64,000 bases of DNA from an uncultured Verrucomicrobia subdivision 3 bacterium. Its GTDB lineage: Bacteria > Verrucomicrobiota > Verrucomicrobiia > Limisphaerales > UBA11358. Both the position numbers and the translations under genes were made by a program. Below are positions 1 to 64,000 of the stretch, piece by piece (positions within the stretch are counted from its first letter, which is position 1; each line of letters begins with the position of its first letter). Where the stretch lies: positions 33,063 to 97,062 of the forward strand of contig CAIOIC010000080.1 in assembly GCA_903858275.1 (NCBI GenBank), given 5' to 3'. The notes under the pieces are model-generated. The model was not told where the DNA came from. It ran no database searches and saw nothing but the letters and a program-made list of their open reading frames with translations.

Positions 1-521
1 TAAGCCTGACCAATCATTCGTATTTCAACCTTGCGGGCGAAGGCCGAGGCACGATTGAAAATCATTGGCTTCAGATTACATCGTCCGAAATTGTCCCGAC
101 CGACGAACAGATGACCTTGCTCGGGATGCGTTCGCCGGTGGCCGGAAAAACCAATGATTTCAACCGCTCAAAGCGGCTGGGTGACGCGATTTCCGGCCTG
201 CTGAATTCGCACGGCGACAATTACCTGATCGCGCATCCGATTCGTAAATCTTTGCAGTTAGTTGCCCGCTTGGAAGACCCGTCGAGCGGGCGGATCATGG
301 AAGTGCTCACCACCGAAGATTGCCTGCAACTCTACACCGCCGCTTTCATGGATAATTCGCTCATTGGAAAATCCGGGCGGGCATATCCGAAATTTGGCGG
401 TCTTTGTCTGGAATGCCAAGGCTATCCGGATGGTGTCAATCATCCCGAACTGGGCGACATCATTCTGAAGCCCGGACAAGCTTATCAGCAAACCACCATT
501 TACCGTTTTCAAAAAACATGA
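1..521 (+). CDS. galM: Aldose 1-epimerase (galactose mutarotase), C-terminal part; 5' end lies outside the window
   Basis: Frame-3 translation from nt 3 reads SLTNHSYFNLAGEGRGTIENHWLQITSSEIVPTDEQMTLLG... with no stop back to the window edge. The NHSYFNL and GLCLECQGYPDGVNHP patterns match my memory of GalM-family mutarotases. Confidence 0.8.
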   Translation, partial: SLTNHSYFNLAGEGRGTIENHWLQITSSEIVPTDEQMTLLGMRSPVAGKTNDFNRSKRLGDAISGLLNSHGDNYLIAHPIRKSLQLVARLEDPSSGRIMEVLTTEDCLQLYTAAFMDNSLIGKSGRAYPKFGGLCLECQGYPDGVNHPELGDIILKPGQAYQQTTIYRFQKT

Positions 522-1348
522 AACTAAAACTAGTCCGTCATTTGTGGGGCGTGGATGGCACCCACGGTTACAGCCATTACCTGCCGCGCTGGCGGGAGGT
601 CGGTTATGAAGTTGTCGAAGCCTCGCTGCGATTGTCGCCGAACCGTCCGGCGCTTCTGCGTTTGCTGAAGGAAGACGGACTGCAATGGGTGCCGCAGGTT
701 TTCAGCCGTGACTTTGTGCCCGGCGGAACCGTGCGAGAACATTTGGATTCGTTGCAACAGCAAATCGAGGAGTGTTTGGTGCACCAGCCGATTTTTTTCA
801 ATGCCCACAGCGGCTCCGACACCTGGAGTCTGGCGCAGGCGGAGGATTTTTACGGTGCCGTGCTCGAACTGGAGCGACGCCTCGGCGTGACGATTACGCA
901 TGAAACCCACCGCCTGCGCTATTTTGGCAACCCATGGACGACGCGACCGATTCTTGAGCTTTTTCCAACGCTGAAGTTGACCTGTGACTTCAGTCACTGG
1001 GTGTGTGTGGCGGAGCGGTTGCTGCCGGACTGCGGCGAGATTATTCAATTGGCGGCGCAACACTGCCATCACCTTCATGCCCGCGTCGGCTTTGAGGAAG
1101 GCCCGCAAGTTTCTGACCCGCGCGCGCCGGAATGGGCGGGGCATCTGGCTGCTCACGAAGTCTGGTGGAATCAAATCTGGAAAATCCAAAAACAACGCGG
1201 TGTTGCCACGTCCACTCTGACGCCTGAATTTGGCCCCGCGCCTTATTTGCACTTGCTGCCGTTCACGCAGGCTCCCGTAGCCAATCTGGCAGATATCTGT
1301 GACTGGATGGCGATTCGTGAACGCGACAATTTTTCATCACGCCATTAA
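518..1348 (+). CDS. Sugar phosphate isomerase/epimerase (xylose-isomerase-like TIM barrel)
   Basis: The ATG at 518 overlaps the galM stop (ATGA). The ORF-track start at 404 would overlap galM by more than 100 nt. The 276-aa product has metal-site-like motifs THETH, CDFSHW and HLHARVG typical of this fold. Confidence 0.6.
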   Translation: MKLKLVRHLWGVDGTHGYSHYLPRWREVGYEVVEASLRLSPNRPALLRLLKEDGLQWVPQVFSRDFVPGGTVREHLDSLQQQIEECLVHQPIFFNAHSGSDTWSLAQAEDFYGAVLELERRLGVTITHETHRLRYFGNPWTTRPILELFPTLKLTCDFSHWVCVAERLLPDCGEIIQLAAQHCHHLHARVGFEEGPQVSDPRAPEWAGHLAAHEVWWNQIWKIQKQRGVATSTLTPEFGPAPYLHLLPFTQAPVANLADICDWMAIRERDNFSSRH

Positions 1349-1399
1349 TCCATTATAGCCTTGGCGGACGATGAGCCGGAAGTTGATTTGCGGATTAAC

Positions 1400-2227
1400 T
1401 CAATTCGCTTTGGATTGCCAGGCTGCCTGACGGACTTTTAGTGGCGACCCGCCTTGAAGCTGTTTGACCCAGCGGGAAAAGTGAAAAGGATTTTTGAAGC
1501 CGCACAAGTAGGCGATCTCGCCCACGGTGTGGCCGCTTTCGCCGAGCATGGCAATGCCCCGTTCCGTGCGCAGTTTCCACAAGTAACGCGCCGGCGTGGT
1601 CCGGAGCGCGGTTTGGAAACGGCGGATGACCACATTCCGGGAAACTCCCGCCGCTGCCTGGGCATCCCGCAGGCAGTCTTCCGTTCCCAAGTGGGCTCGC
1701 ATATGTCGGATCACTTTGTGAACTACTTCGTCGCTGCCCGGCACGACGGCGGATTGTTCCGAGATGTTGAGGTATTCTGCAAATAGGCCGAGACCCAGAA
1801 AATCAATCTCCCACAAAACCGACGGGTTCCGGTTGTTGCGCAGTTCCAGCGCGGTGGCCAGCAGGTTGCGCCAGATCACCGACGGCGGCACTGCTGCCGG
1901 GGCGTTGCGCAGCGCCCGCTGCATTTTTTTTGGCAAGCCCGTCGGCTTGATCTCGCACCAGGAATGATGCGTCTCGTGGCGGGTGGAAAATTCCCAGTGC
2001 TCGCGGTGTCCGGGACGAAAAAGATATACCAAGCCCGTAGTCAGTTCTTGGGAGACTTTGTCCACCGTGACCCGGCAACTGCCGGAGTGCAGCAGCACCA
2101 GTTCGTAATGGCGCTGGCGGCGCGGGCCGCATTGTCCGCCCGGCTGATAGCGCACTTCGCCAATGGTTATTTGCGCGGTGGAAACCCGCCGGTTTATCCA
2201 GGCGATGTTGGTGCCAAAGTCATACAC
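1400..2227 (-). CDS. AraC family transcriptional regulator with cupin-like N-terminal domain
   Basis: The C-terminal tandem HTH (VGEIAYLCGFKNPFHFSRWVKQ) is AraC-type. The N-terminal half looks like a beta-rich sensor domain. GTG start. The gene is divergent from the CAZyme array. Confidence 0.85.
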   Translation of the reverse strand: MYDFGTNIAWINRRVSTAQITIGEVRYQPGGQCGPRRQRHYELVLLHSGSCRVTVDKVSQELTTGLVYLFRPGHREHWEFSTRHETHHSWCEIKPTGLPKKMQRALRNAPAAVPPSVIWRNLLATALELRNNRNPSVLWEIDFLGLGLFAEYLNISEQSAVVPGSDEVVHKVIRHMRAHLGTEDCLRDAQAAAGVSRNVVIRRFQTALRTTPARYLWKLRTERGIAMLGESGHTVGEIAYLCGFKNPFHFSRWVKQLQGGSPLKVRQAAWQSKAN

Positions 2228-2405
2228 GATGTTTAATTATGTCTGGGCAACTATAACCGTCAACGTCAGACGGTGATGGCGGATATGTTTTTGGTGAAGC
2301 CAGTCATTCTTTGTCCGGAGCCGGGGCGGTATCTTTGGCAATGAACAACCACGACAATTCTCTATGTTTGAAGCACCATGTTGGCTGGGCTGTGGAAACT
2401 CAATT

Positions 2406-4556
2406 ATGAAATCATTATTTGTTGCCGGCTTAATCGCATTGGCGTCCGCTGGATATATGCGGGCGGATAATAACCATGCGGCAAATGCCAGCGCCGCCGG
2501 TCAGCGGCAAGTCATTTCCCTCGATGGCGCCTGGCAGATTGCCGAAGGTTCGCTGTCTAATGCGCCGCTGCGTTTTGACCGGACGGTGCCGGTCCCGGGG
2601 CTGGTGGATCTTGCCACACCGCCGTTTGTGGAACCGGGACCGAAGGTGGCGAATCGGAAACAGGTTCCACAGAAAGATTCCCGGCGGGATGCGTTCTGGT
2701 ATCGGCGGACATTTACTCTGACCGCTCCGATTCCGGCGTTGGCGACGCTGAAGGTCGGCAAGGCCATGTTCGGCACGCGAGTAATTCTGAATGGTAAATT
2801 GCTGGGTGACCATGCTCCTTGTTTCACCTCGGGATATTTTGAGGCGAAGGACGCGTTGAAAACCGGGGAGAACGAATTGCTCATCCGGGTTGGCGCGGAT
2901 CGCGATGCGGTGACGGCGGCGGTGCCGTCGGGATTCGATTTTGAGAAGGATCGTTACATTCCCGGCATTTTCGATTCGGTGGAATTAATTTTATGCGGCA
3001 CACCGAACATCGTGAATGTGCAGGTGGCGCCTGATTTGACCAACCAGCAGGCCAGGGTGCGCGTCTGGTTGAAGGGCGTTACGGATGGCGAGGTGACGGT
3101 CGAAGTGCGCGCGGCGAAATCGCGCAAGGTTATCGGCAAATGCAAGGCCCGTTTGACGTCGTCGGCAGAGCCGGTGGTTGATCTTGTATTACCAATGGCC
3201 GGGTGCCGGTGGTGGTCGCCGGAAGACCCGTTTCTTTATGAATTGACCGCGCGAACGGCAGGCGATGAGTTCACAACGCGGTTTGGAATGCGCGAGTTCA
3301 AATTGGATCCGGCGACGGGGCGGGCGATGCTGAACGGTAAACCCTATTTCATGCGCGGCAGCAACATCACGCTCTATAGGTTTTTTGAGGATTCCGAACG
3401 TGGCGTGCTGCCGTGGAGCGAGGCCTGGGTGCGTAAGCTGCACCAGCGCATGAAGGACATGCACTGGAACAGCCTGCGCTACTGCATCGGATTTCCCCCG
3501 GAATTCTGGTATCGAATCGCGGACGAGGAGGGCGTGCTGATTCAGGACGAGTTTCCGATTTGGTTTGGCGGGACCAGGTGGAGCACCTTGTCGAAGGAAT
3601 TGAAGACGGACGAATTGGCGAAAGAATATGCCGAGTGGATGCGCGAGCGCTGGAACCATCCGTCTGTGGTGGTCTGGGATGCAAACAACGAAACGGTCTG
3701 TTCTGAAACCGGGCCTGCCATCCAGTCGGTGCGCGGACTGGATATCTCGAATCGTCCTTGGGACGACAGTTACAATTATCCGCAAGACCCCGGCGACGTT
3801 TACGAATCTCACCCTTACCATTTCAGTAATCCCAAATTCAAGTTGTCTGGGCTTGCCACCGCCAACCCGGTTCCCGCCGGCAACGTCTTCACCAACGACG
3901 GCAAGTACGCGGTCGTCATCAATGAATACGGCTGGCTCTGGCTGAATCGCGATGGCACGCCGACCACGCTGACCAGCAATCTTTATCTCAATCTTCTCGG
4001 CACAAATTCCACGACGGAACAGCGGCGGAATCTTTACGCGCGCTACACCGCCGCCGAAACCGAATTCTGGCGCAGCCACCGGAAAGTCGCTGCCGTCCTG
4101 CATTTTACCGCGCTCGGTTACTCCCGGGCCGACGGTCAGACGAGCGACCATTGGAAAGAAGATGGGGTTGCGAAGCTTGAATGGGAGCCGGAGTTCTACC
4201 GGTATGTCCGGGATTCGTTCGCGCCGATCGGATTGATGGTGGATTTCTTTGCCGAGAAAGCGTTTATTGGAACGGGTGTGAAAATTCCAGTGGTCGCTAT
4301 AAATGATTTATACGAGGCGTGGAAAGGTCCCGTCACGCTTCGCCTCAAGATTGGCGAACGCATCATCTCCAAGCGGCAATTGCCATGCCGGATTGAAGCC
4401 TTGGGCCGGACAAATCTCGTCTTTGATGTCAAACTTCCTGAACAAACTGGAAACTGCACTATTGAAGCCGAGTTGCGCGGCGCGGACGGACATCCAGTTC
4501 GCAGTGTGCGCGAGGTGATCATCGAAACACCTCAGATTTCAGCGCCCGCCAATTAA
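2406..4556 (+). CDS. Glycoside hydrolase family 2 (beta-galactosidase/beta-mannosidase-like), secreted
   Basis: MKSLFVAGLIALASAG reads as a signal peptide when translation starts at 2406 (alternative ATG at 2364). GH2-like blocks are FWYRRTF, VILNGKLLGDH, ENELLIRV, MRGSN, MHWNSLRY...IADEEGVLIQDEF and NHPSVVVWDANNE. Confidence 0.85.
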   Translation: MKSLFVAGLIALASAGYMRADNNHAANASAAGQRQVISLDGAWQIAEGSLSNAPLRFDRTVPVPGLVDLATPPFVEPGPKVANRKQVPQKDSRRDAFWYRRTFTLTAPIPALATLKVGKAMFGTRVILNGKLLGDHAPCFTSGYFEAKDALKTGENELLIRVGADRDAVTAAVPSGFDFEKDRYIPGIFDSVELILCGTPNIVNVQVAPDLTNQQARVRVWLKGVTDGEVTVEVRAAKSRKVIGKCKARLTSSAEPVVDLVLPMAGCRWWSPEDPFLYELTARTAGDEFTTRFGMREFKLDPATGRAMLNGKPYFMRGSNITLYRFFEDSERGVLPWSEAWVRKLHQRMKDMHWNSLRYCIGFPPEFWYRIADEEGVLIQDEFPIWFGGTRWSTLSKELKTDELAKEYAEWMRERWNHPSVVVWDANNETVCSETGPAIQSVRGLDISNRPWDDSYNYPQDPGDVYESHPYHFSNPKFKLSGLATANPVPAGNVFTNDGKYAVVINEYGWLWLNRDGTPTTLTSNLYLNLLGTNSTTEQRRNLYARYTAAETEFWRSHRKVAAVLHFTALGYSRADGQTSDHWKEDGVAKLEWEPEFYRYVRDSFAPIGLMVDFFAEKAFIGTGVKIPVVAINDLYEAWKGPVTLRLKIGERIISKRQLPCRIEALGRTNLVFDVKLPEQTGNCTIEAELRGADGHPVRSVREVIIETPQISAPAN

Positions 4557-4569
4557 TAACAAAAAAGCC

Positions 4570-6387
4570 ATGATCTCAATCATTACCCGAATCAGTATGA
4601 GCGCAATGGCAGGCGTCTTGAGCCTGCTCATCACGGTGCATGAGGCTTCTGCGGCGAAACCCGTGGGCGAACCGCTGATTATCGCCGAGCCGCGCTCGCT
4701 CATCTACTTCGGCCCCGGGGATCCGGCTCCAGCATCCGTGGTCAAGGTGGTGCCGGTCGTCGGTCAGGAGTTTTCCCAGGCGCTGCAGGTGAATACCTTC
4801 GGCGTGGTGGCCAAGCCCAAGACTGATTTTGGGTTATATGCTCGCCTTGCTGCGCCCGTGAATCAGGGCGATGTGTTGTGGATTTCCTTCAAAGCCCGTT
4901 GTCTTGAAGCCAAACGCGAGAGCGGGGAAGCGGCCTTCGAGCTGCGCTTCGACCAGCTCGTGAACAGTAAATACAAATGGCCGCCTTATCTCGAACGCGG
5001 CGTTTCGGTCGGGCGCGAATGGACGGAGGTCAGCATTCCCTACGCGATGGAGCGGAAGGTCGGGCCCGCAGACATGCGCTTGGCGATGAGTTTCGATCAC
5101 TATCCGCAACGTTTTGAAATCGGCCCGGTCACCTTCATCAATTGCGGGTCGAATATCCGCATGACGGATTTGCCCCGCAGCGTGGTGCGCTACGGCGGCT
5201 CCGAGCCGGATGCCCCTTGGCGTGCGGCGGCTGCCGAACGCATCGAGAAGTTTCGCAAAGGCGAGTTGATGCTCAAGGTGATGGACCGTGACGGTCGCCC
5301 TGTGGCCGACGCGGCGGTCGCGGTGCGTATGAGGCGGCTCGACTTCCTGATTGGCACGGCGATTGGCTCCCGAAACATGTTGGACGCGGCCAGCCCGGAC
5401 GCGCAACGCTACCGGGAGATTGTTTCAACCTATTTCAATCACGTCGTCTTCGATAACGACATGAAGTGGCCGCTCTGGGCGGCGCAGAACTACAAGCCCG
5501 AAGCGCTACTCCCTATCTTGGACTGGCTCAAGGAGCATGGCCTGACTGCCCGTGCGACGCCCATGGTGTGGCCCTCCTGGCGCCATCTGCCCGTGTATCT
5601 GAAGGAGTTCCAGAACGACCCTGCCACGCTGCGTCGCGAAGTGTTCAAGAATATCGAGCGGCAGACGCGCGTGATGAAGGGCCGGTATGTTCAATGGGAT
5701 GTGACGAACGAGCTTTTCGCAAATCACGATCTGGTGGATATTCTCGGCCGCGACGAAATCGTGGCGTGGTATCGCGCGGCGCAGGCCGGCGCTCCGGATG
5801 TGAAACTCTGTTACAACGAATACACAATGTTCCATCCCGACGGCCCCGGGCCGGAGCATTTTTTCGAGACCATCAAGTTTCTCAAAGAGAAGGGTGCGCC
5901 GCTCCAGGGACTCGGCGAACAGGCGCATGTCGGCGGTTCACCGCCCGGCATACCCTTGGTGCTGGCTCGGCTGGAGCGTTTTGCAGCGCTGGGCTATCCC
6001 ATCACGATTACCGAGTTCGACATGAACAGCAACGACGAGGATTTTCAGGCCAGCTATATGCGCGACTTCATGACCGCCGTGTTCAGCAATCCCCACACCG
6101 AGGGGTTGGTGCAATGGGGCTTCTGGGCGGGGTCGCACTATTTCCCCAGCGCTGGCCTGTGGAACAAGGATTGGAGTCTACGCAAACACGGACAAGCGTT
6201 TGTTGACATGGTGACCAAGACCTGGCGCACCGATGCCGATGGGCGCACCGCCGCCGATGGCGCCTACGCGACGCGCGGCTTCTACGGCGACTACGACGTC
6301 ACGATCACTCACGCCGGAAAAACCAAAACCGTGCGCCTCAAACTGGCCCCCGGCACCGCCGTGCAAACTATCACCGTTCCGCTGTGA
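4570..6387 (+). CDS. Endo-1,4-beta-xylanase, GH10 catalytic domain with N-terminal CBM4/9/22-like module
   Basis: GH10 signature blocks are WDVTNE, LCYNEYTM, GLGEQAHVG, ITITEFDM and GLVQWGFW. The N-terminal region of about 200 aa is beta-sandwich-like. A signal peptide is present. Confidence 0.85.
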   Translation: MISIITRISMSAMAGVLSLLITVHEASAAKPVGEPLIIAEPRSLIYFGPGDPAPASVVKVVPVVGQEFSQALQVNTFGVVAKPKTDFGLYARLAAPVNQGDVLWISFKARCLEAKRESGEAAFELRFDQLVNSKYKWPPYLERGVSVGREWTEVSIPYAMERKVGPADMRLAMSFDHYPQRFEIGPVTFINCGSNIRMTDLPRSVVRYGGSEPDAPWRAAAAERIEKFRKGELMLKVMDRDGRPVADAAVAVRMRRLDFLIGTAIGSRNMLDAASPDAQRYREIVSTYFNHVVFDNDMKWPLWAAQNYKPEALLPILDWLKEHGLTARATPMVWPSWRHLPVYLKEFQNDPATLRREVFKNIERQTRVMKGRYVQWDVTNELFANHDLVDILGRDEIVAWYRAAQAGAPDVKLCYNEYTMFHPDGPGPEHFFETIKFLKEKGAPLQGLGEQAHVGGSPPGIPLVLARLERFAALGYPITITEFDMNSNDEDFQASYMRDFMTAVFSNPHTEGLVQWGFWAGSHYFPSAGLWNKDWSLRKHGQAFVDMVTKTWRTDADGRTAADGAYATRGFYGDYDVTITHAGKTKTVRLKLAPGTAVQTITVPL

Positions 6388-6420
6388 TTTTGACTTGCAG
6401 GCGTTTCTGAAAGCTGAACC

Positions 6421-8565
6421 ATGAATGCAATGAACCGCCGCCATTTTCTCGTCACGAGTTTAACGGCTGCCTCCGCCGTCACGCTCGGGTTGCGTCTGGA
6501 TGCGGCTGAGGCGGCTGCCTACCAGTTTGACCCGACGCCCGACATCATCAAAGCTCCGAAAAATCCCGCGCTCTGGCCGGAGTTTCGCAAGCAACTGGCC
6601 GAATGGCGCGAGAAGAAACGTGGCGAATTGAACTACTTCGATGCGCTTTATCAGCGTGCTGATTTCGCGTGGGTGCCGGGCAGCTATGTTTGCTATTTCC
6701 TGATGTTGAACGACGAGCGTTTCTACGACGCAACCAGCGGGCGTTATCTCGTCAAGAAATGGCTTGCCGCCTGTCAGCGCGACTTCGGCGGCGTGGACAG
6801 CGTGGTGCTCTGGCACGCGTATCCCCGCATCGGACTCGATGACCGCAACCAGTTTGATTTCTACCGGGACCAGCCCGGTGGCCTGACCGGACTGCGCGCC
6901 GTGGTGGATGAACTGCATCGCGCCGGTGTGCGCTCCTACATTGACTACAACCCGTGGGACAAAGGCACGCGCCGCGAGGCGAAGGGTGACATTGACATGC
7001 TGTGCGAGATTGTGGCCGCGCTGGACGTGGATGGCATTTTTCTGGATACGATGAAGGAAGGCGCGGCGGATTTTCGGAAAATGCTCGACGCCATCCGTCC
7101 GGGCGTGGTGCTGGAGGGCGAAATCTCGCTGCCGATGGAACGCATCGCCGATCATCACATGGGTTGGGCGCAGGGTTTCAAGGACAGCGAGGCACCCGGC
7201 GTGGTGCGGAACAAATGGTTCGAGCGCCGCCACCAGCTTCATCATGTGCATCGCTGGGGGCATGATCGCACGGAATTTTTTCAGACGGCCTTCATGAATG
7301 GCACGGGCACGATGCTTTGGGACAATGTCTTCGGTAGTTGGGTCGGTTACAGCCCGCGCGAGAAATCCATTTTGCGTTCCATGCTGCCCATCCAGCGATG
7401 TTTTACGGCGCTGTTTTCCGGCGAACAATGGACGCCGCTCGTGCCGACAAACAACGCCGAGGTCTTCGCCAGCTTGTGGGAGGGCAACGGCCTCCGGCTG
7501 TGGACGCTGGTGAATCGCGCGACACGGGAAATCAAAGTTGAACTGCCGAATATTGAACTGAAAAATGACGAGCGGCTTTGGGATTTAGTTTTTGGCACCG
7601 AAGTGAAGTTCGCCCGCACGACGATTCGCCCGCGCTGCATCGGCTGTTTCGTGGCTGCGCGAACGGAGGCGCTGGGAAATGATTTCGACAAATTTATCGC
7701 ACGTCAATTTGCCACCGACCAGGCCGCGAACTGGGATTGGAAATTTCCGAACGAAGTCCAAACGAAACTAAAACCCGTCGCGCCCACTCGGGCGTATGCG
7801 CCGGCGAAAGTTCCCGGCGGCATGGCGGTGATTCCCAGCGGAACCTATAAATATGACGTGCGGTTTTGCATCCGCGAATGTGGCTGGTATGAATCCGATC
7901 CCAACACCATTGAACGTTTTGGCTATAACCTTCATCAATTTCGGAATCAGAAAAGCGACGTGGTGCTTCCGGCTTATGCGATGGATTTGACGCCCGTGAC
8001 GAACGCCGAGTTCGCCGCCTTCCTCAAGGCTTCCCGCTACCAGCCGAAGCAGAAAGACAATTTTCTCAAACATTGGCGCAATGGTGCGCCGGTTGGAGGA
8101 CACGAGGATCATCCGGTCGTGTATGTGGATATCGCCGATGCGCGGGCCTACGCCACCTGGGCGGGCAAACGCTTGCCGACGGAGGTGGAATGGCAGTTCT
8201 CTGCGCAAGGTGGCGACGGACGGAAATATCCCTGGGGCAATCAAGAACCAAAACCAAATGACGGCTTGTGCAACGGTTTCGGCACGGACACTACGCCGGT
8301 GAAACAATTTCCCGCCGGTCGTTCACCGTTCTGTCTATATGATCTGTGCGGCAACACTTGGGAGTGGACGGAAAGCGAGCGTTCCGACGGCATCAACCGA
8401 TTCTCCATCCTGCGCGGCGGCTCACATTATCAGGCCGCCGGATCACACTGGTATATGGATGGCGGGCCGCAGGAAGTTTCTTTCGCCTGCAAATATCTGC
8501 TGCAATGGCCGGGCCTCGACCGGTGCGCCACGGTCGGTTTCCGTTGCGTGGTGGATTTGGGGTGA
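6421..8565 (+). CDS. Tat-signal protein: unassigned N-terminal domain of about 450 aa fused to a C-terminal FGE-sulfatase (SUMF1/EgtB/PvdO-type) domain
   Basis: The N-terminus MNRRHFLVTSLTAASA is Tat-like. The C-terminal blocks MAVIPSGTY, RLPTEVEWQFSAQGG, YPWGN, GNTWEWTES and RGGSHY match the FGE-sulfatase fold. I cannot place the N-terminal part (GIFLDTMKEG, possibly TIM-barrel-like). Confidence 0.65.
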   Translation: MNAMNRRHFLVTSLTAASAVTLGLRLDAAEAAAYQFDPTPDIIKAPKNPALWPEFRKQLAEWREKKRGELNYFDALYQRADFAWVPGSYVCYFLMLNDERFYDATSGRYLVKKWLAACQRDFGGVDSVVLWHAYPRIGLDDRNQFDFYRDQPGGLTGLRAVVDELHRAGVRSYIDYNPWDKGTRREAKGDIDMLCEIVAALDVDGIFLDTMKEGAADFRKMLDAIRPGVVLEGEISLPMERIADHHMGWAQGFKDSEAPGVVRNKWFERRHQLHHVHRWGHDRTEFFQTAFMNGTGTMLWDNVFGSWVGYSPREKSILRSMLPIQRCFTALFSGEQWTPLVPTNNAEVFASLWEGNGLRLWTLVNRATREIKVELPNIELKNDERLWDLVFGTEVKFARTTIRPRCIGCFVAARTEALGNDFDKFIARQFATDQAANWDWKFPNEVQTKLKPVAPTRAYAPAKVPGGMAVIPSGTYKYDVRFCIRECGWYESDPNTIERFGYNLHQFRNQKSDVVLPAYAMDLTPVTNAEFAAFLKASRYQPKQKDNFLKHWRNGAPVGGHEDHPVVYVDIADARAYATWAGKRLPTEVEWQFSAQGGDGRKYPWGNQEPKPNDGLCNGFGTDTTPVKQFPAGRSPFCLYDLCGNTWEWTESERSDGINRFSILRGGSHYQAAGSHWYMDGGPQEVSFACKYLLQWPGLDRCATVGFRCVVDLG

Positions 8566-8571
8566 TACGAA

Positions 8572-9834
8572 ATGAATTCCCTTGCCCAGATGAATTCAAA
8601 CAATCCCGATACCAACATGATTAACCGAAGGGGTTTTATCAAAACCTCATCCGTCGTCACCGCCGGCTCACTGCTCGGTGGCAGTCTCGCTTCGCTGGCT
8701 GCTGCGCCAGCGGTCGTAGGCGTGACGCTCTCCGGTCATCGGTTGAAGCGGCCGCTGGCGATTGCGATGTGGGACTTCTCCTGGCTGGAGCGCCGCTGGC
8801 CGGGCGCTGGCTATGAGGATTGGGACCAGGCGTTGGATGAACTCAAGGAGCGCGGCTACGACGCCGTGCGTATTGACGCCTATCCGCATCTGATCGCCGC
8901 TGGTGCCGAGCGCGAATGGGAATTGCTCCCCTGCTGGAACCAGCACGTCTGGGGCAGCCCGGCGCTTTGTCGCGTTCGGGTGCAACCGGCCTTGAACGAG
9001 TTTATCGCCAAGTGCGGAAAGCGCGGCATCCTTGTTGGTCTTTCAACTTGGTTTCGCGAGGACGCCGCGGAAAATCTCTGCACGAAGATCGCCTCGCCGG
9101 AAGAATTGGGGCGCATTTGGAAAGTGACGCTTGATTCGATCAGCCCGGAGTTGCGCCGGCACATCCTGTATGTGGATTTCTGCAACGAGTTTCCTTCGCA
9201 CATCTCGACGCCATTCTTACCCAAGGATTTCAAACGCCATTCGCCAGAGGGGGAACGCTGGATGCGCGATTCGATTGCCGTGGCGCGCCGGGAGTATCTC
9301 CAGTTCAGTTACACCTTTTCCATTGACCGCGAATTTGATTCATTGCGCGAACAGAATACCTCCTTCCTCGATTTTCTGGAGCCGCATGTATGGATGACAA
9401 ACTTCTCCGATTTCTATCAGCAAGTTGGCTACAAGTGGGAAACCTTCGACCCGGTCGGCTACGAGAGAATTGTCGCCAAGGCCGAGACGCTCTATCGCTC
9501 CAAGCCGGCCTATTGGCAATCACGGCTGGAATATGGAATCCACCTTCTCGCCGATTGGTCGCGCGCCAGCGGCAAGCCGCTGATCACTACCGAATGCTGG
9601 GGCGTTGTGGTTTTCAAAGACTGGCCGCTGCTGAATTGGGACTGGGTGAAAGACCTGACCGAACACGGCGTCCGCACAGCCTCTGCGACGGGTTGCTGGG
9701 CGGCGCTGGCCACGAGCAATTTCTGCGGTCCGCAGTTCAAAGGCATGTGGCGCGACATCGCCTGGCACCGGCGGCTTACCGATGTGATTCACCACGGCAA
9801 GCTGCCGAATTATCCCCTCCAATTGAAAAGTTGA
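8572..9834 (+). CDS. Putative glycoside hydrolase, cellulase-like TIM-barrel family, Tat signal
   Basis: Tat-like MINRRGFIKTSSVV. WDFSWLERRWPGAGYEDW, RIDAYPHL and DFCNEFP resemble the sugar-binding cellulase-like family as I remember it. The family assignment is tentative. Confidence 0.45.
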   Translation: MNSLAQMNSNNPDTNMINRRGFIKTSSVVTAGSLLGGSLASLAAAPAVVGVTLSGHRLKRPLAIAMWDFSWLERRWPGAGYEDWDQALDELKERGYDAVRIDAYPHLIAAGAEREWELLPCWNQHVWGSPALCRVRVQPALNEFIAKCGKRGILVGLSTWFREDAAENLCTKIASPEELGRIWKVTLDSISPELRRHILYVDFCNEFPSHISTPFLPKDFKRHSPEGERWMRDSIAVARREYLQFSYTFSIDREFDSLREQNTSFLDFLEPHVWMTNFSDFYQQVGYKWETFDPVGYERIVAKAETLYRSKPAYWQSRLEYGIHLLADWSRASGKPLITTECWGVVVFKDWPLLNWDWVKDLTEHGVRTASATGCWAALATSNFCGPQFKGMWRDIAWHRRLTDVIHHGKLPNYPLQLKS

Positions 9835-9836
9835 AT

Positions 9837-12158
9837 ATGAACTTCCACCGAATTATCGCAGGTGCGCTGGCGCTCGCTGCAACCGCAATTCAAGCCGCAG
9901 AGTTTTCTGTCGCTATAAACGGAAACGACAGCAACACCGGCTCATTGGCAAACCCCTTCAAGACCATTTCTGCCGCAGCCAGAATCGCGCAGCCGGGCGA
10001 TGTAATCACCGTGCATGAAGGCATCTATCGCGAACGCATCAACTCGCCGCGCGGCGGCACGTCCGACAAGAAACGCATCGTCTATCGGGCCGCGCCGGGC
10101 GAGAAGGTGGAGATCAAGGGGTCGGAGGTCGTCAAGAATTGGACGAAGGTTCAGGGCGATGTCTGGAAGGTTGCGCTGCCGAACTCGTTGTTCGGCGGCT
10201 TTAATCCCTACAGCGACCTCATTCGCGGCGACTGGTTCAACGCGAAAGGCCGCGAACATCATACCGGCGCAGTCTATCTCAATGGCGAGTGGCTGACCGA
10301 GGCGGCCAAACTGGAAGAAGTGCTAATGCCGGGCAGTCCGGCGTGGCTTACCAAAGGGGGAAAGCATGTTCTGCTAAACGTGGCCTGGTTACGGCCGGAC
10401 AGCAGCGCTGGGAATACTCCGCGCACTCCAGCGACGAGTTTTGCAGCCAGGAACGGGACGACCAACGCACCGTGTTCGGAGGGCGGAGAGTGTCTCGGCT
10501 GGATCATGTCCGGCGATTGGGTTCGCTACGAGCAGATGGACTTCAAACAGGGTGTCAGACAGGTGGAGATTCGCGCGGCGTCAGCCTCGGAAGGCGGAAT
10601 CATCGAAATGCGGCTGGATACGCCGGATGGGGATCTTTTGGGAACGTGTCACGTCGCGAACACCGGCGGCTGGCAATCGTGGGTTTCGCACAAGACCACC
10701 ATCAAGCCGGTCAGCGGAGTGAAGACCCTTTGTCTCGTGTTTAAGGGCAATAATCCATCAGCCTTGAATCCCCAGTTGTGGTTTGCACAAGTGGACCCGA
10801 CAAACACCGCGATCTGGGCGCAGTTTAAGGGCATGAATCCGAATGAACAGCTCGTCGAAATTAACGTGCGCCAAACCGTGTTCTACCCCGACCAACCGGG
10901 GCGCAACTTCATCACCGTCCGTGGTTTCACGATGCGCCACGCCGCCACGCCGTGGGCACCGCCAACCGCCGAGCAAATCGGCCTCATCGGCACGCATTGG
11001 AGCAAGGGTTGGATCATTGAGAGCAACATAGTCAGCCACTCGATTTGTTCCGGCATCTCGCTCGGGAAACATGGCGATCAGTTCGACAATACTTCCGCCA
11101 ACAGTGCCGAAGGTTATGTGAAGACGATTGAACGCGCCCATGCCCATCCTATTGCGTGGACGAAGGAAAACATCGGTCACCATATCGTTCGCAACAACAC
11201 CGTTTCACACTGTGAACAAGCTGGCATCGTTGGCAGTCTGGGCTGTTCTTTCAGCACGGTCACCGGGAACATCGTCCACGACATCCACGTCCGGCGGCTC
11301 TTTACCGGCGCGGAAATGGCGGGCATCAAATTTCATGCCGCCATTGATACCGAAATCAGTCGCAATCACATTTACCAAACGTGCCGCGGGCTCTGGCTGG
11401 ATTGGATGGCGCAGGGCACGCGCGTCTCGCGAAATCTTTTTCACGACAACGACCAGGATCTGTTTGTCGAGGTAAACCACGGCCCGTTTTTAATGGATAA
11501 TAATTTATTTCTGTCCCCCGTCAGCCTGATGGACTGGTCCGAAGGCGGTGCCTATGTGCACAATCTGATGGCTGGCAAAATCATCAGCCGGCCTGAGCCG
11601 CGCCGCGAGACACCGTTTCATCCCGCGCACTCGACGAAGATCGCTGGCTTGCTGAGCATCAGGGGTGGAGACAATCGTTTCTACAACAACATTTTCATAG
11701 GTGGCGGCGAATCTTCAACTGTCACCACCAACACTGTCAAACCAACTGCCAATAAACCCCAGTCAGATGTTGGTTATGGCTTATGGGTGTATGACAACCG
11801 TGAGTTGCCTCTGCAAACCGGCGGCAATGTGTATCTCAATAGTGCGAAGTCCTATGCCAATGATTCCAATTCATTAGCGCTGTCGAATGTTGATACGAAG
11901 TTGAAAATCATGGAGGAAGGCGGACAGGCTTTTATCCAGTTCAACTTCGGTCCGGAATTGAAACAAGTTTCCACCCGGCCCGTCACAACCGCTTTGTTGA
12001 ACAAGGCGAAGATTGCCGTCCTGCCTTATGAAAATGCCGATGGCTCGCCGCTGAAAATCGACTCGGATTATTTCGGCAAGGCTCGGAGCAAGACAAAACC
12101 CACGCCCGGACCATTTGAAAATCCCGGCCCGGGCAATCTCAAACTAAAAGTTTGGTGA
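9837..12158 (+). CDS. Right-handed parallel beta-helix protein with embedded CBM6-like module (putative polysaccharide lyase/glycanase), secreted
   Basis: The real start is the ATG at 9837 (MNFHRIIAGALALAATAIQA signal), 2 nt after the upstream stop. The ORF-track start at 9390 overlaps the upstream gene. The N-terminus NGNDSNTGSLANPFKTISAA...GDVITVHEGIY is typical of beta-helix enzymes. DWVRYEQMDF...NTGGWQSW...LCLVFKG is CBM6-like. Repeated helix turns are NNTVSHC, ISRNHIY and VSRNLFHDN. Confidence 0.7.
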   Translation: MNFHRIIAGALALAATAIQAAEFSVAINGNDSNTGSLANPFKTISAAARIAQPGDVITVHEGIYRERINSPRGGTSDKKRIVYRAAPGEKVEIKGSEVVKNWTKVQGDVWKVALPNSLFGGFNPYSDLIRGDWFNAKGREHHTGAVYLNGEWLTEAAKLEEVLMPGSPAWLTKGGKHVLLNVAWLRPDSSAGNTPRTPATSFAARNGTTNAPCSEGGECLGWIMSGDWVRYEQMDFKQGVRQVEIRAASASEGGIIEMRLDTPDGDLLGTCHVANTGGWQSWVSHKTTIKPVSGVKTLCLVFKGNNPSALNPQLWFAQVDPTNTAIWAQFKGMNPNEQLVEINVRQTVFYPDQPGRNFITVRGFTMRHAATPWAPPTAEQIGLIGTHWSKGWIIESNIVSHSICSGISLGKHGDQFDNTSANSAEGYVKTIERAHAHPIAWTKENIGHHIVRNNTVSHCEQAGIVGSLGCSFSTVTGNIVHDIHVRRLFTGAEMAGIKFHAAIDTEISRNHIYQTCRGLWLDWMAQGTRVSRNLFHDNDQDLFVEVNHGPFLMDNNLFLSPVSLMDWSEGGAYVHNLMAGKIISRPEPRRETPFHPAHSTKIAGLLSIRGGDNRFYNNIFIGGGESSTVTTNTVKPTANKPQSDVGYGLWVYDNRELPLQTGGNVYLNSAKSYANDSNSLALSNVDTKLKIMEEGGQAFIQFNFGPELKQVSTRPVTTALLNKAKIAVLPYENADGSPLKIDSDYFGKARSKTKPTPGPFENPGPGNLKLKVW

Positions 12159-12194
12159 TGATGCGCCTCCGCATGGCAACTTGATTTCCTCACA

Positions 12195-13616
12195 ATGAAA
12201 ACAGAAATATCGCCCGCCAGCATGATTGCGAAGGTCAACTTCTCCTACCTGTTGCCCATTTGCCTCGTGGCCACGCTTGGCGGATTATTGTTCGGCTACG
12301 ACACCGGCGTCATCTCCGGCGCGATCGAACCGCTGACCGCGTGCTTTCATCTGAGTGACGTGATGAAAGGCTGGGCGTCCGGCTGCGTGCTTATTGGCTG
12401 CGCGGCGGGCGTGCTCTTGGTTGGGCCGATCTCGGATCGCTTCGGTCGCCGGCTGGCGATGTTTCTGGCGGCGGGGATGTTTCTCGCCTCCGCCATCGGC
12501 ACCGCCTTGCCGCATGACATTTGGACTTTTATTTTCTTCCGCGTCATCGGCGGGCTGGGCATTGGCATCGCCTCCATCTCGACGCCGATGTATATCGCGG
12601 AGATCACGCCGGCGCACATTCGTGGACGGATGGTGGCGGTGAACCAGATCGCCATCGTCGGCGGCATCGCCCTGACTTCGTTCGTCAACTATTTCATCGC
12701 CAAGTCCGGCGATCAGGCGTGGCTGATCGAGAACGGCTGGCGGTGGATGTTTGGCACGGGGATTGTGCCCGCCCTCCTCTTCGGCCTGCTGCTGATTCCA
12801 ATTCCCGAAAGCCCGCGCTGGTTGATTGAGAAAAAACGCGAAGACCAGGCGCGGCGGATTCTTGAAAAAGTCGGCGGGCCGGAATTTTCCAATTCGGAAT
12901 TCGCCAGCATTAAGGCCGCGTTGTCGCGGGAAAAAGGCACCTGGGGCGAATTATTCTCCGCCCAGTTGCGGTTGCCGCTGCTCATCGGCGTGCTGCTGGC
13001 CATCCTCCAGCAAGTCACCGGCATCAACGTGTTCATGTATTTCGGCGCTACCATTTTCAAAAACATGAGCGCTTCGACCGGCGTGGATGCCGGCCTGCTC
13101 CAGCAGTTCATCATCAACGGCACCGGCGTCCTGTTCACGCTCGTCGCCATTTCCACGGTGGACAAATGGGGGCGCAAGCCGCTGATGCTGGTCGGTGCCG
13201 CCGGCATGGGGTTCAGCCTGCTGGCGATGGGCATCCTGGCCCAGATCCTGACCGACCCGGCGGCGGGCAGTGGGTGGATGCTGTTGTTCAGCCTGCTCTA
13301 CATCGGCTGTTTCAGCCTGTCGGTGGGGCCGGTGACGTGGGTCATCCTCGCGGAGATTTTCCCGACCGCGGTGCGCGGTCGTGCCCTGGGGCTGGCGACA
13401 TTTTTCATGTGGACGGCGGATTATTTTGTGACTCAGACCTTCCCGATCATGGATGCGAAGGACTCGTGGTTCGTGGCGCATTTCAATCATGCCTTTCCGT
13501 TCTACGTCTATGCGGTGTTCTGCGTCGCGCTGGTGCTGGTGGTCTGGCGTATGGTTCCGGAAACCAAGGGCCGGTCACTGGAAGAAATTGAAAGGAGCTG
13601 GAGCCTCAAGCCATGA
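12195..13616 (+). CDS. MFS sugar porter (sugar:H+ symporter, XylE/GalP-like)
   Basis: 12-TM profile with sugar-porter motifs GRRLAMFLAAG, PESPRWL and PETKGRSLEEIE. Confidence 0.9.
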   Translation: MKTEISPASMIAKVNFSYLLPICLVATLGGLLFGYDTGVISGAIEPLTACFHLSDVMKGWASGCVLIGCAAGVLLVGPISDRFGRRLAMFLAAGMFLASAIGTALPHDIWTFIFFRVIGGLGIGIASISTPMYIAEITPAHIRGRMVAVNQIAIVGGIALTSFVNYFIAKSGDQAWLIENGWRWMFGTGIVPALLFGLLLIPIPESPRWLIEKKREDQARRILEKVGGPEFSNSEFASIKAALSREKGTWGELFSAQLRLPLLIGVLLAILQQVTGINVFMYFGATIFKNMSASTGVDAGLLQQFIINGTGVLFTLVAISTVDKWGRKPLMLVGAAGMGFSLLAMGILAQILTDPAAGSGWMLLFSLLYIGCFSLSVGPVTWVILAEIFPTAVRGRALGLATFFMWTADYFVTQTFPIMDAKDSWFVAHFNHAFPFYVYAVFCVALVLVVWRMVPETKGRSLEEIERSWSLKP

Positions 13617-14764
13617 ATCCCACGAAGCCCGTCCCTGATCCTTTCCGCGACCATCGCAAAGCCGCTGGCATCCTCAAATGCGATTTCCGAGGCGAGAGCG
13701 TGCCGATGATCTTGCGCCACGAAGACGTGCGCCGCGCCGCGAAAGACTGGAAGACCTTCAGTTCGGATGCGCCGTTCCGCGTGCCGATTCCGTCGGAGGA
13801 AGATGTGCGGACGATGCGGCAGTTACCCATCGAGACGAATCCTCCCGAGCACACCGAGTATCGCGAAATCGTCGAGCCGTTTTTTCTGCGCGCCAAAAAT
13901 CCCGTGGTTGTCGCCGAGATCGCGGCGCTGATTGACCGGATGTTGGTGGATGCACTGGGTCGTGAATCCATCGAGGTGGTTCGCGAATTCGCGCTGCCCT
14001 TGCAGTCGCGCGCGCTGACGCATCTGCTCAACGTGCCCGAGGCGGAGGCGGAAACGTGGATTGGTTGGGGCACACACGTCTTCCGCGATGGTGGTGAAAG
14101 TCAGAAGAAAGGCGCGGTCTTGGAAACTTATTTGCAACGGCGATTCGATCAAGCTGTGGCGAAACCGGGCGAAGATTTTTTTAGCGCGCTGACAAAGGCG
14201 ACCTTCCGTGGCCGGCTGCTCACGCGCGAGGAGATGATGGGCTTTGCCAATCTGACCTTTGCCGGCGGACGCGACACAATCATCCACAGCATTTCCTCGG
14301 TGCTCGCCTACCTTGGTAAAAATCCGGAGGCGCTGGAATTTCTGCGGCAAGACCCGTCGCGCATCACGCTTGCGAGCGAAGAGTTTTTCCGCGTCTTCAT
14401 GCCGCTCACGCACATCGGGCGCGTTTGCCCGGTGGAAACCGATGTTCACGGCGTCACAGTGAAACCGGGGGGCCGTGTGTCGTTGGGCTGGGCGTCAGCC
14501 AACCGCGACGAAGCGGCGTTTGAATGTCCGCACGAAACACGCCTCGACCGCAAACCGAATCCGCACCTGTCGTTCGGCTTTGGCGCGCACCTCTGTCTCG
14601 GCGCGCCTCACGCGCGGTTGCTGCTCCGCACGCTGCTCCAGAAATGCACCGAACGCGTCGCCAGCATCACGGTATTGGCGGCGAAGGATCGCGTTGAAAC
14701 CGAGGCGAGTTACCAGCGCGTGATGGGCTACGAGTCCCTGACCGTCAAGCTGACGCCGCTCTGA
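13613..14764 (+). CDS. Cytochrome P450 monooxygenase
   Basis: Heme-thiolate loop FGFGAHLCLG, I-helix AGGRDT, ExxR (EEFFR) and N-terminal NPPEHTEYR. The start overlaps the transporter stop (ATGA at 13613-13616). Confidence 0.9.
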   Translation: MNPTKPVPDPFRDHRKAAGILKCDFRGESVPMILRHEDVRRAAKDWKTFSSDAPFRVPIPSEEDVRTMRQLPIETNPPEHTEYREIVEPFFLRAKNPVVVAEIAALIDRMLVDALGRESIEVVREFALPLQSRALTHLLNVPEAEAETWIGWGTHVFRDGGESQKKGAVLETYLQRRFDQAVAKPGEDFFSALTKATFRGRLLTREEMMGFANLTFAGGRDTIIHSISSVLAYLGKNPEALEFLRQDPSRITLASEEFFRVFMPLTHIGRVCPVETDVHGVTVKPGGRVSLGWASANRDEAAFECPHETRLDRKPNPHLSFGFGAHLCLGAPHARLLLRTLLQKCTERVASITVLAAKDRVETEASYQRVMGYESLTVKLTPL

Positions 14765-14777
14765 CTTCGAAAAACTT

Positions 14778-15776
14778 ATGAATTCAAAAGAACGTATCTT
14801 AAACCTGATTGCCGGCCAGCCGGTGGATCGTCCGCCCGCAATGCCTATTACCATGATGTGGGCGGCTGACCTCGTTGGCGCGAAATACCACGACTACGCG
14901 ACACGCGCTGAAATACAGGCCGCCGGTCAAATCGCCGCCGCTCAGCAGTTTGGATTTGATCACGTCTCGGTCATCTCCGACCCGTGCTGCGAGGCTGCGG
15001 ACTTGGGCGCGGCAATTTTTTATCCGCCTGACGGCCCGCCGGCAATCATCGAGGAACAGGCGTTGTTGGCGGACACAGCCACGTTGAATTCGCTGCGGGT
15101 TCCCGATCCGCATCGCACGGGCAGTCGCATGGCCAACCGCATCGAAGCCGTTTGTCTGCTGAGCCGTCAGATCGGAGCCACGCATCTGATCGAGGGTTGG
15201 GTCGAAGGTCCGTGCGCCGAGAGCGCCGACCTGCGCGGTATCAACACGCTGATGACAGATTACTACGACGACGCGAATTTCGTCCACGCGCTCGCGGCTT
15301 TCACCGTGGAAAATGCGCTGAAATTTGCCACCGCCCAAATCGAGGCCGGCGCGGACATCATTGGCGTGGGCGATGCCGCCGCCTCGCTCGTCGGGCGCGA
15401 GCTTTACGACGAATTTGTTTTCCCGCACGAACAGAAACTCATTGCCGGCATCCAAGCCGCCGGCGGCAAAGTGCGGTTGCACATCTGCGGCCGCACCATC
15501 CAACTGGCCGATGCGATTGCCAAACTGGGTTGCGAAATTGTGGATTTAGACACGTTCGTGGACCTGCGGGAAGCCCGCGCCATGATGGGCGCACAGCAGG
15601 TGCTGCTCGGCAATATCCACACCGTGAACGTCGTCAAGAACGGGAAGCCGGAAGACGTGCGCCGTGAACTCGCGAAGTGCCGCGCCGATGCCGGAGTCGC
15701 GTGGATCGCCGGTGCGGGCTGCGAAGTGCCGCGACAGTCACCGGCGGAAAACGTGCGGTGTTTTGCTCAAATTTAA
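14778..15776 (+). CDS. MtaA/CmuA-type methylcobamide methyltransferase (URO-D fold, short class)
   Basis: 332 aa. The URO-D-family layout includes QIEAGADII, and the zinc-motif pattern LHICG ... AGCEVP matches the H-x-C...C motif known from MtaA/MtbA. Confidence 0.75.
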   Translation: MNSKERILNLIAGQPVDRPPAMPITMMWAADLVGAKYHDYATRAEIQAAGQIAAAQQFGFDHVSVISDPCCEAADLGAAIFYPPDGPPAIIEEQALLADTATLNSLRVPDPHRTGSRMANRIEAVCLLSRQIGATHLIEGWVEGPCAESADLRGINTLMTDYYDDANFVHALAAFTVENALKFATAQIEAGADIIGVGDAAASLVGRELYDEFVFPHEQKLIAGIQAAGGKVRLHICGRTIQLADAIAKLGCEIVDLDTFVDLREARAMMGAQQVLLGNIHTVNVVKNGKPEDVRRELAKCRADAGVAWIAGAGCEVPRQSPAENVRCFAQI

Positions 15777-15818
15777 CATTCTCTTTTGAACATCAACTGG
15801 TAGTTTTTTATTCATCCC

Positions 15819-16901
15819 ATGGAACTGAATATTAATCCACCGTTGCCGGCGAAAAGGGATTTTCGCATCGGCATTTTGGGCAGCGGTTTCATCGTGAGCG
15901 ATTGCCATTTGGTGAGCTATCGCAAGGCCGGTTTCAATCCGGTCGCCATCGCTTCGCGGTCGCGTGAGAATGCGGCGAAGGTTGCCGTGCGTCATTCCAT
16001 CCCCAAGGTTTGCAACACTTACGAGCAGTTGCTGGACGATCCCACCATTGAAGTGCTGGATATCGCCGTGCCGCCGAACGCGCAACTCGCGCTCATCAAA
16101 GCTGCTTGCCAACGTAAAACTTTCAAAGGCATTCTCGCGCAGAAACCGCTAGGCATGAATTATGCCGAAGCGCTCGAAGCCGTTGAGTGTTGTGAGCAAG
16201 CCGGCATCACGCTCGCCGTGAATCAGAACATGCGCTACGACCAATCCGTGCGCGCCGGAAGGACTTTGCTGGAGAACGGCACCATCGGCGAGCCGGTGCT
16301 GGCGACGATTGATATGCGTGGCATTCCGCACTGGATGCCGTGGCAGGCGGAACTTAGCTGGGTCACGCTGCGGGTCATGTCCATCCATCATCTGGATTGC
16401 TTCCGTTATTGGTTCGGCGATCCGGAAGGAATCTTTTGCAGCACGCGTCCCGATCCGCGCACCCAATTTCCGCACACCGACGGCATCTGCACTTACATCC
16501 TCGAATACGCGAACGGCCTGCGCTGCGTGGCGATTGATGACACCTGGACCGGACCGGCGAAGGAAGGTTGTCCTGCTGACATCGGCATCCATTGGCGGAT
16601 CGAGGGATTGAACGGACTCGCCATGGGCGACCTCGGCTGGTGCAAAGATCCTTACACCAGCCCTTCCACCATTCGTTACGCGAGCAAAGGCGATAAAGAA
16701 TTTCATCAGCCTAAATGGAGCGAAAGCTGGTTTCCCGACGCGTTCGCGGGCACGATGGGACAACTGCTCATCGCGCTGGAAACCGGCAAGGAACCCGCCA
16801 TCGGCGGGCGCGATAACCTGAAAACCATGGCGCTGGTGGACGCGGCATATTTGAGCGCGGAGAAAAATCGGTTGGTGAAACTATCTGAAATCGCAGCATA
16901 A
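15819..16901 (+). CDS. Gfo/Idh/MocA family NAD(P)-dependent oxidoreductase
   Basis: N-terminal Rossmann motif FRIGILGSGFIV, the AQKPLG (EKP-like) motif, and a C-terminal alpha/beta domain. Confidence 0.8.
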   Translation: MELNINPPLPAKRDFRIGILGSGFIVSDCHLVSYRKAGFNPVAIASRSRENAAKVAVRHSIPKVCNTYEQLLDDPTIEVLDIAVPPNAQLALIKAACQRKTFKGILAQKPLGMNYAEALEAVECCEQAGITLAVNQNMRYDQSVRAGRTLLENGTIGEPVLATIDMRGIPHWMPWQAELSWVTLRVMSIHHLDCFRYWFGDPEGIFCSTRPDPRTQFPHTDGICTYILEYANGLRCVAIDDTWTGPAKEGCPADIGIHWRIEGLNGLAMGDLGWCKDPYTSPSTIRYASKGDKEFHQPKWSESWFPDAFAGTMGQLLIALETGKEPAIGGRDNLKTMALVDAAYLSAEKNRLVKLSEIAA

Positions 16902-16920
16902 ACCAAAACCAAATCACAAC

Positions 16921-17742
16921 ATGAAACTTGGCATCATCAATAGCGCGTTCGGTCAGGCGGGTGTGGATACCACCACCGGCCTCAAACACATCGCCCGCAT
17001 CGGTTTCGATTGCGTGGATATTTTCACCGAGGCGATGACGATTTCCAAAAAAGAGAAGCTGCTCATCGCGAGCACTTGCGACCGGGCGCGGCTGCCCATC
17101 ATTTCTTTGCCGGTGGTCGCCACCGGCTTGATTGATTTCAATGACCCCGTCCGCGCCTTTCACGTCGCGCGCTGCAAGAAGTTTGTTGACCTCGCCGCCG
17201 AGTTTGGCGCGAAGAACATTCTGCTCGTGCTGGGCGAATATCTCTGGCAGCGCGAAGTCATTCCACCGGCCGCCCAATGGCAATGGGCTGTGGAAACCTG
17301 CCGCGAAATCGGCGATTATGCCGGAAAAAAGAACGTGGACATCGCGCTGGAACTGGAACCGTTCCGCTTGAGCTTGCTCCACAATGTGGACGAAATGGTT
17401 CGCTTCGTGAATGACTGCAAACATCCGCGGGTGCGCGCCAACATTGATGTCAGCCATCTGGTTCTGGCCGATACCAGCCCGCTGGATCTGGCAAAGCTCA
17501 AAGGCAAGGCGATCCACGTTCACCTCAGCGACTGCGATGGGAAAGTTCACGGCGATCTTCCGCCCGGACGCGGGATTGTGAAGTTCGAGCCGTATCTGCA
17601 AGCGATCAAGGAATTGAAAATCAACGGCGTGGTTTCCATCGAGCTGGAGTATTCGCCCGATCCGAAGCGGATTGTCGAATGGGTGACGGAAGCCTACACC
17701 CAGACGGACAAGCTGATGAAACTGGCCGGCTTGCGTGGATAA
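16921..17742 (+). CDS. Sugar phosphate isomerase/epimerase (xylose-isomerase-like TIM barrel)
   Basis: Motifs IALELEP, NIDVSHL, HVHLSD, GDLPPGRG and SIELEY are typical of the family. Confidence 0.8.
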   Translation: MKLGIINSAFGQAGVDTTTGLKHIARIGFDCVDIFTEAMTISKKEKLLIASTCDRARLPIISLPVVATGLIDFNDPVRAFHVARCKKFVDLAAEFGAKNILLVLGEYLWQREVIPPAAQWQWAVETCREIGDYAGKKNVDIALELEPFRLSLLHNVDEMVRFVNDCKHPRVRANIDVSHLVLADTSPLDLAKLKGKAIHVHLSDCDGKVHGDLPPGRGIVKFEPYLQAIKELKINGVVSIELEYSPDPKRIVEWVTEAYTQTDKLMKLAGLRG

Positions 17743-17743
17743 A

Positions 17744-18511
17744 ATGGCTGCCGATTCCACACCTGCAAGCGGTGCGATGAAGCCGCCGCGCATTGCGATG
17801 CTGGCCTGCCGGGTGTTTGAAAAGGAGATCGCGCTGCTTGCGGCAGGAGCCAGCCATATTATGGAAACCCGCTTCTTCGAGGTCGGCTTGCATGACCGGT
17901 CCGATCACCTCCGTGAGAAGTTGCAATCCGAACTTCAAGTGGTTGAAGCTCGCGATGACATTGACGCCGTGGTGCTGGCCTACGGGCTGTGCGGTCTCGG
18001 CACAGCGGGCTTGCGCCCCTTGCGCCACAAGTTGGTCATCCCGCGTGCGCACGATTGCATCACTGTCTTCATGGGCAGCAAGGAAGCCTATGCCGCGCAT
18101 CAACGCCGCTGCCCGACCTGTATTTACTATTCGCCGGGCTGGAATCGTGAGCGTCGGGTTCCCGGTCCGGAAAGACTGGCGGCGCTCCAGTCCGAACTGG
18201 CCAAAAAATATGCGCCGGATGACGTGGAAATGCTGATCGAGACGGAGCGGGAGCTATGGGCGATGCATGACACCGTTACCTATCTTGACCTGGGCACGGA
18301 CGATGCCGAGTCGGAGGCGGATTACGCCCGTCGCTGCGCGGACTGGCTGGGTTGGAAATTCGAGCGGCTGGCGGGCGATCCCAAGCTGCTGCGGGATTTG
18401 CTCTGGGGCAATTGGGATTCAGAACGCTTTCAAATCATTGAGCCGGGCGACGAACTCGCGCACTCCGCCGATGAAAAAATTCTGTGCGCCAAGCCGGCGG
18501 TGAAAAAATGA
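17744..18511 (+). CDS. DUF1638 domain protein (family associated with corrinoid methyltransferase clusters)
   Basis: RIAMLACRVFEKE, LAYGLCGLG and IPRAHDCI match my recollection of DUF1638. The ATG at 17744 lies 1 nt after the upstream stop; the ORF-track GTG at 17735 overlaps it. Confidence 0.65.
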   Translation: MAADSTPASGAMKPPRIAMLACRVFEKEIALLAAGASHIMETRFFEVGLHDRSDHLREKLQSELQVVEARDDIDAVVLAYGLCGLGTAGLRPLRHKLVIPRAHDCITVFMGSKEAYAAHQRRCPTCIYYSPGWNRERRVPGPERLAALQSELAKKYAPDDVEMLIETERELWAMHDTVTYLDLGTDDAESEADYARRCADWLGWKFERLAGDPKLLRDLLWGNWDSERFQIIEPGDELAHSADEKILCAKPAVKK

Positions 18512-20148
18512 GTCGCCCGCCGCATCTTCAAATCGAACTCGAATCCGGCGAGCGCCGGGACATTCCCGCGCCGTCCGGCGGCCGTTCGCTGGCCGACGCG
18601 CTGGCGGCGCAAGGCCTGCCGCTGAACACGCGTTGCGGCCAGCGCGGGCTTTGTCGCGGCTGCGAAGTGGAATTGCGCAGCGGCGAACTTACGGTCAACG
18701 GCGCCATTGTCACCGCGCCCGCCACAGTTCAAGCCTGCCGGGCAATCGTCAGTGCGGCGGCCAAGATTTTCATTCCCGCCCGTTCGCGCATTGAGCACAA
18801 GCCGCAGGTCGGCGAGACGTTTGAAATTGCGATTCCCTACGCGCATCAGCCGTTGTTTGCGCCGGTGGCAGGCGGGCGCGACACGGCGTTTGCCGTGGAT
18901 GTCGGCACGACCACCGTGGTGGTGCTGCTGGTGGATTTGGTCAGCGGCGAAGTGTTGTCGCGTGCCGGGGCGTTCAACGAGCAAATCCGCTTTGGCGACA
19001 ACGTCATCACCCGCATCGAAGCCGCGCGCTTGCCGGAAAATCTCGCCGCGATGCAGCGGGCCATCGTGATGGAGACGATCAAGCCGTTGCTGGTGAACGC
19101 GTGCGAGCGGGCAGGGCGGTCATTAGATCGCATTGCCGGTGGCGCGATCGCCGGCAATACCACCATGTTGCATCTGCTCGTCGGCGAAGATCCGACCCCG
19201 CTGGGCATCGCACCGTTCACCCCGCGCTTTATCGAAGGGAAAAGTCTTACCGCCGGACAAATTGCTTTGTCTGCCGACGGTCTTGCGCCGGAGACGCCCG
19301 TGCAATTGCTGCCGGGCATTGGTGCCTACATCGGCGCGGACATCACCGCCGGAGTGTATGCGAGCGGCATGGTGTTTGATCCGACGCCGAGTCTGCTGGT
19401 GGATATCGGCACGAATGGCGAAATCGTTTTGCAGAACGGCGGCCAACTTACCGCCTGCGCCACCGCCGCCGGTCCGGCGTTTGAAGGCTGCGGTTTGCGC
19501 TGCGGCACGCGGGCGCGCGAAGGCGCGGTCAGCGATCTGGATTTGAAGCTGAATCCGTTCTCGCTCGTGACCGAAGTCATCGGCAATGTGCCGCTGGCGC
19601 GGGCGAACGGCATTTGCGGTTCGGCGTATGTGGATTTTCTGGCCACGGCGCGGAGCAGCGGACTGCTGGGATTTTCCGGCCGGTTTGTTAAAACCGTTTG
19701 GGAAAATCTGCCGGCGCAAAATCGCTTCACGGCGGAGGATGAACAGGCATTGCGTCTCGTGGCGGATGGCGGCAGCGGTGAATTGCGCATCAGCGAGGTG
19801 GATGTCGCCCTGCTGCTGCAGGCCAAGGCGGCGATTGGGGCGGGCATCGAAACTTTGCTGGAGACCGCGGGCATCAAGGCGGCGGATTTGGGCCGCGTTT
19901 ATCTCGCCGGTGGATTTGGGATGCACTTGAATGTGCCGCACGCCATCGCCATCGGCTTGCTGCCGGGTTTTCGCGAGGAACAGGTGCGGGTGGTTGGTAA
20001 CACTGCGCTGGCGGGCGCGCTGCTGGCGCTGGTGGACCGGACGACGCTCGCGGAAATGGAGAATTTGCGACGCCAGGTGGAGGTCGTCGAACTGAATCTG
20101 GCCGACGGGTTTGAAGACCGTTACGTCGAGCACCTGATGTTGCCATGA
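18508..20148 (+). CDS. RACo-type ATP-dependent reductive activase of corrinoid proteins ([2Fe-2S] ferredoxin domain + ASKHA/DUF4445 domain)
   Basis: The N-terminal cysteine cluster is RCGQRGLCRGCEV...C. The ASKHA phosphate motifs are AVDVGTTTVV and LVDIGTNGEIV. The ATG at 18508 overlaps the DUF1638 stop (ATGA). Confidence 0.8.
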   Translation: MSRPPHLQIELESGERRDIPAPSGGRSLADALAAQGLPLNTRCGQRGLCRGCEVELRSGELTVNGAIVTAPATVQACRAIVSAAAKIFIPARSRIEHKPQVGETFEIAIPYAHQPLFAPVAGGRDTAFAVDVGTTTVVVLLVDLVSGEVLSRAGAFNEQIRFGDNVITRIEAARLPENLAAMQRAIVMETIKPLLVNACERAGRSLDRIAGGAIAGNTTMLHLLVGEDPTPLGIAPFTPRFIEGKSLTAGQIALSADGLAPETPVQLLPGIGAYIGADITAGVYASGMVFDPTPSLLVDIGTNGEIVLQNGGQLTACATAAGPAFEGCGLRCGTRAREGAVSDLDLKLNPFSLVTEVIGNVPLARANGICGSAYVDFLATARSSGLLGFSGRFVKTVWENLPAQNRFTAEDEQALRLVADGGSGELRISEVDVALLLQAKAAIGAGIETLLETAGIKAADLGRVYLAGGFGMHLNVPHAIAIGLLPGFREEQVRVVGNTALAGALLALVDRTTLAEMENLRRQVEVVELNLADGFEDRYVEHLMLP

Positions 20149-20873
20149 ACCCGAACGACTTTCCCGCTGTCCCGCTGTTGGAACACCGGCCCTACGACCG
20201 GATTCGTGAACTCTATCTTCTACAGGAACCCATGCTGCTGGCCGCCATCCGGCGCGGCGACCGGGGCGAATCGCGGCGGATTATTAATCACGTGCTCGTC
20301 CATATTTACAGCGCGGGCGAGGAGCGGAGCGATTTGTTGAAAGGCTTGCTGCTTGAACTCGTCGTGATGATTTCCCGCGCGGCGGTCGAGGCGGGCGCGG
20401 TGCAATCGGAAGTGCTGGGCATGAACTTCCGCTTTCTGACGGAGTTGGCGGTGATTGACGACGATGAACATCTCGCCGCGTGGCTGCGAAAAATCCTGGA
20501 ACATGTGATGTCCACGATTGAGCAGCAGAAGGATTTTACGCCGCCGCTGCTGATCGGCAAGGCGCTGGATTTCATGCGCCGGAATCTGCACCGCGACATC
20601 TCGCGCGACGAAGTCGCCCGCCATGCGGGGATTTCCCCCAGCCATTTTTCGCGGCTGCTCAAGGAACGCACCGGCCGGTCGTTCACGGAATTATTGCGGC
20701 AATGCCGCGTAGATCTCGCCTGTGAATTATTGAACAGCACCGAGCAGACCTTGGCGGAAATCGCCGACACCTGCGGCTTCTGCGACCAGAGTTACTTCAC
20801 CCGCGTGTTTCAGGATGTGAAGGGTTTGACGCCCGGACAATTTCGCTCCGCAGCCAAGCTGAACGGGACTTAG
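20145..20873 (+). CDS. AraC family transcriptional regulator with helical (non-cupin) N-terminal domain
   Basis: C-terminal AraC HTH pair (ISPSHFSRLLKERTG ... IADTCGFCDQSYFTRVF). The start overlaps the RACo stop (ATGA at 20145-20148). Confidence 0.85.
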   Translation: MNPNDFPAVPLLEHRPYDRIRELYLLQEPMLLAAIRRGDRGESRRIINHVLVHIYSAGEERSDLLKGLLLELVVMISRAAVEAGAVQSEVLGMNFRFLTELAVIDDDEHLAAWLRKILEHVMSTIEQQKDFTPPLLIGKALDFMRRNLHRDISRDEVARHAGISPSHFSRLLKERTGRSFTELLRQCRVDLACELLNSTEQTLAEIADTCGFCDQSYFTRVFQDVKGLTPGQFRSAAKLNGT

Positions 20874-20953
20874 CCATTTTTGAACGCGCGGCTCATGGCG
20901 GCGAACAGGGCGGGCGTGGTTTCGCAACAGCCGCCGATGATGCGCGTGTCGCG
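20870..20953 (-). pseudogene. Relic of the 3' end of a homocysteine S-methyltransferase gene (27 codons)
   Basis: The minus-strand frame reads RDTRIIGGCCETTPALFAAMSRAFKNG-stop, directly preceded by an in-frame TAA at 20954-20956. The intact paralogue at 30276..31184 ends with GVRIIGGCCGTTPALLTAMSRAVKNIKAPV. By hand alignment, nt 20880-20950 match 30298-30368 at about 60 of 71 positions. Confidence 0.7.
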
Positions 20954-20980
20954 TTAAATTCATTATTAACCCTGCCTGAG

Positions 20981-22219
20981 TCAGGAAAACTCCTTAATGG
21001 CTTCGAACATGGCCACGATGTTTTGTGGCGGCACGTCGGGTAGAATGTTGTGGACGGTGTTGAATACGAAGCCGCCGCCGGGCATGAGGATTTCCAGCCG
21101 GCGCTTCACGTCGTCCTTCACCTGTTGCGGTGTGCCGGTGGGCAGCACCACTTTCGTGTCGCCGCCGCCGCCCCAAAAGCAGATGTCCTTGCCGAAATCG
21201 CGCTTCAAGCCGTCCGCCTCCATGCCGAGGCAGGTCGTCTGCACGGGATTGATGACATCGTAACCGGCTTCGATCAAATCCGGCAGCAGCGCGCGGATCG
21301 AGCCGCAGGAATGAAGAAACGTTTTCATTTTGGAATGCTTGTGGACGTAGTCGCACAGCATCGTATGGCGCGGCTTGAAGAGCTGGCGATACATGGTTGG
21401 CGACATAAACGGTCCGCCATTCGTGCCAAGGTCGTCGCCGAAGCGGACGATGTCCGCCACGTCGCCGACGGCGCGGCAGACTTTTTCGAGCGTGGCGAGG
21501 TGGCGTTCCATCAGCGCGTCGAGGAGGCGCTCGACCTGTTCCGGTTCGGCGGCGAGGTCCATGAGGAAGTTATCCATGCGCCGGAGAAACGTGCCCCACT
21601 CAAACAGATTGCAGCCGACGACAATCATCAATGCGCGGTCGCTGGTGTGGCGGAGTTCGAGCGCCTTGGCGCGGAGCGCGTCCCAGAAGCCGGGATCGCT
21701 GGCATGATCCCATGGGCTATGGACGAGCGCAGCCCAGAGGACGCGGCTCATCTCTTTATCCAGGTCGCGGTAGTCGGCGGGATAATTGTCGAGGTAGGGA
21801 AAATAGGTCTGGTCATAGAACGTGCCGCGCGCGGGCATGTGCGCGATGTCGAGGCCGTCCTTCATCCGCGCGACGAACGAACCGTCGGTTTGGCGCTCGG
21901 GGTTGAACCACGCGGGATACAACGCAGGCTGGCCGTCCATCAACGTCGTGGGCTGCCACGCCGCCGGCTCGGTATTGAAAGCGCGGCCGATGTCCACCAC
22001 GTCCACGCCGAAGCGGTCGAGGATGATGTTTTCGGGTTGCGCGAGCTGCTGGACGACGTCATAGACGAGCGTGTTGCCCTGCGCGAGGCCGAGATGGCGC
22101 TTGAGATTGCCGTAGGCGATGGCTGAGATGCCGGAGCTGGGCGTCGCGCCGAGGTCCACGGGCACGCGGTCGGGCTGGCGGTGTTCGATGGCAGCAAGGA
22201 TGCGTTCGCGTGAGTTCAT
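20981..22219 (-). CDS. URO-D family methyltransferase, long class (putative substrate:corrinoid methyltransferase)
   Basis: 412 aa. The N-terminus MNSRERILAAIEHRQPDRVPVD is typical of the URO-D/MtaA family. It also has LHSCG and the C-terminal block FWGGGGDT...PGGGFVFNTVHNI. It is a clear paralogue of 35332..36603. Confidence 0.75.
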   Translation of the reverse strand: MNSRERILAAIEHRQPDRVPVDLGATPSSGISAIAYGNLKRHLGLAQGNTLVYDVVQQLAQPENIILDRFGVDVVDIGRAFNTEPAAWQPTTLMDGQPALYPAWFNPERQTDGSFVARMKDGLDIAHMPARGTFYDQTYFPYLDNYPADYRDLDKEMSRVLWAALVHSPWDHASDPGFWDALRAKALELRHTSDRALMIVVGCNLFEWGTFLRRMDNFLMDLAAEPEQVERLLDALMERHLATLEKVCRAVGDVADIVRFGDDLGTNGGPFMSPTMYRQLFKPRHTMLCDYVHKHSKMKTFLHSCGSIRALLPDLIEAGYDVINPVQTTCLGMEADGLKRDFGKDICFWGGGGDTKVVLPTGTPQQVKDDVKRRLEILMPGGGFVFNTVHNILPDVPPQNIVAMFEAIKEFS

Positions 22220-23229
22220 TATTTGTGTTCCTCCTGGAGTTTCGCGCCTTCACCTTCCGGCAAGCCGTCGCGGAACGTGCCAAACCATTTGTCGAGCGGA
22301 ATGCCGGCTTCGCCGTAGTTGCACTCGAAGTAGCGGTGATGAAGGTAATGAAAGTAGGAGCCGGTCGGCCATTTGTCCTCGATGATCGGCCCTTCAAATC
22401 CATGGTGGCCGCATGCGGGCGAGAGTGCCGTGTGCTGGAGGTTGAACAAGAAATGGATTGGATGCGACGGCACAATCCAATGAATCAGCACGACGCTGAA
22501 ATACAGCAATGTTTCAACTGGATGCATCGCCATGCCGGACCAGGAAATGGGATTGATGTTCTTGTGATGGAGATAATGGAAGCGCTGGTAGAGCGGTTTC
22601 CAGTGGATGAGCCGGTGAATCCAGTAGAAATGAAATTCGCGCCAGAACGGAATCAGGAACAGCCACACGACGAACCACACCGGATGCGCGCTCCAACTGA
22701 CGGAGGGCAGCTTGCCGTTGGCGTAAAGCCACATCGTGACGGCTTCGTAGGTGGTCATAAAGGCGCAGCCGATGACGGCGGTCCAAAAGATGTTGTCATA
22801 GACCTGGTCGCGGAAGAGGAAGGTCCGGCTATTGCGCGCCGGCCAGCGGGAATCGTATTTGCCCTTCGTGCCTTCGCCTTTGAGGAGGTAGAAATACAGG
22901 TGATAGCTGCCATAGACCAACCAGATCAAAACCTGGTTGCGGAGGAAAAGCTGGGAGATCCAGTCCCACTGAAACTGCGCGCACCGCGCCAGCTCCGGCT
23001 GAAACCACAGCCACGACGCGGCGGAAATCGCGAGCAGCACGAGATTGCGCGGCCACATGAAGCCGGGCCAAGTGATGAGCCACTTCAGAAATGCCAGCGG
23101 CCGGGGTGGCCAGACGAACAACGGCGCGTAGCGGCACGGATAATCCGGACGCCACTCGCCCTTGGCATTGCGCACGCCGGGGTCGGAATGCGGTGTGCCG
23201 GGAATGAAATGTTGGAAGATTTTTCGCAT
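22219..23229 (-). CDS. Fatty acid hydroxylase / sterol desaturase superfamily membrane di-iron oxygenase
   Basis: His boxes HRLIH, HYLHHKN and HYLHHRYF, plus several hydrophobic segments. The stop overlaps the downstream URO-D start by 1 nt (TAATG at 22217-22221). Confidence 0.8.
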   Translation of the reverse strand: MRKIFQHFIPGTPHSDPGVRNAKGEWRPDYPCRYAPLFVWPPRPLAFLKWLITWPGFMWPRNLVLLAISAASWLWFQPELARCAQFQWDWISQLFLRNQVLIWLVYGSYHLYFYLLKGEGTKGKYDSRWPARNSRTFLFRDQVYDNIFWTAVIGCAFMTTYEAVTMWLYANGKLPSVSWSAHPVWFVVWLFLIPFWREFHFYWIHRLIHWKPLYQRFHYLHHKNINPISWSGMAMHPVETLLYFSVVLIHWIVPSHPIHFLFNLQHTALSPACGHHGFEGPIIEDKWPTGSYFHYLHHRYFECNYGEAGIPLDKWFGTFRDGLPEGEGAKLQEEHK

Positions 23230-23268
23230 GCCGGTTCGTTAAATGAAACACGCCGAAGTTCCGCAGGA

Positions 23269-23685
23269 CTATTGCAGGTGGAAAACTTCTTTCATATCGC
23301 TCCATATTTTGCTTTTCGCGGCAGCGGCAGGCAGCGGCGATTGACAGGGATCGGTTTCCTTCCACCAGGCTTGCGTAGCAGGATCAGCGGCCATCTGCTT
23401 CATGTCGGCTTCAAAATTGGTGCCAGTATATTCCAGATAGGCAAACAGGTAGAGCTTGCCGTCAATTTCACATTTGTTGATGGAGAAATTCTGGATGTGG
23501 ATTTCCTTGAGCGTCCGTTTAACTGACTGCCAGGGATACGCGTGTAATTCCTCGTAGCGCGCAGCTTTCTCCGGCTTGAGGCCGGTGACCCAGGCGTAGC
23601 GGGTGACGTGCGGTTGCGGAGTGGCGCAGCCAGACAAAACGACCAACGCCAACAATGGCAATGCATAGTTCAGTTTATTTTTCAT
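23269..23685 (-). CDS. L-rhamnose mutarotase (RhaM/DUF718)-like protein with lipoprotein signal peptide
   Basis: The block YAWVTGLKPEKAARYEELHAYPWQSV...IQNFSI...LFAYLEYTG...ATQAWW is RhaM-like. From the ATG at 23685 the N-terminus is MKNKLNYALPLLALVVLSGC, which contains a lipobox. Confidence 0.65.
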   Translation of the reverse strand: MKNKLNYALPLLALVVLSGCATPQPHVTRYAWVTGLKPEKAARYEELHAYPWQSVKRTLKEIHIQNFSINKCEIDGKLYLFAYLEYTGTNFEADMKQMAADPATQAWWKETDPCQSPLPAAAAKSKIWSDMKEVFHLQ

Positions 23686-23699
23686 GGGCTCAATCTGGT

Positions 23700-25565
23700 T
23701 CAACGGAAAATGTAATACAGCACGCACATGGCGATGAAGACCAGCGCGGCCAGCACCTTGTAATTCGCCAGCCCTGGCCAGCCGGGCGATTTCAGCGCGT
23801 CAAGCGGATGCGGCCAATACAGCTTCTGCGGATCTTCCGCCGCCAGTTTTGGACGCGCGATGGTCAAGGCGACTTGCAGCACGATGCAGAAGCAGAGCAG
23901 GTAAAACGCCATCAGCATGAATGGCGTCACATAGAAGAAGGACGGAATCCAGCCGAAGGCCACTGGCTGCCAGACGTGCAGCGTCTTGAGCGTGAATACC
24001 AGCGCGCCGGTCAGCGAGCCGATCCACATGGTCCATTTGGCGCTGAACGCCGAGGCGCGCGGCCAGAAAACCCCCACGGCGAACACGCACGAAATCGGCG
24101 GGGCGATGTGCGCGATGATGTCGTTGATGCCCGCGAAAATGCTTTTGTAATTGTCCAGCAGCGGCACCATGGCAATACCCAGCAGGAACGCCGCAAGCGA
24201 GGCAAGCCGGCCGATTAACACCAGCTTTTTCTCCGGCGTCGCGGGCCGGAAGCGCCGCCACAGATCGTAGCTGAACAGCGTGGCGATGGAGTTGGACGCG
24301 CTGGCGAGGTTGCCCATGAGCGCGGCCATCAATGCCGCCGCCATTACCCCGAATAACCCGACGGGCATGAGGTTTTTAATCATCAGGCCGTAGGTTTCCT
24401 TGGATGACATCACGGTGACGTTCGCGGGCAGCACGAGATTTTTCTGATCAAAGCCAGACATCAAAGTCAACGGCTGACCGCCGTTGGCGAGTTCTTTCGT
24501 CAAGTCCAGCGGAGCCTGGCCGTCGGTGAAATTGATTTTCTGCGTCTGGCCGCCGAGCGCCTTGCCGGTGAGTTCCAGTTGGTATTGCTTGCCGGACGCG
24601 GAGATGGTCTGCTCGCTACGAATGCGGAGTTGCGCCATCCCGTCCAGTTTGCCGCCCTGAATTATCGTCAGGAACAGCAGTCCCGGCAGGATGAAAACGA
24701 ACACCGGAAACACCTTGATGAGGCCGCAGAACAGCGGGCCGGTGCGGGCGTGGTTCTCGTCTTTCGCGCCCAGGACGCGCTGCACAATCGTCTGGTCCGC
24801 ACACCAATACCAGATGCTCAACGCCGGATAGCCCAGCAGCACCGCATACCACGGCAGGCCGGGTTCCTCGGCAGACGAGCGCAGCATGGTGAGTTTCACC
24901 GTCTCGCCGCTGGCTTGAAGCTGCTCCGTCATGCCGTGCCAGCCGCCGGCTTTCGTGTAGGCCAGCGCGGTGATGATGATCGAGCCCACCAGCAAGATGA
25001 CGGCCTGAATTGTCTCCGTCAGCACGACCGCCGAGAGTCCGCCGAGAATGGTGTAGATCGCCGTGAGCGTCGTGAGCGTGATGATGCAAACCCATTTATC
25101 AATGCCGAATACGCCATGCAGCACCAGCCAGCCGGTCGAGAGCGGAAACGCGATGTTAAAGATGATCGCCGTGAGCATCGAGAGTCCCGCCAGCCAGTCG
25201 CGACATTCGGAGCAATAGCGTTTCTCCAGAAAGTCCGGCAACGTCGCCACCTTGGCGCGCATATAAAACGGCACAAAAAACAGGCTCAACACAATCAGCG
25301 TGTAGGCCGCCAGCCACTCAAAGTTCCCCATGAGAAATCCGGAGTCATAACCGGCTTGCGCGAGGCTGACAAGGTGCAGGCAGGAGATGTTCGTCGCGAA
25401 CAGCGCCAGCCCGATGGACGACCAGCTCAACGTGTTGCCCGCGAGAAAATAGCTACCCGCCTCGCTGCCCTTGCGTTTGCGCAGGTCAATCCACACGCCC
25501 GCGCCGACAATGCCAGCAAGGTAAACAACAATGATGATGAGGTCTATGGCGCTGATGTTCTTCAT
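23700..25565 (-). CDS. Sodium:solute symporter (SSS/SGLT family)
   Basis: 621 aa and multi-TM. The N-terminal pattern (IDLIIIVVYLAGIVGAGVW...FLAGNTLSW) is typical of SSS transporters. It contains a hydrophilic insertion of about 80 aa. Confidence 0.85.
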   Translation of the reverse strand: MKNISAIDLIIIVVYLAGIVGAGVWIDLRKRKGSEAGSYFLAGNTLSWSSIGLALFATNISCLHLVSLAQAGYDSGFLMGNFEWLAAYTLIVLSLFFVPFYMRAKVATLPDFLEKRYCSECRDWLAGLSMLTAIIFNIAFPLSTGWLVLHGVFGIDKWVCIITLTTLTAIYTILGGLSAVVLTETIQAVILLVGSIIITALAYTKAGGWHGMTEQLQASGETVKLTMLRSSAEEPGLPWYAVLLGYPALSIWYWCADQTIVQRVLGAKDENHARTGPLFCGLIKVFPVFVFILPGLLFLTIIQGGKLDGMAQLRIRSEQTISASGKQYQLELTGKALGGQTQKINFTDGQAPLDLTKELANGGQPLTLMSGFDQKNLVLPANVTVMSSKETYGLMIKNLMPVGLFGVMAAALMAALMGNLASASNSIATLFSYDLWRRFRPATPEKKLVLIGRLASLAAFLLGIAMVPLLDNYKSIFAGINDIIAHIAPPISCVFAVGVFWPRASAFSAKWTMWIGSLTGALVFTLKTLHVWQPVAFGWIPSFFYVTPFMLMAFYLLCFCIVLQVALTIARPKLAAEDPQKLYWPHPLDALKSPGWPGLANYKVLAALVFIAMCVLYYIFR

Positions 25566-25585
25566 GGGAACGTCTTTGAGAAATA

Positions 25586-27493
25586 TTATTTGGCGGGATT
25601 TACGCGGCTTGGGATGGTGGGTGATGATTCCTTCACCGGCACAAGTTCCAATTGGCGCAGGCGAAATAATTCTTCGCCAGCCACTTCTTTCGCCGCCACC
25701 CGGAATTCATAGCGGCCGGGCGCCAATGTTACACGGCCCAGCGGTTCGTTCACTTTGATGCCAATCTTGACCGGCTTGGTGAAGGTTTGCGCGCCAAGGG
25801 TGACGGTGTAAATCCCCGCCGCACCGGAGCTGCCGCGCTGGAGTTCTTTTCCGGCGTCACCTTCGATCACGCGATTGCGCTTCAAGTCCGTCGGCGCGTC
25901 ATAAACCAGCGTCGCCTCAAAGGTGGCCGCCTCGTTCAACCGCACGGGCCATACGACGGCGTCGCTCGTTTTCTTCCAGTTGGTGACCCAGGCGTCTCTG
26001 GTTTTGCCGGCACCATACTGTAATTGCCCCTCCAATTTTGCATCAAAGCTGCGAAGCGTATCCGTCGCAACTGCCGGCGAAAGCAACCGGGTTGAATCCG
26101 CCTGTGGCGCATCTGCGCAATCGAGCACGATCACGGAATTGTTTTTGTCCGGTGCCGTCAGCGGCAACCCCTCGATGCTCGCATCGAGCGGGTTCAAGCG
26201 AACAACTTTCAATTTTCGGTCAGTCCGGTTGGCCTTATCCGCCAACAGCCAGGCCGCCTTCACCCCGGTTTTCAATCCGCCCACGACCAGCTTTCCGTCC
26301 TGCGGCCACTCAAAAACATGAAGATAGATCGTGTTGCCCTTGCGAGTGGTTTCGCCCCAGGCCGGGACCGGCAAAGGTGTGCGCGTTGTGCCGCGAATGG
26401 ATTCGCTGTTCACCTGCCACCACTGGCCGATGCCTTGCAGAATAGCCACGTCCTTTGGGTCCACCGCCCCGGTTCCCATCGGGCCGATGTTCATAAGAGT
26501 ATTGCCTCCGCGCGCCGCCGCCTTGGCCAGCAGCCGGATGAAATGGCCTGGCGGTTTGTGCGAAAGGTCGTTCTGATTGTAGCCGTAGGATTCATTCGTG
26601 GTCGGGATGCCTTCCCAATCGCCGTCCTTCGGCGGAAATTCGGCGGGCTTGTCCGCCGTGTTGCGGTAATCCGTCAACGAGACTAGGTCGGCTGAAGCGT
26701 CGGAAAAAATGCGCCCGTTGATTACGATATTCGGATTCGCGTTCCGCACAGCGGCGAAGATGCGGAGATTTTCCTCTGGAGGAAGTTTGTGCGGCGTATC
26801 GAACCACAGAATGTCGGGATTGTAGTTGCGGATGAGTTCGAGTATCTGCGGAATGGATTTTTCGTCCACATACTTCCGCGCTTTGGGGAGGAACTCGGGA
26901 AAGGTTTTCCACCAATCCGCGCCGTGGAGCAACTTGTCGCCGCCGGGATTTTGAAATTCCCAGTCGTTGCCCGGCCCGTTCTCCTCGCCCCAATCAAAGG
27001 CGTGCGAATAGTAAAAACCAAATTTGACGCCGTATTTCTTGCAGGCCGCACGTAATTCCTTCATCGGGTCGCGCCGAAACGGTGTCGCCTTGACGATATT
27101 GTGGTCGCTGACCTTAGAATCAAACATCGCAAAGCCATCGTGGTGCTTGGCGGTGATGATGAAGTAACCCATGCCCGTTTGCTGCGCGAGGCGAATCCAT
27201 TCGTCGGCGTTGAATTCGGTCGGATTAAATTTGCCGGCCACCTCCTTGAGATAGACTGGAATAGGGATCTTGGCCATGCGCTGAATATGTTCGGCATAAC
27301 CACCGTATGCTTTGCCCTGCCATGTCCCGCCCAGCCCGGAACTGACGCCCCAATGCACAAACATCCCGAACCTCGCCTCGCGCCACCAGGCTATGCGGGC
27401 GTCGCGTTGTGCGGACGTTTCAATAGGGGCAGCCGAGGCGGAGCAACCGGCAAGCACCAGCAATGCACAGCATACTTTCAGTAATGAATTCAT
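25586..27493 (-). CDS. Alpha-L-fucosidase, GH29, secreted, with C-terminal beta-sandwich extension
   Basis: Signal peptide present. GH29 blocks are WWREARFGMFVHWG, YFIITAKHHDGFAMFDS and ILWFD. Confidence 0.85.
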   Translation of the reverse strand: MNSLLKVCCALLVLAGCSASAAPIETSAQRDARIAWWREARFGMFVHWGVSSGLGGTWQGKAYGGYAEHIQRMAKIPIPVYLKEVAGKFNPTEFNADEWIRLAQQTGMGYFIITAKHHDGFAMFDSKVSDHNIVKATPFRRDPMKELRAACKKYGVKFGFYYSHAFDWGEENGPGNDWEFQNPGGDKLLHGADWWKTFPEFLPKARKYVDEKSIPQILELIRNYNPDILWFDTPHKLPPEENLRIFAAVRNANPNIVINGRIFSDASADLVSLTDYRNTADKPAEFPPKDGDWEGIPTTNESYGYNQNDLSHKPPGHFIRLLAKAAARGGNTLMNIGPMGTGAVDPKDVAILQGIGQWWQVNSESIRGTTRTPLPVPAWGETTRKGNTIYLHVFEWPQDGKLVVGGLKTGVKAAWLLADKANRTDRKLKVVRLNPLDASIEGLPLTAPDKNNSVIVLDCADAPQADSTRLLSPAVATDTLRSFDAKLEGQLQYGAGKTRDAWVTNWKKTSDAVVWPVRLNEAATFEATLVYDAPTDLKRNRVIEGDAGKELQRGSSGAAGIYTVTLGAQTFTKPVKIGIKVNEPLGRVTLAPGRYEFRVAAKEVAGEELFRLRQLELVPVKESSPTIPSRVNPAK

Positions 27494-27516
27494 GCGGGTT
27501 TAGTCCCGGTTGAAAC

Positions 27517-29190
27517 TCATTTCTCAATGAGTTCGATGTCGTTGATGGTCGGACCGTCCGTGGCGTCGAGAATATTGAGGCGGAATTCCTGCGCTTTAAC
27601 CGGCTGGTCGAACTTCTTTTGAAATCCCCAGCCAATCTTCTGGCCGGGGAAAATAGTCTTCCATTCAGCGCCGTCGCGGTATTGAAACTCAAACTTCTGC
27701 ACGCGCTCGCCCATGGCTTCCTCGATGCGCACACGCTCGATGGTCAGCGGCTTGCCTAGATTGGCGCTGATCCACGCCTGCTTCGTGCCACTATCCGTAG
27801 CCCAGCGGGTGTGAGGGTCGTTGTCAAACGCCTGCTGAGGTCCGTATTGATCATTATTCTTTTGGAAGACGTTTGAGGCCGTGCCTTTGATTTCGGAAGC
27901 GAGAGAAATGGCGGGCAAATCCATCGCCGAGCCGTCCAATTCGAGTCGGAGGATGGTGTCAATGGGGTCAATCGCGGCTTTGTCGAACGCCAGCCGAAGC
28001 TTGCCGTCGCGTTGCTCGTATTTGACCGCGCCACCGACCAGCAGCGACACCTTCGCCACCTTGCGGGACAAGGCGGGCAATTCCACCGCGCCGTCATCCT
28101 CCCGCAGCAAATGCAAATACACAGTGCTGCCCTTGCGTGTGCTCGCTACGGCAGGTGTCGGTTTCCACGGGCCGCCGCGGGTGCCATAGATGCTTTCGCC
28201 GTTCTTCGCGAGCCATGCGCCCATTTCTTTCAACCGCTCCACCTGTCGCGCCTCGATGAGGCCATCCGCCGTCGGGCCGACGTTGAACAGCAGATTACCG
28301 TCGCCGCCGGCACAGGTGACGAGCGTCTGCAAACATTGCTTGAGCGACTTCATGTCGTCATCCGGCTTCCATGACCATTGCCGGCAGATGGTCATGCAGG
28401 TTTCCCACGGGCGGTCGCCTTGATACTTGCCCACGCGTTGCTCGGGGGTGTCGTAATCACCGCCGTCGCCGGTGCGGTTGTTGATGAGAATGTCCGGCTG
28501 AAGTTCGCGGACCATTTTAATGGTCGCAGCCCCGCGCCCTTTGAATTCCTGCGGCACGTCGTTCCAGATGGTGAGCAACGGACCGTAATTCGTGATGAGT
28601 TCGCGGATCTGCGCGAGCAGGAAACGCTGGTAGGAATCAATGTCCGACTTCTCGCGGCGAACCTTGCCGCCCGGACTGGTGAGCGGAAAATCCGGATGAT
28701 GCCAGTCGCAGGTGGAGTAATATGTCCCGAGCGCAATGCCCTGTCGCTTGCACGCGGCGGCGAGTTCCTTGAGCACGTCGCGCTTGAATGGCGTGTTCAT
28801 GATGTTGTAGTCGGTCAGCTTCGTGTCCCAGAGGCAGAAGCCGTCATGGTGTTTCGTTGTCAGCACGATGTATTTCATGCCAGCGGCCTTGGCGACGCTC
28901 ACCCACTCGTCGGCGTTGTAGTTCGCCGGGTTGAATTGCTTGTAGAGGTTGTCATAAACCTCGATCGGGGTTTCCTTGCCGCGGGACCAGCCAATCTCCT
29001 TGCCTGTGATACTCACCGGCCCCCAGTGGATGAACATGCCGAAACGCATATCCTGCCAGCGCGCCACAGCCGCCGGGTCTGCCTTGGGCCAGGCTGGAGC
29101 GGCAGTGGCGTTGGTGGATTGAGCTCGGATCGCGCTGGTTGATAATGTCAGCGCACAAGCAAGCAGGCCGTTGCAAAAGGAATTTTTCAT
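27517..29190 (-). CDS. Alpha-L-fucosidase, GH29, secreted, with C-terminal F5/8 type C (discoidin) domain
   Basis: GH29 blocks are WQDMRFGMFIHWGP and YIVLTTKHHDGFCLWDT. The C-terminal AFDNDPHTRWAT...INDIEL is discoidin-like. Confidence 0.85.
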   Translation of the reverse strand: MKNSFCNGLLACALTLSTSAIRAQSTNATAAPAWPKADPAAVARWQDMRFGMFIHWGPVSITGKEIGWSRGKETPIEVYDNLYKQFNPANYNADEWVSVAKAAGMKYIVLTTKHHDGFCLWDTKLTDYNIMNTPFKRDVLKELAAACKRQGIALGTYYSTCDWHHPDFPLTSPGGKVRREKSDIDSYQRFLLAQIRELITNYGPLLTIWNDVPQEFKGRGAATIKMVRELQPDILINNRTGDGGDYDTPEQRVGKYQGDRPWETCMTICRQWSWKPDDDMKSLKQCLQTLVTCAGGDGNLLFNVGPTADGLIEARQVERLKEMGAWLAKNGESIYGTRGGPWKPTPAVASTRKGSTVYLHLLREDDGAVELPALSRKVAKVSLLVGGAVKYEQRDGKLRLAFDKAAIDPIDTILRLELDGSAMDLPAISLASEIKGTASNVFQKNNDQYGPQQAFDNDPHTRWATDSGTKQAWISANLGKPLTIERVRIEEAMGERVQKFEFQYRDGAEWKTIFPGQKIGWGFQKKFDQPVKAQEFRLNILDATDGPTINDIELIEK

Positions 29191-29265
29191 TGGATGAGCC
29201 TAGAGCATGCCGAAGTTGGTGAGCCCGGTCTTGCAAATTCATTCAGCGAAGGATATTGAACACCC

Positions 29266-30279
29266 ATGCCAGCGTCCGTCGCACCCATTTATAAAACCCA
29301 GAAATCACGGTTTGAGGTTGACTCCTGCGCGCCGCAGTCGGCCGCCGTGCGCGGCGGCAAGATTCAAATGCACGCGCTTTCAAAGGGCCATTATCCCGGT
29401 GTTTTATTGCAGCCCGACCAGTTGCCCGGCATCGCCAGCATCGGTTATTGGAATGGCGCTAGCGCCCAGGACTGGGGGCTGGAGGCCCATCGCAATGAAG
29501 GCATTGAAATTACTTTCCTCGAAACCGGCGCGATGGCTTTCGCCGTCGAAGCGAAGAAATTTGAACTTCGCTCCGGTCATTTCACCATCACGCGTCCCTG
29601 GCAGTTGCACCGGCTTGGCGCCCCCAACATCGGACCGGGAAGGCTGCACTGGCTCATTTTGGATGTGGGGGTGCGTCGACCAAATCAAAACTGGTGCTGG
29701 CCGGACTGGGTGACGCTGACCAATCATGATCGGATGGAACTGACTCACAAGCTGCGGCACAACGAAAATCCAGTCTGGAATTCCTCGCCGGAAATCTGCG
29801 CCGCTTTTCGCGGCCTGTCCGACGGAGTGGGCAGATGGCCGCAGCCGCACATGGAATCGCGAATGCTGGTATTGTTGAACCAGCTTTTGCTGGGCATCCT
29901 GACGGCACTCACCGCCCAGCAGCAACACCAGAATCCGGAACTGACCTCCCGGCGGCGCACCGTGGAACTTTTCCTACGCGATCTTTCAGAAAACGCCGCC
30001 AGTACCCGCGAGCCTTGGACGCTGGACAAAATGGCTGGTCATTGCGGCATGGGCATCACGGCCTTCTCAAAATATTGCCGCGAACTGGTGAACAATGGCC
30101 CGGTTGAATATCTGAATCAATGCCGCCTAAACCGGGCCGCCAGCCAGCTGAAGAAAAACACGGTTCAGTCCGTGACCGAAATTGCGTTCCAAAACGGCTT
30201 CAACTCCAGCCAGTATTTTGCCACTGTCTTTGCCAAACGCTTTGGGGTCACTCCGACGGGTTATCGTTCAAAATGCTAA
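29266..30279 (+). CDS. AraC family transcriptional regulator (cupin-like N-domain)
   Basis: C-terminal HTH pair (ITAFSKYCRELVN ... VTEIAFQNGFNSSQYFATVF). It is divergent from the fucosidase operon. Its 3' end overlaps the convergent methyltransferase gene by 4 nt. Confidence 0.85.
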   Translation: MPASVAPIYKTQKSRFEVDSCAPQSAAVRGGKIQMHALSKGHYPGVLLQPDQLPGIASIGYWNGASAQDWGLEAHRNEGIEITFLETGAMAFAVEAKKFELRSGHFTITRPWQLHRLGAPNIGPGRLHWLILDVGVRRPNQNWCWPDWVTLTNHDRMELTHKLRHNENPVWNSSPEICAAFRGLSDGVGRWPQPHMESRMLVLLNQLLLGILTALTAQQQHQNPELTSRRRTVELFLRDLSENAASTREPWTLDKMAGHCGMGITAFSKYCRELVNNGPVEYLNQCRLNRAASQLKKNTVQSVTEIAFQNGFNSSQYFATVFAKRFGVTPTGYRSKC

Positions 30280-31184
30280 ACCGGCGCTTTGATGTTTTTG
30301 ACCGCACGGCTCATGGCGGTGAGCAGGGCGGGCGTGGTGCCGCAGCAACCGCCGATGATGCGCACGCCAGCGGCGAGCAGGCGCGTGGCCGTGGCGGCCA
30401 TTTCTTCCGGTGTGGCTTTGTAGATCGTTTTGCCATTTTCCATGTGCGGTGAACCGGCGTTGGGCTGCACGATCACCGGCGTCTTGCCGGCGGCGGCAAC
30501 GAGTTGTCCGGCCAGTTTTACATAATCGTCCAGGCTCAAGTCCGTGCCGCAATTGGTGCCGACAATGTCGGCCCCGGCGGCGATGGCGCGGCGCATGGCG
30601 TCGGCGGCGTTGGTGCCCATCATCGTGCGGAATTCGTCGCCAGTTTTCTGAAAGGAGTAGGTGACGATGACTGGGATTTTGGGGTTGCAAGCCTTGGCCG
30701 CTTCCACCCCCACGATGGCCTCGGCGGGGTCGCTCATGGTTTCCACGAGGATGGCATCCGCGCCGCCTTCAAGTAGCGCGGCAATTTGCATCTGAAACGC
30801 CTCGCGCAATTCATCCGCCGTGACATCGCCAACGGGCTCGAGAAAATCGCCGAATGGTCCGACGTCACCGAGCACCCATCCGTGGTCACCGGCGGCGGCT
30901 CTCGCCACGCGGGCGGCGGCTCGGTTTAGTTCCGCCACCCGAGCTTCCAAGCCATGCAGTGTGAGCGCAAACCGTGTGCCGCCAAAAGAATTGGTGGTGA
31001 TGAGGTCGCAGCCGGCGTTGCGGTAGGCGAGGTGAATGCCGCCGACATCGCCGGGGCGGTCGAGGTTCCAGGTCATGCCGCATGCGCCGCTGACGAGGCC
31101 ACGGGCCATGAGTTGCGTGCCCATGGCGCCGTCGCAGACGAGCGGACGCTTGACGAGTTCTTCGAGCAGTGGGGTTTTGTTCAT
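30276..31184 (-). CDS. Stand-alone homocysteine S-methyltransferase domain protein (MetH Hcy-binding-domain-like)
   Basis: 302 aa. LVCDGAMGTQL, GTNCGT and the C-terminal IIGGCCGTTP match the zinc-thiolate Hcy-binding domain of MetH/BHMT-type enzymes. Confidence 0.8.
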   Translation of the reverse strand: MNKTPLLEELVKRPLVCDGAMGTQLMARGLVSGACGMTWNLDRPGDVGGIHLAYRNAGCDLITTNSFGGTRFALTLHGLEARVAELNRAAARVARAAAGDHGWVLGDVGPFGDFLEPVGDVTADELREAFQMQIAALLEGGADAILVETMSDPAEAIVGVEAAKACNPKIPVIVTYSFQKTGDEFRTMMGTNAADAMRRAIAAGADIVGTNCGTDLSLDDYVKLAGQLVAAAGKTPVIVQPNAGSPHMENGKTIYKATPEEMAATATRLLAAGVRIIGGCCGTTPALLTAMSRAVKNIKAPV

Positions 31185-31196
31185 GAGTTTTGTGGT

Positions 31197-32033
31197 TTAG
31201 TCGAAAATCACGGTGCGATTCCCGCAGAGGAAAACGCGGTCTTCAAACACCATTCGCAGCGCGCGGGCGAGCACCATTTGCTCCACATCGTGTCCGGCCT
31301 GCGAAAGATCCTGCGCGGTGTGCGTGTGATCCACCGGGATGACTTGCTGGACGATGATGGGGCCTTCATCCAGTTTCTCGGTGACGTAATGCGCGGTGGC
31401 GCCGATGACTTTGACGCCGCGATCAAACGCCTGTTGATAGGGCTTCGCGCCGATGAACGCCGGCAAAAAGGAGTGGTGAATGTTGATGATGCGCGCCGGA
31501 AAACGGCGGACAAATTCCGGCGTGAGCACGCGCATGTATTTCGCCAGCACGATATAATCCGGCTGAAGCGATTCGATGGTTTTTAGCAATTGCGCTTCAT
31601 GTGCCTCGCGGGTGAGGGATTCGTGGTTGATGAAATGAAACGGCAGGTCAAACCGGGTGACGAGCGTTTTCAGCACGGTGTGATTGCTGATAACGCCGAG
31701 CATTTGCGCGTTCAGTTCGCTGAAGGCATGGCGGATGAGGATGTCGCCCAGGCAATGATGCTCCTTGGAGGCAAGCACCACGATGCGTTTCGGTTTCAGA
31801 TTGGAAAGGCGGATGTTGGCGGTGGCGGGCAGGACCGCGCGAAGCTCGGCTTCGAGTTGTCCGGCCTTCACGGCGCCGTCAAATTCCGTGCGCATGAAAA
31901 AGCGCGCCGGGCCGCGATCCACAAATTCCTGGTTGCCGACGACGTTGACGCCGTGTTTGAGCAGCACGCCGGTGATGGTGTGAACGAGGCCGCGGCGGTC
32001 CTCGCATTCCACGAGCAGGACTTGGGTGCTCAT
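31197..32033 (-). CDS. purU: Formyltetrahydrofolate deformylase
   Basis: 278 aa. An N-terminal ACT-like domain (LLVECEDRRGLVHTITGVL) is followed by a formyltransferase domain (YIVLAKYMRVL, IINIHHSFLPAF.GA.PY.QA). Confidence 0.85.
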   Translation of the reverse strand: MSTQVLLVECEDRRGLVHTITGVLLKHGVNVVGNQEFVDRGPARFFMRTEFDGAVKAGQLEAELRAVLPATANIRLSNLKPKRIVVLASKEHHCLGDILIRHAFSELNAQMLGVISNHTVLKTLVTRFDLPFHFINHESLTREAHEAQLLKTIESLQPDYIVLAKYMRVLTPEFVRRFPARIINIHHSFLPAFIGAKPYQQAFDRGVKVIGATAHYVTEKLDEGPIIVQQVIPVDHTHTAQDLSQAGHDVEQMVLARALRMVFEDRVFLCGNRTVIFD

Positions 32034-32186
32034 TGAGCTCCTCCGGAATTATTTTGGTTGAGGGAAATATTGTGGCGCATGTCTTTGAAGTTTCTACTCC
32101 TTGCCGCGTTGGGAAGCAATACCGTATGCGCCGAAAGCACCAAAGCACCAAAGAATCATCCCAGAATACAAGACCCTTCCGGTCTG

Positions 32187-32843
32187 ATGCGTTATGTTCA
32201 TGGCGCTATGAATATCGACCATCCCCTGACTCAAGCCATCATTGCCGGCCGCCGCAAAGACGTGCCGCAACTCGTGCAGCAATGCCTCGATGCCGGCGAA
32301 ACCGCCGGATCCATTGTGGAAAACCGTCTCGTGCCCGGCATGGCCGTCGTCGGCGAGAAGTTCAAGCGCAATGAAATATTCGTTCCGGAAATGCTCATTG
32401 CCGCCCGCGCCATGAAAGAGGCGTTGAAAATTCTGGAACCCAAGCTCGTGGCCGCCGGCATCAAGCCGGAGCATAACGCCGTGATCGGCACCGTCGAGGG
32501 CGATTTGCACGACATCGGCAAAAACCTGGTCGCCATGATGTGGAAGGGCGCCAACATCGAAGTGATTGACCTTGGGGTGAATGTTCCGGTGGCGAAATTT
32601 GTGGAAGCCGTCCGCCAGCACAAGCCCAAGCTGGTCGGCCTGTCGGCATTGCTCACCACGACGATGCCCGCCATGCGCGATACCGTCAAAGCCATCCGCG
32701 AAGCGGGGCTGCCGGTGAAAATTGTCGTCGGCGGCGCGCCGATCACGCTGGAATATGCCCGGGAAATCGGTGCGGATGGTTATTCACCGGACGCCGGCAG
32801 CGCGGTGGATGCCGCCATGGCGCTGGTGCAGTGCAAGGCTTGA
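32187..32843 (+). CDS. Corrinoid (cobalamin-binding) protein, MtaC/MtbC-like
   Basis: B12-binding motifs DLHDIGKN (DxHxxG), GLSALL (SxL) and VVGGAPIT (GG), preceded by a helical cap domain. The start is ambiguous: ATG at 32187 or 32208 gives the usual length of about 210 aa, while the ORF track begins at TTG 32058. Confidence 0.85.
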   Translation: MRYVHGAMNIDHPLTQAIIAGRRKDVPQLVQQCLDAGETAGSIVENRLVPGMAVVGEKFKRNEIFVPEMLIAARAMKEALKILEPKLVAAGIKPEHNAVIGTVEGDLHDIGKNLVAMMWKGANIEVIDLGVNVPVAKFVEAVRQHKPKLVGLSALLTTTMPAMRDTVKAIREAGLPVKIVVGGAPITLEYAREIGADGYSPDAGSAVDAAMALVQCKA

Positions 32844-32861
32844 GAGAATTGATTAGCTGAC

Positions 32862-33893
32862 ATGGATCGCCAATTTTACCTCGACCTGGCCGCATCCGGG
32901 TTAAGCATGCCCATCGGCACGCATCTGGTGCTGCACGAACATTCGGACCATGCGGCTATTGTGCAGGATGGCCAGCGTCTGGGTCGGGTGGTGGAAGAAT
33001 CAGCCCGTCGTTTCCGGATGCCCATGGCGTTCCCGCTCATGGATCTGAAGCTGGAAAAAGAAGCGCTCTTGCTCGCGCGCGGCGTTCCGGCGGCGGCGGT
33101 GGACAGCTACCATTTTTCTGAAATTCCAGAGAATGATGGCGAGTTCCGGCTTACAAAAAACATGGAAGCGGTGTGCGAGGCGATTCGTTATATCGCCAAC
33201 GAAACGGATTTGATTCCGGTCGGCATGGGCATCGGGCCGTTCTCGCTGATGACCAAACTGATTTCCGACCCCATCGCGCCGGTGTTCATGGCCGGAACGG
33301 GAGCCACCGGCGGAGACGAACCTGAAGTGGCCTTGGTGGAACGGCTGCTGGAACTAGGCTTTGCGACGATTAAAAACTATCTCGACGCCCAGATCGAGGC
33401 GGGTGCCAAAGCCATCATTCTGTGCGAACCGGCGGCCAATAAAGTGTATTTCTCGCCCAACCAACTCGCCGAGAATTACGATATTTTCGACCGCTATGTG
33501 ATGCGATTCAACCTGGCCATTCGCGAACAACTTCGTTTTCGCGGGGTGGATCTGATCTTTCACGATTGCGGTGAATTGCTCGATGGGATGGTGCACCGGT
33601 TTGCCACGCTGGATCCCGCCATGATCAGTTTGGGCAGTTCCCGGTTGCTCTGGGAGGATGCCAGGCTGCTGCCCAAGTCCACGGTGCTTTATGGAAACCT
33701 GCCGACGAAACAATTTTACTCCGATACCTTGGTGAGCGTCGAAAAGGTGCGGCAGCTTTCCGCCGACCTCACCCGCCGGATGCGCGCGGTCGGACATCCA
33801 TTCATCTTGGGCAGCGAATGCGACATCTTAAGCGTTCCCGGCAGCGAACAGACCATCAAAGCCAAGGTGGAAGCATTTTTGCAAACCAACTGA
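32862..33893 (+). CDS. MtaA/CmuA-type methyltransferase (URO-D fold, short class)
   Basis: 343 aa, with QIEAGAKAIILCEPAA, FHDCG and LGSECD (H-x-C...C pattern). It sits between the corrinoid protein gene and the mtaB-like gene. Confidence 0.7.
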   Translation: MDRQFYLDLAASGLSMPIGTHLVLHEHSDHAAIVQDGQRLGRVVEESARRFRMPMAFPLMDLKLEKEALLLARGVPAAAVDSYHFSEIPENDGEFRLTKNMEAVCEAIRYIANETDLIPVGMGIGPFSLMTKLISDPIAPVFMAGTGATGGDEPEVALVERLLELGFATIKNYLDAQIEAGAKAIILCEPAANKVYFSPNQLAENYDIFDRYVMRFNLAIREQLRFRGVDLIFHDCGELLDGMVHRFATLDPAMISLGSSRLLWEDARLLPKSTVLYGNLPTKQFYSDTLVSVEKVRQLSADLTRRMRAVGHPFILGSECDILSVPGSEQTIKAKVEAFLQTN

Positions 33894-33902
33894 CCGAATA
33901 TT

Positions 33903-35285
33903 ATGATGCACTATAAATCTCTCGCCATTTCCGACCCGTTGGAACTAACGTTCGGCCTCGCGCCCAAACCCGTGACTACAAAAAGTGGCATGGTGATTGG
34001 CGGTGGCACGGTCTATCCCGAACTGAATTTCACGCTGCCGCCAATGACGATTGACGCCGGCACAATGCCGGAGGTGCGGCGTAACTATGAGCAGATCATC
34101 GAAGGTGCGCTTCGCCGCGCGGCGGATCTGGAAGCGCCCGGTGTGGTCATCGAGTTTGAGACGCTGCCGCCGATGACCGAGCATCCGCAGTGGGGTTTGG
34201 ACATCGCGAAGATTTTGCTGGAAGGAATGCAGCGTGAGAAAGATCGCAGCGGCCTGAAAAGCGTGCTGCGCATGACGCCCAACGACAATCGCGAGTTCGA
34301 GCGTCCGCCGCTGATGCGGCGGGGTCGTTACTGGGAGGCGATGCTGGAATTGTTTGAAGGTTCCGCGGCGGCAGGTGCGGAGTTGTTGAGCATTGAATCC
34401 GTCGGCGGCAAGGAATTGCACGACGAGGCGCTGGTCAACGGCGACTTGCCCGCGAGCATTTTTTCGCTCTGCATCCTGGGCGAACGTGATATGCGTTTTC
34501 TGTGGACGCATCTCCAGAAGATTGCCGACCGGCATGGCGTGAAATGCGCCGGCGACACCGCCTGCGGCTTCGGCAACACCGCGATGGTTCTGGCGGAACA
34601 GAAAATGATTCCACGCGTGTTTGCCGCCGTGGTGCGTGCGGTCACTGCGGTGCGATCGCTCGTTGCTTATGAGTGCGGCGCAGTCGGGCCGGGCAAGGAT
34701 TGCGGCTACGAGAACCCCATTCTCAAGGCCATCACCGGTTTTCCGATGGCGATGGAAGGCAAGACTTCGGCTTGCGCGCACTTGAGCCCGATGGGCAATC
34801 TTGCCGCCGCTTGCTGCGATACCTGGTCCAACGAATCTGTCCAAAACATCAAGCTGCTCGGCGGCATGGCCCCGACGTGTTACATGGAGCAGCTCGCCTA
34901 TGACTGTCGTCTGATGAATACGGCTCGCAGTCACGGCAAGGCTTCCGCTCAACAGCTTCAGCGCTGGCTGGTTGAGTCCGACGTGGCGACCGATCCTCAG
35001 GCGTTTATTATTTCGCCCGAATCTTCCGTCGCACTGGCAAAAACCATTGTGGCTTGCGATTCACATTATCACGCTGGCGTGGCGGCGGCGCGCAAAGCGG
35101 TGGAACTGCTGCGTAATGCACATGACCAGGGGAAAGTGCGAATTGCGCCCAACGAAGTCATCTGGTTCGACACCTTGCAAGACGCGCTGGATGAATTGCC
35201 GGAAAGTGAATCGGAATTCATCGGTCAGCAACTCGCGTTGGCGGACCGTTCCAAGTTTTTACCGGCGGAATACGGTTTGGAATGA
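33903..35285 (+). CDS. mtaB: MtaB-like methanol:corrinoid methyltransferase homologue
   Basis: 460 aa, the same length class as Methanosarcina MtaB. Long runs align from memory with M. barkeri MtaB: SLVAYECGAVGPGKDCGYENPILKAITGFPMAMEGKTSACAH and CCDTWSNESV. The segments carrying the Glu/Cys/Cys zinc ligands are present (SIESVGGKE, GDTACGFGN, GKDCGYEN). Confidence 0.8.
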   Translation: MMHYKSLAISDPLELTFGLAPKPVTTKSGMVIGGGTVYPELNFTLPPMTIDAGTMPEVRRNYEQIIEGALRRAADLEAPGVVIEFETLPPMTEHPQWGLDIAKILLEGMQREKDRSGLKSVLRMTPNDNREFERPPLMRRGRYWEAMLELFEGSAAAGAELLSIESVGGKELHDEALVNGDLPASIFSLCILGERDMRFLWTHLQKIADRHGVKCAGDTACGFGNTAMVLAEQKMIPRVFAAVVRAVTAVRSLVAYECGAVGPGKDCGYENPILKAITGFPMAMEGKTSACAHLSPMGNLAAACCDTWSNESVQNIKLLGGMAPTCYMEQLAYDCRLMNTARSHGKASAQQLQRWLVESDVATDPQAFIISPESSVALAKTIVACDSHYHAGVAAARKAVELLRNAHDQGKVRIAPNEVIWFDTLQDALDELPESESEFIGQQLALADRSKFLPAEYGLE

Positions 35286-35331
35286 TAATTTGACGGTCAA
35301 TTATTTGATTTATGATAGTTAGATTCATTTT

Positions 35332-36603
35332 ATGAAGCCCCAGTCCATGAACAGTCGACAGCGCGTGCGCGCCGCGCTTGAACACCGGCAGCCGGATTGC
35401 GTGCCGATGGATTTTGGCTCCACCGCCGTAACCGGGATGCACGTCACCTGCGTTGCTGGTCTGCGGAAACATTACGGTCTGCCGGAACATCCGGTGACGG
35501 TAATCGAGCCGTATCAGATGCTGGGAGTAGTCGAACCTGATTTGTGCGATGCCCTGGGCGTAGACACCACCAATGTGTTGCCGCCGGCCAACATGTTCGG
35601 TTTTCGTAACGAACGCTGGAAACCATGGCGCGCGCCGTGGGGACAGGAACTAATGGTGCCGGGAGATTTTATCACCACCCCGGCTCCCGATGGCGGATTG
35701 CATATTTATCCGGGCGGCGACACCAGTGTTTCCGCCAGCGGTCATCTGCCGGCCACGGGTTACTTCTTCGACACGATCATCCGGCAGGAGCCGATTGACG
35801 AAGATAATTTGAAAGTGGAGGACAATCTCGAGGAGTTTGCCCGGTTTCCTGAAAGCGATGTGGCCTATTTTCGCGAGGCGGCGCAAGCGGCGGCCGGCAA
35901 AGGCAAAGCGGTTATTGCCACCATCGGCGGCACGGCGTTTGGCGACATCGCGCTGGTGCCGGGACCGTTTATGAAACGGCCCCGGGGCATACGCGACGTG
36001 GAAGAATGGTATGTGGCCATTTCCGAGCGGCCGGAATTCGTGCGGGCCATTTTTGAAAAGCAGTGTGAAATCGCCCTGGCGAATCTGGCGAAAGTGGCGG
36101 CGTCGACGGGCGACAACATTGATGTCGTGTTTCTGTGCGGCACGGATTTTGGCACCCAGATTTCACAGTTCTGTTCGGTGAAAACCTTTCGCGAAGTTTA
36201 CCAGCCTTACTACCGGGCTGTGAACGACTGGATTCACAAAAACACGAAATGGAAAACCTTGAAGCACACTTGTGGGGCGGTGCGGCCGCTGATTCCGGAA
36301 CTGATTGCGGCCGGATTTGATGCGCTAAATCCCGTGCAATGTTCGGCCACCGGCATGGAACCCGCGGGGTTGAAAAAAGATTTCGGCGATCAAATCACGT
36401 TCTGGGGCGGTGGTGTTGACACGCAAAAGACGTTGCCTTTTGGAACTCCGGCACAGGTGCGCGAGGAGGTTTTATGCCGCTGTGAAATCTTTTCGCCCGG
36501 CGGCGGATTTGTTTTCGACTCCATCCACAATCTGCAAGCCCGCACACCGGTGGTCAATCTGGTGGCAATGTTTGAAGCGGTGCGGGAGTTCAACGCGCGT
36601 TGA
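35332..36603 (+). CDS. URO-D family methyltransferase, long class (paralogue of 20981..22219)
   Basis: 423 aa, with MNSRQRVRAALEHRQPDCVPMD, KHTCG and FWGGGVDT...PGGGFVFDSIHNL. It is collinear with the 412-aa paralogue over its full length by eye. Confidence 0.75.
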   Translation: MKPQSMNSRQRVRAALEHRQPDCVPMDFGSTAVTGMHVTCVAGLRKHYGLPEHPVTVIEPYQMLGVVEPDLCDALGVDTTNVLPPANMFGFRNERWKPWRAPWGQELMVPGDFITTPAPDGGLHIYPGGDTSVSASGHLPATGYFFDTIIRQEPIDEDNLKVEDNLEEFARFPESDVAYFREAAQAAAGKGKAVIATIGGTAFGDIALVPGPFMKRPRGIRDVEEWYVAISERPEFVRAIFEKQCEIALANLAKVAASTGDNIDVVFLCGTDFGTQISQFCSVKTFREVYQPYYRAVNDWIHKNTKWKTLKHTCGAVRPLIPELIAAGFDALNPVQCSATGMEPAGLKKDFGDQITFWGGGVDTQKTLPFGTPAQVREEVLCRCEIFSPGGGFVFDSIHNLQARTPVVNLVAMFEAVREFNAR

Positions 36604-36666
36604 TGGGAGAAATCCTAAATCAAACGGACTGGCTGGACTTTAGTAAAAGCGAAATTCGAATTTTGA

Positions 36667-36742
36667 TGGTGGGCCTGCTCGGACTTGAACCGAGAACCAA
36701 AGGATTATGAGTCCTCTGCTCTAACCATTGAGCTACAGGCCC
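36667..36742 (-). tRNA. tRNA with CAU anticodon (elongator Met or lysidine-dependent Ile2), CCA encoded
   Basis: The reverse complement is GGGCCTGTAGCTCAATGGTTAGAGCAGAGGACTCATAATCCTTTGGTTCTCGGTTCAAGTCCGAGCAGGCCCACCA. It folds as a 76-nt cloverleaf (7-bp acceptor, GCTC/GAGC D stem, GAGGA/TCCTT anticodon stem, loop CTCATAA, CTCGG/CCGAG T stem). The body resembles E. coli ileX as I recall it. Confidence 0.9.
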
Positions 36743-38505
36743 GTGCCGTTCTTATTTTGCGTGGTTGCGTTGGCGCGACAAGCCAATTCTGTCAACAGCT
36801 CCACATCCAGTTGCTCAATGTTTAGAAAACCGTGCAACTGCCGCAGCCGGGTGGGATGCCGCATTTTGCGCAGGGCTTTGGCTTCGATTTGACGGATGCG
36901 TTCACGCGTGACGCGGAATTGCTTGCCGACTTCCTCCAGCGTTTGCGCGTTGCCGTCACCGATGCCAAAGCGAAGTTCCAGCACCTGCCGTTCGCGTTCG
37001 CTAAGACTGCACAGCACATCGCCCAGCTTGTTTTTAAGCAGGCTGAAGCTGGTCATGTCCAGCGGGTTTTCGGCCGCCTTGTCCTCGATAAAATCACCAA
37101 AGCTCACGTCGTCGCCGTCGCCCACCGGCGACTGGAGTGAAATTGGCTGTTGCGCCATCTTCAACACCGCCCGCACCCGGGCCGCCGGCAACTGCATCTC
37201 CTCGGCGATTTCCTCCGGCGTGGATTCGCGGCCGAGTTCTTGAAATAACTTTTTCTGCGCCCGCAGCAGTTTGTTGATGATCTCGATCATGTGGATCGGG
37301 ATGCGGATGGTGCGCGCCTGGTCGGCAATGGCGCGGGTGACGGCCTGCCGGATCCACCAGGTGGCATAGGTGGAAAATTTGTAGCCGCGCCGATATTCAA
37401 ATTTCTCCACGGCCTTCATCAGTCCCATGTTGCCTTCCTGAATCAAATCCAGAAAAGACAAGCCGCGATTGGTGTATCTTTTGGCGATGGAGATCACCAG
37501 CCGCAGATTGGCCTCCACCATTTCCGTCTTGGCCTGCAACGCGCGGCTGGTGGCGGCGTGCAAGCGGTCAAACGCCAAAAAGAAGTCCCGGTGTGGCATC
37601 CGCACAAATTCTTCCAGGGCGCGCAGGGTTTGCTGCTCGGTTTTAATTAGCTGTTTTTGAGCGCTGGAGCCGCGCTGTTTTTTTGCCTCGGCGATGGCGC
37701 GAAGGTTGCACTGGATTTTTTCGTGGATGTTCTCCGCCACCTGCGCCAGATCTTCGAGCACCTGGTGCTTGAAATAGAATTTCGGGAATGTCGCCTGAAG
37801 TTTCTTGTCCAGCTTCTCAAAATCGGTGCGGGCGCGGTTGTGTTTGGCGGTCGGATGAACATCGCGCCAGTGGTTAAAGTGCTGATCCACTTCTTGGTCA
37901 AGTTCCTGCACGCGGGCTGTCAGTCGTCGTAGCGTTTGCAGGTAGGTTTCGCGGCTGTCCACTTTTTTATCCAGCACCACATGGTCGAATCGTTCGCGTG
38001 GAGGATTGGATAGCAGTTTTTCAGCGAGTGCGATGTGTTCCTTGGCGGCAAAACCAAAATGATAAACGATCTGGCGCACCTCCGTCTCGGCTTCCTCGAT
38101 GCGTTTGGAAATCTCCACTTCCTGTTCGCGGGTCAGCAACGGCACTGCGCCCATCTGCTTGAGATACATCCGCACGGGATCGTCGAGCGCGTCGAGCCGG
38201 CGGCTGCCTCCGTCTTCGTCTTCCTGTCCGGTGGGCTTGACATTATCCACCTCGGCAGCGTCCACCACTTCGATTTCCAGTTCGCGCAGCTTGGCAAAAA
38301 CCTGATCCAGATACATCGGCGCGGAAAACACTTCCGTCAAAATCTCGCCAACATCCTCGAAAGTCAGGTGTCCTTGCTCGCGGGCTAGCTTGACTATTTC
38401 TTTGATTTTTTCGGCCAGCGCAGCGATTGGGTTTGCGGGGGGCAAGGCTTGTGCTGTATCGGTTATGAGCACGCGGGGCGTTTTAATTTTGTGAGCCTTT
38501 GACAT
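36733..38505 (-). CDS. rpoD: RNA polymerase primary sigma factor (sigma-70)
   Basis: Regions 1.1 to 4.2 are recognisable: [72 protein letters not shown]. The ORF carries a tail of about 34 aa after region 4.2, and its TAG lies inside the tRNA gene. Confidence 0.92.
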
Positions 38506-38602
38506 AGTTGTGTCATGCCTTCGCCAAGCACTGGCGGGGACGCGAAGAGTGGTGGCAATATAAAAGTCGGCTTGCCCGCGTCAAGCGGCGAAACGCGGCA
38601 CG

Positions 38603-40003
38603 TTATTTTTCTGGCTCGACGAAAGTGCCGTTCGCTTTCAGGTGCGGCAGGATCATCGCCACCGTGCGCTCGACGGCGCCGAGATTGTCAGCGACAACCT
38701 CCCGCGCGTGGCGGCCTAATTCGTTCCGGCGGGCGGGGTTGGCGAGCAGTTCATTTAGGACGCGCTCTAGTTCTTTCGCGTCGTTCACTTGTATGGCAGC
38801 GTCTTTGGCCAGAAAATTTCGCGTGATGTCGGCAAAATTTTGCATGTTTGGCCCGAATACGATGGTTTTGCCCTGCGCGCCCGGTTCAATGGGATTTTGT
38901 CCGCCGATGGCGGTGAGGCTTTTGCCGACGAACACCACGGTGGCTGGCTCGTAGAAGAATTTTAATTCGCCGGTGGTGTTCACCAGCAGGCAATCCACCG
39001 CACCGGGTTTGAACTGGGTGTCGGAAAAAATCTGGTTGCGGTAAATGAATTTCACTTCGCGCGCCTGCAGCTTCTGGCCGAGGTCCTTGCAGCGTTCAAA
39101 GTGACGCGGCACTAGGATTAAAAACAGATTTGGAAATATTTCACGCAGCCGTTTTGCGATGTCTGCTAGCAATAATTCCTCGCCGTCGTGCGTGCTGCCG
39201 GCCACGAGCACCGGGGCGTCGTCGGCTATGCCGATTTGCCGGAGCAGGGCGCGGACATCAAAATGTCGCTGTTCGGTCAAACTGGCGGCATCGAATTTCA
39301 AATTGCCCACCACCTGCAGCGCCTCCGGGCGGCACCCCACCGCCCGCAGTCGCGCGGCGTCCGCCTCGTTTTGGCAGCCCACGCCGGTGAAGGACTCGAA
39401 CAAATCGCGGAACAGCCAGCTGAATTTCAGATAGCGCGGATAGGAGCGGTCGGAGAGTCGGGCGTTGGCGAGAAAAACGGGGATTTTCATGCTGCGCGCC
39501 CGCCACAGCAAATTGGGCCAGATTTCGGCTTCGACCAGAACGATGGCCAGTGGTTTGATGACGGCCAGGGCCCGCTGGACGTATTTGCGGCGGTCCACCG
39601 GATAATAAATCTTGGTCACATGCGTTGGCAGCCGTCGGCGTAGTTCCGCCATGCCGGTGGTGGTGGTGCAGGAGACGACGATTTTTAAATTGGGCACGCG
39701 TGGTTCCAGCGCGCGGATGAGCTGGGTGCAGAGGTTCACTTCGCCGACGCTGACGGCATGCAGCCAGATGACATGACGGTTGGTCAGGGCCTGCATGATG
39801 GAGGGATCGTAGCTGGCAAATCGCTGGCCGAAGCCATGCTGCCAGTTGCCGCGCCGCCGCATCCGCCAGAAATAATACGGCGCTGACAGCGCGAAAAATA
39901 TCAGGAATAAAATGTTATAAAGAGTTCGCACTTTTAACTTCCAACCCGTTGGCGGTTTTGAACTTTCAAAATAAGACGGCCGGGATATTTGAGAAGGTTT
40001 CAC
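38603..40003 (-). CDS. waaA: 3-deoxy-D-manno-octulosonic acid (Kdo) transferase
   Basis: VIWLHAVSVGEV, an N-terminal membrane anchor, and a GT-B C-terminal half (VGGSL-like FVGKSL.AIGGQNPIEP). GTG start. Confidence 0.85.
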   Translation of the reverse strand: MKPSQISRPSYFESSKPPTGWKLKVRTLYNILFLIFFALSAPYYFWRMRRRGNWQHGFGQRFASYDPSIMQALTNRHVIWLHAVSVGEVNLCTQLIRALEPRVPNLKIVVSCTTTTGMAELRRRLPTHVTKIYYPVDRRKYVQRALAVIKPLAIVLVEAEIWPNLLWRARSMKIPVFLANARLSDRSYPRYLKFSWLFRDLFESFTGVGCQNEADAARLRAVGCRPEALQVVGNLKFDAASLTEQRHFDVRALLRQIGIADDAPVLVAGSTHDGEELLLADIAKRLREIFPNLFLILVPRHFERCKDLGQKLQAREVKFIYRNQIFSDTQFKPGAVDCLLVNTTGELKFFYEPATVVFVGKSLTAIGGQNPIEPGAQGKTIVFGPNMQNFADITRNFLAKDAAIQVNDAKELERVLNELLANPARRNELGRHAREVVADNLGAVERTVAMILPHLKANGTFVEPEK

Positions 40004-40018
40004 AATCGCCGCGCATTT

Positions 40019-41275
40019 TCAATCCCGGAAAAACACCAGCCAGACAACCACCAAAACCGGCAGCAGGAAAGGCAGCGTGAATTTCAGGATGAATTCGACG
40101 AAGGATGGCGTTCGGCAGTTGTTTTGTTCGGCGATGGCTTTGACCATGAAATTCGGGCCGTTACCGATGTAGGTCGCCGCACCAAAAAACACCGCGCTGA
40201 TGCTGATGGCTAGAATGTGTCCGGAATGGGTTCCAAGCAAGCCATGGAGGTTTTCCATCCCGGTCACGCCTTGCAGCGCGCTCAGGAAACCGAGATAGGT
40301 GGGGGCATTGTCCAGCGTGCTGGAAAGCACCCCCGTGCCCCAATAAAAAATTCCGGTCGAGGGCTGGTCGCCCAGCAGTGTCCGGCTGCTGTGGTTCAGC
40401 CAGGCCAAAGCCGGTATCATGGTGCTGAAGATGCCCGCGAAGAGCACGGCCACCTCCTGAATCGGATGAAAATTGAAGTCGTTCGCCGCATGGATGGATT
40501 TTTTAGTCGTGAAATAGGAGCCTAGCGCCGCTGCCAGCATCAAGCCCTCGCGCAGAAAAAGCGGTTTCTCGACAAACACCGCGCAGAGAATCACGCCGAG
40601 GAAAAATAGATTGGGCAGGCCGTCAATACTCCAGGTCTCATGCGCGGTTTCCTTTTCTCGAACCGGGCGCGGCGCGCGGTGGAAATTGACTTTGTCCAAG
40701 CCGTAAAAAATGGCGAGCAGGATGCCGACGCCCACAACCCACATGGGCCAGCAGTTATTGGCCACCCACCAGAACGGGATGCCTTGCAGGTAGCCGAGGA
40801 ATAATGGCGGGTCGCCAATGGGCGTCAGGCAGCCGCCGATGTTGGCAACGATGAAAATAAAGAAAACAATGTGGTGCGTCGTCACCCGGTATTTATTCAT
40901 CCGGATCCACGGGCGGATAAGCAGCATCGCGGCACCGGTGGTGCCGAGGACATTCGCGGCCACCGCGCCGATGAGCAGAAACACCACGTTGCGGAGTGGT
41001 GTCGCCTCGCCTTTCACGCCGATGTGGATGCCGCCGGCCACGACAAATAACGAGCCGACCAGCGCGATAAAGCTGATATATTCGTGGGCCGTTTTGCCGA
41101 AACCATGCAGGTCCCGCGCCACCAGCAGATAATAACCGGCAGTGACCGTTCCGAGGCCGAGCGCGACTTTGGCATAGTGCCGCAGCCACCAGCGCGGTGC
41201 CAGCACGGGGGCAAAAGCCATCGCGCCCAGCAGCAGCGCGAAGGGCATAATTAAAATGGGGTGCGGTGCCGACAT
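40019..41275 (-). CDS. ArsB/NhaD-superfamily permease (putative Na+/H+ antiporter or anion transporter)
   Basis: Polytopic membrane protein of about 418 aa. The pattern LIRPWIRMN...FFIFIVANIGGCLTPIGDPPLFLGY is typical of NhaD/citrate-transporter-like permeases. The ATG at 41275 is preferred over the TTG at 41311. Confidence 0.6.
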   Translation of the reverse strand: MSAPHPILIMPFALLLGAMAFAPVLAPRWWLRHYAKVALGLGTVTAGYYLLVARDLHGFGKTAHEYISFIALVGSLFVVAGGIHIGVKGEATPLRNVVFLLIGAVAANVLGTTGAAMLLIRPWIRMNKYRVTTHHIVFFIFIVANIGGCLTPIGDPPLFLGYLQGIPFWWVANNCWPMWVVGVGILLAIFYGLDKVNFHRAPRPVREKETAHETWSIDGLPNLFFLGVILCAVFVEKPLFLREGLMLAAALGSYFTTKKSIHAANDFNFHPIQEVAVLFAGIFSTMIPALAWLNHSSRTLLGDQPSTGIFYWGTGVLSSTLDNAPTYLGFLSALQGVTGMENLHGLLGTHSGHILAISISAVFFGAATYIGNGPNFMVKAIAEQNNCRTPSFVEFILKFTLPFLLPVLVVVWLVFFRD

Positions 41276-41372
41276 CGGGAAAATTTTCGCGGACGCGGAC
41301 GGGCGGGTCAACTGAAACCGGCAAATTGAATTGAATTGAATTTAGCGGTTGGTTTTTGTCTCATGCCCGCGC

Positions 41373-43025
41373 ATGCCGCCGTCGGAAATCTATTCTCGAA
41401 GGTTTCAACGCCACTGGACGTGGTGGTTTATGGTAGCCGTGCTGGCGCTTGTGGCTGCGGCACGACTGCGGCTGCTGAATTTTCCGCTGGAACGTGACGA
41501 GGGTGAATACGCCTACGCCGGCCAGCTCATTCTTCAAGGTTTTCCTCCTTACGAGCTGGCTTACAATATGAAATTTCCGGGAACGTATCTGGCCTACGCC
41601 GCCATTATGGCGGTGTTCGGGCAGACGACAGCGGGAATCCATCTGGGACTTTTGCTGATGACGACGGGAACCGCGATGATGCTTTTCTGGCTTGGTAAAA
41701 AAAAACTGGATGAATTTGCCGGTATCGCCGCCGCCACCAGTTATGCGTTGCTGGCGGCAAGTCCGTCCATGCTCGGTCTGGCCGGTCACGCGACACATTT
41801 TTGCGCGTTTTTTGTGACGGCGGGACTGTGTCTGATGTGGCAGGTGCGTCAGAAGGAAAAATATTTATTTCTGGCCGCTGGCGGAATCTGTTTTGGCCTC
41901 GCCGTGTTGATGAAGCAGCACGCGGTGCTCATCGCGGCATGGGCGGGGCTGTTTTTTGCCTTTGGAAAAATATATGGTGCGAAGAAAAATCAGGGGAAAT
42001 GGCTGGCGGACGTGTCGGTCTATGGTTTTGCCATGCTGACGCCGCTGGCGCTTTGTTGTTTGTGGTTCTGGCAGGCGGGCGTTTTTGGCCGGTTCAAGTT
42101 CTGGACAATTGACTACGCGCAACAATACGCATCAATCATGCCGTTGGCTTACGCGCCGCAATTGTTCTGGCACGGTTTCTCGTGGGTGATAACCAGTTGC
42201 ATTTTGCTGTGGATCGCTGCGTTCGCCGGATTGGTGCTCGTTTGGTTTGACCCGCGCTGGAAAGGTTCGCGCGGCTGGTTTCTTGGTTTTTGTGCGGCTT
42301 CGGCGCTGGCGGTTTGTCCGGATTTTTATTTTCGGAAGCATTATTTTCTAATCGCGCTGCCGGCGGTGGCCTTGCTCTTTGGCGCAGCTTTCAGCGGCCT
42401 GCGGCAATGGTGGGGCGATAAAAATAAAACCTCGCCGCTGGGGAACTGGCCGGTGTGGTGTTATTTGCTGGTGGTGGTCGTGTCCATTTTCACCAGCGCC
42501 ACGGTATGGTTTCGAACGCCGCTGCCTGAGCTCGCCAGAAATCTTTATGGCGGCGACCCGTTGCCTGAATCGGAAATTGTCGCGCAGTATATCCGGGAAA
42601 ATTCTCCGCCGGATGCGCGCATTGGCATTCTTGGTTCGGAGCCGCAAATCTATTTTCTGGCGCGCCGCCAGTCGGCTACCGGCTACATTTACACCTACGC
42701 GCTGATGGAACCGCAGCCGTTTGCTTCCCAAATGCAGCGGGAGATAATCCGCGAGATTGAAGCCAGCCGGCCGGCGTTCATCGTTTTTGCCGACAACCCG
42801 CTGTCTTTCGGGCTGCGACCGGAATCGGACCGGACGCTGCTTCGCTGGTGGGACGAATATAAAACGAACTACACGCTGGTGGGCATGACGGATATTCTTT
42901 CCCCGACCAATACGATCATTGTCCTTGGCACCAATTTCGTCGCCCGCTATCCCGAAGCCCACGGCAGTGCTCTGGAAATCTACCAACGAAATGGAAGTTT
43001 TTCGGCGCAAACAAAAAAACCATAG
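41373..43025 (+). CDS. GT-C fold membrane glycosyltransferase (ArnT/PMT, GT39/GT83-like)
   Basis: The first-loop motif is NFPLERDEGEYAYAGQLI (acidic DE motif). There are about 11 TM segments and a C-terminal soluble domain. The ATG at 41373 is preferred over the TTG at 41349. Confidence 0.65.
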   Translation: MPPSEIYSRRFQRHWTWWFMVAVLALVAAARLRLLNFPLERDEGEYAYAGQLILQGFPPYELAYNMKFPGTYLAYAAIMAVFGQTTAGIHLGLLLMTTGTAMMLFWLGKKKLDEFAGIAAATSYALLAASPSMLGLAGHATHFCAFFVTAGLCLMWQVRQKEKYLFLAAGGICFGLAVLMKQHAVLIAAWAGLFFAFGKIYGAKKNQGKWLADVSVYGFAMLTPLALCCLWFWQAGVFGRFKFWTIDYAQQYASIMPLAYAPQLFWHGFSWVITSCILLWIAAFAGLVLVWFDPRWKGSRGWFLGFCAASALAVCPDFYFRKHYFLIALPAVALLFGAAFSGLRQWWGDKNKTSPLGNWPVWCYLLVVVVSIFTSATVWFRTPLPELARNLYGGDPLPESEIVAQYIRENSPPDARIGILGSEPQIYFLARRQSATGYIYTYALMEPQPFASQMQREIIREIEASRPAFIVFADNPLSFGLRPESDRTLLRWWDEYKTNYTLVGMTDILSPTNTIIVLGTNFVARYPEAHGSALEIYQRNGSFSAQTKKP

Positions 43026-43031
43026 ACCGAA

Positions 43032-44657
43032 ATGGATTTGACTTTCACTGCCAAGAACATGAAGAGGACTGGCTGGGTTTTGGCGTCGGCCATGACGGCA
43101 GCGGCGGTTTTTTGGCATGCCTTTTCAATGGTTCATGCCGGCGGTCTTTGGCGCGACGAAGTTGGATTGGTGAACATCTCCAAGCTGCCGACTTTCATGG
43201 AAATATTTCCGGCGCTCCTGCGTGATCATTGTCCGATTGTTTTCCCCGCCATTTTGAGATTTTGGGCGGACGTTAGTTCTGGTTTGGGCGATGCCGGTTT
43301 GCGTTTACTGGGGTTGTTGGTGGGTTTTTTTCTGTTGGGATCTTTTTGGTTTGCGAGCCGGATGATGGGCAGAGGCCTGCCGCTGCTGACCTTGTCGCTG
43401 GCGGCGCTGAATCCCGTGGTGATCCGCTATGGCGACTCCCTGCGCGGCTATGGCTTTGGCATGGCTGTCATCATAATCACCATGGCTTTGATCTGGCGTT
43501 TCATGGAGCAGCCCAGTCTGCGGCGCGGACTATTGGCGGCCATGGCGGCGGTGGTGAGTGTTCAGACGCTTTATCAAAATGCTTTTTTTCTGCTGGCGAT
43601 TTGTGTGGGTGGGCTGGTTGTCTGCCTTCGCCGGAAACGGCATTCAACGGCTGTCTGGCTGTTGGTCATCGGGTTTGTGGCGGCGTTGTCGTTGGTGCCT
43701 TACCTCAATCCCATCCGCCATGCCCAGAGTTGGTATGTGGTAAGCAAATTGCCGGTGAATCAGGCCATCGCCTTGGATCGTTTGGTGCAAATGACGGACT
43801 CGCTTTTCGGGGTGTGGCTGCTGGTCGTGCTGCTGGCGGCGATCTTTGGAATCGGACAGTTGTTTGCCGGTCAAAAATCGGACGCGAAATGCGGCCGGGA
43901 AAACCTGCCGTTGTTTGCCGGCATCACTCTCTTGTTAGGCGCGATCGGTTTTGCGGTGTTCCTCAAATCCAGCGGAATGCCGACCCAGGTTTGGTATTAC
44001 ACACCGCTGCTCTGTTTCACGGCAGTTTGCAGCGATTTGATTTTTCCGCGCGTGCATCCGGCCACGGCTGCCGGTGTTCTGATTGTCGTTTTACTGGCTT
44101 TGATAGTTTCTCCGGCGACATATTTCGCGTTGCGGCTGCGCCAAACCAATGGCGATTTGGTTGCCCGGCAAATCGCCAAGGTGGCCGACGCTGATGATTT
44201 AATCATCGTGCATCCGTGGCATGAAGGCGTGACTTTCGCCTACTATTATCATGGTGCCGCTAAATGGACGACCTTGCCGCCGATTACTGATTACCGGTAT
44301 TTTCGATATGATTTCATCAAGGAGCAACTCCGCAAGCCGCACGCCATTGACCCTGTATTGGAACAAGTGCAAGCCACACTTCGTTCCGGTCACAGTGTCT
44401 GGATTGTCGGCGAATTGCCAAAAAGTCCCCGGGGCGCAACGTTGCCTGCGGATCCGCCGGTCGCGCCGAACCTGTCATCCGGCTGGCTCGACCAACCTTA
44501 TTCAGATGTCTGGGGCAGGAAACTGACTTGGCTTATCCATCATCGAAGTGACCTTATCAACGTTCCGATTGAAGGATTCGGCGGATTTTTGCCCGTCAAC
44601 CCGCTTGAAAATATGGAGATTAAAGTCGCCAGCGGCTGGCGGATAAATGCTCCCTGA
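43032..44657 (+). CDS. Polytopic membrane protein, GT-C-like (second ArnT/PMT-type candidate)
   Basis: The architecture resembles the upstream gene: many TM helices, GLWRDEVG in the first loop, and a soluble C-terminal domain. It starts 6 nt after the upstream stop. Confidence 0.45.
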   Translation: MDLTFTAKNMKRTGWVLASAMTAAAVFWHAFSMVHAGGLWRDEVGLVNISKLPTFMEIFPALLRDHCPIVFPAILRFWADVSSGLGDAGLRLLGLLVGFFLLGSFWFASRMMGRGLPLLTLSLAALNPVVIRYGDSLRGYGFGMAVIIITMALIWRFMEQPSLRRGLLAAMAAVVSVQTLYQNAFFLLAICVGGLVVCLRRKRHSTAVWLLVIGFVAALSLVPYLNPIRHAQSWYVVSKLPVNQAIALDRLVQMTDSLFGVWLLVVLLAAIFGIGQLFAGQKSDAKCGRENLPLFAGITLLLGAIGFAVFLKSSGMPTQVWYYTPLLCFTAVCSDLIFPRVHPATAAGVLIVVLLALIVSPATYFALRLRQTNGDLVARQIAKVADADDLIIVHPWHEGVTFAYYYHGAAKWTTLPPITDYRYFRYDFIKEQLRKPHAIDPVLEQVQATLRSGHSVWIVGELPKSPRGATLPADPPVAPNLSSGWLDQPYSDVWGRKLTWLIHHRSDLINVPIEGFGGFLPVNPLENMEIKVASGWRINAP

Positions 44658-44712
44658 CGGCCGTGTGAATTTTCCCTGCCAGCAACAATTCATCCCCGCT
44701 GCTTGACTACGC

Positions 44713-47700
44713 GTGTCTTCGCTGCGAATTTCTCTGCGCTTGGCGCAAAACGAATCCTCGTCAGCGGTGGGCAAACTGTTTGCTGACATTTTGCAAACTC
44801 CCGCCGTGCAAACCCTCGCCCGGCGACTGGAGCATGGCGGAGCGCGGTCTTTTTCCGGTGTGGCCGCGTCCGCGCAGCCGTTTTTTGCCGCGCTGGTGCA
44901 ACAGATCTTTCCGCAAAAGTCCGTCGTCATCGTCACGGAAAATCTGAAGACCCAGGAAAGTATTCAGCAGGATTTGGAAACGTGGCTGTCCCAACTTCCA
45001 TCTGCCAACTCCCATCTGCTCTTCTATCCCGCCTGGGAGACTTTTCCGCACGAAGGCAAACTGCCGCACGCCGACGTCATCAGTGACCGCCTGCAAACGC
45101 TCGTTTCCCTCTCTGAAAATCTAAAACTAGAAACTAAAAATTCAAAACTGATTGTCGCCAGCGTTGCCGCGCTGCTCCAAAAAACCTTTTCGCCCGCTGA
45201 AATTCAGCAACGCACCCGCGAGCTAGAACGCGGTGCCAAAATCGCCCCGCTGGATCTAATCGAATTTTTGGAGGCACAGGGCTACGAACCGGAGGCGCAG
45301 GTTTCACAGAAAGGCGAGCTCGCCCTGCGGGGCGGCATCGTGGACGTCTTTCCGCCGACCAGTCCGTGGCCGGTGCGGTTGGAATTCTTTGGTGATGAAC
45401 TGGAATCGCTCCGTTTCTTCGACCCGCTCACGCAGATTTCGCGCGAAGAAATCACCAGCGTCATATTGCCGCCCGCCGGCGAACTGGGAATTCTCAAGCA
45501 AAGACAGAATGAAGTGGGCAAGATTAAGAATGAACCTGCGCTAGCCACGCTGCTGGACTATCTGCCGTGTGAAACCATTTTCGTTTTGTGCGAACCCGAA
45601 TCGCTGGCCGTTCACGCTGAGACTTACGCGCAACAAGTTCCAAGCGACGATCCCTTCTTCATCGCGTGGCCGGATTTTCTGAAAGAACTGCACCAGTGCA
45701 AGTTCACAGCCGTGGAGTTGACCGATGGTGATGCGTTCTCTTTTGCCCCGGCGGGAGAGGGCCAGGGTGAGGGAGAAGCAAACAAATCATCCCAAAGTTC
45801 CGGTTTGGAGACCGGCGCTCCGTTGTTTGCTTCGCTTGATGCTTTCCGTCCGCTGGCTGAGCGGGCGCCGGAACCGCCGATTGCCGAGGCGCAACGGCGG
45901 GAGTTTTTCCAGCAGCTTCACCGCTGGTTGCGGCAGGATTACGCCGTTCACGTCTTTTGCAACAACGATGGCGAGCGGCAACGGTTTGAAGAGATTTGGC
46001 GGGAGAGCGGCATGGCTGCCGAATCCCGATTACTCAGCCAGCTCGGCTCGCTGGCGCGCGGATTCATTTGCGGCGAGGCGAAGCTCGTAGTTGTCACCGA
46101 TGCAGAAATCTTCGGCCGCTACAAAATCCAGCGGCCACGTCGCCAGAAATCAGCGCACGCGCTGGCCTCCCGTTCTGCGCTCGACATTGATTTCACCGAT
46201 TTGGAAGAAGGCGATTTAGTGGTGCATCTCCAGCACGGCATCGGGCGTTATCTCGGGTTGAAAAATCTGCCTGCTGCTTCGGGCAATCGGCAATCTGAAA
46301 CCGAATGTCTCGTCATCGAATACGCACCCAGTGGTGAGGCGGGCGAGCCGCCAAAACTTTACGTCCCTGTCAGCGAGGCGCATCTGGTTAGCAAATACGT
46401 TGGTGCCGGCAAGGCGAATCCACCTTTGAACCAGCTCGGCGGAACGCGCTGGGCCAAGGCCAAGGAGCAGACCGAAAAAGCCGTGCGCGACATCGCCGCC
46501 GAAATGTTGCGCATCCAGGCCGTGCGCGAAACGCAGCCCGGCCATCCGTGCAAACCGGACACGCAATGGCAGCGCGAGTTTGAAAGCGCCTTTATCTACG
46601 AGGAAACTCGTGACCAGATCACCGCCATCGCCGATACGAAAGCGGACCAGGAGCGGGCGAAGCCGATGGATCGGCTCATCTGCGGCGACGTTGGTTTTGG
46701 CAAAACCGAAGTCGCCATCCGCGCCGCGTTCAAATGCGTCATGGACGGCAAACAGGTGGCGATTCTCGTGCCGACGACCGTGCTGGCGCAGCAGCATTTC
46801 AATAATTTCCGCGAGCGCATGGCGGATTATCCGTTCCGCGTGGAATTGCTCTCGCGCTTCCGCACGCGACGCGAGCAGAACAAGGTTGTGGAAAATCTGG
46901 CGAACGGCGCGGTGGACATTGTCATCGGCACGCACCGCATCGTGCAGGACGACATTGCGTTCAAAGATCTTGGGCTCGTCGTGATTGATGAGGAACAACG
47001 CTTCGGCGTGGTGCACAAGGAGAAGTTCAAGCGGCTGCGGACGATGGTGGATGTGCTGACGTTGAGCGCCACGCCGATTCCGCGAACGCTTTACCTCGCG
47101 CTCACCGGCGCGCGTGATATGAGCACCATCCAGACGCCGCCGCACGACCGGCTGCCCGTCGAGACGATGGCTGTGCCTTACGACGAACGCACGATTCGCG
47201 ACGCGATCAAACACGAACTTGCGCGGGGCGGACAGGTATTCTTCCTGCACAACCGCGTGACGACGATTGAAACGATGCGCGCCAAATTGGTATCGCTGGT
47301 TCCCGATGCGCGGATTGTTGTCGGCCACGGCCAGATGCACGCGGATGATTTGGAAGAGGTGATGACGCAGTTCGTAAACGGCGAAGCGGATGTTTTGCTT
47401 TCGACGACCATCATCGAGAGCGGGCTCGATATTCCGAACGCGAACACCATCATCATTGACCGCGCCGACCGGTTTGGCTTGAGCGAACTTTACCAATTGC
47501 GCGGCCGCGTCGGGCGTTACAAGCATCAGGCTTACGCGTATCTGCTGCTGCCGCGTCACGCGCGGCTGCTCACCGATGTGCGCAAACGCATCAGCGCGAT
47601 GAAACAATACGCTTCGCTTGGCAGCGGATTTAAGATTGCCATGCGCGATCTGGAGATTCGTGGCGCGGGGAATTTGCTTGGCGCGGAACAAAGCGGCCAC

Positions 47701-48165
47701 ATCACCGCCGTGGGGTTTGAACTCTACTGCCAGTTGCTCAAGCAAAGTGTCGCTTCGATGAAGGGCGAGAAAATCAAGCCGCGAGTCGAAGTTCGCGTGA
47801 TGTTGGATTTTCTGGGCGACGCCGGCTCGCTGCCGGAAAATTACGTCACCGAGCCGCATCATCGCATCGAGATTTACCGCAAGCTGGCGCAGGCGAATGA
47901 AAAACCGTTGCTGGATGCGTTGCAAAAAGAATTGCGCGACCGTTTCGGGCCGCTGCCGCCCAATGTGGAATTGCTGCTGGCGGTGGGGGAACTGAAAATT
48001 CTCGCCAGTGAGAAGGCGGTGACCGCCGTCGAAGTGGAGGAAGACAAATTGAAAATCACGCGGCACGGTGATTTCATCCAACTGGGCGGCAAGTTTCCGC
48101 GCCTGACGAAAAAAGAACCCAAGACCCGGATCAAAGAGATCAAGCGGCTGCTGCTGGCGATTTGA
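44713..48165 (+). CDS. mfd: Transcription-repair coupling factor
   Basis: 1150 aa, with [12 protein letters not shown] (Walker A), VIDEEQRFG (DEEQ box), the helicase C motifs and a TRG-like region. GTG start. Confidence 0.93.
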
Positions 48166-48186
48166 TTTGGATCACGCCGCCGGGTT

Positions 48187-48984
48187 TTATTTCCAATCAA
48201 AGACGGTTTCGGCGTCGAGATATTTCCAGATTTTGCCTTTTTTGACTCGGGGCGTGGTGCGGCCAACGTAAGAAACCAGGTGGTGGTCGCCGTCTTTTTC
48301 CATCATGAAGAACAGCGGGTTCACCATGGGCGCCACGAGCAGATTGGTCGGCTCCATCTTGATTTTAATGTGGGTGTGGTCGTGCATCTTGGTTTCGCCA
48401 ACTTTCACGAAACGAAACATGAAGGTGCGTTCCCATTCAAGTGCGACAAAGTGGAATTTTACGCTGTCGCCTTTCATCAGTTTGTCCCAATGCGCGAGCA
48501 GGAAGGGATACACGGTGTCGTCGATCACAGTGTCGGGCTGGAGCTTTTTGGGGTCGCCTTTCTGCGGAGTGAGACCGTTGTCGTAGCCGATGCCGATATT
48601 TTGCTGGGCCGGATTCTTGGGGTTGGGGGCAATGTCAATGGTGCCGGAAACGTTGGCCTGAAATTCTTTCATTTGAAAGGAGACCAGGCGGCCGGATTGA
48701 TAAACGATGTTTTCCACGGCGGCGACGAAGCCGTCGGGCCGGATAAACCGGCGCTCGGCATAGACCGTGTCGTTGGTCCGCGTGGCGGTGCGCCGGAAGG
48801 TGTAGAGGATGTTTTTCTGTTCGGAGCCGATTTCGTAGACGGTGCCCGTGATCAGTTTGGGTTCGGCGTAGTCAAAGGTTTCAGCCTGGGGCGCCTCCGC
48901 CGCCATGCTGGTGAGGCGCAACCCCACCCCAATCGCGGTCAGAACGAACCAGCGGCTGGGGTGAAAAGCATGAACGGTATGCAT
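48187..48984 (-). CDS. Hypothetical exported protein
   Basis: Uninterrupted 265-aa ORF with a hydrophobic N-terminus (WFVLTAIGVGLRLTSMAAEA) and coding-like composition. I recognise no family. Confidence 0.5.
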   Translation of the reverse strand: MHTVHAFHPSRWFVLTAIGVGLRLTSMAAEAPQAETFDYAEPKLITGTVYEIGSEQKNILYTFRRTATRTNDTVYAERRFIRPDGFVAAVENIVYQSGRLVSFQMKEFQANVSGTIDIAPNPKNPAQQNIGIGYDNGLTPQKGDPKKLQPDTVIDDTVYPFLLAHWDKLMKGDSVKFHFVALEWERTFMFRFVKVGETKMHDHTHIKIKMEPTNLLVAPMVNPLFFMMEKDGDHHLVSYVGRTTPRVKKGKIWKYLDAETVFDWK

Positions 48985-49231
48985 TCGGAAATGATGCGAT
49001 GTGAATGGAATCGCGCAAGTTGGAATTTGGGTGTCTGCGTCGCGTCCGGCGCGAAAATTGGCCAGGGAGAAGGAAAAGAAGAAGCAAGGATTTTATGGTA
49101 ATTATTCCTCTGCCGCTCTTTTTTTCACGCAAAAGGGCAGGGGATTCATGGTTAAAACTCCGATGACAAAAAATCAGTCTTTCGCCTCAGCCAGTAAACT
49201 GAAACGTATTTTGCTCTCCGCAAAAAACTTA

Positions 49232-49259
49232 TTGCCTCGGTTTTTTTCTCGCGTATTAT
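49232..49259 (+). promoter_or_regulatory. Candidate sigma-70 promoter upstream of fusA (TTGCCT-N16-TATTAT)
   Basis: -35 TTGCCT at 49232-49237 and -10 TATTAT at 49254-49259, in an AT-rich gap about 75 nt upstream of the fusA ATG. Pattern match only. Confidence 0.4.
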
Positions 49260-49335
49260 CCACGCTCCATTTCAACCAATGATGGCGGAGTTTCGATTGA
49301 AATTTCCTGAAAACCGTAGCAAGCACATTTGATTT

Positions 49336-51552
49336 ATGTCAGCAGACGCAAAACCAGTCAATTCGCCCAACCGCGAATACACCCTCGAACGCACCCGCAA
49401 CATCGGCATTGCCGCGCACATTGACGCCGGCAAGACGACGACCACCGAGCGTATCCTCTTTTACACCGGCCTGATCCACAAGATCGGCGACGTGGATGAC
49501 GGCAATACCGTGACCGACTGGATGGAGCAGGAAAAGGAACGCGGCATCACCATCACCTCCGCCGCCGTCACCTGTTTCTGGACCCAGAAAACCGCCAAGG
49601 CGGGCGAAGATCAGGTTTACAAGGCCTACAACAACATTCCGCACCGCATCAACATCATTGATACGCCCGGCCACGTGGATTTCACCGCCGAAGTGGAACG
49701 TTCCATGCGCGTGCTCGACGGTGCGGTCGCCGTGTTCTGCGGCGTTGCCGGCGTGCAGCCGCAATCGGAAACCGTCTGGCGCCAGGCGACGAAGTATAAT
49801 GTTCCGCGCATCGCGTTCGTCAACAAGATGGACCGCATGGGCGCGAATTTTGAAAACGCCCTCAACGACATGCGCACGAAGCTCAAGGCGTATGCGTTCC
49901 CGATTTTCCTGCCGCTGGGGCAGGGCCCGGTTGAGGCGGAAGGCCGTCCGGTGGAAGGCGGGTTTGAAGGCGTGATTGACGTTGTCAATCAGAAGACCAT
50001 TTACTGGGGACCGGGCGAAGCGAACGAAGGACTCAATTATGAGATCCGCGAAATTGCTCCCGCCGATCAGGAACGCGCCAAGGCCGCCCTCGCGGAATTG
50101 ATTGATGCCGTCTCCAACAAAGACGACGAAATCGCCGGCCTCGTGCTCGAAGAAAAGCCGATTACGGCCCCGGTGCTCAAGGCTGCCATCCGCCGCCTCA
50201 CCTGCAAGATTGAACTCGTGCCGGTGTTGTGCGGTTCGGCGTTCAAGAAGAAGGCCGTGCAAGTGCTCGTGGATGCCGTCGTGGATTATCTCCCCAGTCC
50301 GATTGACATTCCGGGTGCGGAAGGCCACGAACTCGGCACCGAAGTTGTTGTCAAGGTGCCAACGAACGACCACGAGAAATTCTGCTCGCTCGCGTTCAAG
50401 CTCTGGACCGATCCTTACGCGGGCAAACTGGTGTTCTTCCGCGTCTATTCCGGCCACCTCAAAAAAGGCGACACCATCTACAACCCCCGCACGCGCAAAC
50501 GCGAACGCGTTTCCCGCCTCATGGTTATTCAAGGCAGCGAGCGCAAGGATATCAACGAAGTTTATGCCGGCGACATCGCCGCGCTCGTCGGTCTCCGTAA
50601 CATCACGACGGGAGACACGCTTTGCGATGAAGATTTCGACGTGACGCTGGAACCGCCGACGTTCCCGGAACCGGTCATCTCGATGGCAGTCGAGCCGAAG
50701 ACCAAGCAGGACCGCGACAAGCTTTCCGAAGGCTTGCAGCGTCTCGCGGAAGAAGATCCGACGTTCCGTTGCTTCACCAACGAGGAAACCAGCCAGCTCA
50801 TCATCGCGGGCATGGGCGAACTCCATTTGGAAATCATCGTGGATCGTCTCAAGCGCGAGTTCAAGGTCGAGGCCAACACCGGCGCGCCGCAGATCGCGTA
50901 TCGCGAGACGATTACCAAGAACGCCGAGGGCGAGGGCAAGTTCATCCGTCAATCCGGCGGCAAGGGCCAATACGGCCACGCTTGCATCAAGGTTTATCCG
51001 AATGAAAAGGGCAAGGGTGTCGAGGTCGTTGACGAAATCGTCGGCGGCGCGATCCCCAAGGAATTCATTCCCAAGGTCATTGACGGCATTGAAGAAGCCA
51101 TCAAGGGCGGCGTCTATGCCGGCTATCAGGTCATTGACATCAAAGTCGAAGTCGTGGACGGCTCGTTCCATGAAGTGGACTCGAACGAACTCGCCTTCCG
51201 CATGGCTGGCATTTTCGCTTTGAAAGACGCCTTCAAGAAAGCCGGTCCGATTTTGCTCGAACCGCTGATGAAGGTGGAATGCACCACGCCCGACGAATAT
51301 CAGGGCGACCTGCTCGGCGACATCAACCGTCGTCGCGGCACGATTGTCAGCATCGAGGCGAAGAACGGCCAGACCGTGCTCAACGCGCAGGTGCCGCTCG
51401 CGGAAATGTTCGGCTACGCCACGGCCATCCGTTCGCTCTCCAAGGGCCGGGCTTCCTACTCGATGGAGCCGTTGACCTTTGCGCAGGTGCCGAACAGTGT
51501 CCTCACGACCATCTTGGATGCCGCTGCGAAGAAGCCCGCCGCGCGCACCTAG
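49336..51552 (+). CDS. fusA: Translation elongation factor G
   Basis: NIGIAAHIDAGKTTTTERIL, RINIIDTPGHVDF, FVNKMDR and domain IV/V blocks (GELHLEIIVDRLKREF, QSGGKGQYGH, SLSKGRASYSMEP). Confidence 0.95.
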   Translation: MSADAKPVNSPNREYTLERTRNIGIAAHIDAGKTTTTERILFYTGLIHKIGDVDDGNTVTDWMEQEKERGITITSAAVTCFWTQKTAKAGEDQVYKAYNNIPHRINIIDTPGHVDFTAEVERSMRVLDGAVAVFCGVAGVQPQSETVWRQATKYNVPRIAFVNKMDRMGANFENALNDMRTKLKAYAFPIFLPLGQGPVEAEGRPVEGGFEGVIDVVNQKTIYWGPGEANEGLNYEIREIAPADQERAKAALAELIDAVSNKDDEIAGLVLEEKPITAPVLKAAIRRLTCKIELVPVLCGSAFKKKAVQVLVDAVVDYLPSPIDIPGAEGHELGTEVVVKVPTNDHEKFCSLAFKLWTDPYAGKLVFFRVYSGHLKKGDTIYNPRTRKRERVSRLMVIQGSERKDINEVYAGDIAALVGLRNITTGDTLCDEDFDVTLEPPTFPEPVISMAVEPKTKQDRDKLSEGLQRLAEEDPTFRCFTNEETSQLIIAGMGELHLEIIVDRLKREFKVEANTGAPQIAYRETITKNAEGEGKFIRQSGGKGQYGHACIKVYPNEKGKGVEVVDEIVGGAIPKEFIPKVIDGIEEAIKGGVYAGYQVIDIKVEVVDGSFHEVDSNELAFRMAGIFALKDAFKKAGPILLEPLMKVECTTPDEYQGDLLGDINRRRGTIVSIEAKNGQTVLNAQVPLAEMFGYATAIRSLSKGRASYSMEPLTFAQVPNSVLTTILDAAAKKPAART

Positions 51553-51568
51553 AGCATTTATTAATCAC

Positions 51569-51601
51569 GAGCCGGAACGAAAGTTCCGGCTCTTTCAATT
51601 T
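51569..51601 (+). terminator. Hairpin after fusA (possible terminator/attenuator)
   Basis: GAGCCGGAAC-GAAA-GTTCCGGCTC is a perfect 10-bp stem with a GAAA tetraloop (51569-51592), followed by TTTCAATTT. The U-tract is weak. Confidence 0.5.
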
Positions 51602-51635
51602 AGCGGGAGATAACCAAAATATTTTTAAAAATATA

Positions 51636-51663
51636 TTGCACCGGAAAACCCTGCTGTTATTAT
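51636..51663 (+). promoter_or_regulatory. Candidate sigma-70 promoter for rpsJ operon (TTGCAC-N16-TATTAT) with AT-rich upstream element
   Basis: -35 TTGCAC at 51636-51641 and -10 TATTAT at 51658-51663, preceded by AAAATATTTTTAAAAATATA. The architecture matches the fusA candidate. Confidence 0.45.
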
Positions 51664-51730
51664 TCGCGTCCGCTTTTCGATAATTGGGAGGCGGAATTTA
51701 GTTAACCAAAACCAGACAATTGTTCTTTAT

Positions 51731-52036
51731 ATGGCTCAACGAATTAGAATCCGCCTGAAGGCCTATGACTATCGCGTCATAGACCAGTCGGCTCGCGATA
51801 TTGCCGATACCGTCAAGCGCACCGGCGCTCGCGTCGCCGGTCCCATCCCGCTGCCGACTCGCATCGAACGCTTCACCGTCCAGCGCTCCCCGCACTCGGA
51901 CAAGAAGTCGCAGGAAACTTTTGAACAACGCACCCACAAGCGCCTGATCGACATTCTCGATCCGACCGCGAAGACCGTGGACGAATTGAAAAAGCTCAAT
52001 TTGCCCGCCGGCGTGGACATCACCATCAAGATTTAA
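51731..52036 (+). CDS. rpsJ: 30S ribosomal protein S10
   Basis: [43 protein letters not shown] is a near-universal S10 sequence pattern. Confidence 0.97.
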
Positions 52037-52046
52037 GGAGAATACC

Positions 52047-52754
52047 ATGCCACTCGGACTTTTAGGAAAAAAACTCGGCAGCACCCGCGTCTATAATGCG
52101 CAAGGCGTGCTGGTTCCCGTCACGGTCGTTCTCGCCGGTCCCAACCGCGTGCTTCAGGTGAAGACGCAGGCGGGCAAGGATGGATACAATTCCGTCCAAC
52201 TCGGCTTCGATGACCAGAAAGAACAGCGCCTGCCCAAGCCGCTGCTCGGCCATATCAAGAAGCACAACGGCGTCGCCGTTAAGCGCATCAAGGAATTCCG
52301 CAACTTCTCCAAGGAAGTCAAAGCGGGCGAAGTTGTCGGCCCGGCGCTGTTCGCCCCCGGTGATTTCATTGACGCCATCGGCACGACCAAAGGTCGCGGC
52401 TTTGAAGGCGTGATGAAGCGCCACAATTTCGGCGGTGGTCCCTCGACGCACGGTCACAAGGGCTGGCATCGTCGCGGCGGCGCGATCGGTCAGCGCTTGT
52501 TTCCCGGTACGGTGTTGCGCGGTTTCAAGATGCCCGGTCACATGGGTCAGGTCAGCCGCACCACCCAAAACCTCGAAGTGATTCAGGTGATCGAAGCCGA
52601 TAATCTGCTCCTGATCAAAGGCGCGATTCCCGGTGCGGAAGGCGATTACGTCGTCATTCGTGAATCCAAGAAACGGCCGAAGGGTTGGAAAGCGCCGGTG
52701 GCGACCGCCGGTAAGAAAAAGGCCGATGCCAAAGCCGCTGCCGCCAAGAAATAA
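52047..52754 (+). CDS. rplC: 50S ribosomal protein L3
   Basis: GLLGKKLGSTRVY, PVTVV, KGRGFEGVMKRHNFGGGPSTHG. Confidence 0.96.
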   Translation: MPLGLLGKKLGSTRVYNAQGVLVPVTVVLAGPNRVLQVKTQAGKDGYNSVQLGFDDQKEQRLPKPLLGHIKKHNGVAVKRIKEFRNFSKEVKAGEVVGPALFAPGDFIDAIGTTKGRGFEGVMKRHNFGGGPSTHGHKGWHRRGGAIGQRLFPGTVLRGFKMPGHMGQVSRTTQNLEVIQVIEADNLLLIKGAIPGAEGDYVVIRESKKRPKGWKAPVATAGKKKADAKAAAAKK

Positions 52755-52761
52755 TTAAGCC

Positions 52762-53388
52762 ATGAAAATTTCCATTAAAAATACTGCTGGGAAAGCTGCG
52801 GGCGAACTTGAAGTGAAGTTCGCCGTGGTTGAAAACGGCAAAGGTACCCAGGCTGTCCACGACGCCGTCACCGCGTATCGCGCGGCGCAGCGCAGTGGCA
52901 CCGCCTGCACCAAAACTGCTGGCGAAGTCGCCGGCACGAACAAGAAACCGTGGAAGCAAAAAGGCACGGGCCGCGCCCGCGCCGGCTCCTTCCGTTCTCC
53001 GTTGTGGGTCGGTGGTGGCGTGGTCTTCGGACCGAAGCCCCGCGATTTCAGCAAGAAGATATCCAAGAAGACCAAGTCATTTGCGCTCCGCAAAGCTTTG
53101 AGCGAACGCCTCAAACTCGGCGACGTGATTGTTGTGGACGACTTGAAACTGTCTTCAAATAAGACCAGGGATTTCGTCAAGGTCATCGACGCCTTGGAAT
53201 GCAAGGGCACCACGCTCCTCATTTCCGGCGAAGAAAACAAGAACCTTACGCTCGCCGCCCGCAATATCGTCGGCGTGACGCTCACCACCAGCGACTCGCT
53301 CAACACCTACGACGTGTTGCGCCCGGACAAGCTCGTCTTCACCAAGAGCGCGTTTGAAAAAGTCGAAGCCCGTTTAACCCAGGAATAA
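52762..53388 (+). CDS. rplD: 50S ribosomal protein L4
   Basis: KPWKQKGTGRARAGSFRSPLWVGGGVVFGPKPRDF. Confidence 0.96.
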   Translation: MKISIKNTAGKAAGELEVKFAVVENGKGTQAVHDAVTAYRAAQRSGTACTKTAGEVAGTNKKPWKQKGTGRARAGSFRSPLWVGGGVVFGPKPRDFSKKISKKTKSFALRKALSERLKLGDVIVVDDLKLSSNKTRDFVKVIDALECKGTTLLISGEENKNLTLAARNIVGVTLTTSDSLNTYDVLRPDKLVFTKSAFEKVEARLTQE

Positions 53389-53390
53389 TC

Positions 53391-53672
53391 ATGAACGCTT
53401 TTGAAATCATCAAGACCGTCCGCCTCACGGAAAAAGGCACGCGTCAGGCCGAGAAGTATAATCAATACACCATCGTTGCTGACCGCCTCGCGACCAAGCC
53501 GCAGATCCGGCAGGCCGTGCAGGAACTGTTCAAGGTCAAGGTCATCCGCGTCAACACGCTGAACGTCCGCGGCAAAGCCCGCCGCCAGCGCACCGCTCAG
53601 GCTGGCAAGACGAACGACTGGAAGAAAGCCATCGTCACGTTGAAGGACGGCGATAAGATTGTTTTGACCTAG
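53391..53672 (+). CDS. rplW: 50S ribosomal protein L23
   Basis: 93 aa, with IIKTVRLTEKGT...YTIVAD..ATKPQIRQAVQELFKVKV..VNTLN. It holds the expected position after rplD. Confidence 0.93.
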   Translation: MNAFEIIKTVRLTEKGTRQAEKYNQYTIVADRLATKPQIRQAVQELFKVKVIRVNTLNVRGKARRQRTAQAGKTNDWKKAIVTLKDGDKIVLT

Positions 53673-53690
53673 TCAAACTTTGAAACACCA

Positions 53691-53721
53691 ACGGCGCGGA
53701 TTTTTCCGCGCCGTTTTTTTT
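53691..53721 (+). terminator. Rho-independent terminator after rplW
   Basis: ACGGCGCGG-ATTTTT-CCGCGCCGT is a 9-bp GC-rich stem followed by a run of 7-8 T. Confidence 0.85.
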
Positions 53722-53878
53722 GTTTATACGGCAAGTTGTGCCGGAGAATGCCGTGGTGATTGTTGTTCAAATATGAACTAAATTATTTCTTATTGAGATT
53801 GATGTCGGTCTGGCTGCGGCTAGACTTTGGGGATAATAATGAATCCCGGCACCCAAACACCAGCTGCGTTCCTGTAAA

Positions 53879-54850
53879 ATGATCGCCGCCGAATTTCTTC
53901 CTGCCCGCCCGCATGTGTTGTGGCAATACGCCCGGCAGATGGGAATCACGCGCGCCATCGTGAAGGCTGCGCCGGAACTGACCGGCTTGAAAGCGCCGTG
54001 GGATATGGACTCGCTCCGGCAGATTCAAAAACAATTCGCGGAAGCGGGACTGACCGTTCACGGCTTGGAAGGCGATGAGTTTGATATGAGCCGCATCAAA
54101 CTTGGCCGGCCGGGGCGCGATGAGGACATTGAGCTTTATTGCCGGATGCTGCGCAATATGGGCGAACTGGGCATCGGTTTGATCTGCTATAATTTCATGC
54201 CGGCCATTGGCTGGCTGCGCACCAATGATTCCGTTGCCGGACGCGGTGGCGCACTGTGCTCAAAATTTGACCTTCAGGAACTTCCCGCCGGATTGACCGA
54301 GGCGGGAGAAGTCTCCAGTGAGCAAATTTGGGAGAACTACTCCTATTTCATCCGCAAAGTGATTCCAGTAGCCGAAAAGGCCGGCGTGCGCATGGGCTTG
54401 CATCCGGATGATCCGCCGATACCGGTGTTGCGCGGCGTTGGTCGCGTCTTTGGCAATCCCGAAGCCTTTGATCGCGCGTATGCGCTGGCACCGAGTCCGA
54501 GCAACGCCATCACGTTCTGTCGCGCCAACTTCAAACTCATGGGCGCGAACTTGCCTGAGTGGATCCGGCATTTTGGCACGCAGAAGCGGATTGCCTTTCT
54601 CCATCTGCGTGACGTGCGCGGCACGGCGGAATGTTTCCAGGAAGTCTTTCACGACGAGGCGGCGGCGGCCTTGATTGAAACTTTGCGCGAATGTCGTACT
54701 GTGGAATTTGACGGCCCGTGGCGGTGTGATCATGTGCCGACATTCGCAGGTGAGCCCAATGATAATCCCGGTTACGGCACGCTTGGGCGGCTGTTTGCTG
54801 ACGGGTATATCCTCGGACTGATGGACGCTTTGAGAATCCCAAGAAAATAA
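53879..54850 (+). CDS. uxuA: D-mannonate dehydratase (short form)
   Basis: The xylose-isomerase-like TIM barrel has GIGLICYNFMPAIGWLRT, which matches the UxuA block CYNFMP..DWTRT. The hexuronate gene context supports the call. Confidence 0.75.
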   Translation: MIAAEFLPARPHVLWQYARQMGITRAIVKAAPELTGLKAPWDMDSLRQIQKQFAEAGLTVHGLEGDEFDMSRIKLGRPGRDEDIELYCRMLRNMGELGIGLICYNFMPAIGWLRTNDSVAGRGGALCSKFDLQELPAGLTEAGEVSSEQIWENYSYFIRKVIPVAEKAGVRMGLHPDDPPIPVLRGVGRVFGNPEAFDRAYALAPSPSNAITFCRANFKLMGANLPEWIRHFGTQKRIAFLHLRDVRGTAECFQEVFHDEAAAALIETLRECRTVEFDGPWRCDHVPTFAGEPNDNPGYGTLGRLFADGYILGLMDALRIPRK

Positions 54851-54853
54851 TTT

Positions 54854-55600
54854 ATGAAACAAGAAAACCTCCTCCAAAAAGAGGCCAAGATGATGAAACT
54901 GGAGAAACTCATCGCCGAGCGCGAGACGATCTCCACCAAGCAATTTCCCGTGCCGGTCAAGGAATTGCTGGGACGCTACGAACAATTATATACCGGCGCC
55001 ATCAGCGATGTGCTACGTGAGTTTTGCCTGCTCGACCAGTCGCTTCCGGGCTACATGCGTCCGTTGCGTGACAGCGATGTCGTGGCGGGCCTCGCCTTCA
55101 CCGTGAAGAGCGCGCCGAATGTGAAAATCACCGGTGAAATGACCTTCCGTTCGCAGATGCTCGACGAAATGCATGAGGACTCGTTCGTGATGTGGGACAC
55201 CTCGGACGACGAGAAGGCCACGCTTTGGGGCGGGGTGATGACCGCGACCGCCTATGGTAAGAAGGTGCGCGCCGCGTGCATTGATGGCGGCATCCGGGAC
55301 ACAAAACAGATTTTGGAAAAGCCGTTTCCGGTGTATTACAAATATCGCCTTCCGAACGGTTCGCTCGGTCGGTGTCTTATCACCCATTATCAGGTGCCCA
55401 TCAAGATTGGCGACGTTGTCATCAAGCCGGGCGACGTGGTTTTTGCCGACATCGACGGCGTGGTTTGTGTGCCGCGCGATATCGCCTATGACGTTCTGGT
55501 TCGCGCCGAGGAAATCCTCGCCAATGAAAAGAAAATCTTTGGCTGGGTTGCTGAAGGGCAAACCATTCACCAAATCGCGGAGAAGGGCGGATATTTCTGA
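54854..55600 (+). CDS. RraA family protein (class II aldolase / oxaloacetate decarboxylase-like)
   Basis: ISDVL, WGGVMTATAYGKKVRAACIDGGIRD and GDVVFADIDGVVCVPRD are RraA/HMG-aldolase-family blocks. The start may instead be the MMKLEKL Met pair (about 54887-54892). Confidence 0.7.
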   Translation: MKQENLLQKEAKMMKLEKLIAERETISTKQFPVPVKELLGRYEQLYTGAISDVLREFCLLDQSLPGYMRPLRDSDVVAGLAFTVKSAPNVKITGEMTFRSQMLDEMHEDSFVMWDTSDDEKATLWGGVMTATAYGKKVRAACIDGGIRDTKQILEKPFPVYYKYRLPNGSLGRCLITHYQVPIKIGDVVIKPGDVVFADIDGVVCVPRDIAYDVLVRAEEILANEKKIFGWVAEGQTIHQIAEKGGYF

Positions 55601-56880
55601 TGCGCTTGGAGCGCCTGCGCTGGCTGATATTGGGGTTGCTGTTTTTTTCCACGGTCATCAATTACGTGGACCGGCAGGCGCTCTCGGTGTTGCTGCCGAC
55701 GTTGCGCGGTGAACTGCATCTCTCCAGCGCGGACTATGGCACGATCACGACGATGTTCATGCTGGCCTACACCGTGGCGCAGATTCCTTCCGGCATGTGG
55801 CTGGACAAAGTGGGAACGCGTTTTGGCTTCAGTCTCTTCGTTGGTTTGTGGTCGGCGGCCGCGATGTTGCACGCCTTTGCCCGGGGTGCGGTGAGCTTGG
55901 GCGTGTTTCGTGTCTTGCTTGGTTTTAGCGAGGCGGGCAACTGGCCAGCGGGCGGTAAGACGGTGGCAAATTGGTTTCCGCAAAAACGCCGGGCGTTGAC
56001 GATGGCCATCTTTGACGGTGGTTCAGCGGTGGGCGCAATCGCCGCTCCGCCGCTGGTGGCGCTGCTTGCGCTGCAGTTCGGCTGGCGTTCGGCGTTCATT
56101 GTGACGGGGTTGCTGGGGTTGATCTGGCTGGCTGGCTGGCTGTGGATTTATCGCGCGCCGGAAAATCATCCGTGGCTTTCCGCCGAAGACCGCGCGCAGG
56201 TTCTGGCTGATGGCGGAGGCGCCGTTCAGGTCAAGAAGGCGTCGTTCGGCGATGCGTTCCGAAGAATCATTGGCGAGCGGCAGCTCTGGGGTCTGTTTGT
56301 CACCCGCATGGTCGCGACGCCCGTGTGGTGGTTTTATGTTTTCTGGCTGCCGGATTACTTGAGCAAGGGACGAGGCTTCTCGCTCAAGGAAATTGGCTTC
56401 TTCGCGTGGATTCCCTATCTGACGGTGGACTTGGGCAAGATGACCGGCGGCGCGTTGTCGGATGCTTTGCTGGGCCGGGGTCGGAGCGCGACGTTCGCGC
56501 GCAAGTCGGTGATGGTTGGTGGCGCACTGGCGATGATGGGCGGTTTGTTCGTCGTGAGCGCGCCCAACGCAGCGGCGGCGATTGCATGGGCGAGCGTGGC
56601 GACCTTTGGTTTCGGCATGTGGAGCGCGAACATTCTCGCGCTGCATGCGGATGTATTTTCTTCCGATACCATGGGCACGGCGGTAGGTTTGACCGGGACT
56701 GGCGCGAGCCTCGGCGGGGCGATTTTTACTTATGTCGTCGGTCAGGTGGTGGACAAATCGGGCTACGCGCCGGTATTCTGGATGGTCGGAACTCTGGCCT
56801 TGGCGGCGTGCCTCGTGCTTTTGTTTGGCGTCGGGCGCGTGGAGAGGCTTAATCAACAAAATATTTCGAATGAAAACTGA
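55600..56880 (+). CDS. MFS transporter, ACS/hexuronate (ExuT)-like
   Basis: LFFSTVINYVDRQALSVLLPTL and a 12-TM profile. TGATG overlap with the upstream gene. Confidence 0.75.
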   Translation: MRLERLRWLILGLLFFSTVINYVDRQALSVLLPTLRGELHLSSADYGTITTMFMLAYTVAQIPSGMWLDKVGTRFGFSLFVGLWSAAAMLHAFARGAVSLGVFRVLLGFSEAGNWPAGGKTVANWFPQKRRALTMAIFDGGSAVGAIAAPPLVALLALQFGWRSAFIVTGLLGLIWLAGWLWIYRAPENHPWLSAEDRAQVLADGGGAVQVKKASFGDAFRRIIGERQLWGLFVTRMVATPVWWFYVFWLPDYLSKGRGFSLKEIGFFAWIPYLTVDLGKMTGGALSDALLGRGRSATFARKSVMVGGALAMMGGLFVVSAPNAAAAIAWASVATFGFGMWSANILALHADVFSSDTMGTAVGLTGTGASLGGAIFTYVVGQVVDKSGYAPVFWMVGTLALAACLVLLFGVGRVERLNQQNISNEN

Positions 56881-57736
56881 ACCAGTGAACATTTCTTTCT
56901 TCAAAAACAAAACCGCCGTTGTGACCGGTGCGGGCGGGACGCTTTGTTCTGCCGTGGCGGTGGAACTTGCCCGGCTCGGCGCGAAAGTGGCCTTGCTCGG
57001 CCGGACTCCGGAAAAATTGGAATCCGTCACCGCCCTGATTCGCAAAGCCGGCGGCACGGCCCTGCCGCTGGTGGTGGATGTGACGGATGTCGCTGCGGTC
57101 GAAGCTGCAAGCAAAACCATCACGAGAGAACTTGGCCTGTGTGATCTTCTGGTCAACGGTGCCGGAGGCAACCGCAACGATGCGGTGACGAGCACGGTGG
57201 AGTATCAGCCCGCAGAGATCGCGGCGGACCGGCCGGAAAATCTGCGCGGTTTTTTTAATCTCAATCCCGACATTTTGTTGGATGTGATCAAGCTGAACAC
57301 CATCGGCACTTTGATACCTAGCCAGGTTTTCGGGCGGGAAATGGCCCGCCGGGGCCGCGGCTCGATTGTGAACTTCGCCTCGATGAACAGCTATCGTCCG
57401 CTTTCGAAAAATCTCGCTTACTCTTTGTCCAAAGCCGGGGTGGTAAACCTTACCCAATGGCTGTCAACGTATCTCGCGCCCGCCGGCATCCGCGTGAACG
57501 CGGTTGCACCAGGATTTTTTGCCAATGATCGCAGCCGAAAGATTTTGATGACTGAAGACGGAGGCTTGACTGCGCGCGGCCAGAACGTCATGGCGCATAC
57601 GCCGATGAAACGCTTTGGCGAAGCGCAGGATTTGCTCGGGGCGGTGTGCTGGTTGCTCGATGACGAGCGGGCCGGGTTTGTCACCGGAATCACGGTGGCG
57701 GTTGATGGCGGTTTCTCGTCTTCATCGGGAGTGTAA
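56870..57736 (+). CDS. Short-chain dehydrogenase/reductase (possibly D-mannonate/fructuronate oxidoreductase type)
   Basis: TGAGGTLCSAV (TGxxGxxG) and YSLSKAG (YxxxK). The ATG at 56870 overlaps the transporter 3' end by 11 nt; the ORF-track start at 56732 lies inside the transporter gene. Confidence 0.8.
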   Translation: MKTEPVNISFFKNKTAVVTGAGGTLCSAVAVELARLGAKVALLGRTPEKLESVTALIRKAGGTALPLVVDVTDVAAVEAASKTITRELGLCDLLVNGAGGNRNDAVTSTVEYQPAEIAADRPENLRGFFNLNPDILLDVIKLNTIGTLIPSQVFGREMARRGRGSIVNFASMNSYRPLSKNLAYSLSKAGVVNLTQWLSTYLAPAGIRVNAVAPGFFANDRSRKILMTEDGGLTARGQNVMAHTPMKRFGEAQDLLGAVCWLLDDERAGFVTGITVAVDGGFSSSSGV

Positions 57737-57795
57737 GACGCAATAACTGTTGAATTATGTCGAGCAGAAATCTGCCGATTGAAGAAAAATGAATT

Positions 57796-59244
57796 ATGAA
57801 AACACGCAAAGCATTACAATGGACAATGGCGGCTGCAATGTGCTGTCTCGTATCGGTCACCGTCGTGGCGGGGCCGAAGATTGATGCGTCGCCGGACCGG
57901 GCGAAGACCGCTTTGAATCTGGGGCTGAAGCAGCTCGGCACCATCAAGCCGCGCAGTGCGAAGGAGATTTCCGGTTCCAACTGGACGCTGGGCTGCGAGA
58001 CGCTGGACCGCGATTTTGCGGATTACCAGCAATATAAAGAATACATCGTGCCGCTGGGCATCAAGACCATCCGGTTGCAAGGCGGTTGGGCCAAGACGGA
58101 AAAGGTGAAAGGCCAGTATGATTTCACCTGGCTGGATACGATAATTGACGACGCGCGTGGTCGGGGCTTGAACATCATTTTGGAGACCGACTACGGCAAT
58201 ACCAATTACGTTGGCGGCGGCGGCACGGATTTGGCGGGTGGCTTTCCGACTTCCGAGGAAGCGCTCGCGGCTTGGGATCGTTGGGTGGAGACCATGGCCG
58301 CGCGTTACAAGGGCAAGGTCCGCGACTGGGCGATGTGGAATGAGCCGGACATCAATAAAAAGCACCAGCCGGGTGACATCGCCCCGTTCAACATCCGTAC
58401 AGCGGAGATTGTCCGGCGTGTGATTCCCGACGCGCGGATTGCTGGGCTTTCGTTGGCCAGTTCCAGCCCGAAGTTCTTCGAGAGTTGTCTGAAGCTGCTG
58501 GCGGACAAGGGAAAAGTGGATCTTTTCAACTGGTTCATCTATCACGGATATGAGTTTAATCCGGACAGTTCATACCAGAATGTCGAAGAGTTGAAGGCGA
58601 CGCTGGCAAAATATTCAACCAAGGCAAAAATGCGGCAAGGCGAGAACGGTTGTCCGTCGGAAGTGGCGACGAAGTTCGCGCTCTCCTTTCACCCGTGGAC
58701 GGAATACAGCCAGGCCAAGTGGGATTTGCGCCGGATGCTGGGTGACCTAGGCCACGATGTGGAATCGGCCGTCTTCACGATCTGTGATTTCAATCATCTG
58801 GGACGCGAAATCAACCGCAAGGGGCTGCTTTGGGCGACGGCGGACAAGCAGGTTGAAAAAATCAAACTTGCCTACTACGCGGTGCAGAATTGCGTGGCGG
58901 TGTTCGACGACACGCTCGAGCGCGTGAAAGAGCCGGTTGTTGGCGTGGTGTATGACAAGGCGACGGCAAGCTTCGCCTACCGCAACAAGAAGTCAGGGCA
59001 GAACCTGGTGGTGCTGTGGAGCAACTTGGGGACGCCGGACGACTCGTTTGTGACGCGGCCAGCCCAAGTCGTGGTGAAAAATCTCGCCGTCAAGGAGCCG
59101 GTCTGGGTGGATCTGGTTTCCGGCCGGATTTACGAAATTCCGGCGGAACGCATCGTGAAAGCGGGTGAGTTCACCATATTCAAAGAAATTCCTCTCTACG
59201 ACTCACCGGTGCTGATTGCAGAGAAAGAATTGGTGCTGAAGTAG
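57796..59244 (+). CDS. Secreted clan GH-A (TIM-barrel) glycoside hydrolase, GH5/GH39-like
   Basis: Signal peptide. The NEP acid/base-type motif is WAMWNEPD. The later GENGCPSE is a candidate nucleophile region. The family is not resolved. Confidence 0.55.
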   Translation: MKTRKALQWTMAAAMCCLVSVTVVAGPKIDASPDRAKTALNLGLKQLGTIKPRSAKEISGSNWTLGCETLDRDFADYQQYKEYIVPLGIKTIRLQGGWAKTEKVKGQYDFTWLDTIIDDARGRGLNIILETDYGNTNYVGGGGTDLAGGFPTSEEALAAWDRWVETMAARYKGKVRDWAMWNEPDINKKHQPGDIAPFNIRTAEIVRRVIPDARIAGLSLASSSPKFFESCLKLLADKGKVDLFNWFIYHGYEFNPDSSYQNVEELKATLAKYSTKAKMRQGENGCPSEVATKFALSFHPWTEYSQAKWDLRRMLGDLGHDVESAVFTICDFNHLGREINRKGLLWATADKQVEKIKLAYYAVQNCVAVFDDTLERVKEPVVGVVYDKATASFAYRNKKSGQNLVVLWSNLGTPDDSFVTRPAQVVVKNLAVKEPVWVDLVSGRIYEIPAERIVKAGEFTIFKEIPLYDSPVLIAEKELVLK

Positions 59245-59287
59245 AACGCGCTTTGTGGGCGCGAGAAGGAAACCGAGCGAAGACAGT

Positions 59288-61486
59288 ATGAACTCAGCGG
59301 TCAAACGGATTATCGTGATAGTGCTGTTGTTTGCTGTTGGCGCTTCGCTGCTGGTCACGCCAGTCACCGCCTTTGAGTTGGTCGCTCCCACTCAAACCGC
59401 CACCGTGTTCGTGCCGACAAGCGAACCGGAATGCGTGCGGCTGGCAGCACAAGACCTCATCGGTGACGCGCAGAAAATCACCGGCCAAACACCAGCCATC
59501 GTCCAACGCGCGGACGATGTCGCCATCGTGATTGTCTCGCTGAACCGGCCTGAATCCGTTGCGCTGCTGGAGAAACTCGCGCCCGGTTTCGGTGACGCGC
59601 TGAAAGGCCAGTGGGAAGCCTATCGCGTCGAGGAAGTCGGCCGGCGGCTCATCATTGCCGGCAGCGACGAGCGCGGCACGATGTTCGGCCTCTACGCTTT
59701 CATTGAGAAATATCTCGGTGTGGACCCGCTTTACTATTGGGCCGGGCGACCGCCGAAAAAACGGGCGACGCTGGCGTGGGACAGCGTCAAGCTTAGTTCC
59801 GGCGAACCGACGTTTCGGTTTCGCGGCTGGTTCATCAATGACGAAGATCTGTTGACCGGATGGAAAGCGGGCAGCGGCAAACGTCGGATAGATTATCCCT
59901 ATTACGGGCAGGTGGTGAACCGCGACGTGATGCGAGCGGTGGCTGAGGCGCTGGTGCGCAGCCGGTTCAATCTGATCATCCCCGCCAGCTTTGTGGACAT
60001 CATGAATCCGCCGGAGGCGGCGTTGGTGCAGGAGTGCGCGCGGCGCGGGGTGTTCGTGTCGCAGCATCACGTCGAGCCGCTGGGGGTGAGCGCCTTCAGC
60101 TATTTCAACTATTGGAAGCAGCGCGGAAAGGATTTGAAGTATTCCTATTTCAGTCATCCCGCCGAGGTGCGCGAGGTGTGGCGTGCTTACGCGGAAAAGT
60201 GGGCGGCTTATCCCAACGTGATCTGGCAGCTCGGCCTGCGCGGCATTGCCGACCGGCCCATGTGGATGGCTGATACTAACACGCCGCAGTCCGACGCGGA
60301 TCGTGGGCGCTTGATTTCCGAGGCGATGGCGGCGCAGGTGAAAATTCTTGACGAAATTTGTCCGCGTCAGCCGCGCTATCTCTCTACCACGCTTTGGGCG
60401 GAAGGGTCGGAACTGAACCAGAAGAAGCTGCTTACGATACCAGAGGGAACAATTGTTATCTTCGCGGATAATTCACCCGGCTGGAAATGGCAGCGGGATT
60501 TCTACTCGACGCCGCGCAATCCGAAGAACACCTACGGCGTCTATTATCATCACGGACTGATCGGCTCCGGCCCGCATCTGGCGCAGGTGCCTTCGCCGCA
60601 CAAGACTTTCGAGTGCCTTAAGATCGCCGTTGAGAACGGCGCGGGAGAGTATGCCATTTTCAACGTCTCCAATATCCGCGAGTTTGTTCTGGGCATTGAT
60701 GCGACGGCGAAAATGACGTGGCGGATGGACTCCTTCGATCCCGATGCCTGGCTGGCGGAATGGGTGCGGGCGCGGTTTTCGCGGCAGCAGGACGAAATCG
60801 TGAACGCCTATCATATCTATTTCAATGCCTGGCAAATTCACGACGCTCAGCAAGTTCCATTTTTGATGGATGGTCAGATGTTTAATACTGGCAATAAAAG
60901 TCTCGCCCAAATCGCCCAGCGGCTTCAGGGCAAACGGGTTGAAGGCGGTGTCGTTTCAGAAAAGAACCGGCAAGTAGCCCGCCCGTCCAAAACGGCTGGC
61001 GAGGCTGCGCCAGTGGTGGCGGATGCGTTTTGGGCCGGCATCAGCGACATGTTTCCTTCCAGCCCCAGACGGGAGACGGTTTTGCGGTTGGCGAAGCAGA
61101 AGGCCGGGCTTGGCTTGGCGCTGCTTCATGCGCGAACGCCGGCCGCTGCGCTGCCGGAACCGGAAGCGGCTTTTCTGAACGACAATCTGATTTATCAGGC
61201 GGCCATCATGTTTCAAACTTGCGAATGGCTGGAGCAAGTTCTGGTCGCGCAGGAGGCGCTGGAGCTTGATAACCGGCTAGCCTGCGGCGATGCGCTCGCG
61301 CGGGCGGAAGCGGCTTTTGCGCAGATTCCAGTTTTGGCGGAGAACTATTGTCGCGGCCAATGGGAAAACTGGTATCGTGAATGCACCAAACTCAACGTGA
61401 CCGCGACCATGAACCGAACCCGTGAAGTCCTGCAACTGGCCCGGCAGACATCGCTGCCCAAAGGTTCAGGCAATAACCAGCCATGA
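59288..61486 (+). CDS. GH115-like alpha-glucuronidase (xylan 4-O-methylglucuronate-releasing type)
   Basis: LIIAGSDERGTMFGLYAFIEKYLGVDPLYYWAG and FRFRGWFINDEDLL match my memory of the GH115 N-terminal and catalytic blocks. The ATG at 59288 gives a signal-anchor N-terminus. Confidence 0.65.
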   Translation: MNSAVKRIIVIVLLFAVGASLLVTPVTAFELVAPTQTATVFVPTSEPECVRLAAQDLIGDAQKITGQTPAIVQRADDVAIVIVSLNRPESVALLEKLAPGFGDALKGQWEAYRVEEVGRRLIIAGSDERGTMFGLYAFIEKYLGVDPLYYWAGRPPKKRATLAWDSVKLSSGEPTFRFRGWFINDEDLLTGWKAGSGKRRIDYPYYGQVVNRDVMRAVAEALVRSRFNLIIPASFVDIMNPPEAALVQECARRGVFVSQHHVEPLGVSAFSYFNYWKQRGKDLKYSYFSHPAEVREVWRAYAEKWAAYPNVIWQLGLRGIADRPMWMADTNTPQSDADRGRLISEAMAAQVKILDEICPRQPRYLSTTLWAEGSELNQKKLLTIPEGTIVIFADNSPGWKWQRDFYSTPRNPKNTYGVYYHHGLIGSGPHLAQVPSPHKTFECLKIAVENGAGEYAIFNVSNIREFVLGIDATAKMTWRMDSFDPDAWLAEWVRARFSRQQDEIVNAYHIYFNAWQIHDAQQVPFLMDGQMFNTGNKSLAQIAQRLQGKRVEGGVVSEKNRQVARPSKTAGEAAPVVADAFWAGISDMFPSSPRRETVLRLAKQKAGLGLALLHARTPAAALPEPEAAFLNDNLIYQAAIMFQTCEWLEQVLVAQEALELDNRLACGDALARAEAAFAQIPVLAENYCRGQWENWYRECTKLNVTATMNRTREVLQLARQTSLPKGSGNNQP

Positions 61487-62709
61487 ATGAATTCATCCAT
61501 CCTGATTTTCTGCTGAAGACCGCCACCGCCCGCCGGCTGTATCACGAGTTTGCCGAAAGTTTGCCGGTGATTGACTACCATAATCACATCAGCGCCCGGG
61601 ATTTGGCCGGGGATCGCGTATTTGATAACATTACGCAGTTGTGGATTTCCAGCGATCCCTATAAACACCGCGCGATGCGGATTGCGGGCGTGTCGGAGCG
61701 GCTCATAACCGGCAAAGCAAGCGAACGCGAGAAGTTCGACGCTTGGGCGGCCGCGGCGTCGCAGACGCTAGGCAACCCGCTTTATCATTGGACGGCGTTG
61801 GAATTAAAACGCTATTTTGGCATCTCGGAATTGCTTTCACCCGATACGGCAGACCGGATTTGGAACCAATGCAACGAGCTGTTGCGTTCGCCCAACCACA
61901 CGGCGCGCGGGTTGATCAAATCGGCCAACGTCGAATATCTCTGCACTTCGGATCAGTTGACTGACGATCTCGGAGTGCACGCACGGCTGGCCCAATCGGA
62001 CTTCGCCACGCGGGTGGTGCCTTCGCTGCGGGTGGATGACGTGGCGGCGCTGGATCAAATGCAATTGACGGAAAGGCTGGATGCATTTGCCCGTTTGGGT
62101 TGCAAACTTGCGGATCATTCCGTTGTGGAATTCGATTCGGAAGGACTGCGGAAGCTGGCGGGTGAATACGCCCGCCGCGGCTGGATTTTGCAGCTTCACA
62201 TCGGCGCTCAGCGCCAGACCAGCACCCGCCTTCGGCAACTGGCCGGCCCGGCAGGCGGTTATGCGACCATTGGCAAAGCGTGTGATATTCCCGGCCTTTG
62301 CCGGTTTCTGGATGAAGCGGAGAAAGCCGGCGGCCTGCCGCGCATCATTTTATTTCCATTGAACCCCGCCGATTACGCTGTGCTGGCGACCTTGACCGGC
62401 TCGTTCACCGAGGATGGCGTGCGCGGAAAAATCCAACTTGGCCCCGCCTGGTGGTATAACGACCACGCGCTGGGCATCCGGCAGCATCTCGACGCGCTTG
62501 CCAGCTACGGGTTGCTGTCCGCGTTCATCGGCATGACCACCGACTCGCGCAGTTTGCTTTCGATGGTGCGCCATGAATATTTTCGCCGCGTCTTGTGCGA
62601 CTGGCTGGGCGATCAGGTGGAAGCCGGCGCGATGCCGGATGACCGCCAGTTGCTGGGGCAGCTTGTGAAAGCGGTAGCTTACGAGAACGCGCGCCGGGCG
62701 ATTCTTTAA
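61483..62709 (+). CDS. uxaC: Glucuronate isomerase (short form)
   Basis: FIHPDFLLKTATARRLYHEFAESLPVIDYHNHI and DPYKHRAMRIAGVSERLITG parallel E. coli UxaC (FLL....ARRLYH...P..DYH.H; W.AMR..GV.E...TG). ATGA overlap with the upstream gene. Confidence 0.85.
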   Translation: MNEFIHPDFLLKTATARRLYHEFAESLPVIDYHNHISARDLAGDRVFDNITQLWISSDPYKHRAMRIAGVSERLITGKASEREKFDAWAAAASQTLGNPLYHWTALELKRYFGISELLSPDTADRIWNQCNELLRSPNHTARGLIKSANVEYLCTSDQLTDDLGVHARLAQSDFATRVVPSLRVDDVAALDQMQLTERLDAFARLGCKLADHSVVEFDSEGLRKLAGEYARRGWILQLHIGAQRQTSTRLRQLAGPAGGYATIGKACDIPGLCRFLDEAEKAGGLPRIILFPLNPADYAVLATLTGSFTEDGVRGKIQLGPAWWYNDHALGIRQHLDALASYGLLSAFIGMTTDSRSLLSMVRHEYFRRVLCDWLGDQVEAGAMPDDRQLLGQLVKAVAYENARRAIL

Positions 62710-62825
62710 GCTAAGCGGCATTGCCAGCGGATGTAGCTTGCCGCTTGGAATGACGCGGTAAATTTATTTCTGGTTTGATGAAACTGATTAAAATATTTTC
62801 AATATCACCCGGCAAAAATACCGAC

Positions 62826-64000
62826 ATGAAAAAAATCTCTGCCAATCTATCCCGCCGCTCCTTTCTGCAACGCACGGCCGTGGCCACGGCTTCGGCATTT
62901 GCCATGCCCATGATTTTGCCATCGTCCGTGCTGGGTCGCGAAGGCGCGGTTGCGCCCAACAGCCGCATCAACATCGCCATGATCGGCACTGGGCGGCAGG
63001 TATTTTACGCCAATCTGCCGTGGTTTCTGTGGTCGAAAGATTGTCAGGTGGTCGCCCTCTGCGATGTTGATTCGTGGCGAATGGAAGAGGCGCGGAAACG
63101 CGTCGAGGAAAATTATGCGAACGACAAGACCAGCGGCGTTTACCAAGGCTGTGCCATGTATCGCGACTTCCGCGAGGTGCTTGACCGGAAGGATGTGGAT
63201 GCGGTGATGATCACCACGCCGGACCATTGGCATGCCAGCATGGCGGTGGCGGCGGCCAAGGCGGGCAAAGATATTGCACTGGAAAAACCAGTTTCGCTGA
63301 CCGTTGCCCAGGGCCGCGCCATCACCGAGGCGGTGAAAAAATCCGGGCGCATTCTTCGCACCGATACCGAGGTGCGTTTTGACAAGCGCTTTCATCGCCT
63401 CTGCGAGGTGGTGCGCAATGGCCGGATTGGCAAAGTCAAACGCGTGTTCGCGGGCGTGCCGAAGAATCCGCCGCCGTTGGAAAAATATCCCGCGCCGTTG
63501 CCGGTGCCGCCGGAGCTGGATTACGAACTGTGGCAAGGGCCTGCGCCGGAGCGGCCTTACACCGAACAGCGTGTGCATTATCGTCACACCGGCTTGGACT
63601 ACACCAAGGGAACCGGGCCGGGCTGGTTCAATATCAGCGACTATTCTCAAGGCAATATGCTGAACTGGTGCGGTCACATCATTGACATCGTGCAATGGGC
63701 GTTGGACACCGAACGCACCGGGCCGGTCGAGGTGGAGGGGCACGCGGAATTTCCGCAGGACAATCTTTGGGATTTGCCGCAGCAGCAAAAAGTCCGCTAT
63801 CGCTATGCCAGCGGCATCGAATTGTTCTATGCGGAAGACCGGCCGTTCGTCCGCGTCGAGGGCGACGACGGCTGGATTGAAAACACCTGGTTCAAAGACG
63901 ACGGTTTCAAGGCGAGTTCGTCGGAACTGCTGAAATGGAATGCCGGTCCGAATGAAATCCAATTGCCGCGCCTGAGCGAGAAGGATGATTTCATCAACTG
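62826..64000 (+). CDS. Tat-signal Gfo/Idh/MocA family oxidoreductase (3' end outside window)
   Basis: This gene is not in the ORF track because it has no stop in the window. My translation from the ATG at 62826 is MKKISANLSRRSFLQRTAVATASAFAMP...INIAMIGTGRQ...DAVMITTPDHWHA...ALEKPVSLT..., and it stays open to nt 64000 (...QLPRLSEKDDFIN). The 371-aa minus ORF at 62847..63962 is its antisense shadow. Confidence 0.8.
   Translation, partial: MKKISANLSRRSFLQRTAVATASAFAMPMILPSSVLGREGAVAPNSRINIAMIGTGRQVFYANLPWFLWSKDCQVVALCDVDSWRMEEARKRVEENYANDKTSGVYQGCAMYRDFREVLDRKDVDAVMITTPDHWHASMAVAAAKAGKDIALEKPVSLTVAQGRAITEAVKKSGRILRTDTEVRFDKRFHRLCEVVRNGRIGKVKRVFAGVPKNPPPLEKYPAPLPVPPELDYELWQGPAPERPYTEQRVHYRHTGLDYTKGTGPGWFNISDYSQGNMLNWCGHIIDIVQWALDTERTGPVEVEGHAEFPQDNLWDLPQQQKVRYRYASGIELFYAEDRPFVRVEGDDGWIENTWFKDDGFKASSSELLKWNAGPNEIQLPRLSEKDDFIN

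Follow-up and report, generated by a model that had tools for sequence, protein, structure and literature searches.

The window analysed here is a stretch of 64,000 nucleotides from a subdivision 3 type Verrucomicrobium found in lake metagenomes. Its genes were identified by Pfam and NCBIfam profile matches, with gene calls taken also from identical contigs (Table 1). An earlier note had proposed that the window encodes a dedicated sugar-demethylation hub, and every gene listed there was found at or near its position. Not listed were a Sugar_tr transporter, the GFO/IDH/MocA and xylose-isomerase-like TIM-barrel genes, a homocysteine S-methyltransferase, PurU and three AraC regulators. The hub proper can be confined to 12.2–36.6 kb. 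A co-directional cluster of glycoside hydrolase (GH) genes (2.4–12.2 kb) runs continuously into its transporter–P450 operon, with intergenic gaps of 2–63 bp. This linkage was registered only within the same species (L001–L003; L numbers denote the loci compared), and no such cluster was seen upstream of other P450 or URO-D loci compared.

Table 1. Features of the window, with the profile match or other basis of assignment.
Feature	Position	Strand	Basis
Upstream co-directional GH cluster	2364..12158	+	Pfam; gene calls on identical contigs
GH2-like	2364-4556	+	Pfam
GH10	4570-6387	+	Pfam
FGE-sulfatase-domain protein	6421-8565	+	Pfam
PF12876 cellulase-like	8572-9834	+	Pfam
GH120-insertion/CBM6/beta-helix protein	about 9837-12158	+	Pfam
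MFS Sugar_tr monosaccharide transporter	12195..13616	+	Pfam Sugar_tr, E 6.3e-118
CYP236-family cytochrome P450, candidate O2-dependent methyl-sugar demethylase	13613..14764	+	phmmer to P450ZoGa
URO-D-332, short URO-D paralogue (332 aa), MtaA/CmuA-like, candidate methyl-corrinoid:acceptor methyltransferase (MT II)	14778..15776	+	Pfam URO-D 1.2e-56
GFO/IDH/MocA oxidoreductase	15819-16901	+	Pfam
Xylose-isomerase-like TIM-barrel protein	16921-17742	+	Pfam
DUF1638 protein, putative accessory factor of corrinoid reactivation	17735..18511	+	Pfam 6.3e-36
RACo-type reductive activator of corrinoid proteins (2Fe-2S, middle, ASKHA domains)	18484..20148	+	Pfam RACo_C_ter 1.5e-69, Raco_middle 2.9e-45, Fer2
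AraC gene	20145..20873	+	Pfam
URO-D-412, long URO-D paralogue (412 aa), candidate methyl-(deoxy)hexose:corrinoid methyltransferase (MT I)	20981..22219	-	Pfam URO-D 8.7e-25
FAH, FA_hydroxylase-superfamily di-iron oxygenase, candidate O2-dependent demethylase	22219..23229	-	Pfam 1.9e-21, histidine boxes
RhaM-family (PF05336) mutarotase-like protein, lipoprotein-type signal peptide	23269..23685	-	Pfam 3.2e-24
SSF sodium:solute symporter	23700-25565	-	Pfam
GH29 alpha-L-fucosidase	25586-27493	-	Pfam
GH29 alpha-L-fucosidase with F5/8 type C domain	27517-29190	-	Pfam
AraC-family regulator, cupin sensor domain, divergent from fucosidase operon	29266..30279	+	Pfam
Homocysteine S-methyltransferase (PF02574), candidate methyl-group sink	30276-31184	-	Pfam, NCBIfam
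Formyl-THF deformylase PurU, candidate C1-unit sink	31197-32033	-	Pfam, NCBIfam
Corrinoid (B12-binding) protein	32058..32843	+	Pfam B12-binding, B12-binding_2; NCBIfam MtgC/MtaC-like
URO-D-343, short URO-D paralogue (343 aa), H-x-C...C	32862..33893	+	Pfam 1.2e-14, alignment
MtaB-family zinc methyltransferase (methanol-type substrate:corrinoid methyltransferase)	33903..35285	+	Pfam 3.5e-163
URO-D-423, long URO-D paralogue (423 aa), second candidate MT I	35332..36603	+	Pfam 1.2e-11, alignment
Hexuronate/glucuronoxylan block (UxuA, RraA-like aldolase, MFS transporter, SDR, GH39/42-like, GH115, UxaC)	53879..62709	+	Pfam
UxuA	53879-54850	+	Pfam
GH115	59255-61486	+	Pfam
UxaC	61483-62709	+	Pfam

The stop codon of the Sugar_tr gene overlaps the start of the P450 gene, whose product had been put forward as a methyl-ether-cleaving candidate. 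This choice finds support in its sequence. Phmmer aligned it over the full length with P450ZoGa (E 4.8e-109, 48% identity), a 6-O-methyl-galactose demethylase with a solved structure containing 6-O-methyl-D-galactose (PDB 6G5O/6G5Q), and the heme-binding motif FGFGAHLCLG is present. E62, R66, Q70, G220 and L267 of P450ZoGa are all kept, the hydrogen-bonding residues E62, R66 and Q70 being invariant across 121 homologues, whereas three residues that surround the methyl group in P450ZoGa are replaced here (V58P, F73I and M270I); mutation of V58 or F73 to alanine abolished binding in the crystallized enzyme. Judged by its sequence, the window P450 falls into the one family of P450s for which demethylation of a sugar is known. 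Neither a ferredoxin nor a ferredoxin reductase gene was found within the cluster.

The position of the P450, in turn, received no support from relatives. Three of them, at ~77% identity, do not share its surroundings, and the family is mostly alone elsewhere. Next to the sugar transporter and the short URO-D gene, the window and L173 have a P450, L172 has a FA_desaturase–Rieske–reductase fusion in its place, and L176 has a PhyH dioxygenase. In all, four unrelated oxygenase families (P450, FA_hydroxylase, desaturase–Rieske fusion and PhyH) stand beside these methyltransferases across genomes. In L172 an 84%-identical orthologue of the Sugar_tr transporter is grouped with orthologues of URO-D, DUF1638, RACo and AraC. 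A GFO gene lies before P450–URO-D in L173, and in L004 a 334-aa URO-D gene comes after a TIM-barrel gene.

Species-representative genomes contain 492 relatives of URO-D-412, the long paralogue of the fucosidase operon, in at least eight phyla; the best 80 of the 492 are 64–92% identical and belong to Verrucomicrobiota, Planctomycetota, Lentisphaerae, Kiritimatiellae, Bacillota, Spirochaetales, Bacteroidota, Sumerlaeia and Anaerolineae. Many of these lineages we take to be strict anaerobes. The most constant neighbour is a gene of RhaM (L-rhamnose mutarotase) type, registered within 3 kb in 47 of 85 loci; GH29 genes occur in 21 of the 85, AraC genes in 20 and SSF genes in 14. Of 26 more distant paralogues of the long URO-D type, 17 likewise have a RhaM-like gene beside them. 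The RhaM-family protein of the window begins with MKNKLNYALPLLALVVLSGC. The symporter and the two GH29 genes accompany the URO-D orthologue in L007, L012, L013, L019, L028, L036, L069, L070, L078 and L080, and many loci have an orthologue of the divergent cupin-type AraC regulator ahead of the operon. The associated transporter varies with phylum and is of three kinds: SSF, RhaT (a Rikenellaceae MAG) or a sugar ABC transporter with periplasmic sugar-binding protein, permease and ATPase (a Sporanaerobium isolate). This variation suggests that the substrate is a free sugar brought in by transport; if it is an O-methyl sugar, methylated fucose or rhamnose is probable. The linkage of corrinoid methyltransferase genes to those for deoxyhexose uptake and fucosidases, claimed for the window, extends to many relatives and to other phyla.

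The FAH product carries the histidine boxes H200x4H205x3H209, H218xxHH and H294xxHH; lipids are the usual substrates of FA_hydroxylase-superfamily enzymes. The gene order RhaM–FAH–URO-D was observed in all 14 metagenome loci having FAH at ≥75% identity and downstream room for a URO-D gene, as well as in L005, L007, L012, L013, L019 and L027, and it is reversed in L029, L033 and L042; FAH thus adjoins URO-D-412 in two differing arrangements. About 60 homologues at 65–74% identity are solitary, with no conserved neighbours. What stands of the proposal for FAH as a part of the hub is the conserved pair with URO-D-412, while in most genomes FAH occurs alone.

The FAH gene and the start of the URO-D-412 gene have one base in common, and in a Methylacidiphilales MAG the two stand alone with an AraC gene. 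Such an arrangement would suit long URO-D proteins that are metal-dependent enzymes of deoxyhexose catabolism (decarboxylase, isomerase or hydratase, for example) rather than corrinoid methyltransferases, acting in sequence with the RhaM-like protein and, if present, FAH, so that oxygenase and URO-D would perform consecutive steps instead of being alternatives. We consider this unlikely. URO-D-412 lacks FAH in 74 of 85 loci, including those of presumed strict anaerobes, where an O2-dependent partner would be unworkable. Similarity to characterised methyltransferases is weak (E 1.5e-4 for MtaA, 6.7e-3 for CdmB), and though MtaA is the closest solved fold, cofactor-free decarboxylases of the URO-D fold score almost as high; yet H303-x-C305 and H390, which make up an H-x-C...H motif, do not vary and line up with the residues that bind zinc in MtaA, a site that uroporphyrinogen decarboxylases do not have, and NCBIfam ranks MtaA/CmuA models ahead of HemE. 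No corrinoid protein gene was found within 10 kb of URO-D-412 in 79 of 85 loci, but it is directly upstream in L014, L015 and L081, and in L049 the URO-D-412 orthologue directly adjoins the homocysteine methyltransferase gene and is contiguous with RACo, DUF1638, URO-D-343 and the corrinoid protein. URO-D-423, which is 39% identical to URO-D-412 and has the same motif, possesses a 76%-identical orthologue of 422 aa after the corrinoid protein gene in L175.

The genes of corrinoid metabolism form two clusters in the window. Since L175 contains one contiguous operon of orthologues of URO-D-332, DUF1638, RACo, AraC, the corrinoid protein and URO-D-423 (70–82% identical), they can be regarded as one system; orthologues of the AraC gene that follows RACo accompany DUF1638 and RACo in L013, L049, L107, L172 and L175. 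URO-D-332 scores 8.9e-46 with the NCBIfam mtaA_cmuA model, below its cut-off, and carries H-x-C...C zinc ligands in alignment to MtaA (4AY7). The corrinoid protein has the DxHxxG motif as DLHDIG; to judge from its orthologues of ~211 aa (exactly 211 in L175), translation probably begins near 32208. It adjoins PurU on one side, and on the other is always followed by URO-D-343, this pair being found in L013, L049 and L107. MtaB matches PDB 2I2X with E 1.6e-93 and retains equivalents of Glu164, Cys220 and Cys269, the full set of three residues that hold zinc in the methanol enzyme. Genes for the corrinoid protein and MtaB are inside or beside the FAH/URO-D-412 block in L099 and L107, with MtaB between FAH and URO-D in L099. 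No pterin-binding (PF00809) methyltransferase that would open a route to tetrahydrofolate was found in the window.

Homocysteine methyltransferase, corrinoid protein, RamA-like RACo and DUF1638 correspond exactly to the components of a split methionine synthase that fitness data defined in Phaeobacter and that betaine demethylation shares in Ruegeria (PMC5764234, PMC12478193). The corrinoid genes might accordingly be a general C1/methionine module, i.e. split B12-dependent methionine synthase plus methanol methyltransferase, with URO-D paralogues drawing methyl groups from non-sugar donors such as methanol from pectin or xylan esters, methoxylated aromatics derived from lignin or humic matter, or methylated thiols, with shared regulation or chance bringing it close to glycan genes. 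This is a possibility of some weight, though not a probable one. It is in line with the methanol-type zinc site of MtaB, and with stratified lakes as the apparent source, as suggested by record names. The URO-D superfamily does include ether-cleaving O-demethylase methyltransferases (MtvB, OdmB, VdmB, MtoB), but substrates of the characterised URO-D-type methyltransferases are all aromatic ethers, haloalkanes or methyl-cobamide (PMC13222342). Speaking against a general module are the ties of URO-D-412 with RhaM, GH29 and monosaccharide transporters of three kinds across phyla, the RhaM-like neighbours of distant paralogues, a Sugar_tr transporter serving the transporter–P450–URO-D operon, and compact operons such as that of Sporanaerobium, where AraC / URO-D–RhaM–ABC transporter are joined by nothing further. 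The two readings are partly compatible, as methionine-synthase parts can be a shared core.

Based on homology and gene neighbourhood, we lean slightly towards the assumption that the 12.2–36.6 kb region, under AraC regulation, serves to import methylated monosaccharides and to strip off their O-methyl groups in two ways, one dependent on oxygen and one on corrinoids, its genes being probably induced by the substrate. Neighbouring glycosidases would release methylated monosaccharides, which are then imported. In the oxygen-dependent route the P450 would hydroxylate the O-methyl group with loss of formaldehyde, and FAH may do likewise within the fucosidase operon. Without oxygen, a zinc-dependent substrate:corrinoid methyltransferase (URO-D-412, URO-D-423 and/or the MtaB homologue) would detach the methyl from the sugar oxygen and load it onto Co(I) in the corrinoid protein. 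Candidates for the second transfer are homocysteine S-methyltransferase, yielding methionine, and the short MtaA-like URO-D paralogues; RACo and DUF1638 would re-reduce the oxidised cofactor, and PurU would convert oxidised C1 units to formate. We infer that the substrates are O-methyl sugars, which protein has which role, and that oxygenases serve in oxic and methyltransferases in anoxic conditions, as alternatives; methyl-fucose, RG-II and the like are guesses. A literature search found neither a paper on such a sugar-demethylation system nor a precedent for an alkyl (sugar) methyl ether being cleaved with the help of a corrinoid. The occurrence of URO-D-412 beside fucose and rhamnose genes in at least eight phyla may be a pointer to undescribed oxygen-free sugar demethylation.

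The earlier note had also included GH115, uxaC and uxuA, as evidence for 4-O-methylglucuronoxylan. This part of the hub is unsupported, and with it the link to that polymer. The block lies about 17 kb from the hub, with the housekeeping genes rpoD, Kdo transferase, mfd, fusA and S10-L3-L4-L23 in between; GH115 and UxuA were never found, nor GH10 above weak similarity, in ~170 loci anchored on URO-D and FAH genes, UxaC was found once (L059, 39%), and none of the four occurs in the few P450-anchored loci. The remaining parts of the proposal, namely the P450 family, the corrinoid–deoxyhexose linkage and the FAH/URO-D pair, were retained. The detached block, the mostly solitary P450 and FAH families and a module order that differs even in the 92–97%-identical L013 would agree with the absence of any functional hub, that is, with several catabolic islands, unrelated to one another, and a corrinoid system for housekeeping which became chance neighbours in a 64-kb window of a gene-dense glycan degrader. 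We regard this as very improbable, since rearrangement in L013, L049, L099, L107 and L175 has not pulled the modules apart. Co-localisation, whose absence from every relative was to count against the hub according to the earlier note, was observed. Overlapping stop and start codons in transporter/P450, DUF1638/RACo/AraC and FAH/URO-D-412, and the association of URO-D-412 with RhaM and GH29 repeated across phyla, likewise speak against chance.

Methyl ethers block the catabolism of sugars, and methylated sugars occur in pectin (rhamnogalacturonan-II, RG-II), in glucuronoxylan and in polysaccharides of algae and cyanobacteria, all of which are degraded largely under anoxic conditions, in guts and sediments. 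Judging from sequence comparisons, we slightly favour the reading that the segment 12.2–36.6 kb of the window (the hub) serves uptake and O-demethylation of such sugars. More tentatively, and with a little less than even confidence, we propose that the family of URO-D-412, one of the four URO-D paralogues encoded there, is an unrecognised, widespread corrinoid O-demethylase for methylated monosaccharides, to which facultative Verrucomicrobia add interchangeable demethylases of the P450, FA_hydroxylase, desaturase-Rieske or PhyH type. Likely candidate substrates of this family are O-methyl-fucose and O-methyl-rhamnose from pectin (RG-II), algal and cyanobacterial glycans.

Gene content was derived from Pfam and NCBIfam scans of long open reading frames (the longest non-overlapping ones and a few alternatives). 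Every gene on which the earlier note had built its proposal of a sugar-demethylation hub was recovered, and several more were added. A scan for promoters and terminators in the region 2–21.5 kb gave counts at the level of shuffled sequences and was uninformative on operon limits. Many metagenome contigs in ENA with the name BUCK21-1 encode identical P450 and URO-D proteins in the same gene order; this label presumably denotes the Buck et al. 2021 data set on stratified freshwater lakes. In the closest named relative, a MAG labelled Verrucomicrobia subdivision 3 (L013), most of the common genes show 92–97% protein identity, with the exception of GH29b, RhaM and SSF, which are only 70–89% identical to the window proteins.

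Features of the window and of related loci (L-numbers) in other genomes or metagenome contigs
Feature	Position	Strand	Content
Block 1	2364-20873	+	13 co-directional genes; gaps ≤63 bp or stop/start overlaps
Block 1, first part		+	GH2-like, GH10, FGE-sulfatase-domain protein, PF12876 cellulase-like, GH120-insertion/CBM6/beta-helix
FGE-sulfatase-domain protein	6421-8565	+	714 aa
Block 1, second part		+	Sugar_tr MFS transporter, P450, URO-D-332
P450	13613-14764	+	
URO-D-332	14778-15776	+	short URO-D
Block 1, third part		+	GFO/IDH/MocA oxidoreductase, xylose-isomerase-like TIM-barrel, DUF1638, RACo, AraC
GFO/IDH/MocA and TIM-barrel pair	15819-17742	+	
Block 2	29190-20981	-	GH29, GH29, SSF symporter, RhaM-like, FAH, URO-D-412; AraC gene divergent
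RhaM-like mutarotase	23269-23685	-	
FAH	22219-23229	-	FA_hydroxylase di-iron protein
URO-D-412	20981-22219	-	long URO-D
Block 3	30276-36603	- and divergent	- part: homocysteine S-methyltransferase, PurU; divergent part: corrinoid protein, URO-D-343, MtaB, URO-D-423
Corrinoid protein ORF	32058-32843	+	
URO-D-343	32862-33893	+	short URO-D
MtaB	33903-35285	+	
URO-D-423	35332-36603	+	long URO-D
Housekeeping stretch	after block 3		rpoD, Kdo transferase, mfd, fusA, S10-L3-L4-L23
S10 ribosomal protein operon	51731-53672	+	S10, L3, L4, L23
Hexuronate block	from 53879		UxuA, RraA-like, MFS, SDR, GH, GH115, UxaC
L011 (Opitutaceae contig)	1090-1968, 4945-6087		P450 homologue after MFS transporter; PurU
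L173	7494-8825		GFO/IDH/MocA gene
L004	37-891		TIM-barrel gene
L172	11093-13375		760-aa FA_desaturase/Rieske/reductase fusion
L176	9043-9798		PhyH-family dioxygenase

The corrinoid genes of the window form one system, whose members stay close together in relatives even where their order has changed. L175 has orthologues of URO-D-332, DUF1638, RACo, AraC, the corrinoid protein and URO-D-423, 70–82% identical, in one contiguous run. The order in L049 is URO-D-412, homocysteine methyltransferase, RACo, DUF1638, URO-D-343, corrinoid protein and AraC; in L107 it is FAH, URO-D-412, AraC, corrinoid protein, URO-D-343 and MtaB; in L099 RhaM, FAH, corrinoid protein, MtaB, short URO-D and URO-D-412, while in L013 the window's modules are rearranged yet still adjacent. 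The pattern is that of a predicted multi-substrate corrinoid methyltransferase system, composed of two long URO-D proteins and MtaB, two short MtaA-like URO-D proteins, one corrinoid protein, and RACo with DUF1638. All four paralogues match Pfam URO-D and the two long ones (412 and 423 aa) are 39% identical to each other; which paralogue acts as substrate:corrinoid methyltransferase (MT I) we infer. Their identity as HemE was rejected, as three of them scored 54.6, 23.2 and 27.2 bits with TIGR01464 (cut-off 303) and the fourth gave no match.

The metal sites of the URO-D proteins and MtaB support methyltransfer chemistry. In alignment, the short paralogues keep the zinc ligands of MtaA (H-x-C...C), the long ones carry H-x-C...H, which is unchanged across 78 orthologues of many phyla, and MtaB conserves all of Glu164, Cys220 and Cys269, which we take to be the zinc ligands of MtaB in 2I2X. 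The AlphaFold model of URO-D-412 (pLDDT 73.8) found its best fold match in MtaA, followed by uroporphyrinogen decarboxylases. The corrinoid protein combines PF02310 and PF02607 with the motif DLHDIG (DxHxxG), and the reductive activator consists of the middle and C-terminal domains of RACo plus Fer2. Scores remained below the NCBIfam equivalog cut-offs for MtaB (420.6 vs 720 bits), MtaC (125.7 vs 420) and MtaA (118.7 vs 400). A link to adenosylcobalamin through conversion of fucose to propanediol was set aside, the B12 protein being of MtaC/MetH type and accompanied by RACo. The ORF of the corrinoid protein carries about 50 extra N-terminal residues with a hydrophobic stretch; since its orthologues have about 211 aa (L175), translation probably begins near 32208.

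A scan with one genome per species registered 492 relatives of URO-D-412, the best 80 of which are 64–92% identical and belong to Verrucomicrobiota, Planctomycetota, Lentisphaerae/Victivallales, Kiritimatiellae, Bacillota, Spirochaetales, Bacteroidota (Alistipes, Rikenellaceae), Sumerlaeia and Anaerolineae. The gene is carried by the cultured isolate Sporanaerobium hydrogeniformans XHS1971 (Bacillota) and by gut Alistipes/Rikenellaceae lineages, and some of the host lineages are presumably strict anaerobes. Within 3 kb of it a RhaM-like gene was found in 47 of 85 loci, only 54 of which have 3-kb flanks on both sides; the other neighbours in these loci were GH29 (21), AraC (20), SSF (14), FAH (11), the corrinoid protein (6) and RACo (5). 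The transporter differs by phylum: it is SSF in the Planctomycetes-Verrucomicrobia-Chlamydiae (PVC) group, RhaT in a Rikenellaceae MAG and, in Bacillota and Spirochaetes, an ABC transporter for sugars made up of a periplasmic binding protein, permease and ATPase. The Sporanaerobium arrangement is AraC / URO-D, RhaM, permease, binding protein, ATPase; the Rikenellaceae MAG has the order GH29, RhaM, RhaT, URO-D with sulfatases nearby, and in an Alistipes locus GH2, GH106 and two GH28 genes surround the URO-D gene. Genes for SDR and enolase-superfamily (MR_MLE) proteins, which are further neighbours, would fit non-phosphorylative catabolism of deoxyhexoses. The simplest reading of these contexts is that URO-D-412 would be an oxygen-independent enzyme acting on an imported free sugar of 6-deoxyhexose type. 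Most likely it would remove a methyl group onto the corrinoid, as suggested by its family, its metal site and the occasional direct adjacency to corrinoid genes.

Association with RhaM is not confined to close relatives, since 17 of 26 distant long URO-D paralogues (21–35% identical to URO-D-412) likewise lie no more than 1.5 kb from a RhaM-like gene. Thus, RhaM and a long URO-D protein look like a two-gene unit that recurs with several specificities, and RhaM may partner the enzyme besides acting as a mutarotase. Such a second long URO-D paralogue accompanies URO-D-412 in the same locus, often with its own RhaM-like gene, in L007, L019, L029, L033, L035, L041, L080, L081, L084, L089, L099, L101, L107 and L161. 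The RhaM family is known as cytoplasmic, and export would be unusual for it. The RhaM-like mutarotase of the window begins with a lipoprotein-type signal, MKNKLNYALPLLALVVLSGC..., which suggests that it may be exported; in Sporanaerobium the protein has 115 aa and lacks this N-terminal extension.

Among all solved structures the P450 of the window matched best, over the full length, 6G5O/6G5Q (E 4.8e-109; the next match 2e-39). These are structures of P450ZoGa (CYP236A) from marine Flavobacteriia, which demethylates free 6-O-methyl-D-galactose together with ferredoxin and ferredoxin reductase (PMC6292453). The identity is 48% over 378 aligned residues, above the line of 40% used in naming P450 families and below that of 55% for the subfamily CYP236A. 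Heme-thiolate and I-helix acid-alcohol motifs (FGFGAHLCLG and AGGRDT) align with those of P450ZoGa, and all of 121 homologues retain D223 and T224. The contact residues V58, E62, R66, Q70, F73, G220, L267 and M270 are reported to be invariant in CYP236A, where Glu62, Arg66 and Gln70 form hydrogen bonds to sugar O2–O4, while Val58, Phe73 and Met270 lie around the methyl group (PMC6292453). This set is incomplete in the P450 of the window: E62, R66, Q70, G220 and L267 are kept and invariant in the 121 homologues, and V58P, F73I/V and M270I are substituted in essentially all of these Verrucomicrobial proteins. We read the P450 and these homologues as sugar-binding enzymes of a sister clade; given how consistent the three substitutions are, their exact substrate may not be that of P450ZoGa. 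The start codon of the P450 overlaps the stop codon of the monosaccharide transporter (Sugar_tr), which fits a free sugar as substrate.

Full-length homology, both motifs, E62/R66/Q70 with G220 and L267, and a gene joined to a monosaccharide transporter are thus common to this P450 and CYP236A. Unlike CYP236A, it belongs to a freshwater Verrucomicrobium, stays outside any agar/porphyran locus with corrinoid-system genes as neighbours, falls below 55% identity with V58P/F73I/M270I, and has no ferredoxin or ferredoxin reductase genes in its cluster. Three homologues with about 77% identity occur in unrelated neighbourhoods, which, like the lack of ferredoxin and reductase genes, counts against a fixed role in the hub; a constant association of the P450 with URO-D was given up, since P450-anchored neighbourhoods are not conserved. 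In L011 a homologue (77%) follows an MFS transporter with a PurU gene 3 kb off, which echoes the P450 and PurU of the window and possibly reflects handling of formaldehyde or formate.

The second oxygenase, FAH, has the histidine boxes H200x4H205x3H209, H218xxHH and H294xxHH (Pfam 1.9e-21) and four moderately hydrophobic segments. In its superfamily alkylglycerol monooxygenase splits an ether through hydroxylation of the carbon beside the oxygen and sterol C4-methyl oxidase oxidises methyl groups; known members act on lipids, and a sugar substrate would be new. FAH has the eight-histidine di-iron motif of these two enzymes, but no specific similarity to them was detectable: searches against NCBIfam and solved structures gave no match and hence no closer assignment. 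Its gene has one base in common with that of URO-D-412. The order RhaM-FAH-URO-D-412 was found in 14 of 14 metagenome loci with FAH of at least 75% identity and a long enough contig, and in three Lentisphaerae-type loci URO-D is followed by FAH (55–60% identity). Clustering of the neighbours of about 60 stand-alone FAH homologues (65–74% identity) revealed no conserved one, so that a general role is unreadable from context.

The oxygenase beside short URO-D and the Sugar_tr transporter is variable. It is a P450 in the window and in L173, there also with a stop/start overlap, while the same position, between the URO-D-332 orthologue and the transporter, is occupied in L172 by a fusion of a membrane di-iron FA_desaturase with Rieske and NAD-binding reductase domains, and in L176 by an Fe(II)/2-oxoglutarate dioxygenase. 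It is possible that oxygenase and methyltransferase catalyse successive steps of one sequential pathway. Four unrelated oxygen-dependent families in equivalent positions, URO-D-412 alone in presumed anaerobes and oxygenases alone elsewhere fit rather our inference that they are alternative, oxic and anoxic, ways to the same job. Oxygenases beside a corrinoid system are no contradiction, since the shared corrinoid protein of Ruegeria operates in an aerobe. GFO/IDH/MocA and xylose-isomerase-like TIM-barrel genes recur by the short URO-D/P450 genes in the window, L173 and L004. In other sugar pathways such pairs break C–O bonds through oxidation and beta-elimination, and here they could provide another route of ether handling or downstream catabolism.

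The earlier note had also counted the genes of glucuronoxylan utilisation among the partners of the hub. This part is not supported: GH115, UxuA and GH10 (above weak similarity) were found in none of about 170 URO-D- or FAH-anchored loci and UxaC only once (39% identity), which rules them out as conserved partners; none of the four was present in the few P450-anchored loci. In the window the hexuronate block is separated from the hub by housekeeping genes, and linkage of the GH2/GH10/GH120 cluster with the transporter-P450 operon is confined to the window's species. Logically, 4-O-methylglucuronate would have to be demethylated before UxaC acts, but no tie to the hub enzymes was found here. 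Inside the GH2/GH10/GH120 cluster there is a protein whose sole domain is a C-terminal FGE-sulfatase (formylglycine-generating-enzyme-like) one; no sulfatase gene is present in the window.

As for the fate of the methyl group, fitness data define in Phaeobacter a split methionine synthase made of homocysteine-binding and B12 proteins, a RamA-like activator and DUF1638 (PMC5764234), and Ruegeria, under oxic conditions, uses a single corrinoid protein both for making methionine and for demethylating betaine (PMC12478193). The window likewise has separate PF02574 and B12-binding proteins, a RamA-like activator with ferredoxin domain and DUF1638, and by analogy with both bacteria its corrinoid core may double as methionine synthase. 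Unlike the Roseobacter split synthase and MtgBCDE, its methyl donors would be MtaB- and URO-D-type enzymes and not a betaine methyltransferase of the MttB family. The pterin-binding piece (PF00809), which would also be the methyl-corrinoid:tetrahydrofolate methyltransferase (MT II), was absent among the ORFs scanned and may lie elsewhere in the genome; MtaA-like URO-D proteins and the PF02574 homocysteine methyltransferase are possible substitutes. Methionine would be one likely methyl sink, and PurU is suggested to release formate from oxidised C1 units. As a further extension, the putative MtaB could activate the methyl ether of a sugar directly or take methanol eliminated from 4-O-methylglucuronate.

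MtvB, OdmB, VdmB and the archaeal MtoB are known ether-cleaving methyltransferases of the URO-D superfamily in anaerobes (PMC13222342). The system of the window resembles them and the haloalkane system CdmBCA in combining URO-D-superfamily MT I of 410–430 aa with a second methyltransferase, a small protein that binds B12 and an ATP-dependent reductive activator, with several paralogous MT I apparently working on one corrinoid protein, as in three-component O-demethylases. It differs in marginal sequence similarity (E 6.7e-3 to CdmB), in the H-x-C...H motif, in proposed substrates (alkyl methyl ethers of sugars vs aryl ethers or haloalkanes), in hosts, which are fermentative or facultative glycan degraders, neither acetogens nor methanogens, and in having no pterin-binding second methyltransferase nearby. 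MtaB with three zinc ligands, an MtaC-like corrinoid protein and H-x-C...C in short URO-D proteins are common with MtaABC, the methanol:coenzyme M methyltransferase of Methanosarcina (2I2X, 4AY7), and in chemical terms nothing comes closer to activation of CH3-O-sugar than its activation of CH3-OH by zinc; unlike it, the window proteins score below equivalog cut-offs and their genes are embedded in operons of fucosidases and sugar transport. Genes of coenzyme M biosynthesis were not seen in the window and, to our knowledge, are not to be expected in this lineage.

Thus, CYP236A sugar demethylase, corrinoid O-demethylases, MtaABC and split methionine synthase each resemble parts of the window. 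New are the proposed substrate class of the corrinoid route, the URO-D and RhaM module conserved within sugar operons across many phyla, and the mixture of oxygenases and methyltransferases. Corrinoid- or cobalamin-dependent demethylation of sugars is not described in the full texts open to search, which include few subscription journals, nor, in this same literature, are URO-D genes beside those of fucosidases or mutarotases; the sole sugar-demethylating enzyme described there is the O2-requiring P450 of marine Flavobacteriia. If our reading is true, anaerobes of guts, sediments and anoxic lake water would gain a route for methylated sugars that P450 cannot serve, corrinoid methyltransferases a new class of substrates, and the breakdown of glycans would become tied to methionine synthesis, the need for B12 and the flow of C1 units. 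Unrelated oxygenases paired with methyltransferases may exemplify O2-dependent and O2-independent solutions in one operon. Sporanaerobium hydrogeniformans XHS1971 and the Alistipes/Rikenellaceae lineages offer concrete test material.

The S10 ribosomal protein operon in the housekeeping stretch is limited here to four genes, L2, S19 and the rest being absent, and uxuA with other sugar-acid genes follows directly after L23.

Follow-up and report, generated by a model that had tools for sequence, protein, structure and literature searches.

An exported glycanase array joined to a CYP236-family P450 and corrinoid methyl-transfer genes in a freshwater Verrucomicrobium

Layout of the array and its exported enzymes

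The window analysed here is a stretch of 64,000 nucleotides from an uncultivated freshwater Verrucomicrobium. Its + strand carries an array (2406..20873) in which exported glycanase genes come first, followed by an importer, a cytochrome P450 and parts of a B12-dependent methyl-transfer system. ORF calls together with Pfam and NCBIfam models supplied the domain evidence and bore out the gene content and order that an initial annotation had given for 12195-20873. Reading the junctions from the sequence, ATGA overlaps are present at 13613, 18508 and 20145, and the remaining intergenic gaps are 2-63 nt. Four start/stop overlaps had been described; three are these ATGA overlaps, but the fourth depends on the start of the DUF1638 gene. 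Started at GTG 17735, this gene shares 8 nt with the end of the isomerase gene; an ATG at 17744 lies 1 nt past the isomerase stop, and the ATG at 17777, which gene prediction on the identical public contig selected, leaves a 34-nt gap. Terminator-like hairpins are not in excess (27 found vs 26 expected from shuffles).

The first gene of the array (2406..4556, +) encodes a GH2-like glycosidase with Pfam Glyco_hydro_2 domains and a Sec-type signal peptide after the Met at 2406. It is followed on the same strand by a member of the GH10 xylanase family (4570..6387; Glyco_hydro_10, E=3e-39; signal peptide), a protein with a C-terminal FGE-sulfatase-type domain (6421..8565; Pfam E=1e-37, residues 512-710; Tat-type RRHFL signal peptide), a PF12876 “cellulase-like” glycoside hydrolase (8572..9834; Pfam 443 bits; PDB 3gyc 400 bits; Tat-type signal peptide) and a GH120 beta-xylosidase homologue (9837..12158; PDB 3vst, XylC, 549 bits; signal peptide). 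The 3gyc entry is a putative glycoside hydrolase. The GH120 protein combines the Pfam GH120 insertion domain, an inserted CBM6 (CBM_6) and a beta-helix, and gene calls on the identical contig place its start at 9837 rather than at the long ORF start of 9390. These five products had been read as exported glycanases. All five do carry Sec- or Tat-type signal peptides, but glycoside hydrolase domains occur in only four (GH2-like, GH10, PF12876 and GH120); the 6421-8565 product is ruled out as a recognised glycanase, its sole domain being of the FGE-sulfatase type.

Downstream lies an MFS sugar:H+ porter (12195..13616, +; alternative start 12222; Sugar_tr E=6e-118), whose XylE model score of 469 bits is below the equivalog cutoff. 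Its orthologues (65-82% identity) lie inside the corrinoid cassette described below at loci L002, L004, L029 and L039. Two further + strand genes are predicted to act on sugars: a Gfo/Idh/MocA oxidoreductase (15819..16901; Pfam), which has only distant relatives in the PDB, and a xylose-isomerase-like TIM barrel of the ketose epimerase/isomerase type (16921..17742; AP_endonuc_2, E=7e-36), which psicose/tagatose 3-epimerases match weakly. Orthologues of the former (53-54% identity) adjoin DUF1638-URO-D332 in Bryobacteraceae loci L017 and L080. The array ends with an AraC-family regulator (20145..20873, +; HTH_18/HTH_AraC), orthologues of which (86-88% identity) stand after RACo in L002 and L088-L090.

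A P450 related to a sugar O-demethylase

The CYP236 family of P450s is known for oxygen-dependent O-demethylation of sugars. The P450 of the array (13613..14764, +), whose gene overlaps that of the porter by ATGA, falls in this family: it is a full-length homologue of P450ZoGa (6g5o/6g5q, E=4.8e-109) with 47.9% identity over 378 residues, and it scores 368 bits against 6g5o, while the next-best solved P450 reaches 139 bits. P450ZoGa (CYP236A) is a crystallised 6-O-methyl-galactose demethylase in which E62, R66 and Q70 bind O2-O4 of the sugar (PMC6292453). Both proteins have this triad, G220, D223/T224 and the heme Cys loop, and all but the loop were found to be invariant across the verrucomicrobial P450 clade. 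The two proteins differ at V58P, F73I and M270I, and the hydrophobic methyl cage is altered relative to CYP236A; the substrate of the P450 is therefore not established.

We predict that the P450 is an oxidative sugar O-demethylase with formaldehyde as by-product, and the case for methyl-sugar removal rests on its homology to the characterised enzyme. The initial annotation had left the P450 unspecified and implied that the MtaA-type enzyme was the demethylase; the P450 is itself of the demethylase type. The wider expectation that the imported sugar needs a cytoplasmic methyl-removal step is upheld by the P450ZoGa homology with the triad kept, and it is very probable that the sugar arrives methylated and loses the methyl group in the cytoplasm. 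The window contains no gene for a ferredoxin or ferredoxin reductase that could serve the P450, and none stands beside related P450s elsewhere.

Corrinoid proteins, their zinc sites and a conserved cassette

Directly after the P450 lies URO-D332 (14778..15776, +), a short URO-D/MtaA-type corrinoid methyltransferase of 332 aa (URO-D E=1e-56). It scores 157 bits against the MtaA/CmuA model, below the model cutoff, and its LHICG and GCE motifs line up with the residues that bind Zn in M. mazei MtaA (4ay7, E=2e-19). The DUF1638 protein (17735..18511, +, with 17744 and 17777 as alternative starts; Pfam E=6e-36) has invariant Cys11, Cys72, Cys94, His39 and His92, counted from Met 17777. Its gene overlaps by ATGA that of a RACo/RamA-type ATP-dependent corrinoid reductive activase (18508..20148, +; RACo_C_ter E=2e-69, Raco_middle E=3e-45, Fer2 E=9e-6; AcsV model 334 bits), which has an N-terminal [2Fe-2S] domain and a C-terminal ASKHA domain. 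DUF1638 is genetically linked to a RamA-like protein and a split MetH (PMC5764234), and genetic evidence connects DUF1638 and RamA-like proteins with the reactivation of corrinoids (PMC5764234; PMC12478193).

Further corrinoid genes lie beyond the array. On the - strand are a stand-alone MetH-type homocysteine-binding methyltransferase module (30276..31184; S-methyl_trans E=6e-67), which aligns to the MetH Hcy domain with zinc ligands in NCGT and GGCCGT, and directly upstream of it the formyl-tetrahydrofolate deformylase PurU (31197..32033; TIGR00655 368 bits, cutoff 286), which suggests that C1 flow is bound to folate. The + strand follows with the corrinoid protein (32187..32843), located there before and confirmed by B12-binding_2 and B12-binding domains and a DLHDIG motif, then URO-D343, a short URO-D (32862..33893; Pfam E=1e-14), an MtaB-family methanol:corrinoid methyltransferase homologue (33903..35285; Pfam E=4e-163; NCBIfam MtaB_Meth 421 bits, below the cutoff of 720) and the long URO-D423 (35332..36603; Pfam E=1e-11). 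No pterin-binding methyltransferase is present alongside the corrinoid system. The domain calls thus add three URO-D paralogues, MtaB, the homocysteine module and PurU, all missed initially. The machinery had been described as split over several transcription units, and we count at least four (+ 12195-20873, - 20981-29190, - 30276-32033 and + 32187-36603).

Ligand alignment divides the URO-Ds by zinc site: the short ones, URO-D343 among them, are His-Cys-Cys and the long ones, including URO-D423, His-Cys-His. Within the superfamily a His-Cys-Cys site is the signature of thiol (S/Se) methyltransferases rather than of O-demethylases (PMC10418091). Because its site is of this thiol type, and because it is constant in a cassette that many genomes carry without sugar genes, URO-D332 is probably a methyl-exit or shuttle enzyme and not the ether-cleaving one, a role that suits the long His-Cys-His URO-Ds better. 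Known corrinoid O-demethylases act on aryl ethers, with phenolate as the leaving group, and we know of no corrinoid methyltransferase that cleaves an aliphatic (sugar) methyl ether.

That cassette has the compact order URO-D423 - corrinoid protein - Hcy module - DUF1638 - URO-D332 - RACo in several phyla, and its URO-D332, DUF1638 and RACo grouping likewise recurs across several phyla. URO-D423 is the long URO-D that normally accompanies URO-D332 in the cassette, and its orthologues (51-61% identity) lead it at L013, L047, L048, L074 and others. Across 81 URO-D332-family loci, a corrinoid protein is a neighbour 32 times, DUF1638 26 times, the Hcy module 24 times, RACo 23 times and URO-D423 12 times. 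In the window all parts are present, spread over 22 kb in which MtaB, PurU and two more URO-Ds also lie. Many Acidobacteriota and Planctomycetota cassette loci have no sugar genes nearby, so the core function of the cassette may be unrelated to sugars; elsewhere a GH120 gene lies inside it (L005) and GH3/GH43 genes flank a URO-D (L087). The module had been tied to the CAZyme operon, to which it is adjacent here, but this link is modular and not a constant one: the module also stands without these CAZymes at L002, L083, L084 and L088-L090.

Oxygenase pairs and a possible two-route demethylation

URO-D genes repeatedly stand beside O2-dependent oxygenases within sugar loci. Of 60 loci with related P450s, 13 have a URO-D directly after the P450, including all eight loci of the closest P450s; one pair (L084) is in an independent genome. 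The adjacency takes in at least four URO-D subtypes, and no other URO-D occurs among about 620 further genes of the 60 loci (binomial P about 2e-24, relatedness ignored); in 47 of the 60 the URO-D neighbour is absent. At L002 a desaturase-Rieske-reductase fusion adjoins URO-D332, and at L086 a PhyH-family gene adjoins a URO-D and a sugar porter. PhyH-family enzymes demethylate 2'-O-methyl-ribose (PMC12709175).

A second pair, overlooked initially, lies in the neighbouring - strand fucosidase cluster. Here URO-D412 (20981..22219; URO-D E=9e-25), another long URO-D of the His-Cys-His type and a candidate substrate:corrinoid methyltransferase, is paired with an FA_hydroxylase-family membrane di-iron oxygenase (22219..23229; Pfam E=2e-21), which is 64% identical to the gene adjoining URO-D413 in a Methylacidiphilales MAG (L169). 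The cluster continues with a rhaM-type deoxyhexose mutarotase (23269..23685; Pfam E=3e-24; gene call on the identical contig), a sodium:solute symporter (23700..25565; SSF E=3e-61) and two GH29 alpha-L-fucosidases (25586..29190, as 25586-27493 and 27517-29190; Alpha_L_fucos E=1e-71 and E=3e-88). The pair is seen in the window, L169 and L170; URO-D412 orthologues occur in GH29/rhaM/SSF/FA_hydroxylase loci L168-L171, GH29/SSF/rhaM genes flank a URO-D at L168 and L171, and the order GH29-SSF-rhaM-URO-D-URO-D412 is repeated at L171.

Overall, methyl-sugar removal and a split corrinoid system survive from the initial interpretation, but the MtaA-type demethylase role and a fixed CAZyme link are not supported. 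We propose that the genes at 12195-20873 form a cytoplasmic module under AraC-type control that takes up a methylated monosaccharide and removes its O-methyl group. The xylan-type glycanases encoded just upstream and exported would release this sugar, and the MFS porter, by homology, would bring it in. With O2 present, the P450 would hydroxylate the O-methyl group, as its characterised homologue suggests, and the resulting hemiacetal would give free sugar and formaldehyde. Gene context suggests that the corrinoid system acts on the same methyl group, which without O2 would pass to a corrinoid relay. A long His-Cys-His URO-D (URO-D423, or URO-D412 in the fucose cluster) would place it on the Co(I) corrinoid protein, and URO-D332, the MetH-type module or both would unload it onto a thiol acceptor, methionine from homocysteine being one outcome. 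RACo and DUF1638 would use ATP to bring corrinoid oxidised to Co(II) back to the reduced state, and the Gfo/Idh/MocA and TIM-barrel enzymes may act on the sugar either ahead of its demethylation or following it. The fucosidase cluster could be the same design for a methylated deoxyhexose.

To our knowledge, sugar demethylation without oxygen has never been shown. We give about even chances to methylated sugars being demethylated in parallel by O2-dependent and corrinoid-dependent routes. If true, methylated sugars would lose their methyl groups with the help of oxygen and perhaps in its absence as well, the latter being new for sugars.

Sugar uptake and corrinoid genes around a glycanase array

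According to the ORF listing of the window, the forward strand carries an array of 14 genes between 2406 and 20873. Pfam and NCBIfam confirmed every gene identity that the initial annotation had given for the 12195–20148 segment, which opens with an MFS sugar porter (start 12195; Sugar_tr, E=6e-118; 469 bits against the XylE model, below the equivalog cutoff). It continues through a cytochrome P450 (13613–14764), URO-D332, a 332-residue member of the URO-D/MtaA-CmuA family (14778–15776; Pfam URO-D, E=1e-56), a Gfo/Idh/MocA oxidoreductase, a xylose-isomerase-like TIM barrel, a DUF1638 protein and the corrinoid reductive activase RACo (18508–20148). The last gene of the array encodes an AraC regulator (20145–20873). 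The description of RACo as a [2Fe-2S] and ASKHA activase holds as well, Pfam having detected the N-terminal Fe-S domain (Fer2, E=9e-6), the middle domain (Raco_middle, E=3e-45) and the C-terminal ASKHA ATPase domain (RACo_C_ter, E=2e-69).

Very short gaps and four start/stop overlaps had also been described. The non-overlapping junctions do measure 2–63 nt, and three of the overlaps (ATGA at 13613, 18508 and 20145) are read directly in the sequence, while the fourth hinges on the start of DUF1638. A GTG at 17735 overlaps the isomerase stop, an ATG at 17744 lies one base past it, and the ATG at 17777, giving a gene of 17777–18508, is the start chosen by gene callers on the identical public contig. 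The 341-aa ORF running antisense across the TIM-barrel gene (16768–17793, reverse strand) is an artefact of the GC-rich genome; antisense ORFs of the same sort misled greedy gene picking in related loci. Terminator-like hairpins and promoters showed no excess over shuffled sequence in the window, and the sigma-70 consensus may not fit verrucomicrobial promoters, so these scans neither back nor break a single operon.

Of the five upstream genes taken to encode exported glycanases, all have Sec/Tat-type signal peptides and only four have glycoside hydrolase domains. These are a GH2-like protein and a GH10 (both by Pfam), a PF12876 glycoside hydrolase (400 bits against 3gyc) and a GH120 beta-xylosidase homologue into which a CBM6 is inserted (9837–12158; 549 bits against XylC, 3vst). 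A longer ORF that starts at 9390 and ends at the same stop is another mechanical artefact of GC richness, which runs over the preceding gene; the true GH120 start is 9837. The fifth exported protein (6421–8565) has an FGE-sulfatase-type domain as its sole Pfam domain. Among related loci from other genomes and metagenomes (given here by L numbers), one in a Verrucomicrobiota MAG from peat (L005, 11830–13650) has a GH120 homologue, 57% identical to that of the window, that separates DUF1638 from RACo, and formylglycine-type sulfatases with a CSPTR motif occur in nine loci retrieved through URO-D332 (L008, L009, L017, L019, L030, L059, L074, L080 and L084). Together with the exported FGE-sulfatase-domain protein, the latter indicate that sulfated glycans may be involved.

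A search of the PDB returned only distant solved relatives for the Gfo/Idh/MocA and TIM-barrel proteins, which are therefore left without a specific reaction; the TIM barrel weakly resembles ketose 3-epimerases. The host is an uncultured member of the Verrucomicrobiota. The nearest named relatives of the window proteins come from Limisphaerales, Opitutaceae and Chthoniobacteraceae MAGs, and the locus is also present on lake-metagenome contigs.

Much more of the same system lies elsewhere in the window and had been missed. A second unit pairing a URO-D with an oxygenase (20981–29190, reverse strand) encodes the 412-residue URO-D412, an FA_hydroxylase membrane oxygenase, a rhaM mutarotase, an SSF transporter and two GH29 fucosidases. 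At higher coordinates on the same strand lie a stand-alone MetH-type homocysteine-binding (Hcy) module (30276–31184) and PurU, a formyl-THF deformylase scoring above its equivalog cutoff, the pair spanning 30276–32033. PurU lies directly 5' of the Hcy module with a 12-nt gap, which hints at folate-linked C1 oxidation. The corrinoid protein reported at 32187–32843 is real by Pfam, has the His-on motif DLHDIG, and is followed 3' by genes for a 343-residue URO-D (URO-D343), a full-length MtaB homologue (33903–35285, forward strand; 544 bits in Pfam, 421 bits against an NCBIfam cutoff of 720) and a 423-residue URO-D (URO-D423), so that corrinoid protein and two URO-Ds flank the MtaB homologue.

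Further along the forward strand, a hexuronate/glucuronoxylan cluster (53879–62709) encodes UxuA, an RraA-like aldolase, an MFS_1 transporter, an SDR, a weakly GH42-like protein, GH115 and UxaC. GH115 is the alpha-(4-O-methyl)glucuronidase family. GH10, GH120 and the GH115/UxaC/UxuA cluster together indicate glucuronoxylan and make 4-O-methyl-glucuronate one candidate substrate. The XylE-like porter and the sugar-binding triad conserved in the P450 (below) would suggest a neutral pyranose instead, and the GH29/rhaM cluster suggests methylated fucose or rhamnose.

A relative of sugar-demethylating P450s and its URO-D neighbors

The initial annotation took the array to imply a cytoplasmic step of methyl-group removal. 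Such a step can now be predicted by homology, and it is assigned to the P450 and O2. Against all PDB chains the window P450 matched 6g5o/6g5q best (E=4.8e-109, 368 bits), the next P450 scoring 139 bits, and it shares 47.9% identity with 6g5o over 378 aligned residues. This structure is P450ZoGa, a CYP236A enzyme of Zobellia galactanivorans that converts 6-O-methyl-D-galactose to galactose and formaldehyde; CYP236A sugar O-demethylases are also known from Formosa agariphila (PMC6292453).

The numbering of the 6g5o chain equals that of the paper, permitting a residue-by-residue comparison. Glu62, Arg66 and Gln70, which hydrogen bond to sugar O2–O4 in P450ZoGa, are kept in the window P450, as are Gly220, the acid-alcohol pair Asp223/Thr224 and the heme Cys loop. 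The hydrophobic cage around the 6-O-methyl group, Val58, Phe73 and Met270, is reported to be invariant in CYP236A (PMC6292453). In the window P450 all three positions are changed (V58P, F73I, M270I), and both the kept polar residues and the altered cage are invariant across ten verrucomicrobial relatives of 74–90% identity.

By P450 nomenclature, at least 40% identity places proteins in one family and 55% is the usual subfamily line. On its sequence the window P450 thus falls within CYP236 and, being below 55%, outside CYP236A. We read it as a predicted sugar-type O-demethylase whose substrate, given the replacement of the methyl cage by Pro, Ile and Ile, may differ from 6-O-methyl-galactose. 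It has full-length homology to CYP236A, shares the sugar triad, acid-alcohol pair and heme loop, and like CYP236A lies in a glycan-utilization locus. It differs in that its hosts are freshwater and peat Verrucomicrobiota, that the locus is of xylan rather than agar/porphyran type, and that the gene is often followed by a URO-D and has no adjoining ferredoxin or reductase. Indeed, genes for ferredoxin or ferredoxin reductase were found neither in the window nor near the P450 in related loci.

The P450 family is abundant in metagenomes. To survey its neighbors we retrieved 80 metagenome loci, 60 of which reach 900 nt or more past the 3' end of the P450 gene. A URO-D gene lies directly 3' of the P450 in 13 of these 60, following all eight P450s that are at least 85% identical to that of the window and five of the 49 at 70–78%. 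The approximately 620 other genes of these loci include no URO-D (binomial P ~2e-24, with relatedness ignored). The P450-adjacent URO-Ds belong to at least four subtypes, so the pairing arose more than once. On the 5' side, a Gfo/Idh/MocA gene of ~450 aa and a divergent AraC gene are frequent, and Gfo/Idh/MocA genes recurrently adjoin P450 or URO-D genes (L084, L089, L090, L092, L132, L003, L017 and L080).

Other oxygenases occupy similar positions. In L002 a 760-aa fusion of a membrane fatty-acid desaturase, a Rieske [2Fe-2S] domain and an NAD-binding reductase (11093–13375) takes the place of the P450 beside URO-D332, in the order URO-D332, fusion, sugar porter, DUF1638, RACo and AraC; a copy 75% identical to it lies 3' of a P450–URO-D pair in L095 (11649–14105). 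L084 has a divergent AraC gene, then Gfo/Idh/MocA, P450 and URO-D332 with a start/stop overlap. In L086 the URO-D adjoins a PhyH dioxygenase, a sugar porter and a solute-binding protein, and in L087 the order is beta-helix enzyme, URO-D, GH3 and GH43.

Searches from URO-D412 found two GH29 genes followed by URO-D412 in L168; a divergent AraC gene, FA_hydroxylase (64% identical to that of the window) and URO-D413, again with a start/stop overlap, in a Methylacidiphilales MAG (L169); rhaM, FA_hydroxylase, URO-D331 and URO-D413 in L170; and GH29, SSF, rhaM, URO-D336 and URO-D412 in L171. The short URO-Ds beside URO-D412 in L170 and L171 were considered as orthologues of URO-D332 or URO-D343 and rejected at identities of just 22–27%. 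The FA_hydroxylase family includes alkylglycerol monooxygenase, which cleaves ethers, and in principle the P450, FA_hydroxylase, desaturase-Rieske and PhyH types could each hydroxylate a methyl ether. For the PhyH family, demethylation of 2'-O-methyl-ribose has been described (PMC12709175).

URO-D zinc sites and a conserved corrinoid cassette

In total the window encodes four URO-D paralogues and one each of MtaB, corrinoid protein, Hcy module, RACo and DUF1638. An alignment shows H-x-C in all four paralogues, the third ligand being Cys in the short URO-D332 (GCE) and URO-D343 (ECD), while the long URO-D412 (VHN) and URO-D423 (IHN) have His-Asn at this position. The same split between short His-Cys-Cys and long His-Cys-His proteins is seen in other loci. 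LHICG and GCE of URO-D332 align with the MtaA ligands and are invariant in 12 orthologues. Its closest characterized relatives are methylcobamide:CoM methyltransferases; it scores below the curated cutoffs of mtaA_cmuA (157 against 235 bits), MtaA_Meth (119 against 400) and MtbA (120 against 600), and on these scores it is a subfamily related to, yet distinct from, the MtaA/MtbA methyltransferases. The window showed no coenzyme M genes, and URO-D423 had no match among PDB sequences at E<=0.01. We also considered URO-D332 as a uroporphyrinogen decarboxylase making heme for the P450, and rejected this because HemE gives 55 bits against a cutoff of 303, MtaA models give 120–157 bits and the zinc ligands are present; in addition, URO-D412 is partnered by a non-heme oxygenase.

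A preprint on MtaA-like clusters gives a rule for the URO-D superfamily by which His-Cys-Cys sites belong to S/Se-methyltransferases, whereas O-demethylases have carboxylates or non-ligands in place of Cys (PMC10418091). The His of the long URO-Ds is not the carboxylate described for OdmB/VdmB. From its His-Cys-Cys site, its constant membership of the cassette described below and its methylcobamide:CoM relatives, we think that URO-D332 would be an exit enzyme that unloads methyl onto a thiol-type acceptor or shuttles it there, while the long URO-Ds would act on the substrate side. A caveat to this assignment is that the Cys-rich zinc site of MtaB can activate an oxygen substrate. Holophaga foetida uses sulfide or methanethiol as methyl acceptor. 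By description, His-Cys-Cys sites are shared with Type 1 mlp gene clusters (Kountz and Balskus preprint, PMC10418091), which are found only in obligate anaerobes, for the most part Firmicutes, and have links to genes of sulfur and selenium; the window genes instead lie among sugar genes, oxygenases, DUF1638 and the Hcy module.

A collection with one genome per species yielded 575 relatives for the orthologue alignment of URO-D332. The best 80 of the 575 loci (52–83% identity) come from Verrucomicrobiota, Acidobacteriota, Planctomycetota, Hydrogenedentota and Anaerolineales. Scoring the window proteins against six-frame ORFs within 6 kb in 81 loci placed the corrinoid protein near URO-D332 in 32, DUF1638 in 26, the Hcy module in 24, RACo in 23, URO-D423 in 12, URO-D412 in six and the sugar porter in four. 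MtaB is rare in these cassettes (2/81; L010 and L061), the TIM-barrel gene is not conserved together with them, and unbiased clustering of all neighbors in the URO-D332 loci gave no further conserved partner.

The compact order URO-D423, corrinoid protein, Hcy module, DUF1638, URO-D332 and RACo is found in L013, L047, L048 and L074, and also in L030, L037, L059 and L020 (around locus position 6500–12500), the hosts of this six-gene cassette being Acidobacteriota, Verrucomicrobiota and Planctomycetota. A variant order, DUF1638, URO-D332, RACo, corrinoid protein and URO-D423, occurs in L022, L031, L035, L053 and L083; in L083 an AraC gene follows RACo and the final URO-D is URO-D422. This recurrence indicates that the window holds a dispersed copy of one cassette, its corrinoid parts being scattered over 14.8–36.6 kb and not forming one operon. 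In a minimal order, corrinoid protein, Hcy module and URO-D332 (L011, L015, L025 and L042), the donor-side role would fall to URO-D332 if no gene elsewhere supplies it. Two Verrucomicrobiota genomes have SAM-dependent methyltransferase genes just 3' of URO-D332 or of the module around it (L006, 11007–12287; L002, 18735–19670).

The Hcy module has NCGT and GGCCGT zinc ligands that align to MetH. No pterin-binding methyltransferase (PF00809-type) was found among the window ORFs scanned against Pfam, and this module is also absent from the compact cassettes, where URO-D proteins take its place. The compact cassette thus resembles a split methionine synthase in which URO-Ds may replace the pterin-binding module. 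In DUF1638, C11, C72 and C94 (PRAHDC motif) together with H39 and H92 are invariant in 13 proteins of three phyla, which suggests a metal or redox centre; a single-sequence AlphaFold model of this protein was unusable (mean pLDDT 38). A DUF1638 protein and a RamA-like protein show co-fitness with split methionine synthase in Phaeobacter (PMC5764234), and in Ruegeria both are induced with a shared corrinoid protein (PMC12478193). By analogy, this split methionine synthase is the closest characterized counterpart of the cassette core.

Possible routes of sugar demethylation

By homology we predict import of the sugar, its demethylation by the P450, binding and reactivation of the corrinoid, and methylation of homocysteine; gene context suggests that the corrinoid relay may take its methyl group from the sugar. 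We propose, at about even confidence, that the module demethylates methylated sugars by two parallel routes. In the oxidative route the P450 or another oxygenase would demethylate the sugar. In the corrinoid relay, methyl would pass from a long URO-D to the corrinoid protein and on to a short URO-D or the Hcy module, RACo and DUF1638 keeping the relay active. Dual routes would fit organisms of oxygen-stratified lakes and peat. More tentatively, Verrucomicrobiota, and perhaps Acidobacteriota and Planctomycetota, may possess an O2-independent corrinoid demethylase for aliphatic sugar methyl ethers that is paired gene by gene with an isofunctional oxygenase. The demethylase would consist of a long His-Cys-His URO-D, the shared corrinoid protein, a short URO-D and/or the Hcy module, RACo and DUF1638, and the oxygenase would be a CYP236-type P450, an FA_hydroxylase, a desaturase-Rieske fusion or a PhyH protein; the pairing would permit use of methyl sugars on both sides of an oxycline. 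Gfo/Idh/MocA could aid by first oxidizing a neighboring hydroxyl, making the sugar oxygen a better leaving group.

All four component types of a corrinoid O-demethylase are encoded in the window: long and short URO-Ds, a corrinoid protein (DxHxxG) and RACo. The parts list matches those of Odm/Vdm of Acetobacterium dehalogenans, Mtv of Moorella and MtoABCD of Methermicoccus, the shared parts being a URO-D-type substrate methyltransferase, a small corrinoid protein, another methyltransferase and an activase that uses ATP. These three-component systems act on aryl methyl ethers and have a pterin-binding exit enzyme (PMC8630106). In the window, by contrast, the exit candidates are a URO-D with a His-Cys-Cys site and the Hcy module of MetH type, and the window has no pterin-binding enzyme. 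It also has DUF1638 as an extra part, and sets the genes among sugar uptake and glycoside hydrolases. MtoA was considered as a precedent for a pterin-methylating URO-D and set aside as MtrH-like.

A doubtful yet serious alternative is that only the oxygenases demethylate sugars, and that the corrinoid genes serve a general methyl economy which shares loci and regulators with sugar genes. They would then form a methionine synthase resembling split MetH or a methyl-thiol/methanol system, the URO-Ds and MtaB passing methyl from methanol, methylthiols or methoxy-aromatics to homocysteine. The cassette does mirror the split MetH/Mtg system of roseobacters, aerobes in which interchangeable substrate methyltransferases and the synthesis of methionine share a single corrinoid protein (PMC5764234, PMC12478193), and with which it shares the stand-alone Hcy module, corrinoid protein, RamA/RACo activase and DUF1638. 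It is also common and widespread at loci without sugar genes, the site of URO-D332 is of the thiol-type His-Cys-Cys class (PMC10418091), and an MtaB homologue adjoins the corrinoid protein. The match to MtgBCDE is incomplete, since the substrate methyltransferases of the window belong to the URO-D and MtaB families rather than to MttB (PF06253), the pterin-binding MtgD module is not seen there, and the cassette forms a compact unit in Acidobacteriota, Verrucomicrobiota and Planctomycetota. A general methyl economy leaves unexplained the at least four URO-D subtypes directly 3' of the sugar P450 (13/60, P ~2e-24), the occurrence of URO-D412 within GH29/SSF/rhaM operons at four independent loci, and the sugar porter and GH120 genes inside the cassette.

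Improbable, in our judgment, is that the corrinoid system handles methanol and not the sugar ether. Gfo/Idh/MocA would oxidize beside the methoxy group, the TIM barrel would eliminate methanol, and MtaB, the corrinoid protein and an MtaA-type URO-D would capture it. In known 3-keto-glycoside pathways, a Gfo/Idh/MocA enzyme and a xylose-isomerase-like TIM barrel working as a pair carry out oxidation and beta-elimination. Such a relay accords with the recurrence of Gfo/Idh/MocA beside P450 and URO-D genes, with the protein bearing a 3-keto-disaccharide hydrolase domain that adjoins the URO-D in L008, and with the strong Pfam match of the MtaB homologue (544 bits) beside the corrinoid protein. 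Like methanogen MtaABC, the window has an MtaB homologue, an MtaC-like corrinoid protein and His-Cys-Cys MtaA-like URO-Ds; unlike it, the host is bacterial, there is no indication of coenzyme M, the genes lie inside sugar loci and the proteins score below the NCBIfam equivalog cutoffs (MtaB 421 against 720, MtaA 119 against 400). Against the methanol relay stand the near absence of MtaB from the cassette loci (2/81) and a TIM barrel that is weakly ketose-3-epimerase-like and not conserved with the cassette, and it leaves no role for the long URO-Ds.

Obligate coupling, in which the URO-D acts after the oxygenase, for example by trapping formaldehyde or a hemiacetal on a thiol, and no parallel corrinoid route exists, appears quite unlikely. 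The genes do appear translationally coupled, since they overlap in L084 and L169 and, for P450 and URO-D332 in the window, lie 13 nt apart, and in L084 and L169 the pairs stand alone, no other corrinoid genes being near. However, DUF1638 and RACo neighbor URO-D332 in the window, L083 and L088–L090, a corrinoid protein is near in 32/81 loci, the nearest characterized relatives are methylcobamide methyltransferases, and we know of no URO-D family member that acts on formaldehyde. That the transporter-to-RACo genes are unrelated units placed behind the CAZyme operon by chance is very unlikely indeed, for although the module is separable from CAZymes (L002, L083 and L084 lack them) and the promoter and terminator scans are uninformative, its sub-arrangements recur across independent genomes and phyla and three start/stop overlaps lie inside it.

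Sugar P450 demethylation and corrinoid methyltransferase systems are each already known. We found nothing in the open-access literature on corrinoid- or cobalamin-dependent demethylation of methylated sugars, and no description there of a systematic pairing of P450s with corrinoid systems, of URO-D, corrinoid, RACo and DUF1638 genes embedded in Verrucomicrobiota glycan loci, or of the six-gene cassette itself. That these genes conceal a new reaction, in which a corrinoid system cleaves the methyl ethers of aliphatic sugar positions, is a possibility we hold at well below even confidence. Sugar methyl ethers block sugar-degrading enzymes and are common in plant, algal and microbial glycans, xylan, for example, carrying 4-O-methyl-glucuronate, pectin 2-O-methyl-fucose and 2-O-methyl-xylose, and porphyran 6-O-methyl-galactose. 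To our knowledge their only established removal is by the O2-requiring CYP236A P450 of marine Bacteroidetes. The locus widens the family of sugar-demethylating P450s to abundant freshwater and peat Verrucomicrobiota and supplies specific candidate genes for an O2-independent, B12-dependent route. If the two-route proposal is true, corrinoid methyltransferases would gain a new substrate class, DUF1638 would gain a testable setting, a widespread and unannotated six-gene cassette would be explained, and glycan turnover in these bacteria would be tied to B12 demand and to the production of methionine or methyl-sulfur compounds.

What the first reader, a model, noticed from the sequence alone, without database searches (positions are those of the whole stretch)
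13613..14764. P450 with no visible redox partner, translationally coupled to a sugar transporter
Seen: this is a canonical bacterial class-I-looking P450 (FGFGAHLCLG, AGGRDT, ExxR). Its ATG overlaps the stop of the MFS sugar porter. The window contains no separate ferredoxin or ferredoxin reductase gene. The only Fe-S domain nearby is the [2Fe-2S] module of the RACo protein.

Established: P450s with ferredoxin and reductase partners oxidatively demethylate 6-O-methyl-D-galactose in marine Bacteroidota during porphyran use.

Inference: this P450 could be an oxidative sugar O-demethylase sitting next to a corrinoid-type methyltransferase. The two would then be either redundant aerobic and anaerobic routes or sequential steps.
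Basis: partly seen in the sequence, partly recalled or inferred. Interest (0 to 1): 0.55.

Follow-up and report, generated by a model that had tools for sequence, protein, structure and literature searches.

The report
Sugar-demethylase-type P450 in a B12 methyltransferase operon
This gene encodes a cytochrome P450 whose closest characterised relative removes methyl groups from an algal sugar; in Verrucomicrobiota it is widespread, has no electron-donor genes beside it, and repeatedly sits next to a vitamin-B12-type methyltransferase module, which suggests a previously undescribed way of stripping methyl groups from sugars.

Summary
ORF 13613-14764 is an intact 383-aa P450. Its ATG overlaps the stop codon of an XylE-like sugar porter, and the 64-kb window has no ferredoxin, flavodoxin or reductase gene.

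- The closest characterised protein is P450ZoGa (CYP236A2), the 6-O-methyl-D-galactose demethylase: 48% identity, E=5e-109, model TM 0.9. The next P450 scores 1e-39.
- The sugar-binding Glu62/Arg66/Gln70 triad is conserved. The hydrophobic cage differs (Val58Pro, Phe73Ile, Met270Ile), and the surroundings are not a porphyran locus, so the substrate is probably a different methylated sugar or cyclitol.

New findings:
- At least 574 Verrucomicrobiota species genomes carry close orthologues, almost never with adjacent redox partners.
- The P450 recurs immediately upstream of an MtaA-like URO-D methyltransferase followed by DUF1638, RACo and AraC (10 of 33 loci in a scan seeded only on URO-D).
- In one relative a MocDEF-like O-demethylating oxygenase fusion occupies the P450's place in the module.

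I read it as an oxidative methyl-ether demethylase working in parallel with a corrinoid methyl-transfer system. The enzyme activity, the substrate and the electron donors are untested.

The parts
2364..12158 (+). Upstream glycoside-hydrolase genes of the same tightly spaced same-strand array: GH2-like (2364-4556), GH10 (4570-6387), FGE-sulfatase-domain protein (6421-8565), PF12876 cellulase-like (8572-9834), GH120-insertion/CBM6 beta-helix protein (9837-12158)
   Evidence: Pfam; gene calls on L004; gaps of 2-63 nt
12195..13616 (+). MFS sugar porter, XylE-like (a start at 12222 was called on L004); its stop overlaps the P450 start codon
   Evidence: PF00083 E=6e-118; PDB XylE 4gby E=1.7e-118; NF007484 XylE 469 bits, below the cut-off of 608
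13613..14764 (+). CYP236-family cytochrome P450, the finding; predicted oxidative O-demethylase of a methylated sugar or cyclitol
13772..13846 (+). B-C loop (residues 54-78, PFRVPIPSEEDVRTMRQLPIETNPP) carrying the sugar-binding Glu62/Arg66/Gln70 and the changed contacts Pro58 and Ile73
   Evidence: alignment to P450ZoGa; residue roles from PMC6292453
14261..14278 (+). I-helix AGGRDT (residues 217-222), the acid-alcohol pair used for O2 activation
14573..14602 (+). Heme-thiolate loop FGFGAHLCLG (residues 321-330, Cys328)
14778..15776 (+). URO-D family, MtaA/CmuA-like Zn methyltransferase (URO-D332); a recurrent partner of the P450
   Evidence: PF01208 E=1e-56; TIGR01463 E=9e-46; PDB MtaA 4ay7 E=1.6e-19 with the H-x-C and C-terminal G-C motifs aligned; synteny
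15819..16901 (+). Cytoplasmic GFO/IDH/MocA oxidoreductase (best weak match: inositol 2-dehydrogenase IolG)
16921..17742 (+). Xylose-isomerase-like TIM-barrel protein (best weak match: IolO)
17735..18511 (+). DUF1638 protein (a start at 17777 was called on L004); partner of RACo in corrinoid reactivation
   Evidence: PMC5764234 and PMC12478193
18484..20148 (+). RACo/RamA-type reductive activator of corrinoid proteins with an N-terminal [2Fe-2S] domain (a start at 18508 was called on L004)
20145..20873 (+). AraC-family regulator that ends the array; conserved at 82-89% identity in related modules
20981..23229 (-). Second oxygenase-methyltransferase pair: URO-D (412 aa, 20981-22219) and an FA_hydroxylase di-iron oxygenase (22219-23229), followed by RhaM, an SSF transporter and two GH29 fucosidases
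30276..36603 (.). Rest of the corrinoid methyl-transfer set: homocysteine S-methyltransferase (30276-31184, -), PurU (31197-32033, -), corrinoid protein (32058-32843, +), URO-D (32862-33893, +), MtaB (33903-35285, +), URO-D (35332-36603, +)

Best explanation
The gene encodes a cytoplasmic, O2-dependent class-I-type P450 of the CYP236 family. It removes an ether-linked methyl group from an imported methylated monosaccharide, or possibly an O-methyl cyclitol.

Proposed steps, all inferred from homology and gene context:
1. The glycoside hydrolases encoded upstream release monosaccharides.
2. The XylE-like porter imports them by proton symport.
3. The P450 binds the polyol ring through Glu62/Arg66/Gln70 and hydroxylates the O-methyl carbon. 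The resulting hemiacetal falls apart into the free sugar and formaldehyde.
4. The two electrons come from NAD(P)H through a ferredoxin (or flavodoxin) and a reductase encoded elsewhere in the genome.
5. The demethylated product is handled by the downstream GFO/IDH/MocA dehydrogenase and the TIM-barrel enzyme.

The changed hydrophobic cage (Pro58, Ile73, Ile268) means the substrate is probably not 6-O-methyl-D-galactose.

The P450 is a facultative add-on to a conserved corrinoid methyl-transfer module: URO-D/MtaA-like methyltransferase, DUF1638, RACo, AraC, with a corrinoid protein and MtaB or further URO-D paralogues nearby. My preferred reading of this link, held with lower confidence, is that oxygenase and methyltransferase are parallel routes for taking methyl groups off the same class of substrates. 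The oxidative route yields formaldehyde. The corrinoid route keeps the methyl group for methionine or folate and works when O2 is scarce.
For: - Family assignment: PDB phmmer gives 6G5O/6G5Q at E=4.8e-109 over residues 6-383, with the next P450 at 2e-39. 6G5O/6G5Q is P450ZoGa/CYP236A2, the G6Me demethylase. Identity is 48%. The AF2 model (pTM 0.83) matches 6G5Q/6G5O at TM 0.89-0.92, against 0.75 or less for the following top-ranked hits.
- Catalytic motifs are intact and invariant.
- Glu62/Arg66/Gln70, Gly220 and Leu267 are conserved. The pocket signature P-E-R-Q-I/V-G-L-I is fixed in 78 of the 79 Verrucomicrobiota orthologues scored and in 17 of 19 URO-D-linked P450s down to 60% identity; the three exceptions each differ conservatively at position 267 or 270.
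- Sugar context: XylE-like porter and GH2/GH10/GH120-like genes. There is no obvious N-terminal signal sequence (by eye).
- Redox partners elsewhere: no credible ferredoxin motif within +-10 kb in 80 species-level loci, and no Fer2, Fer4 or reductase family among the 25 commonest Pfam families of 145 immediate neighbours.
- Link to the corrinoid module: P450-URO-D adjacency in the window, L004, L086/L087, the P0012 contigs, L045, L077 and L089. In a scan seeded only on URO-D, 10 of 33 loci have the P450 immediately upstream and 14 of 32 have DUF1638 immediately downstream. Linked P450s fall into at least 4 sub-clades.
- Independent support for O-demethylation: in L088 the place of the P450 in the module is taken by a FA_desaturase-Rieske-reductase fusion whose Rieske domain best matches the MocE family. 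MocDEF demethylates 3-O-methyl-scyllo-inosamine (PMC13434037). A 61%-identical homologue lies in L135.
- The P450 is dispensable in the module: GFO451 lies directly upstream of URO-D in L098, L099, L104 and L108.
- DUF1638 plus RamA-like proteins reactivate corrinoids in aerobic bacteria, so the two chemistries can coexist in one cell.
Against: - No activity data exist for any member of this clade.
- Val58 and Phe73 of ZoGa, whose alanine mutants lose G6Me binding, are Pro and Ile here, so specificity cannot be transferred from ZoGa.
- A CYP236A enzyme turns over cyclohexane in vitro, so sugars are not the only possible ligands for the family.
- The AF2 model is unreliable exactly in the B-C loop (pLDDT below 50 for residues 51-79), so the pocket could not be examined.
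- In 78 of 80 species-level loci the P450 is not next to URO-D. The link therefore holds for sub-lineages only.
- URO-D332 resembles MtaA, a methyl-corrinoid:acceptor transferase, more than any known substrate-demethylating enzyme.
- No corrinoid enzyme is known to cleave aliphatic sugar methyl ethers (own knowledge; nothing found).
- No formaldehyde-detoxification gene was recognised in the window.
Confidence: 0.62

Rival explanations
1. Complementary, not redundant. The P450 removes ether-linked methyl groups as formaldehyde. URO-D332 is simply the MtaA-type second methyltransferase of a methanol system (MtaB, corrinoid protein, MtaA-like) that captures methanol released from methyl-esterified polysaccharides. 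The two share only a regulator and the theme of harvesting C1 units from methylated glycans.
For: URO-D332's best matches are MtaA/MtbA with the Zn motif. In L129 and L135 the module continues directly into the corrinoid protein and MtaB. The window has MtaB, a corrinoid protein, a homocysteine S-methyltransferase and PurU. The P450 is facultative in the module.
Against: It does not explain the one-to-one pairing of URO-D paralogues with oxygenases and sugar transporters: P450 with URO-D332; FA_hydroxylase with URO-D412; MocDEF-like with URO-D332 in L088; MocDEF-like with a URO-D412-like gene in L135. The MtaB cluster in the window already has two URO-D genes of its own.
Confidence: 0.25
2. 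Same chemistry, different substrate class. The P450 demethylates O-methyl-inositols such as pinitol-type cyclitols, which are common in plant litter, peat and lakes. The downstream GFO/IDH/MocA and TIM-barrel enzymes then start an inositol-type catabolism, as in the rhizopine Moc pathway.
For: The best, though weak, NCBIfam matches of the two downstream enzymes are IolG (1.5e-24) and IolO (1.4e-18). The MocDEF-like oxygenase takes the P450's place in L088. CYP236A accepts a carbocyclic six-membered ring. Related loci come from peat, bog and lake metagenomes.
Against: The IolG and IolO scores are far below the model cut-offs (86 against 355 bits; 67 against 300). The transporter is closest to the xylose porter XylE. 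The operon begins with five glycan-degrading genes.
Confidence: 0.2
3. Sequential pathway. The P450 and the URO-D enzyme act one after the other on the same molecule, for example oxidation of a methyl group followed by a URO-D-type decarboxylation or transfer.
For: The gene order P450 then URO-D is tight and conserved, with 13-17 nt gaps or 4-nt overlaps, across P450s that are 60-100% identical. FA_hydroxylase-family enzymes do oxidise methyl groups stepwise in sterol demethylation (own knowledge).
Against: Closely related modules lack the P450 (L098, L099, L104, L108), and most P450 orthologues lack an adjacent URO-D. URO-D332 has the MtaA Zn-ligand motif and travels with corrinoid-reactivation genes, which points to methyl transfer rather than decarboxylation. 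P450 O-demethylation needs no second enzyme.
Confidence: 0.08
4. The [2Fe-2S] domain of RACo is the missing ferredoxin and passes electrons to the P450.
For: It is the only Fe-S module in the window and lies four genes downstream in the same array. RACo co-occurs with the P450 in several related modules.
Against: The same domain, with an almost identical Cys motif, is present in modules that have no P450 (e.g. L098, L100, L115, L129). None of 80 P450 loci from other species has RACo within 10 kb. Its role in reducing Co(II) corrinoids is already established.
Confidence: 0.05
5. The P450 is not carbohydrate-active. It hydroxylates a hydrophobic substrate such as an alkane, cycloalkane, terpene or fatty acid, and its position in a sugar operon is incidental.
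For: P450 specificity is plastic. P450PsFu (CYP236A) hydroxylates cyclohexane in vitro. Most orthologues sit in unrelated neighbourhoods.
Against: The polar Glu-Arg-Gln triad is conserved in 14 of the 19 full-length cluster representatives at 34% identity or more and in every Verrucomicrobiota orthologue scored. Where neighbours are informative they are carbohydrate genes: sulfatases, GFO, TIM-barrel proteins, aldose epimerase and sugar porters. Lipid and terpene P450s score 1e-39 or worse.
Confidence: 0.05

Closest known systems
P450ZoGa / CYP236A2 of Zobellia galactanivorans (PDB 6G5O, 6G5Q) and P450FoAg: 6-O-methyl-D-galactose oxidative demethylases of marine Bacteroidota (Reisky 2018; Robb 2018, PMC6292453)
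   Same: Same short P450 architecture (about 385 aa). 48% identity over the full length, model TM about 0.9. Identical Glu62/Arg66/Gln70 sugar-binding triad, Gly220 and Leu267. Sits in a glycan-utilisation setting.
   Different: Below the 55% convention for the same subfamily. Val58Pro, Phe73Ile and Met270Ile in the ligand cage. No adjacent ferredoxin, ferredoxin-reductase or Zn-alcohol-dehydrogenase genes. No agarase or porphyranase genes. Host phylum is Verrucomicrobiota, from freshwater, peat and soil. Linked to a corrinoid methyltransferase module.
[quoted passage not shown]
   Same: It works alike: oxidative O-demethylation of a methylated polyol, followed by a GFO/IDH/MocA dehydrogenase and a xylose-isomerase-like TIM-barrel enzyme. 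A MocDEF-like fusion takes the P450's place in the related module L088.
   Different: The oxygenase is unrelated (membrane di-iron plus Rieske plus reductase, against a soluble heme-thiolate P450). The window's own enzymes match the inositol-pathway models only weakly.
Corrinoid-dependent methyltransferase systems: MtaABC of methanol users, three-component O-demethylases of acetogens, and the MtgBCD/split-MetH system of aerobic Rhodobacterales with RamA and DUF1638
   Same: The neighbouring genes supply an MtaA-like Zn methyltransferase, a RACo/RamA activase, DUF1638, a corrinoid protein, MtaB and a homocysteine methyltransferase module.
   Different: None of the described systems contains a P450 or other oxygenase or is embedded in a sugar-uptake operon. 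Known O-demethylases of this type act on aryl methyl ethers, not on carbohydrate methyl ethers.

Membership tests
Cytochrome P450 superfamily (PF00067) | Heme-thiolate loop FxxGxxxCxG with the proximal Cys | tested here: met
   FGFGAHLCLG, residues 321-330; F321, G322, G324, H326, C328 and G330 are invariant in 36 orthologues
Cytochrome P450 superfamily (PF00067) | I-helix (A/G)Gx(D/E)T acid-alcohol pair and K-helix ExxR | tested here: met
   AGGRDT 217-222 and EEFFR 256-260
Cytochrome P450 superfamily (PF00067) | Profile match above the curated threshold, and the P450 fold | tested here: met
   52 bits against a cut-off of 22.8; AF2 pTM 0.83; all top fold hits are P450s
CYP236 family (carbohydrate-demethylating P450s) | At least 40% identity to a named member (CYP nomenclature convention, own knowledge) | tested here: met
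   48% to CYP236A2 in a MAFFT alignment; 46-47% in the structural alignment
CYP236A subfamily (G6Me demethylases) | At least 55% identity to CYP236A members | tested here: not met
   48%. For comparison, cluster representative P0126 is 59% identical to ZoGa and 45% to the window protein.
CYP236A subfamily (G6Me demethylases) | Polar ligand contacts Glu62, Gln70 and the supporting Arg66 in the B-C loop | tested here: met
   E62, R66 and Q70 are identical
CYP236A subfamily (G6Me demethylases) | Hydrophobic cage Val58, Phe73, Leu267, Met270 (described as strictly conserved; V58A, F73A and L267A abolish binding) | tested here: not met
   Pro58, Ile73, Leu265 (equivalent to 267) and Ile268 (equivalent to 270). 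Only Leu is kept.
CYP236A subfamily (G6Me demethylases) | Adjacent ferredoxin and ferredoxin-reductase genes (plus a Zn-ADH) in an agar/porphyran locus | tested here: not met
   No such genes in the 64 kb window or within +-10 kb in 80 orthologous loci. The glycoside hydrolases here are GH2, GH10, GH120-like, GH29 and GH115.
CYP236A subfamily (G6Me demethylases) | Turnover of 6-O-methyl-D-galactose to galactose plus formaldehyde | not testable with these tools
   Needs an enzyme assay
Class I three-component bacterial P450 system | A separate ferredoxin and an NAD(P)H-ferredoxin reductase that reduce the P450 | tested here: inconclusive
   Absent from the window. The rest of the genome is not available. 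The protein has only a P450 domain, so it is not a self-sufficient fusion.
Corrinoid-dependent methyltransferase system (the neighbouring module) | URO-D/MtaA-type Zn methyltransferase | tested here: met
   PF01208 1e-56; TIGR01463 9e-46, below the model cut-off; MtaA 4ay7 1.6e-19 with the H-x-C and G-C motifs aligned
Corrinoid-dependent methyltransferase system (the neighbouring module) | Corrinoid-binding protein (B12-binding cap plus Rossmann domain) | tested here: met
   32058-32843: PF02310 and PF02607; TIGR02370 2e-54. It lies 11 kb beyond the end of the P450 array, but it is directly adjacent to the module in L100, L115, L116, L129 and L135.
Corrinoid-dependent methyltransferase system (the neighbouring module) | ATP-dependent reductive activase (RACo/RamA) with its DUF1638 partner | tested here: met
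   PF14574, PF17651 and PF00111; PF07796; roles from PMC5764234 and PMC12478193
Corrinoid-dependent methyltransferase system (the neighbouring module) | A substrate-specific first methyltransferase that demethylates a sugar methyl ether | tested here: inconclusive
   MtaB (methanol type) is present. Whether any of the four URO-D paralogues takes methyl groups from sugars cannot be told from sequence.
MocDEF-type O-demethylating oxygenase (L088/L135 fusion in the P450's place) | MocD-like di-iron membrane oxygenase, MocE-type Rieske ferredoxin and MocF-type reductase | tested here: inconclusive
   PF00487, PF00355 and PF00175 in one 760-aa protein. TIGR02377 MocE family scores 118.7 bits against a cut-off of 136. 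His boxes and the Rieske motif are present.

The most novel reading that the evidence does not exclude
Verrucomicrobiota carry a modular methyl-ether harvesting system. In it each URO-D-type, corrinoid-dependent methyltransferase is paired with an O2-dependent oxygenase (a CYP236-like P450, a MocDEF-like fusion, or an FA_hydroxylase) and a sugar transporter. Both partners demethylate the same carbohydrate methyl ether. The oxygenase makes formaldehyde. The corrinoid route passes the methyl group to homocysteine or folate. If so, this would be the first corrinoid-dependent O-demethylation of aliphatic (sugar) methyl ethers, and an oxygen-switchable pair of routes in aerobic or facultative polysaccharide degraders.
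Probability: 0.25. Interest if true: 0.85.

Novelty: new variant of a known kind. Interest (0 to 1): 0.6.

Why it matters
Methyl ethers block sugar catabolism. The only enzymes known to remove them from carbohydrates are the marine CYP236A P450s, which a 2025 paper describes as rare and confined to Bacteroidetes and Gammaproteobacteria (PMC11910816).

This work shows a sister clade that is close to universal across Verrucomicrobiota of lakes, peat and soil, in at least 574 species genomes, with a different pocket. That points to a much wider role for oxidative sugar demethylation in freshwater and terrestrial carbon turnover, and to substrates not yet identified.

The recurrent physical link to a B12-dependent methyltransferase module, and the replacement of the P450 by an unrelated O-demethylating oxygenase, give a concrete and testable hypothesis. 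It concerns how these bacteria deal with methylated glycans at different oxygen levels, and how glycan degradation connects to C1 and methionine metabolism and to B12 demand.

Tried and rejected
- **ORF calling.** My first greedy ORF caller replaced the P450 by its long antisense ORF in 17 of 80 loci. I redid it with the P450 forced in.
- **Ferredoxin patterns.** My first Cys patterns missed RACo's own C-x5-C-x2-C-x24-C motif. After broadening them, only chance matches in large or out-of-frame segments appeared, plus RACo and the Rieske fusions.
- **Wrong strand.** I first took 22210-23526 (+) as a gene. Gene calls on L004 showed that the real genes are on the minus strand: FA_hydroxylase and RhaM.
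- **Promoter/terminator scan of 2000-21500.** Counts did not exceed the shuffles, so it was uninformative.
- **Cluster look-up.** The listing of cluster members gave no organism names for the 39-54% relatives, so the taxonomy of the intermediate clades is unknown.
- **Literature.** Searches for corrinoid-dependent demethylation of sugars, and for P450s of this kind in Verrucomicrobiota, found nothing.
- **4-O-methyl-glucuronate as substrate.** Suggested by GH115, GH10, UxaC and UxuA in the window. I did not adopt it, because the coupled transporter is a neutral-sugar porter of the XylE type. It is not excluded.
- **Peroxygenase (shunt) mode.** Considered unlikely, because the acid-alcohol pair for O2 activation is intact.
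- **P450 fusions as Rosetta-stone hints.** The long P450 fusion proteins in the representative search are only 28-35% identical generic P450s, not family members.

Full report
**1. Observation**

ORF 13613-14764 (+) encodes a 383-aa protein. It has the heme-thiolate loop FGFGAHLCLG (Cys328), the I-helix AGGRDT and the ExxR motif EEFFR. All three are invariant in an alignment of 36 orthologues. The Pfam p450 score is 52 bits against a cut-off of 22.8.

The ATG at 13613 and the TGA at 13614-13616 of the upstream ORF form an ATGA overlap. The same gene boundaries were called independently on another assembly of the same operon (L004). Orthologue N-termini fit this start. The overlap is unremarkable: 4 of 36 same-strand junctions in the window have it. 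Coupling is therefore plausible but inferred.

The upstream protein is a full-length homologue of the E. coli xylose:H+ symporter XylE (PDB 4gby, E=1.7e-118). Its score against the XylE equivalog model is 469 bits, below the cut-off of 608.

The window contains no ferredoxin, flavodoxin or reductase gene. I checked with six-frame Cys-motif scans and with Pfam scans of the larger ORFs and of those my gene call left unannotated. The only Fe-S module is the N-terminal [2Fe-2S] domain of RACo.

**2. What the P450 is**

Against all PDB sequences the best hit is 6G5O/6G5Q, at E=4.8e-109 over residues 6-383. The next P450 is at 2e-39. Robb et al. 2018 (PMC6292453) identify 6G5O/6G5Q as P450ZoGa (CYP236A2) of Zobellia galactanivorans. 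This enzyme oxidatively demethylates 6-O-methyl-D-galactose (G6Me).

Identity to P450ZoGa is 48%. An AlphaFold2 model (pTM 0.83) superposes on the four 6G5O/6G5Q chains at TM 0.89-0.92, and on the following top-ranked hits at about 0.75.

By the usual CYP convention (own knowledge) 48% places the protein in family CYP236 but outside subfamily A.

Mapping the ligand contacts listed by Robb et al.:

| P450ZoGa residue | Window P450 | Note |
|---|---|---|
| Glu62, Arg66, Gln70 | identical | hydrogen-bond O2-O4 of the sugar |
| Gly220, Leu267 | identical | |
| Val58 | Pro | V58A abolishes G6Me binding in ZoGa |
| Phe73 | Ile | F73A abolishes G6Me binding in ZoGa |
| Met270 | Ile | M270A keeps binding in ZoGa |

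The signature Pro/Glu/Arg/Gln/Ile-or-Val/Gly/Leu/Ile is fixed in 78 of the 79 Verrucomicrobiota orthologues scored; the remaining one has Leu at position 270. The Glu-Arg-Gln triad extends to 14 of the 19 full-length 50%-cluster representatives at 34-54% identity.

So the protein very probably binds a polyhydroxylated six-membered ring. Its specificity cannot simply be copied from ZoGa. The model is unreliable exactly in the B-C loop (pLDDT below 50 for residues 51-79), so I did not analyse the pocket.

**3. Distribution**

The word-indexed protein search found 5,792 proteins at E<=1e-40. The best 120 are all at least 74% identical, and the named ones are Verrucomicrobiota.

In one-genome-per-species contigs, at least 574 stretches encode a relative. 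The best 80 are 71-80% identical and span Opitutaceae, Chthoniobacterales, Pedosphaera, Limisphaerales, Verrucomicrobiaceae, Luteolibacter, Prosthecobacter and freshwater Akkermansiaceae.

This contrasts with the published view that CYP236A is rare and found mainly in Bacteroidetes and Gammaproteobacteria (PMC11910816). I found no paper dealing with the Verrucomicrobiota clade.

**4. Redox partners**

I called genes on the 80 species loci (+-10 kb). There is no credible ferredoxin-type Cys motif in any of them.

A Pfam scan of 145 immediate neighbours lists no Fer2, Fer4, flavodoxin or pyridine-nucleotide reductase family among its 25 commonest families. Those are sulfatases (9), ABC ATPases (6), hexapeptide transferases (4), alpha/beta hydrolases (4), xylose-isomerase-like TIM barrels (3), and URO-D, GFO and aldose epimerase (2 each).

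Absence of clustered partners is therefore a property of the whole clade. This is unlike the Bacteroidota enzymes, whose ferredoxin and reductase genes lie close by (PMC10033563). The simplest reading is that generic partners are encoded elsewhere, as for many bacterial P450s (own knowledge). I could not test this without the whole genome.

**5. The conserved link to a corrinoid module**

The P450 neighbourhood is generally not conserved. Only 2 of 80 species loci (L045, L077) have a URO-D gene directly downstream.

Closer relatives do share the window's arrangement:
- L004 is the same operon.
- L086/L087 (P450 90% identical) read GFO-P450-URO-D-DUF1638-RACo-AraC-URO-D.
- The P0012 contigs (82%) read AraC <> GFO-P450-unknown-URO-D.

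I then seeded a search on the URO-D protein alone. Its orthologues are equally widespread, at 70-92% identity. In a metagenome scan (59 loci) the core is URO-D332-DUF1638-RACo-AraC, often followed by the corrinoid protein with MtaB or another URO-D.

Counts:

| Position relative to URO-D332 | Loci scored | What lies there |
|---|---|---|
| Immediately upstream (more than 1.4 kb of sequence available) | 33 | P450 10; sugar porter 3; TAT-signal GFO 2; none of my probes 18 |
| Immediately downstream (more than 1 kb available) | 32 | DUF1638 14; corrinoid protein 3; GFO360 1; none of my probes 14 |

In two more of the 33 upstream loci (L097, L140) the P450 lies upstream across a larger gap.

URO-D-linked P450s fall into at least four sub-clades, 60-100% identical to the window protein. 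Seventeen of the 19 have the same pocket signature, and two (L143, L145) have Val at position 267. L110 repeats the window's porter-P450-URO-D order with a P450 only 63% identical. L135 holds every component within 20 kb.

For a roughly single-copy gene, 30% adjacency is far above chance. Versions of the module without the P450 also exist, with GFO directly upstream of URO-D (L098, L099, L104, L108). The P450 is therefore a facultative part of the module.

**6. Independent support for O-demethylation**

In L088 (URO-D 79% identical) the module reads URO-D, then a 760-aa FA_desaturase-Rieske-NAD_binding fusion, then sugar porter, DUF1638, RACo and AraC. The fusion has desaturase His boxes, a Rieske motif and an FNR-like domain. 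Its Rieske domain best matches the MocE-family model (TIGR02377, E=9e-35; 118.7 bits against a cut-off of 136).

[quoted passage not shown] So two unrelated oxygenase families fill the same place in the same module. What they share is their known chemistry: O-demethylation of a methylated polyol.

The window has a third pair of this kind on the minus strand: URO-D (412 aa) and FA_hydroxylase, followed by RhaM, an SSF transporter and two GH29 genes.

**7. The methyltransferase side**

- URO-D332 is nearest to MtaA (PDB 4ay7, E=1.6e-19), with the H-x-C and C-terminal G-C motifs aligned. It matches the MtaA/CmuA subfamily model at E=9e-46, below the cut-off.
- DUF1638 and RamA-like activases are a genetically supported corrinoid-reactivation pair in aerobic Rhodobacterales (PMC5764234, PMC12478193). 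This explains RACo's [2Fe-2S] domain without any reference to the P450. It also shows that corrinoid methyl transfer operates in oxygen-respiring bacteria.
- The window further encodes a corrinoid protein, MtaB, two more URO-D paralogues, a homocysteine S-methyltransferase module and PurU.

**8. Mechanism proposed**

Shown here: family membership, intact catalytic motifs, a conserved polar triad, a changed hydrophobic cage, absence of partner genes nearby, and the recurrent synteny.

Inferred:
1. The glycoside hydrolases release a methylated monosaccharide.
2. The XylE-like porter imports it.
3. The P450 hydroxylates the O-methyl carbon, using O2 and two electrons from unlinked ferredoxin and reductase.
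4. The hemiacetal collapses to the free sugar and formaldehyde.
5. The cytoplasmic GFO/IDH/MocA dehydrogenase and the TIM-barrel enzyme process the product.

I read the link to the corrinoid module as parallel routes for removing methyl groups. The rivals are:
- a complementary methanol-capturing Mta system;
- an O-methyl-inositol substrate, suggested by the weak IolG and IolO matches;
- sequential action, disfavoured by the P450-less modules;
- RACo as electron donor, disfavoured because the same domain occurs in P450-less modules and RACo is absent near the other 80 species-level P450 loci scanned;
- a non-carbohydrate substrate.

**9. Verdict**

The P450 is a new variant of a known kind: a CYP236-family enzyme with a distinct pocket and no clustered partners, in a new phylum and new habitats, recurrently tied to a B12-type methyltransferase module.

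Nothing here is biochemical evidence. The substrate, the electron donors and the relation to the methyltransferase remain to be tested.

Noticed in passing
window 20981-29190 (- strand): A second oxygenase-methyltransferase pair: URO-D (412 aa) directly followed by an FA_hydroxylase-family di-iron oxygenase, then L-rhamnose mutarotase, an SSF transporter and two GH29 fucosidases. It also has no redox partner. It hints at demethylation of methylated deoxy-hexoses.
   Followed up: partly
window 30276-36603: A cluster of homocysteine S-methyltransferase module, PurU, MtgC-like corrinoid protein, URO-D, MtaB (544 bits to PF12176) and another URO-D. It looks like a methanol or methyl-X:corrinoid system joined to a split-MetH-like methionine synthase. 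This is unexpected in a Verrucomicrobiota glycan degrader. No pterin-binding methyltransferase was seen in the window.
   Followed up: partly
L088 9093-11375; L135 about 15566-17914: A single 760-aa protein fuses an FA_desaturase-type membrane di-iron domain, a MocE-like Rieske ferredoxin and an NqrF/FNR-like reductase. It looks like a self-sufficient MocDEF-type oxygenase and occupies the P450's place in the module.
   Followed up: partly
window 53879-62709, with GH10 at 4570-6387: UxuA, an RraA-like aldolase, an MFS transporter, an SDR, a GH39/42-like protein, GH115 and UxaC, together with GH10 and GH120-like genes, point to glucuronoxylan use. The fate of 4-O-methyl-glucuronate is a further candidate role for one of the demethylation systems.
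   Followed up: no
window 518-1348 (+), within ORF 404-1348: A 276-aa protein with no Pfam hit is 51% identical (E=1e-97) to the gene directly downstream of the P450 in L036. That gene belongs to a small neighbour cluster seen next to the P450 in 4 other genomes. In the window it lies 12 kb away, next to an aldose epimerase fragment.
   Followed up: partly
L086 8683-10038 and many URO-D-seeded loci: A TAT-signal GFO/IDH/MocA protein of the BT_2158 glycoside 3-dehydrogenase family (E=3e-145) is the commonest gene upstream of the P450-URO-D pair. It is predicted to be periplasmic, while the P450 has no obvious signal sequence (by eye) and is therefore presumed cytoplasmic.
   Followed up: partly
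L034, L052, L062, L071: Four of the 80 best genome hits are labelled Bifidobacterium, Bifidobacteriaceae or Klebsiella (third-party MAG assemblies). Yet they carry a P450 72-74% identical to the Verrucomicrobiota clade. These are probably mislabelled or mis-binned records.
   Followed up: no
window 6421-8565 (+): A 714-aa protein with only a C-terminal FGE-sulfatase (formylglycine-generating-enzyme-like) domain sits in the middle of the glycoside hydrolase array. Its N-terminal 500 residues have no family match.
   Followed up: no
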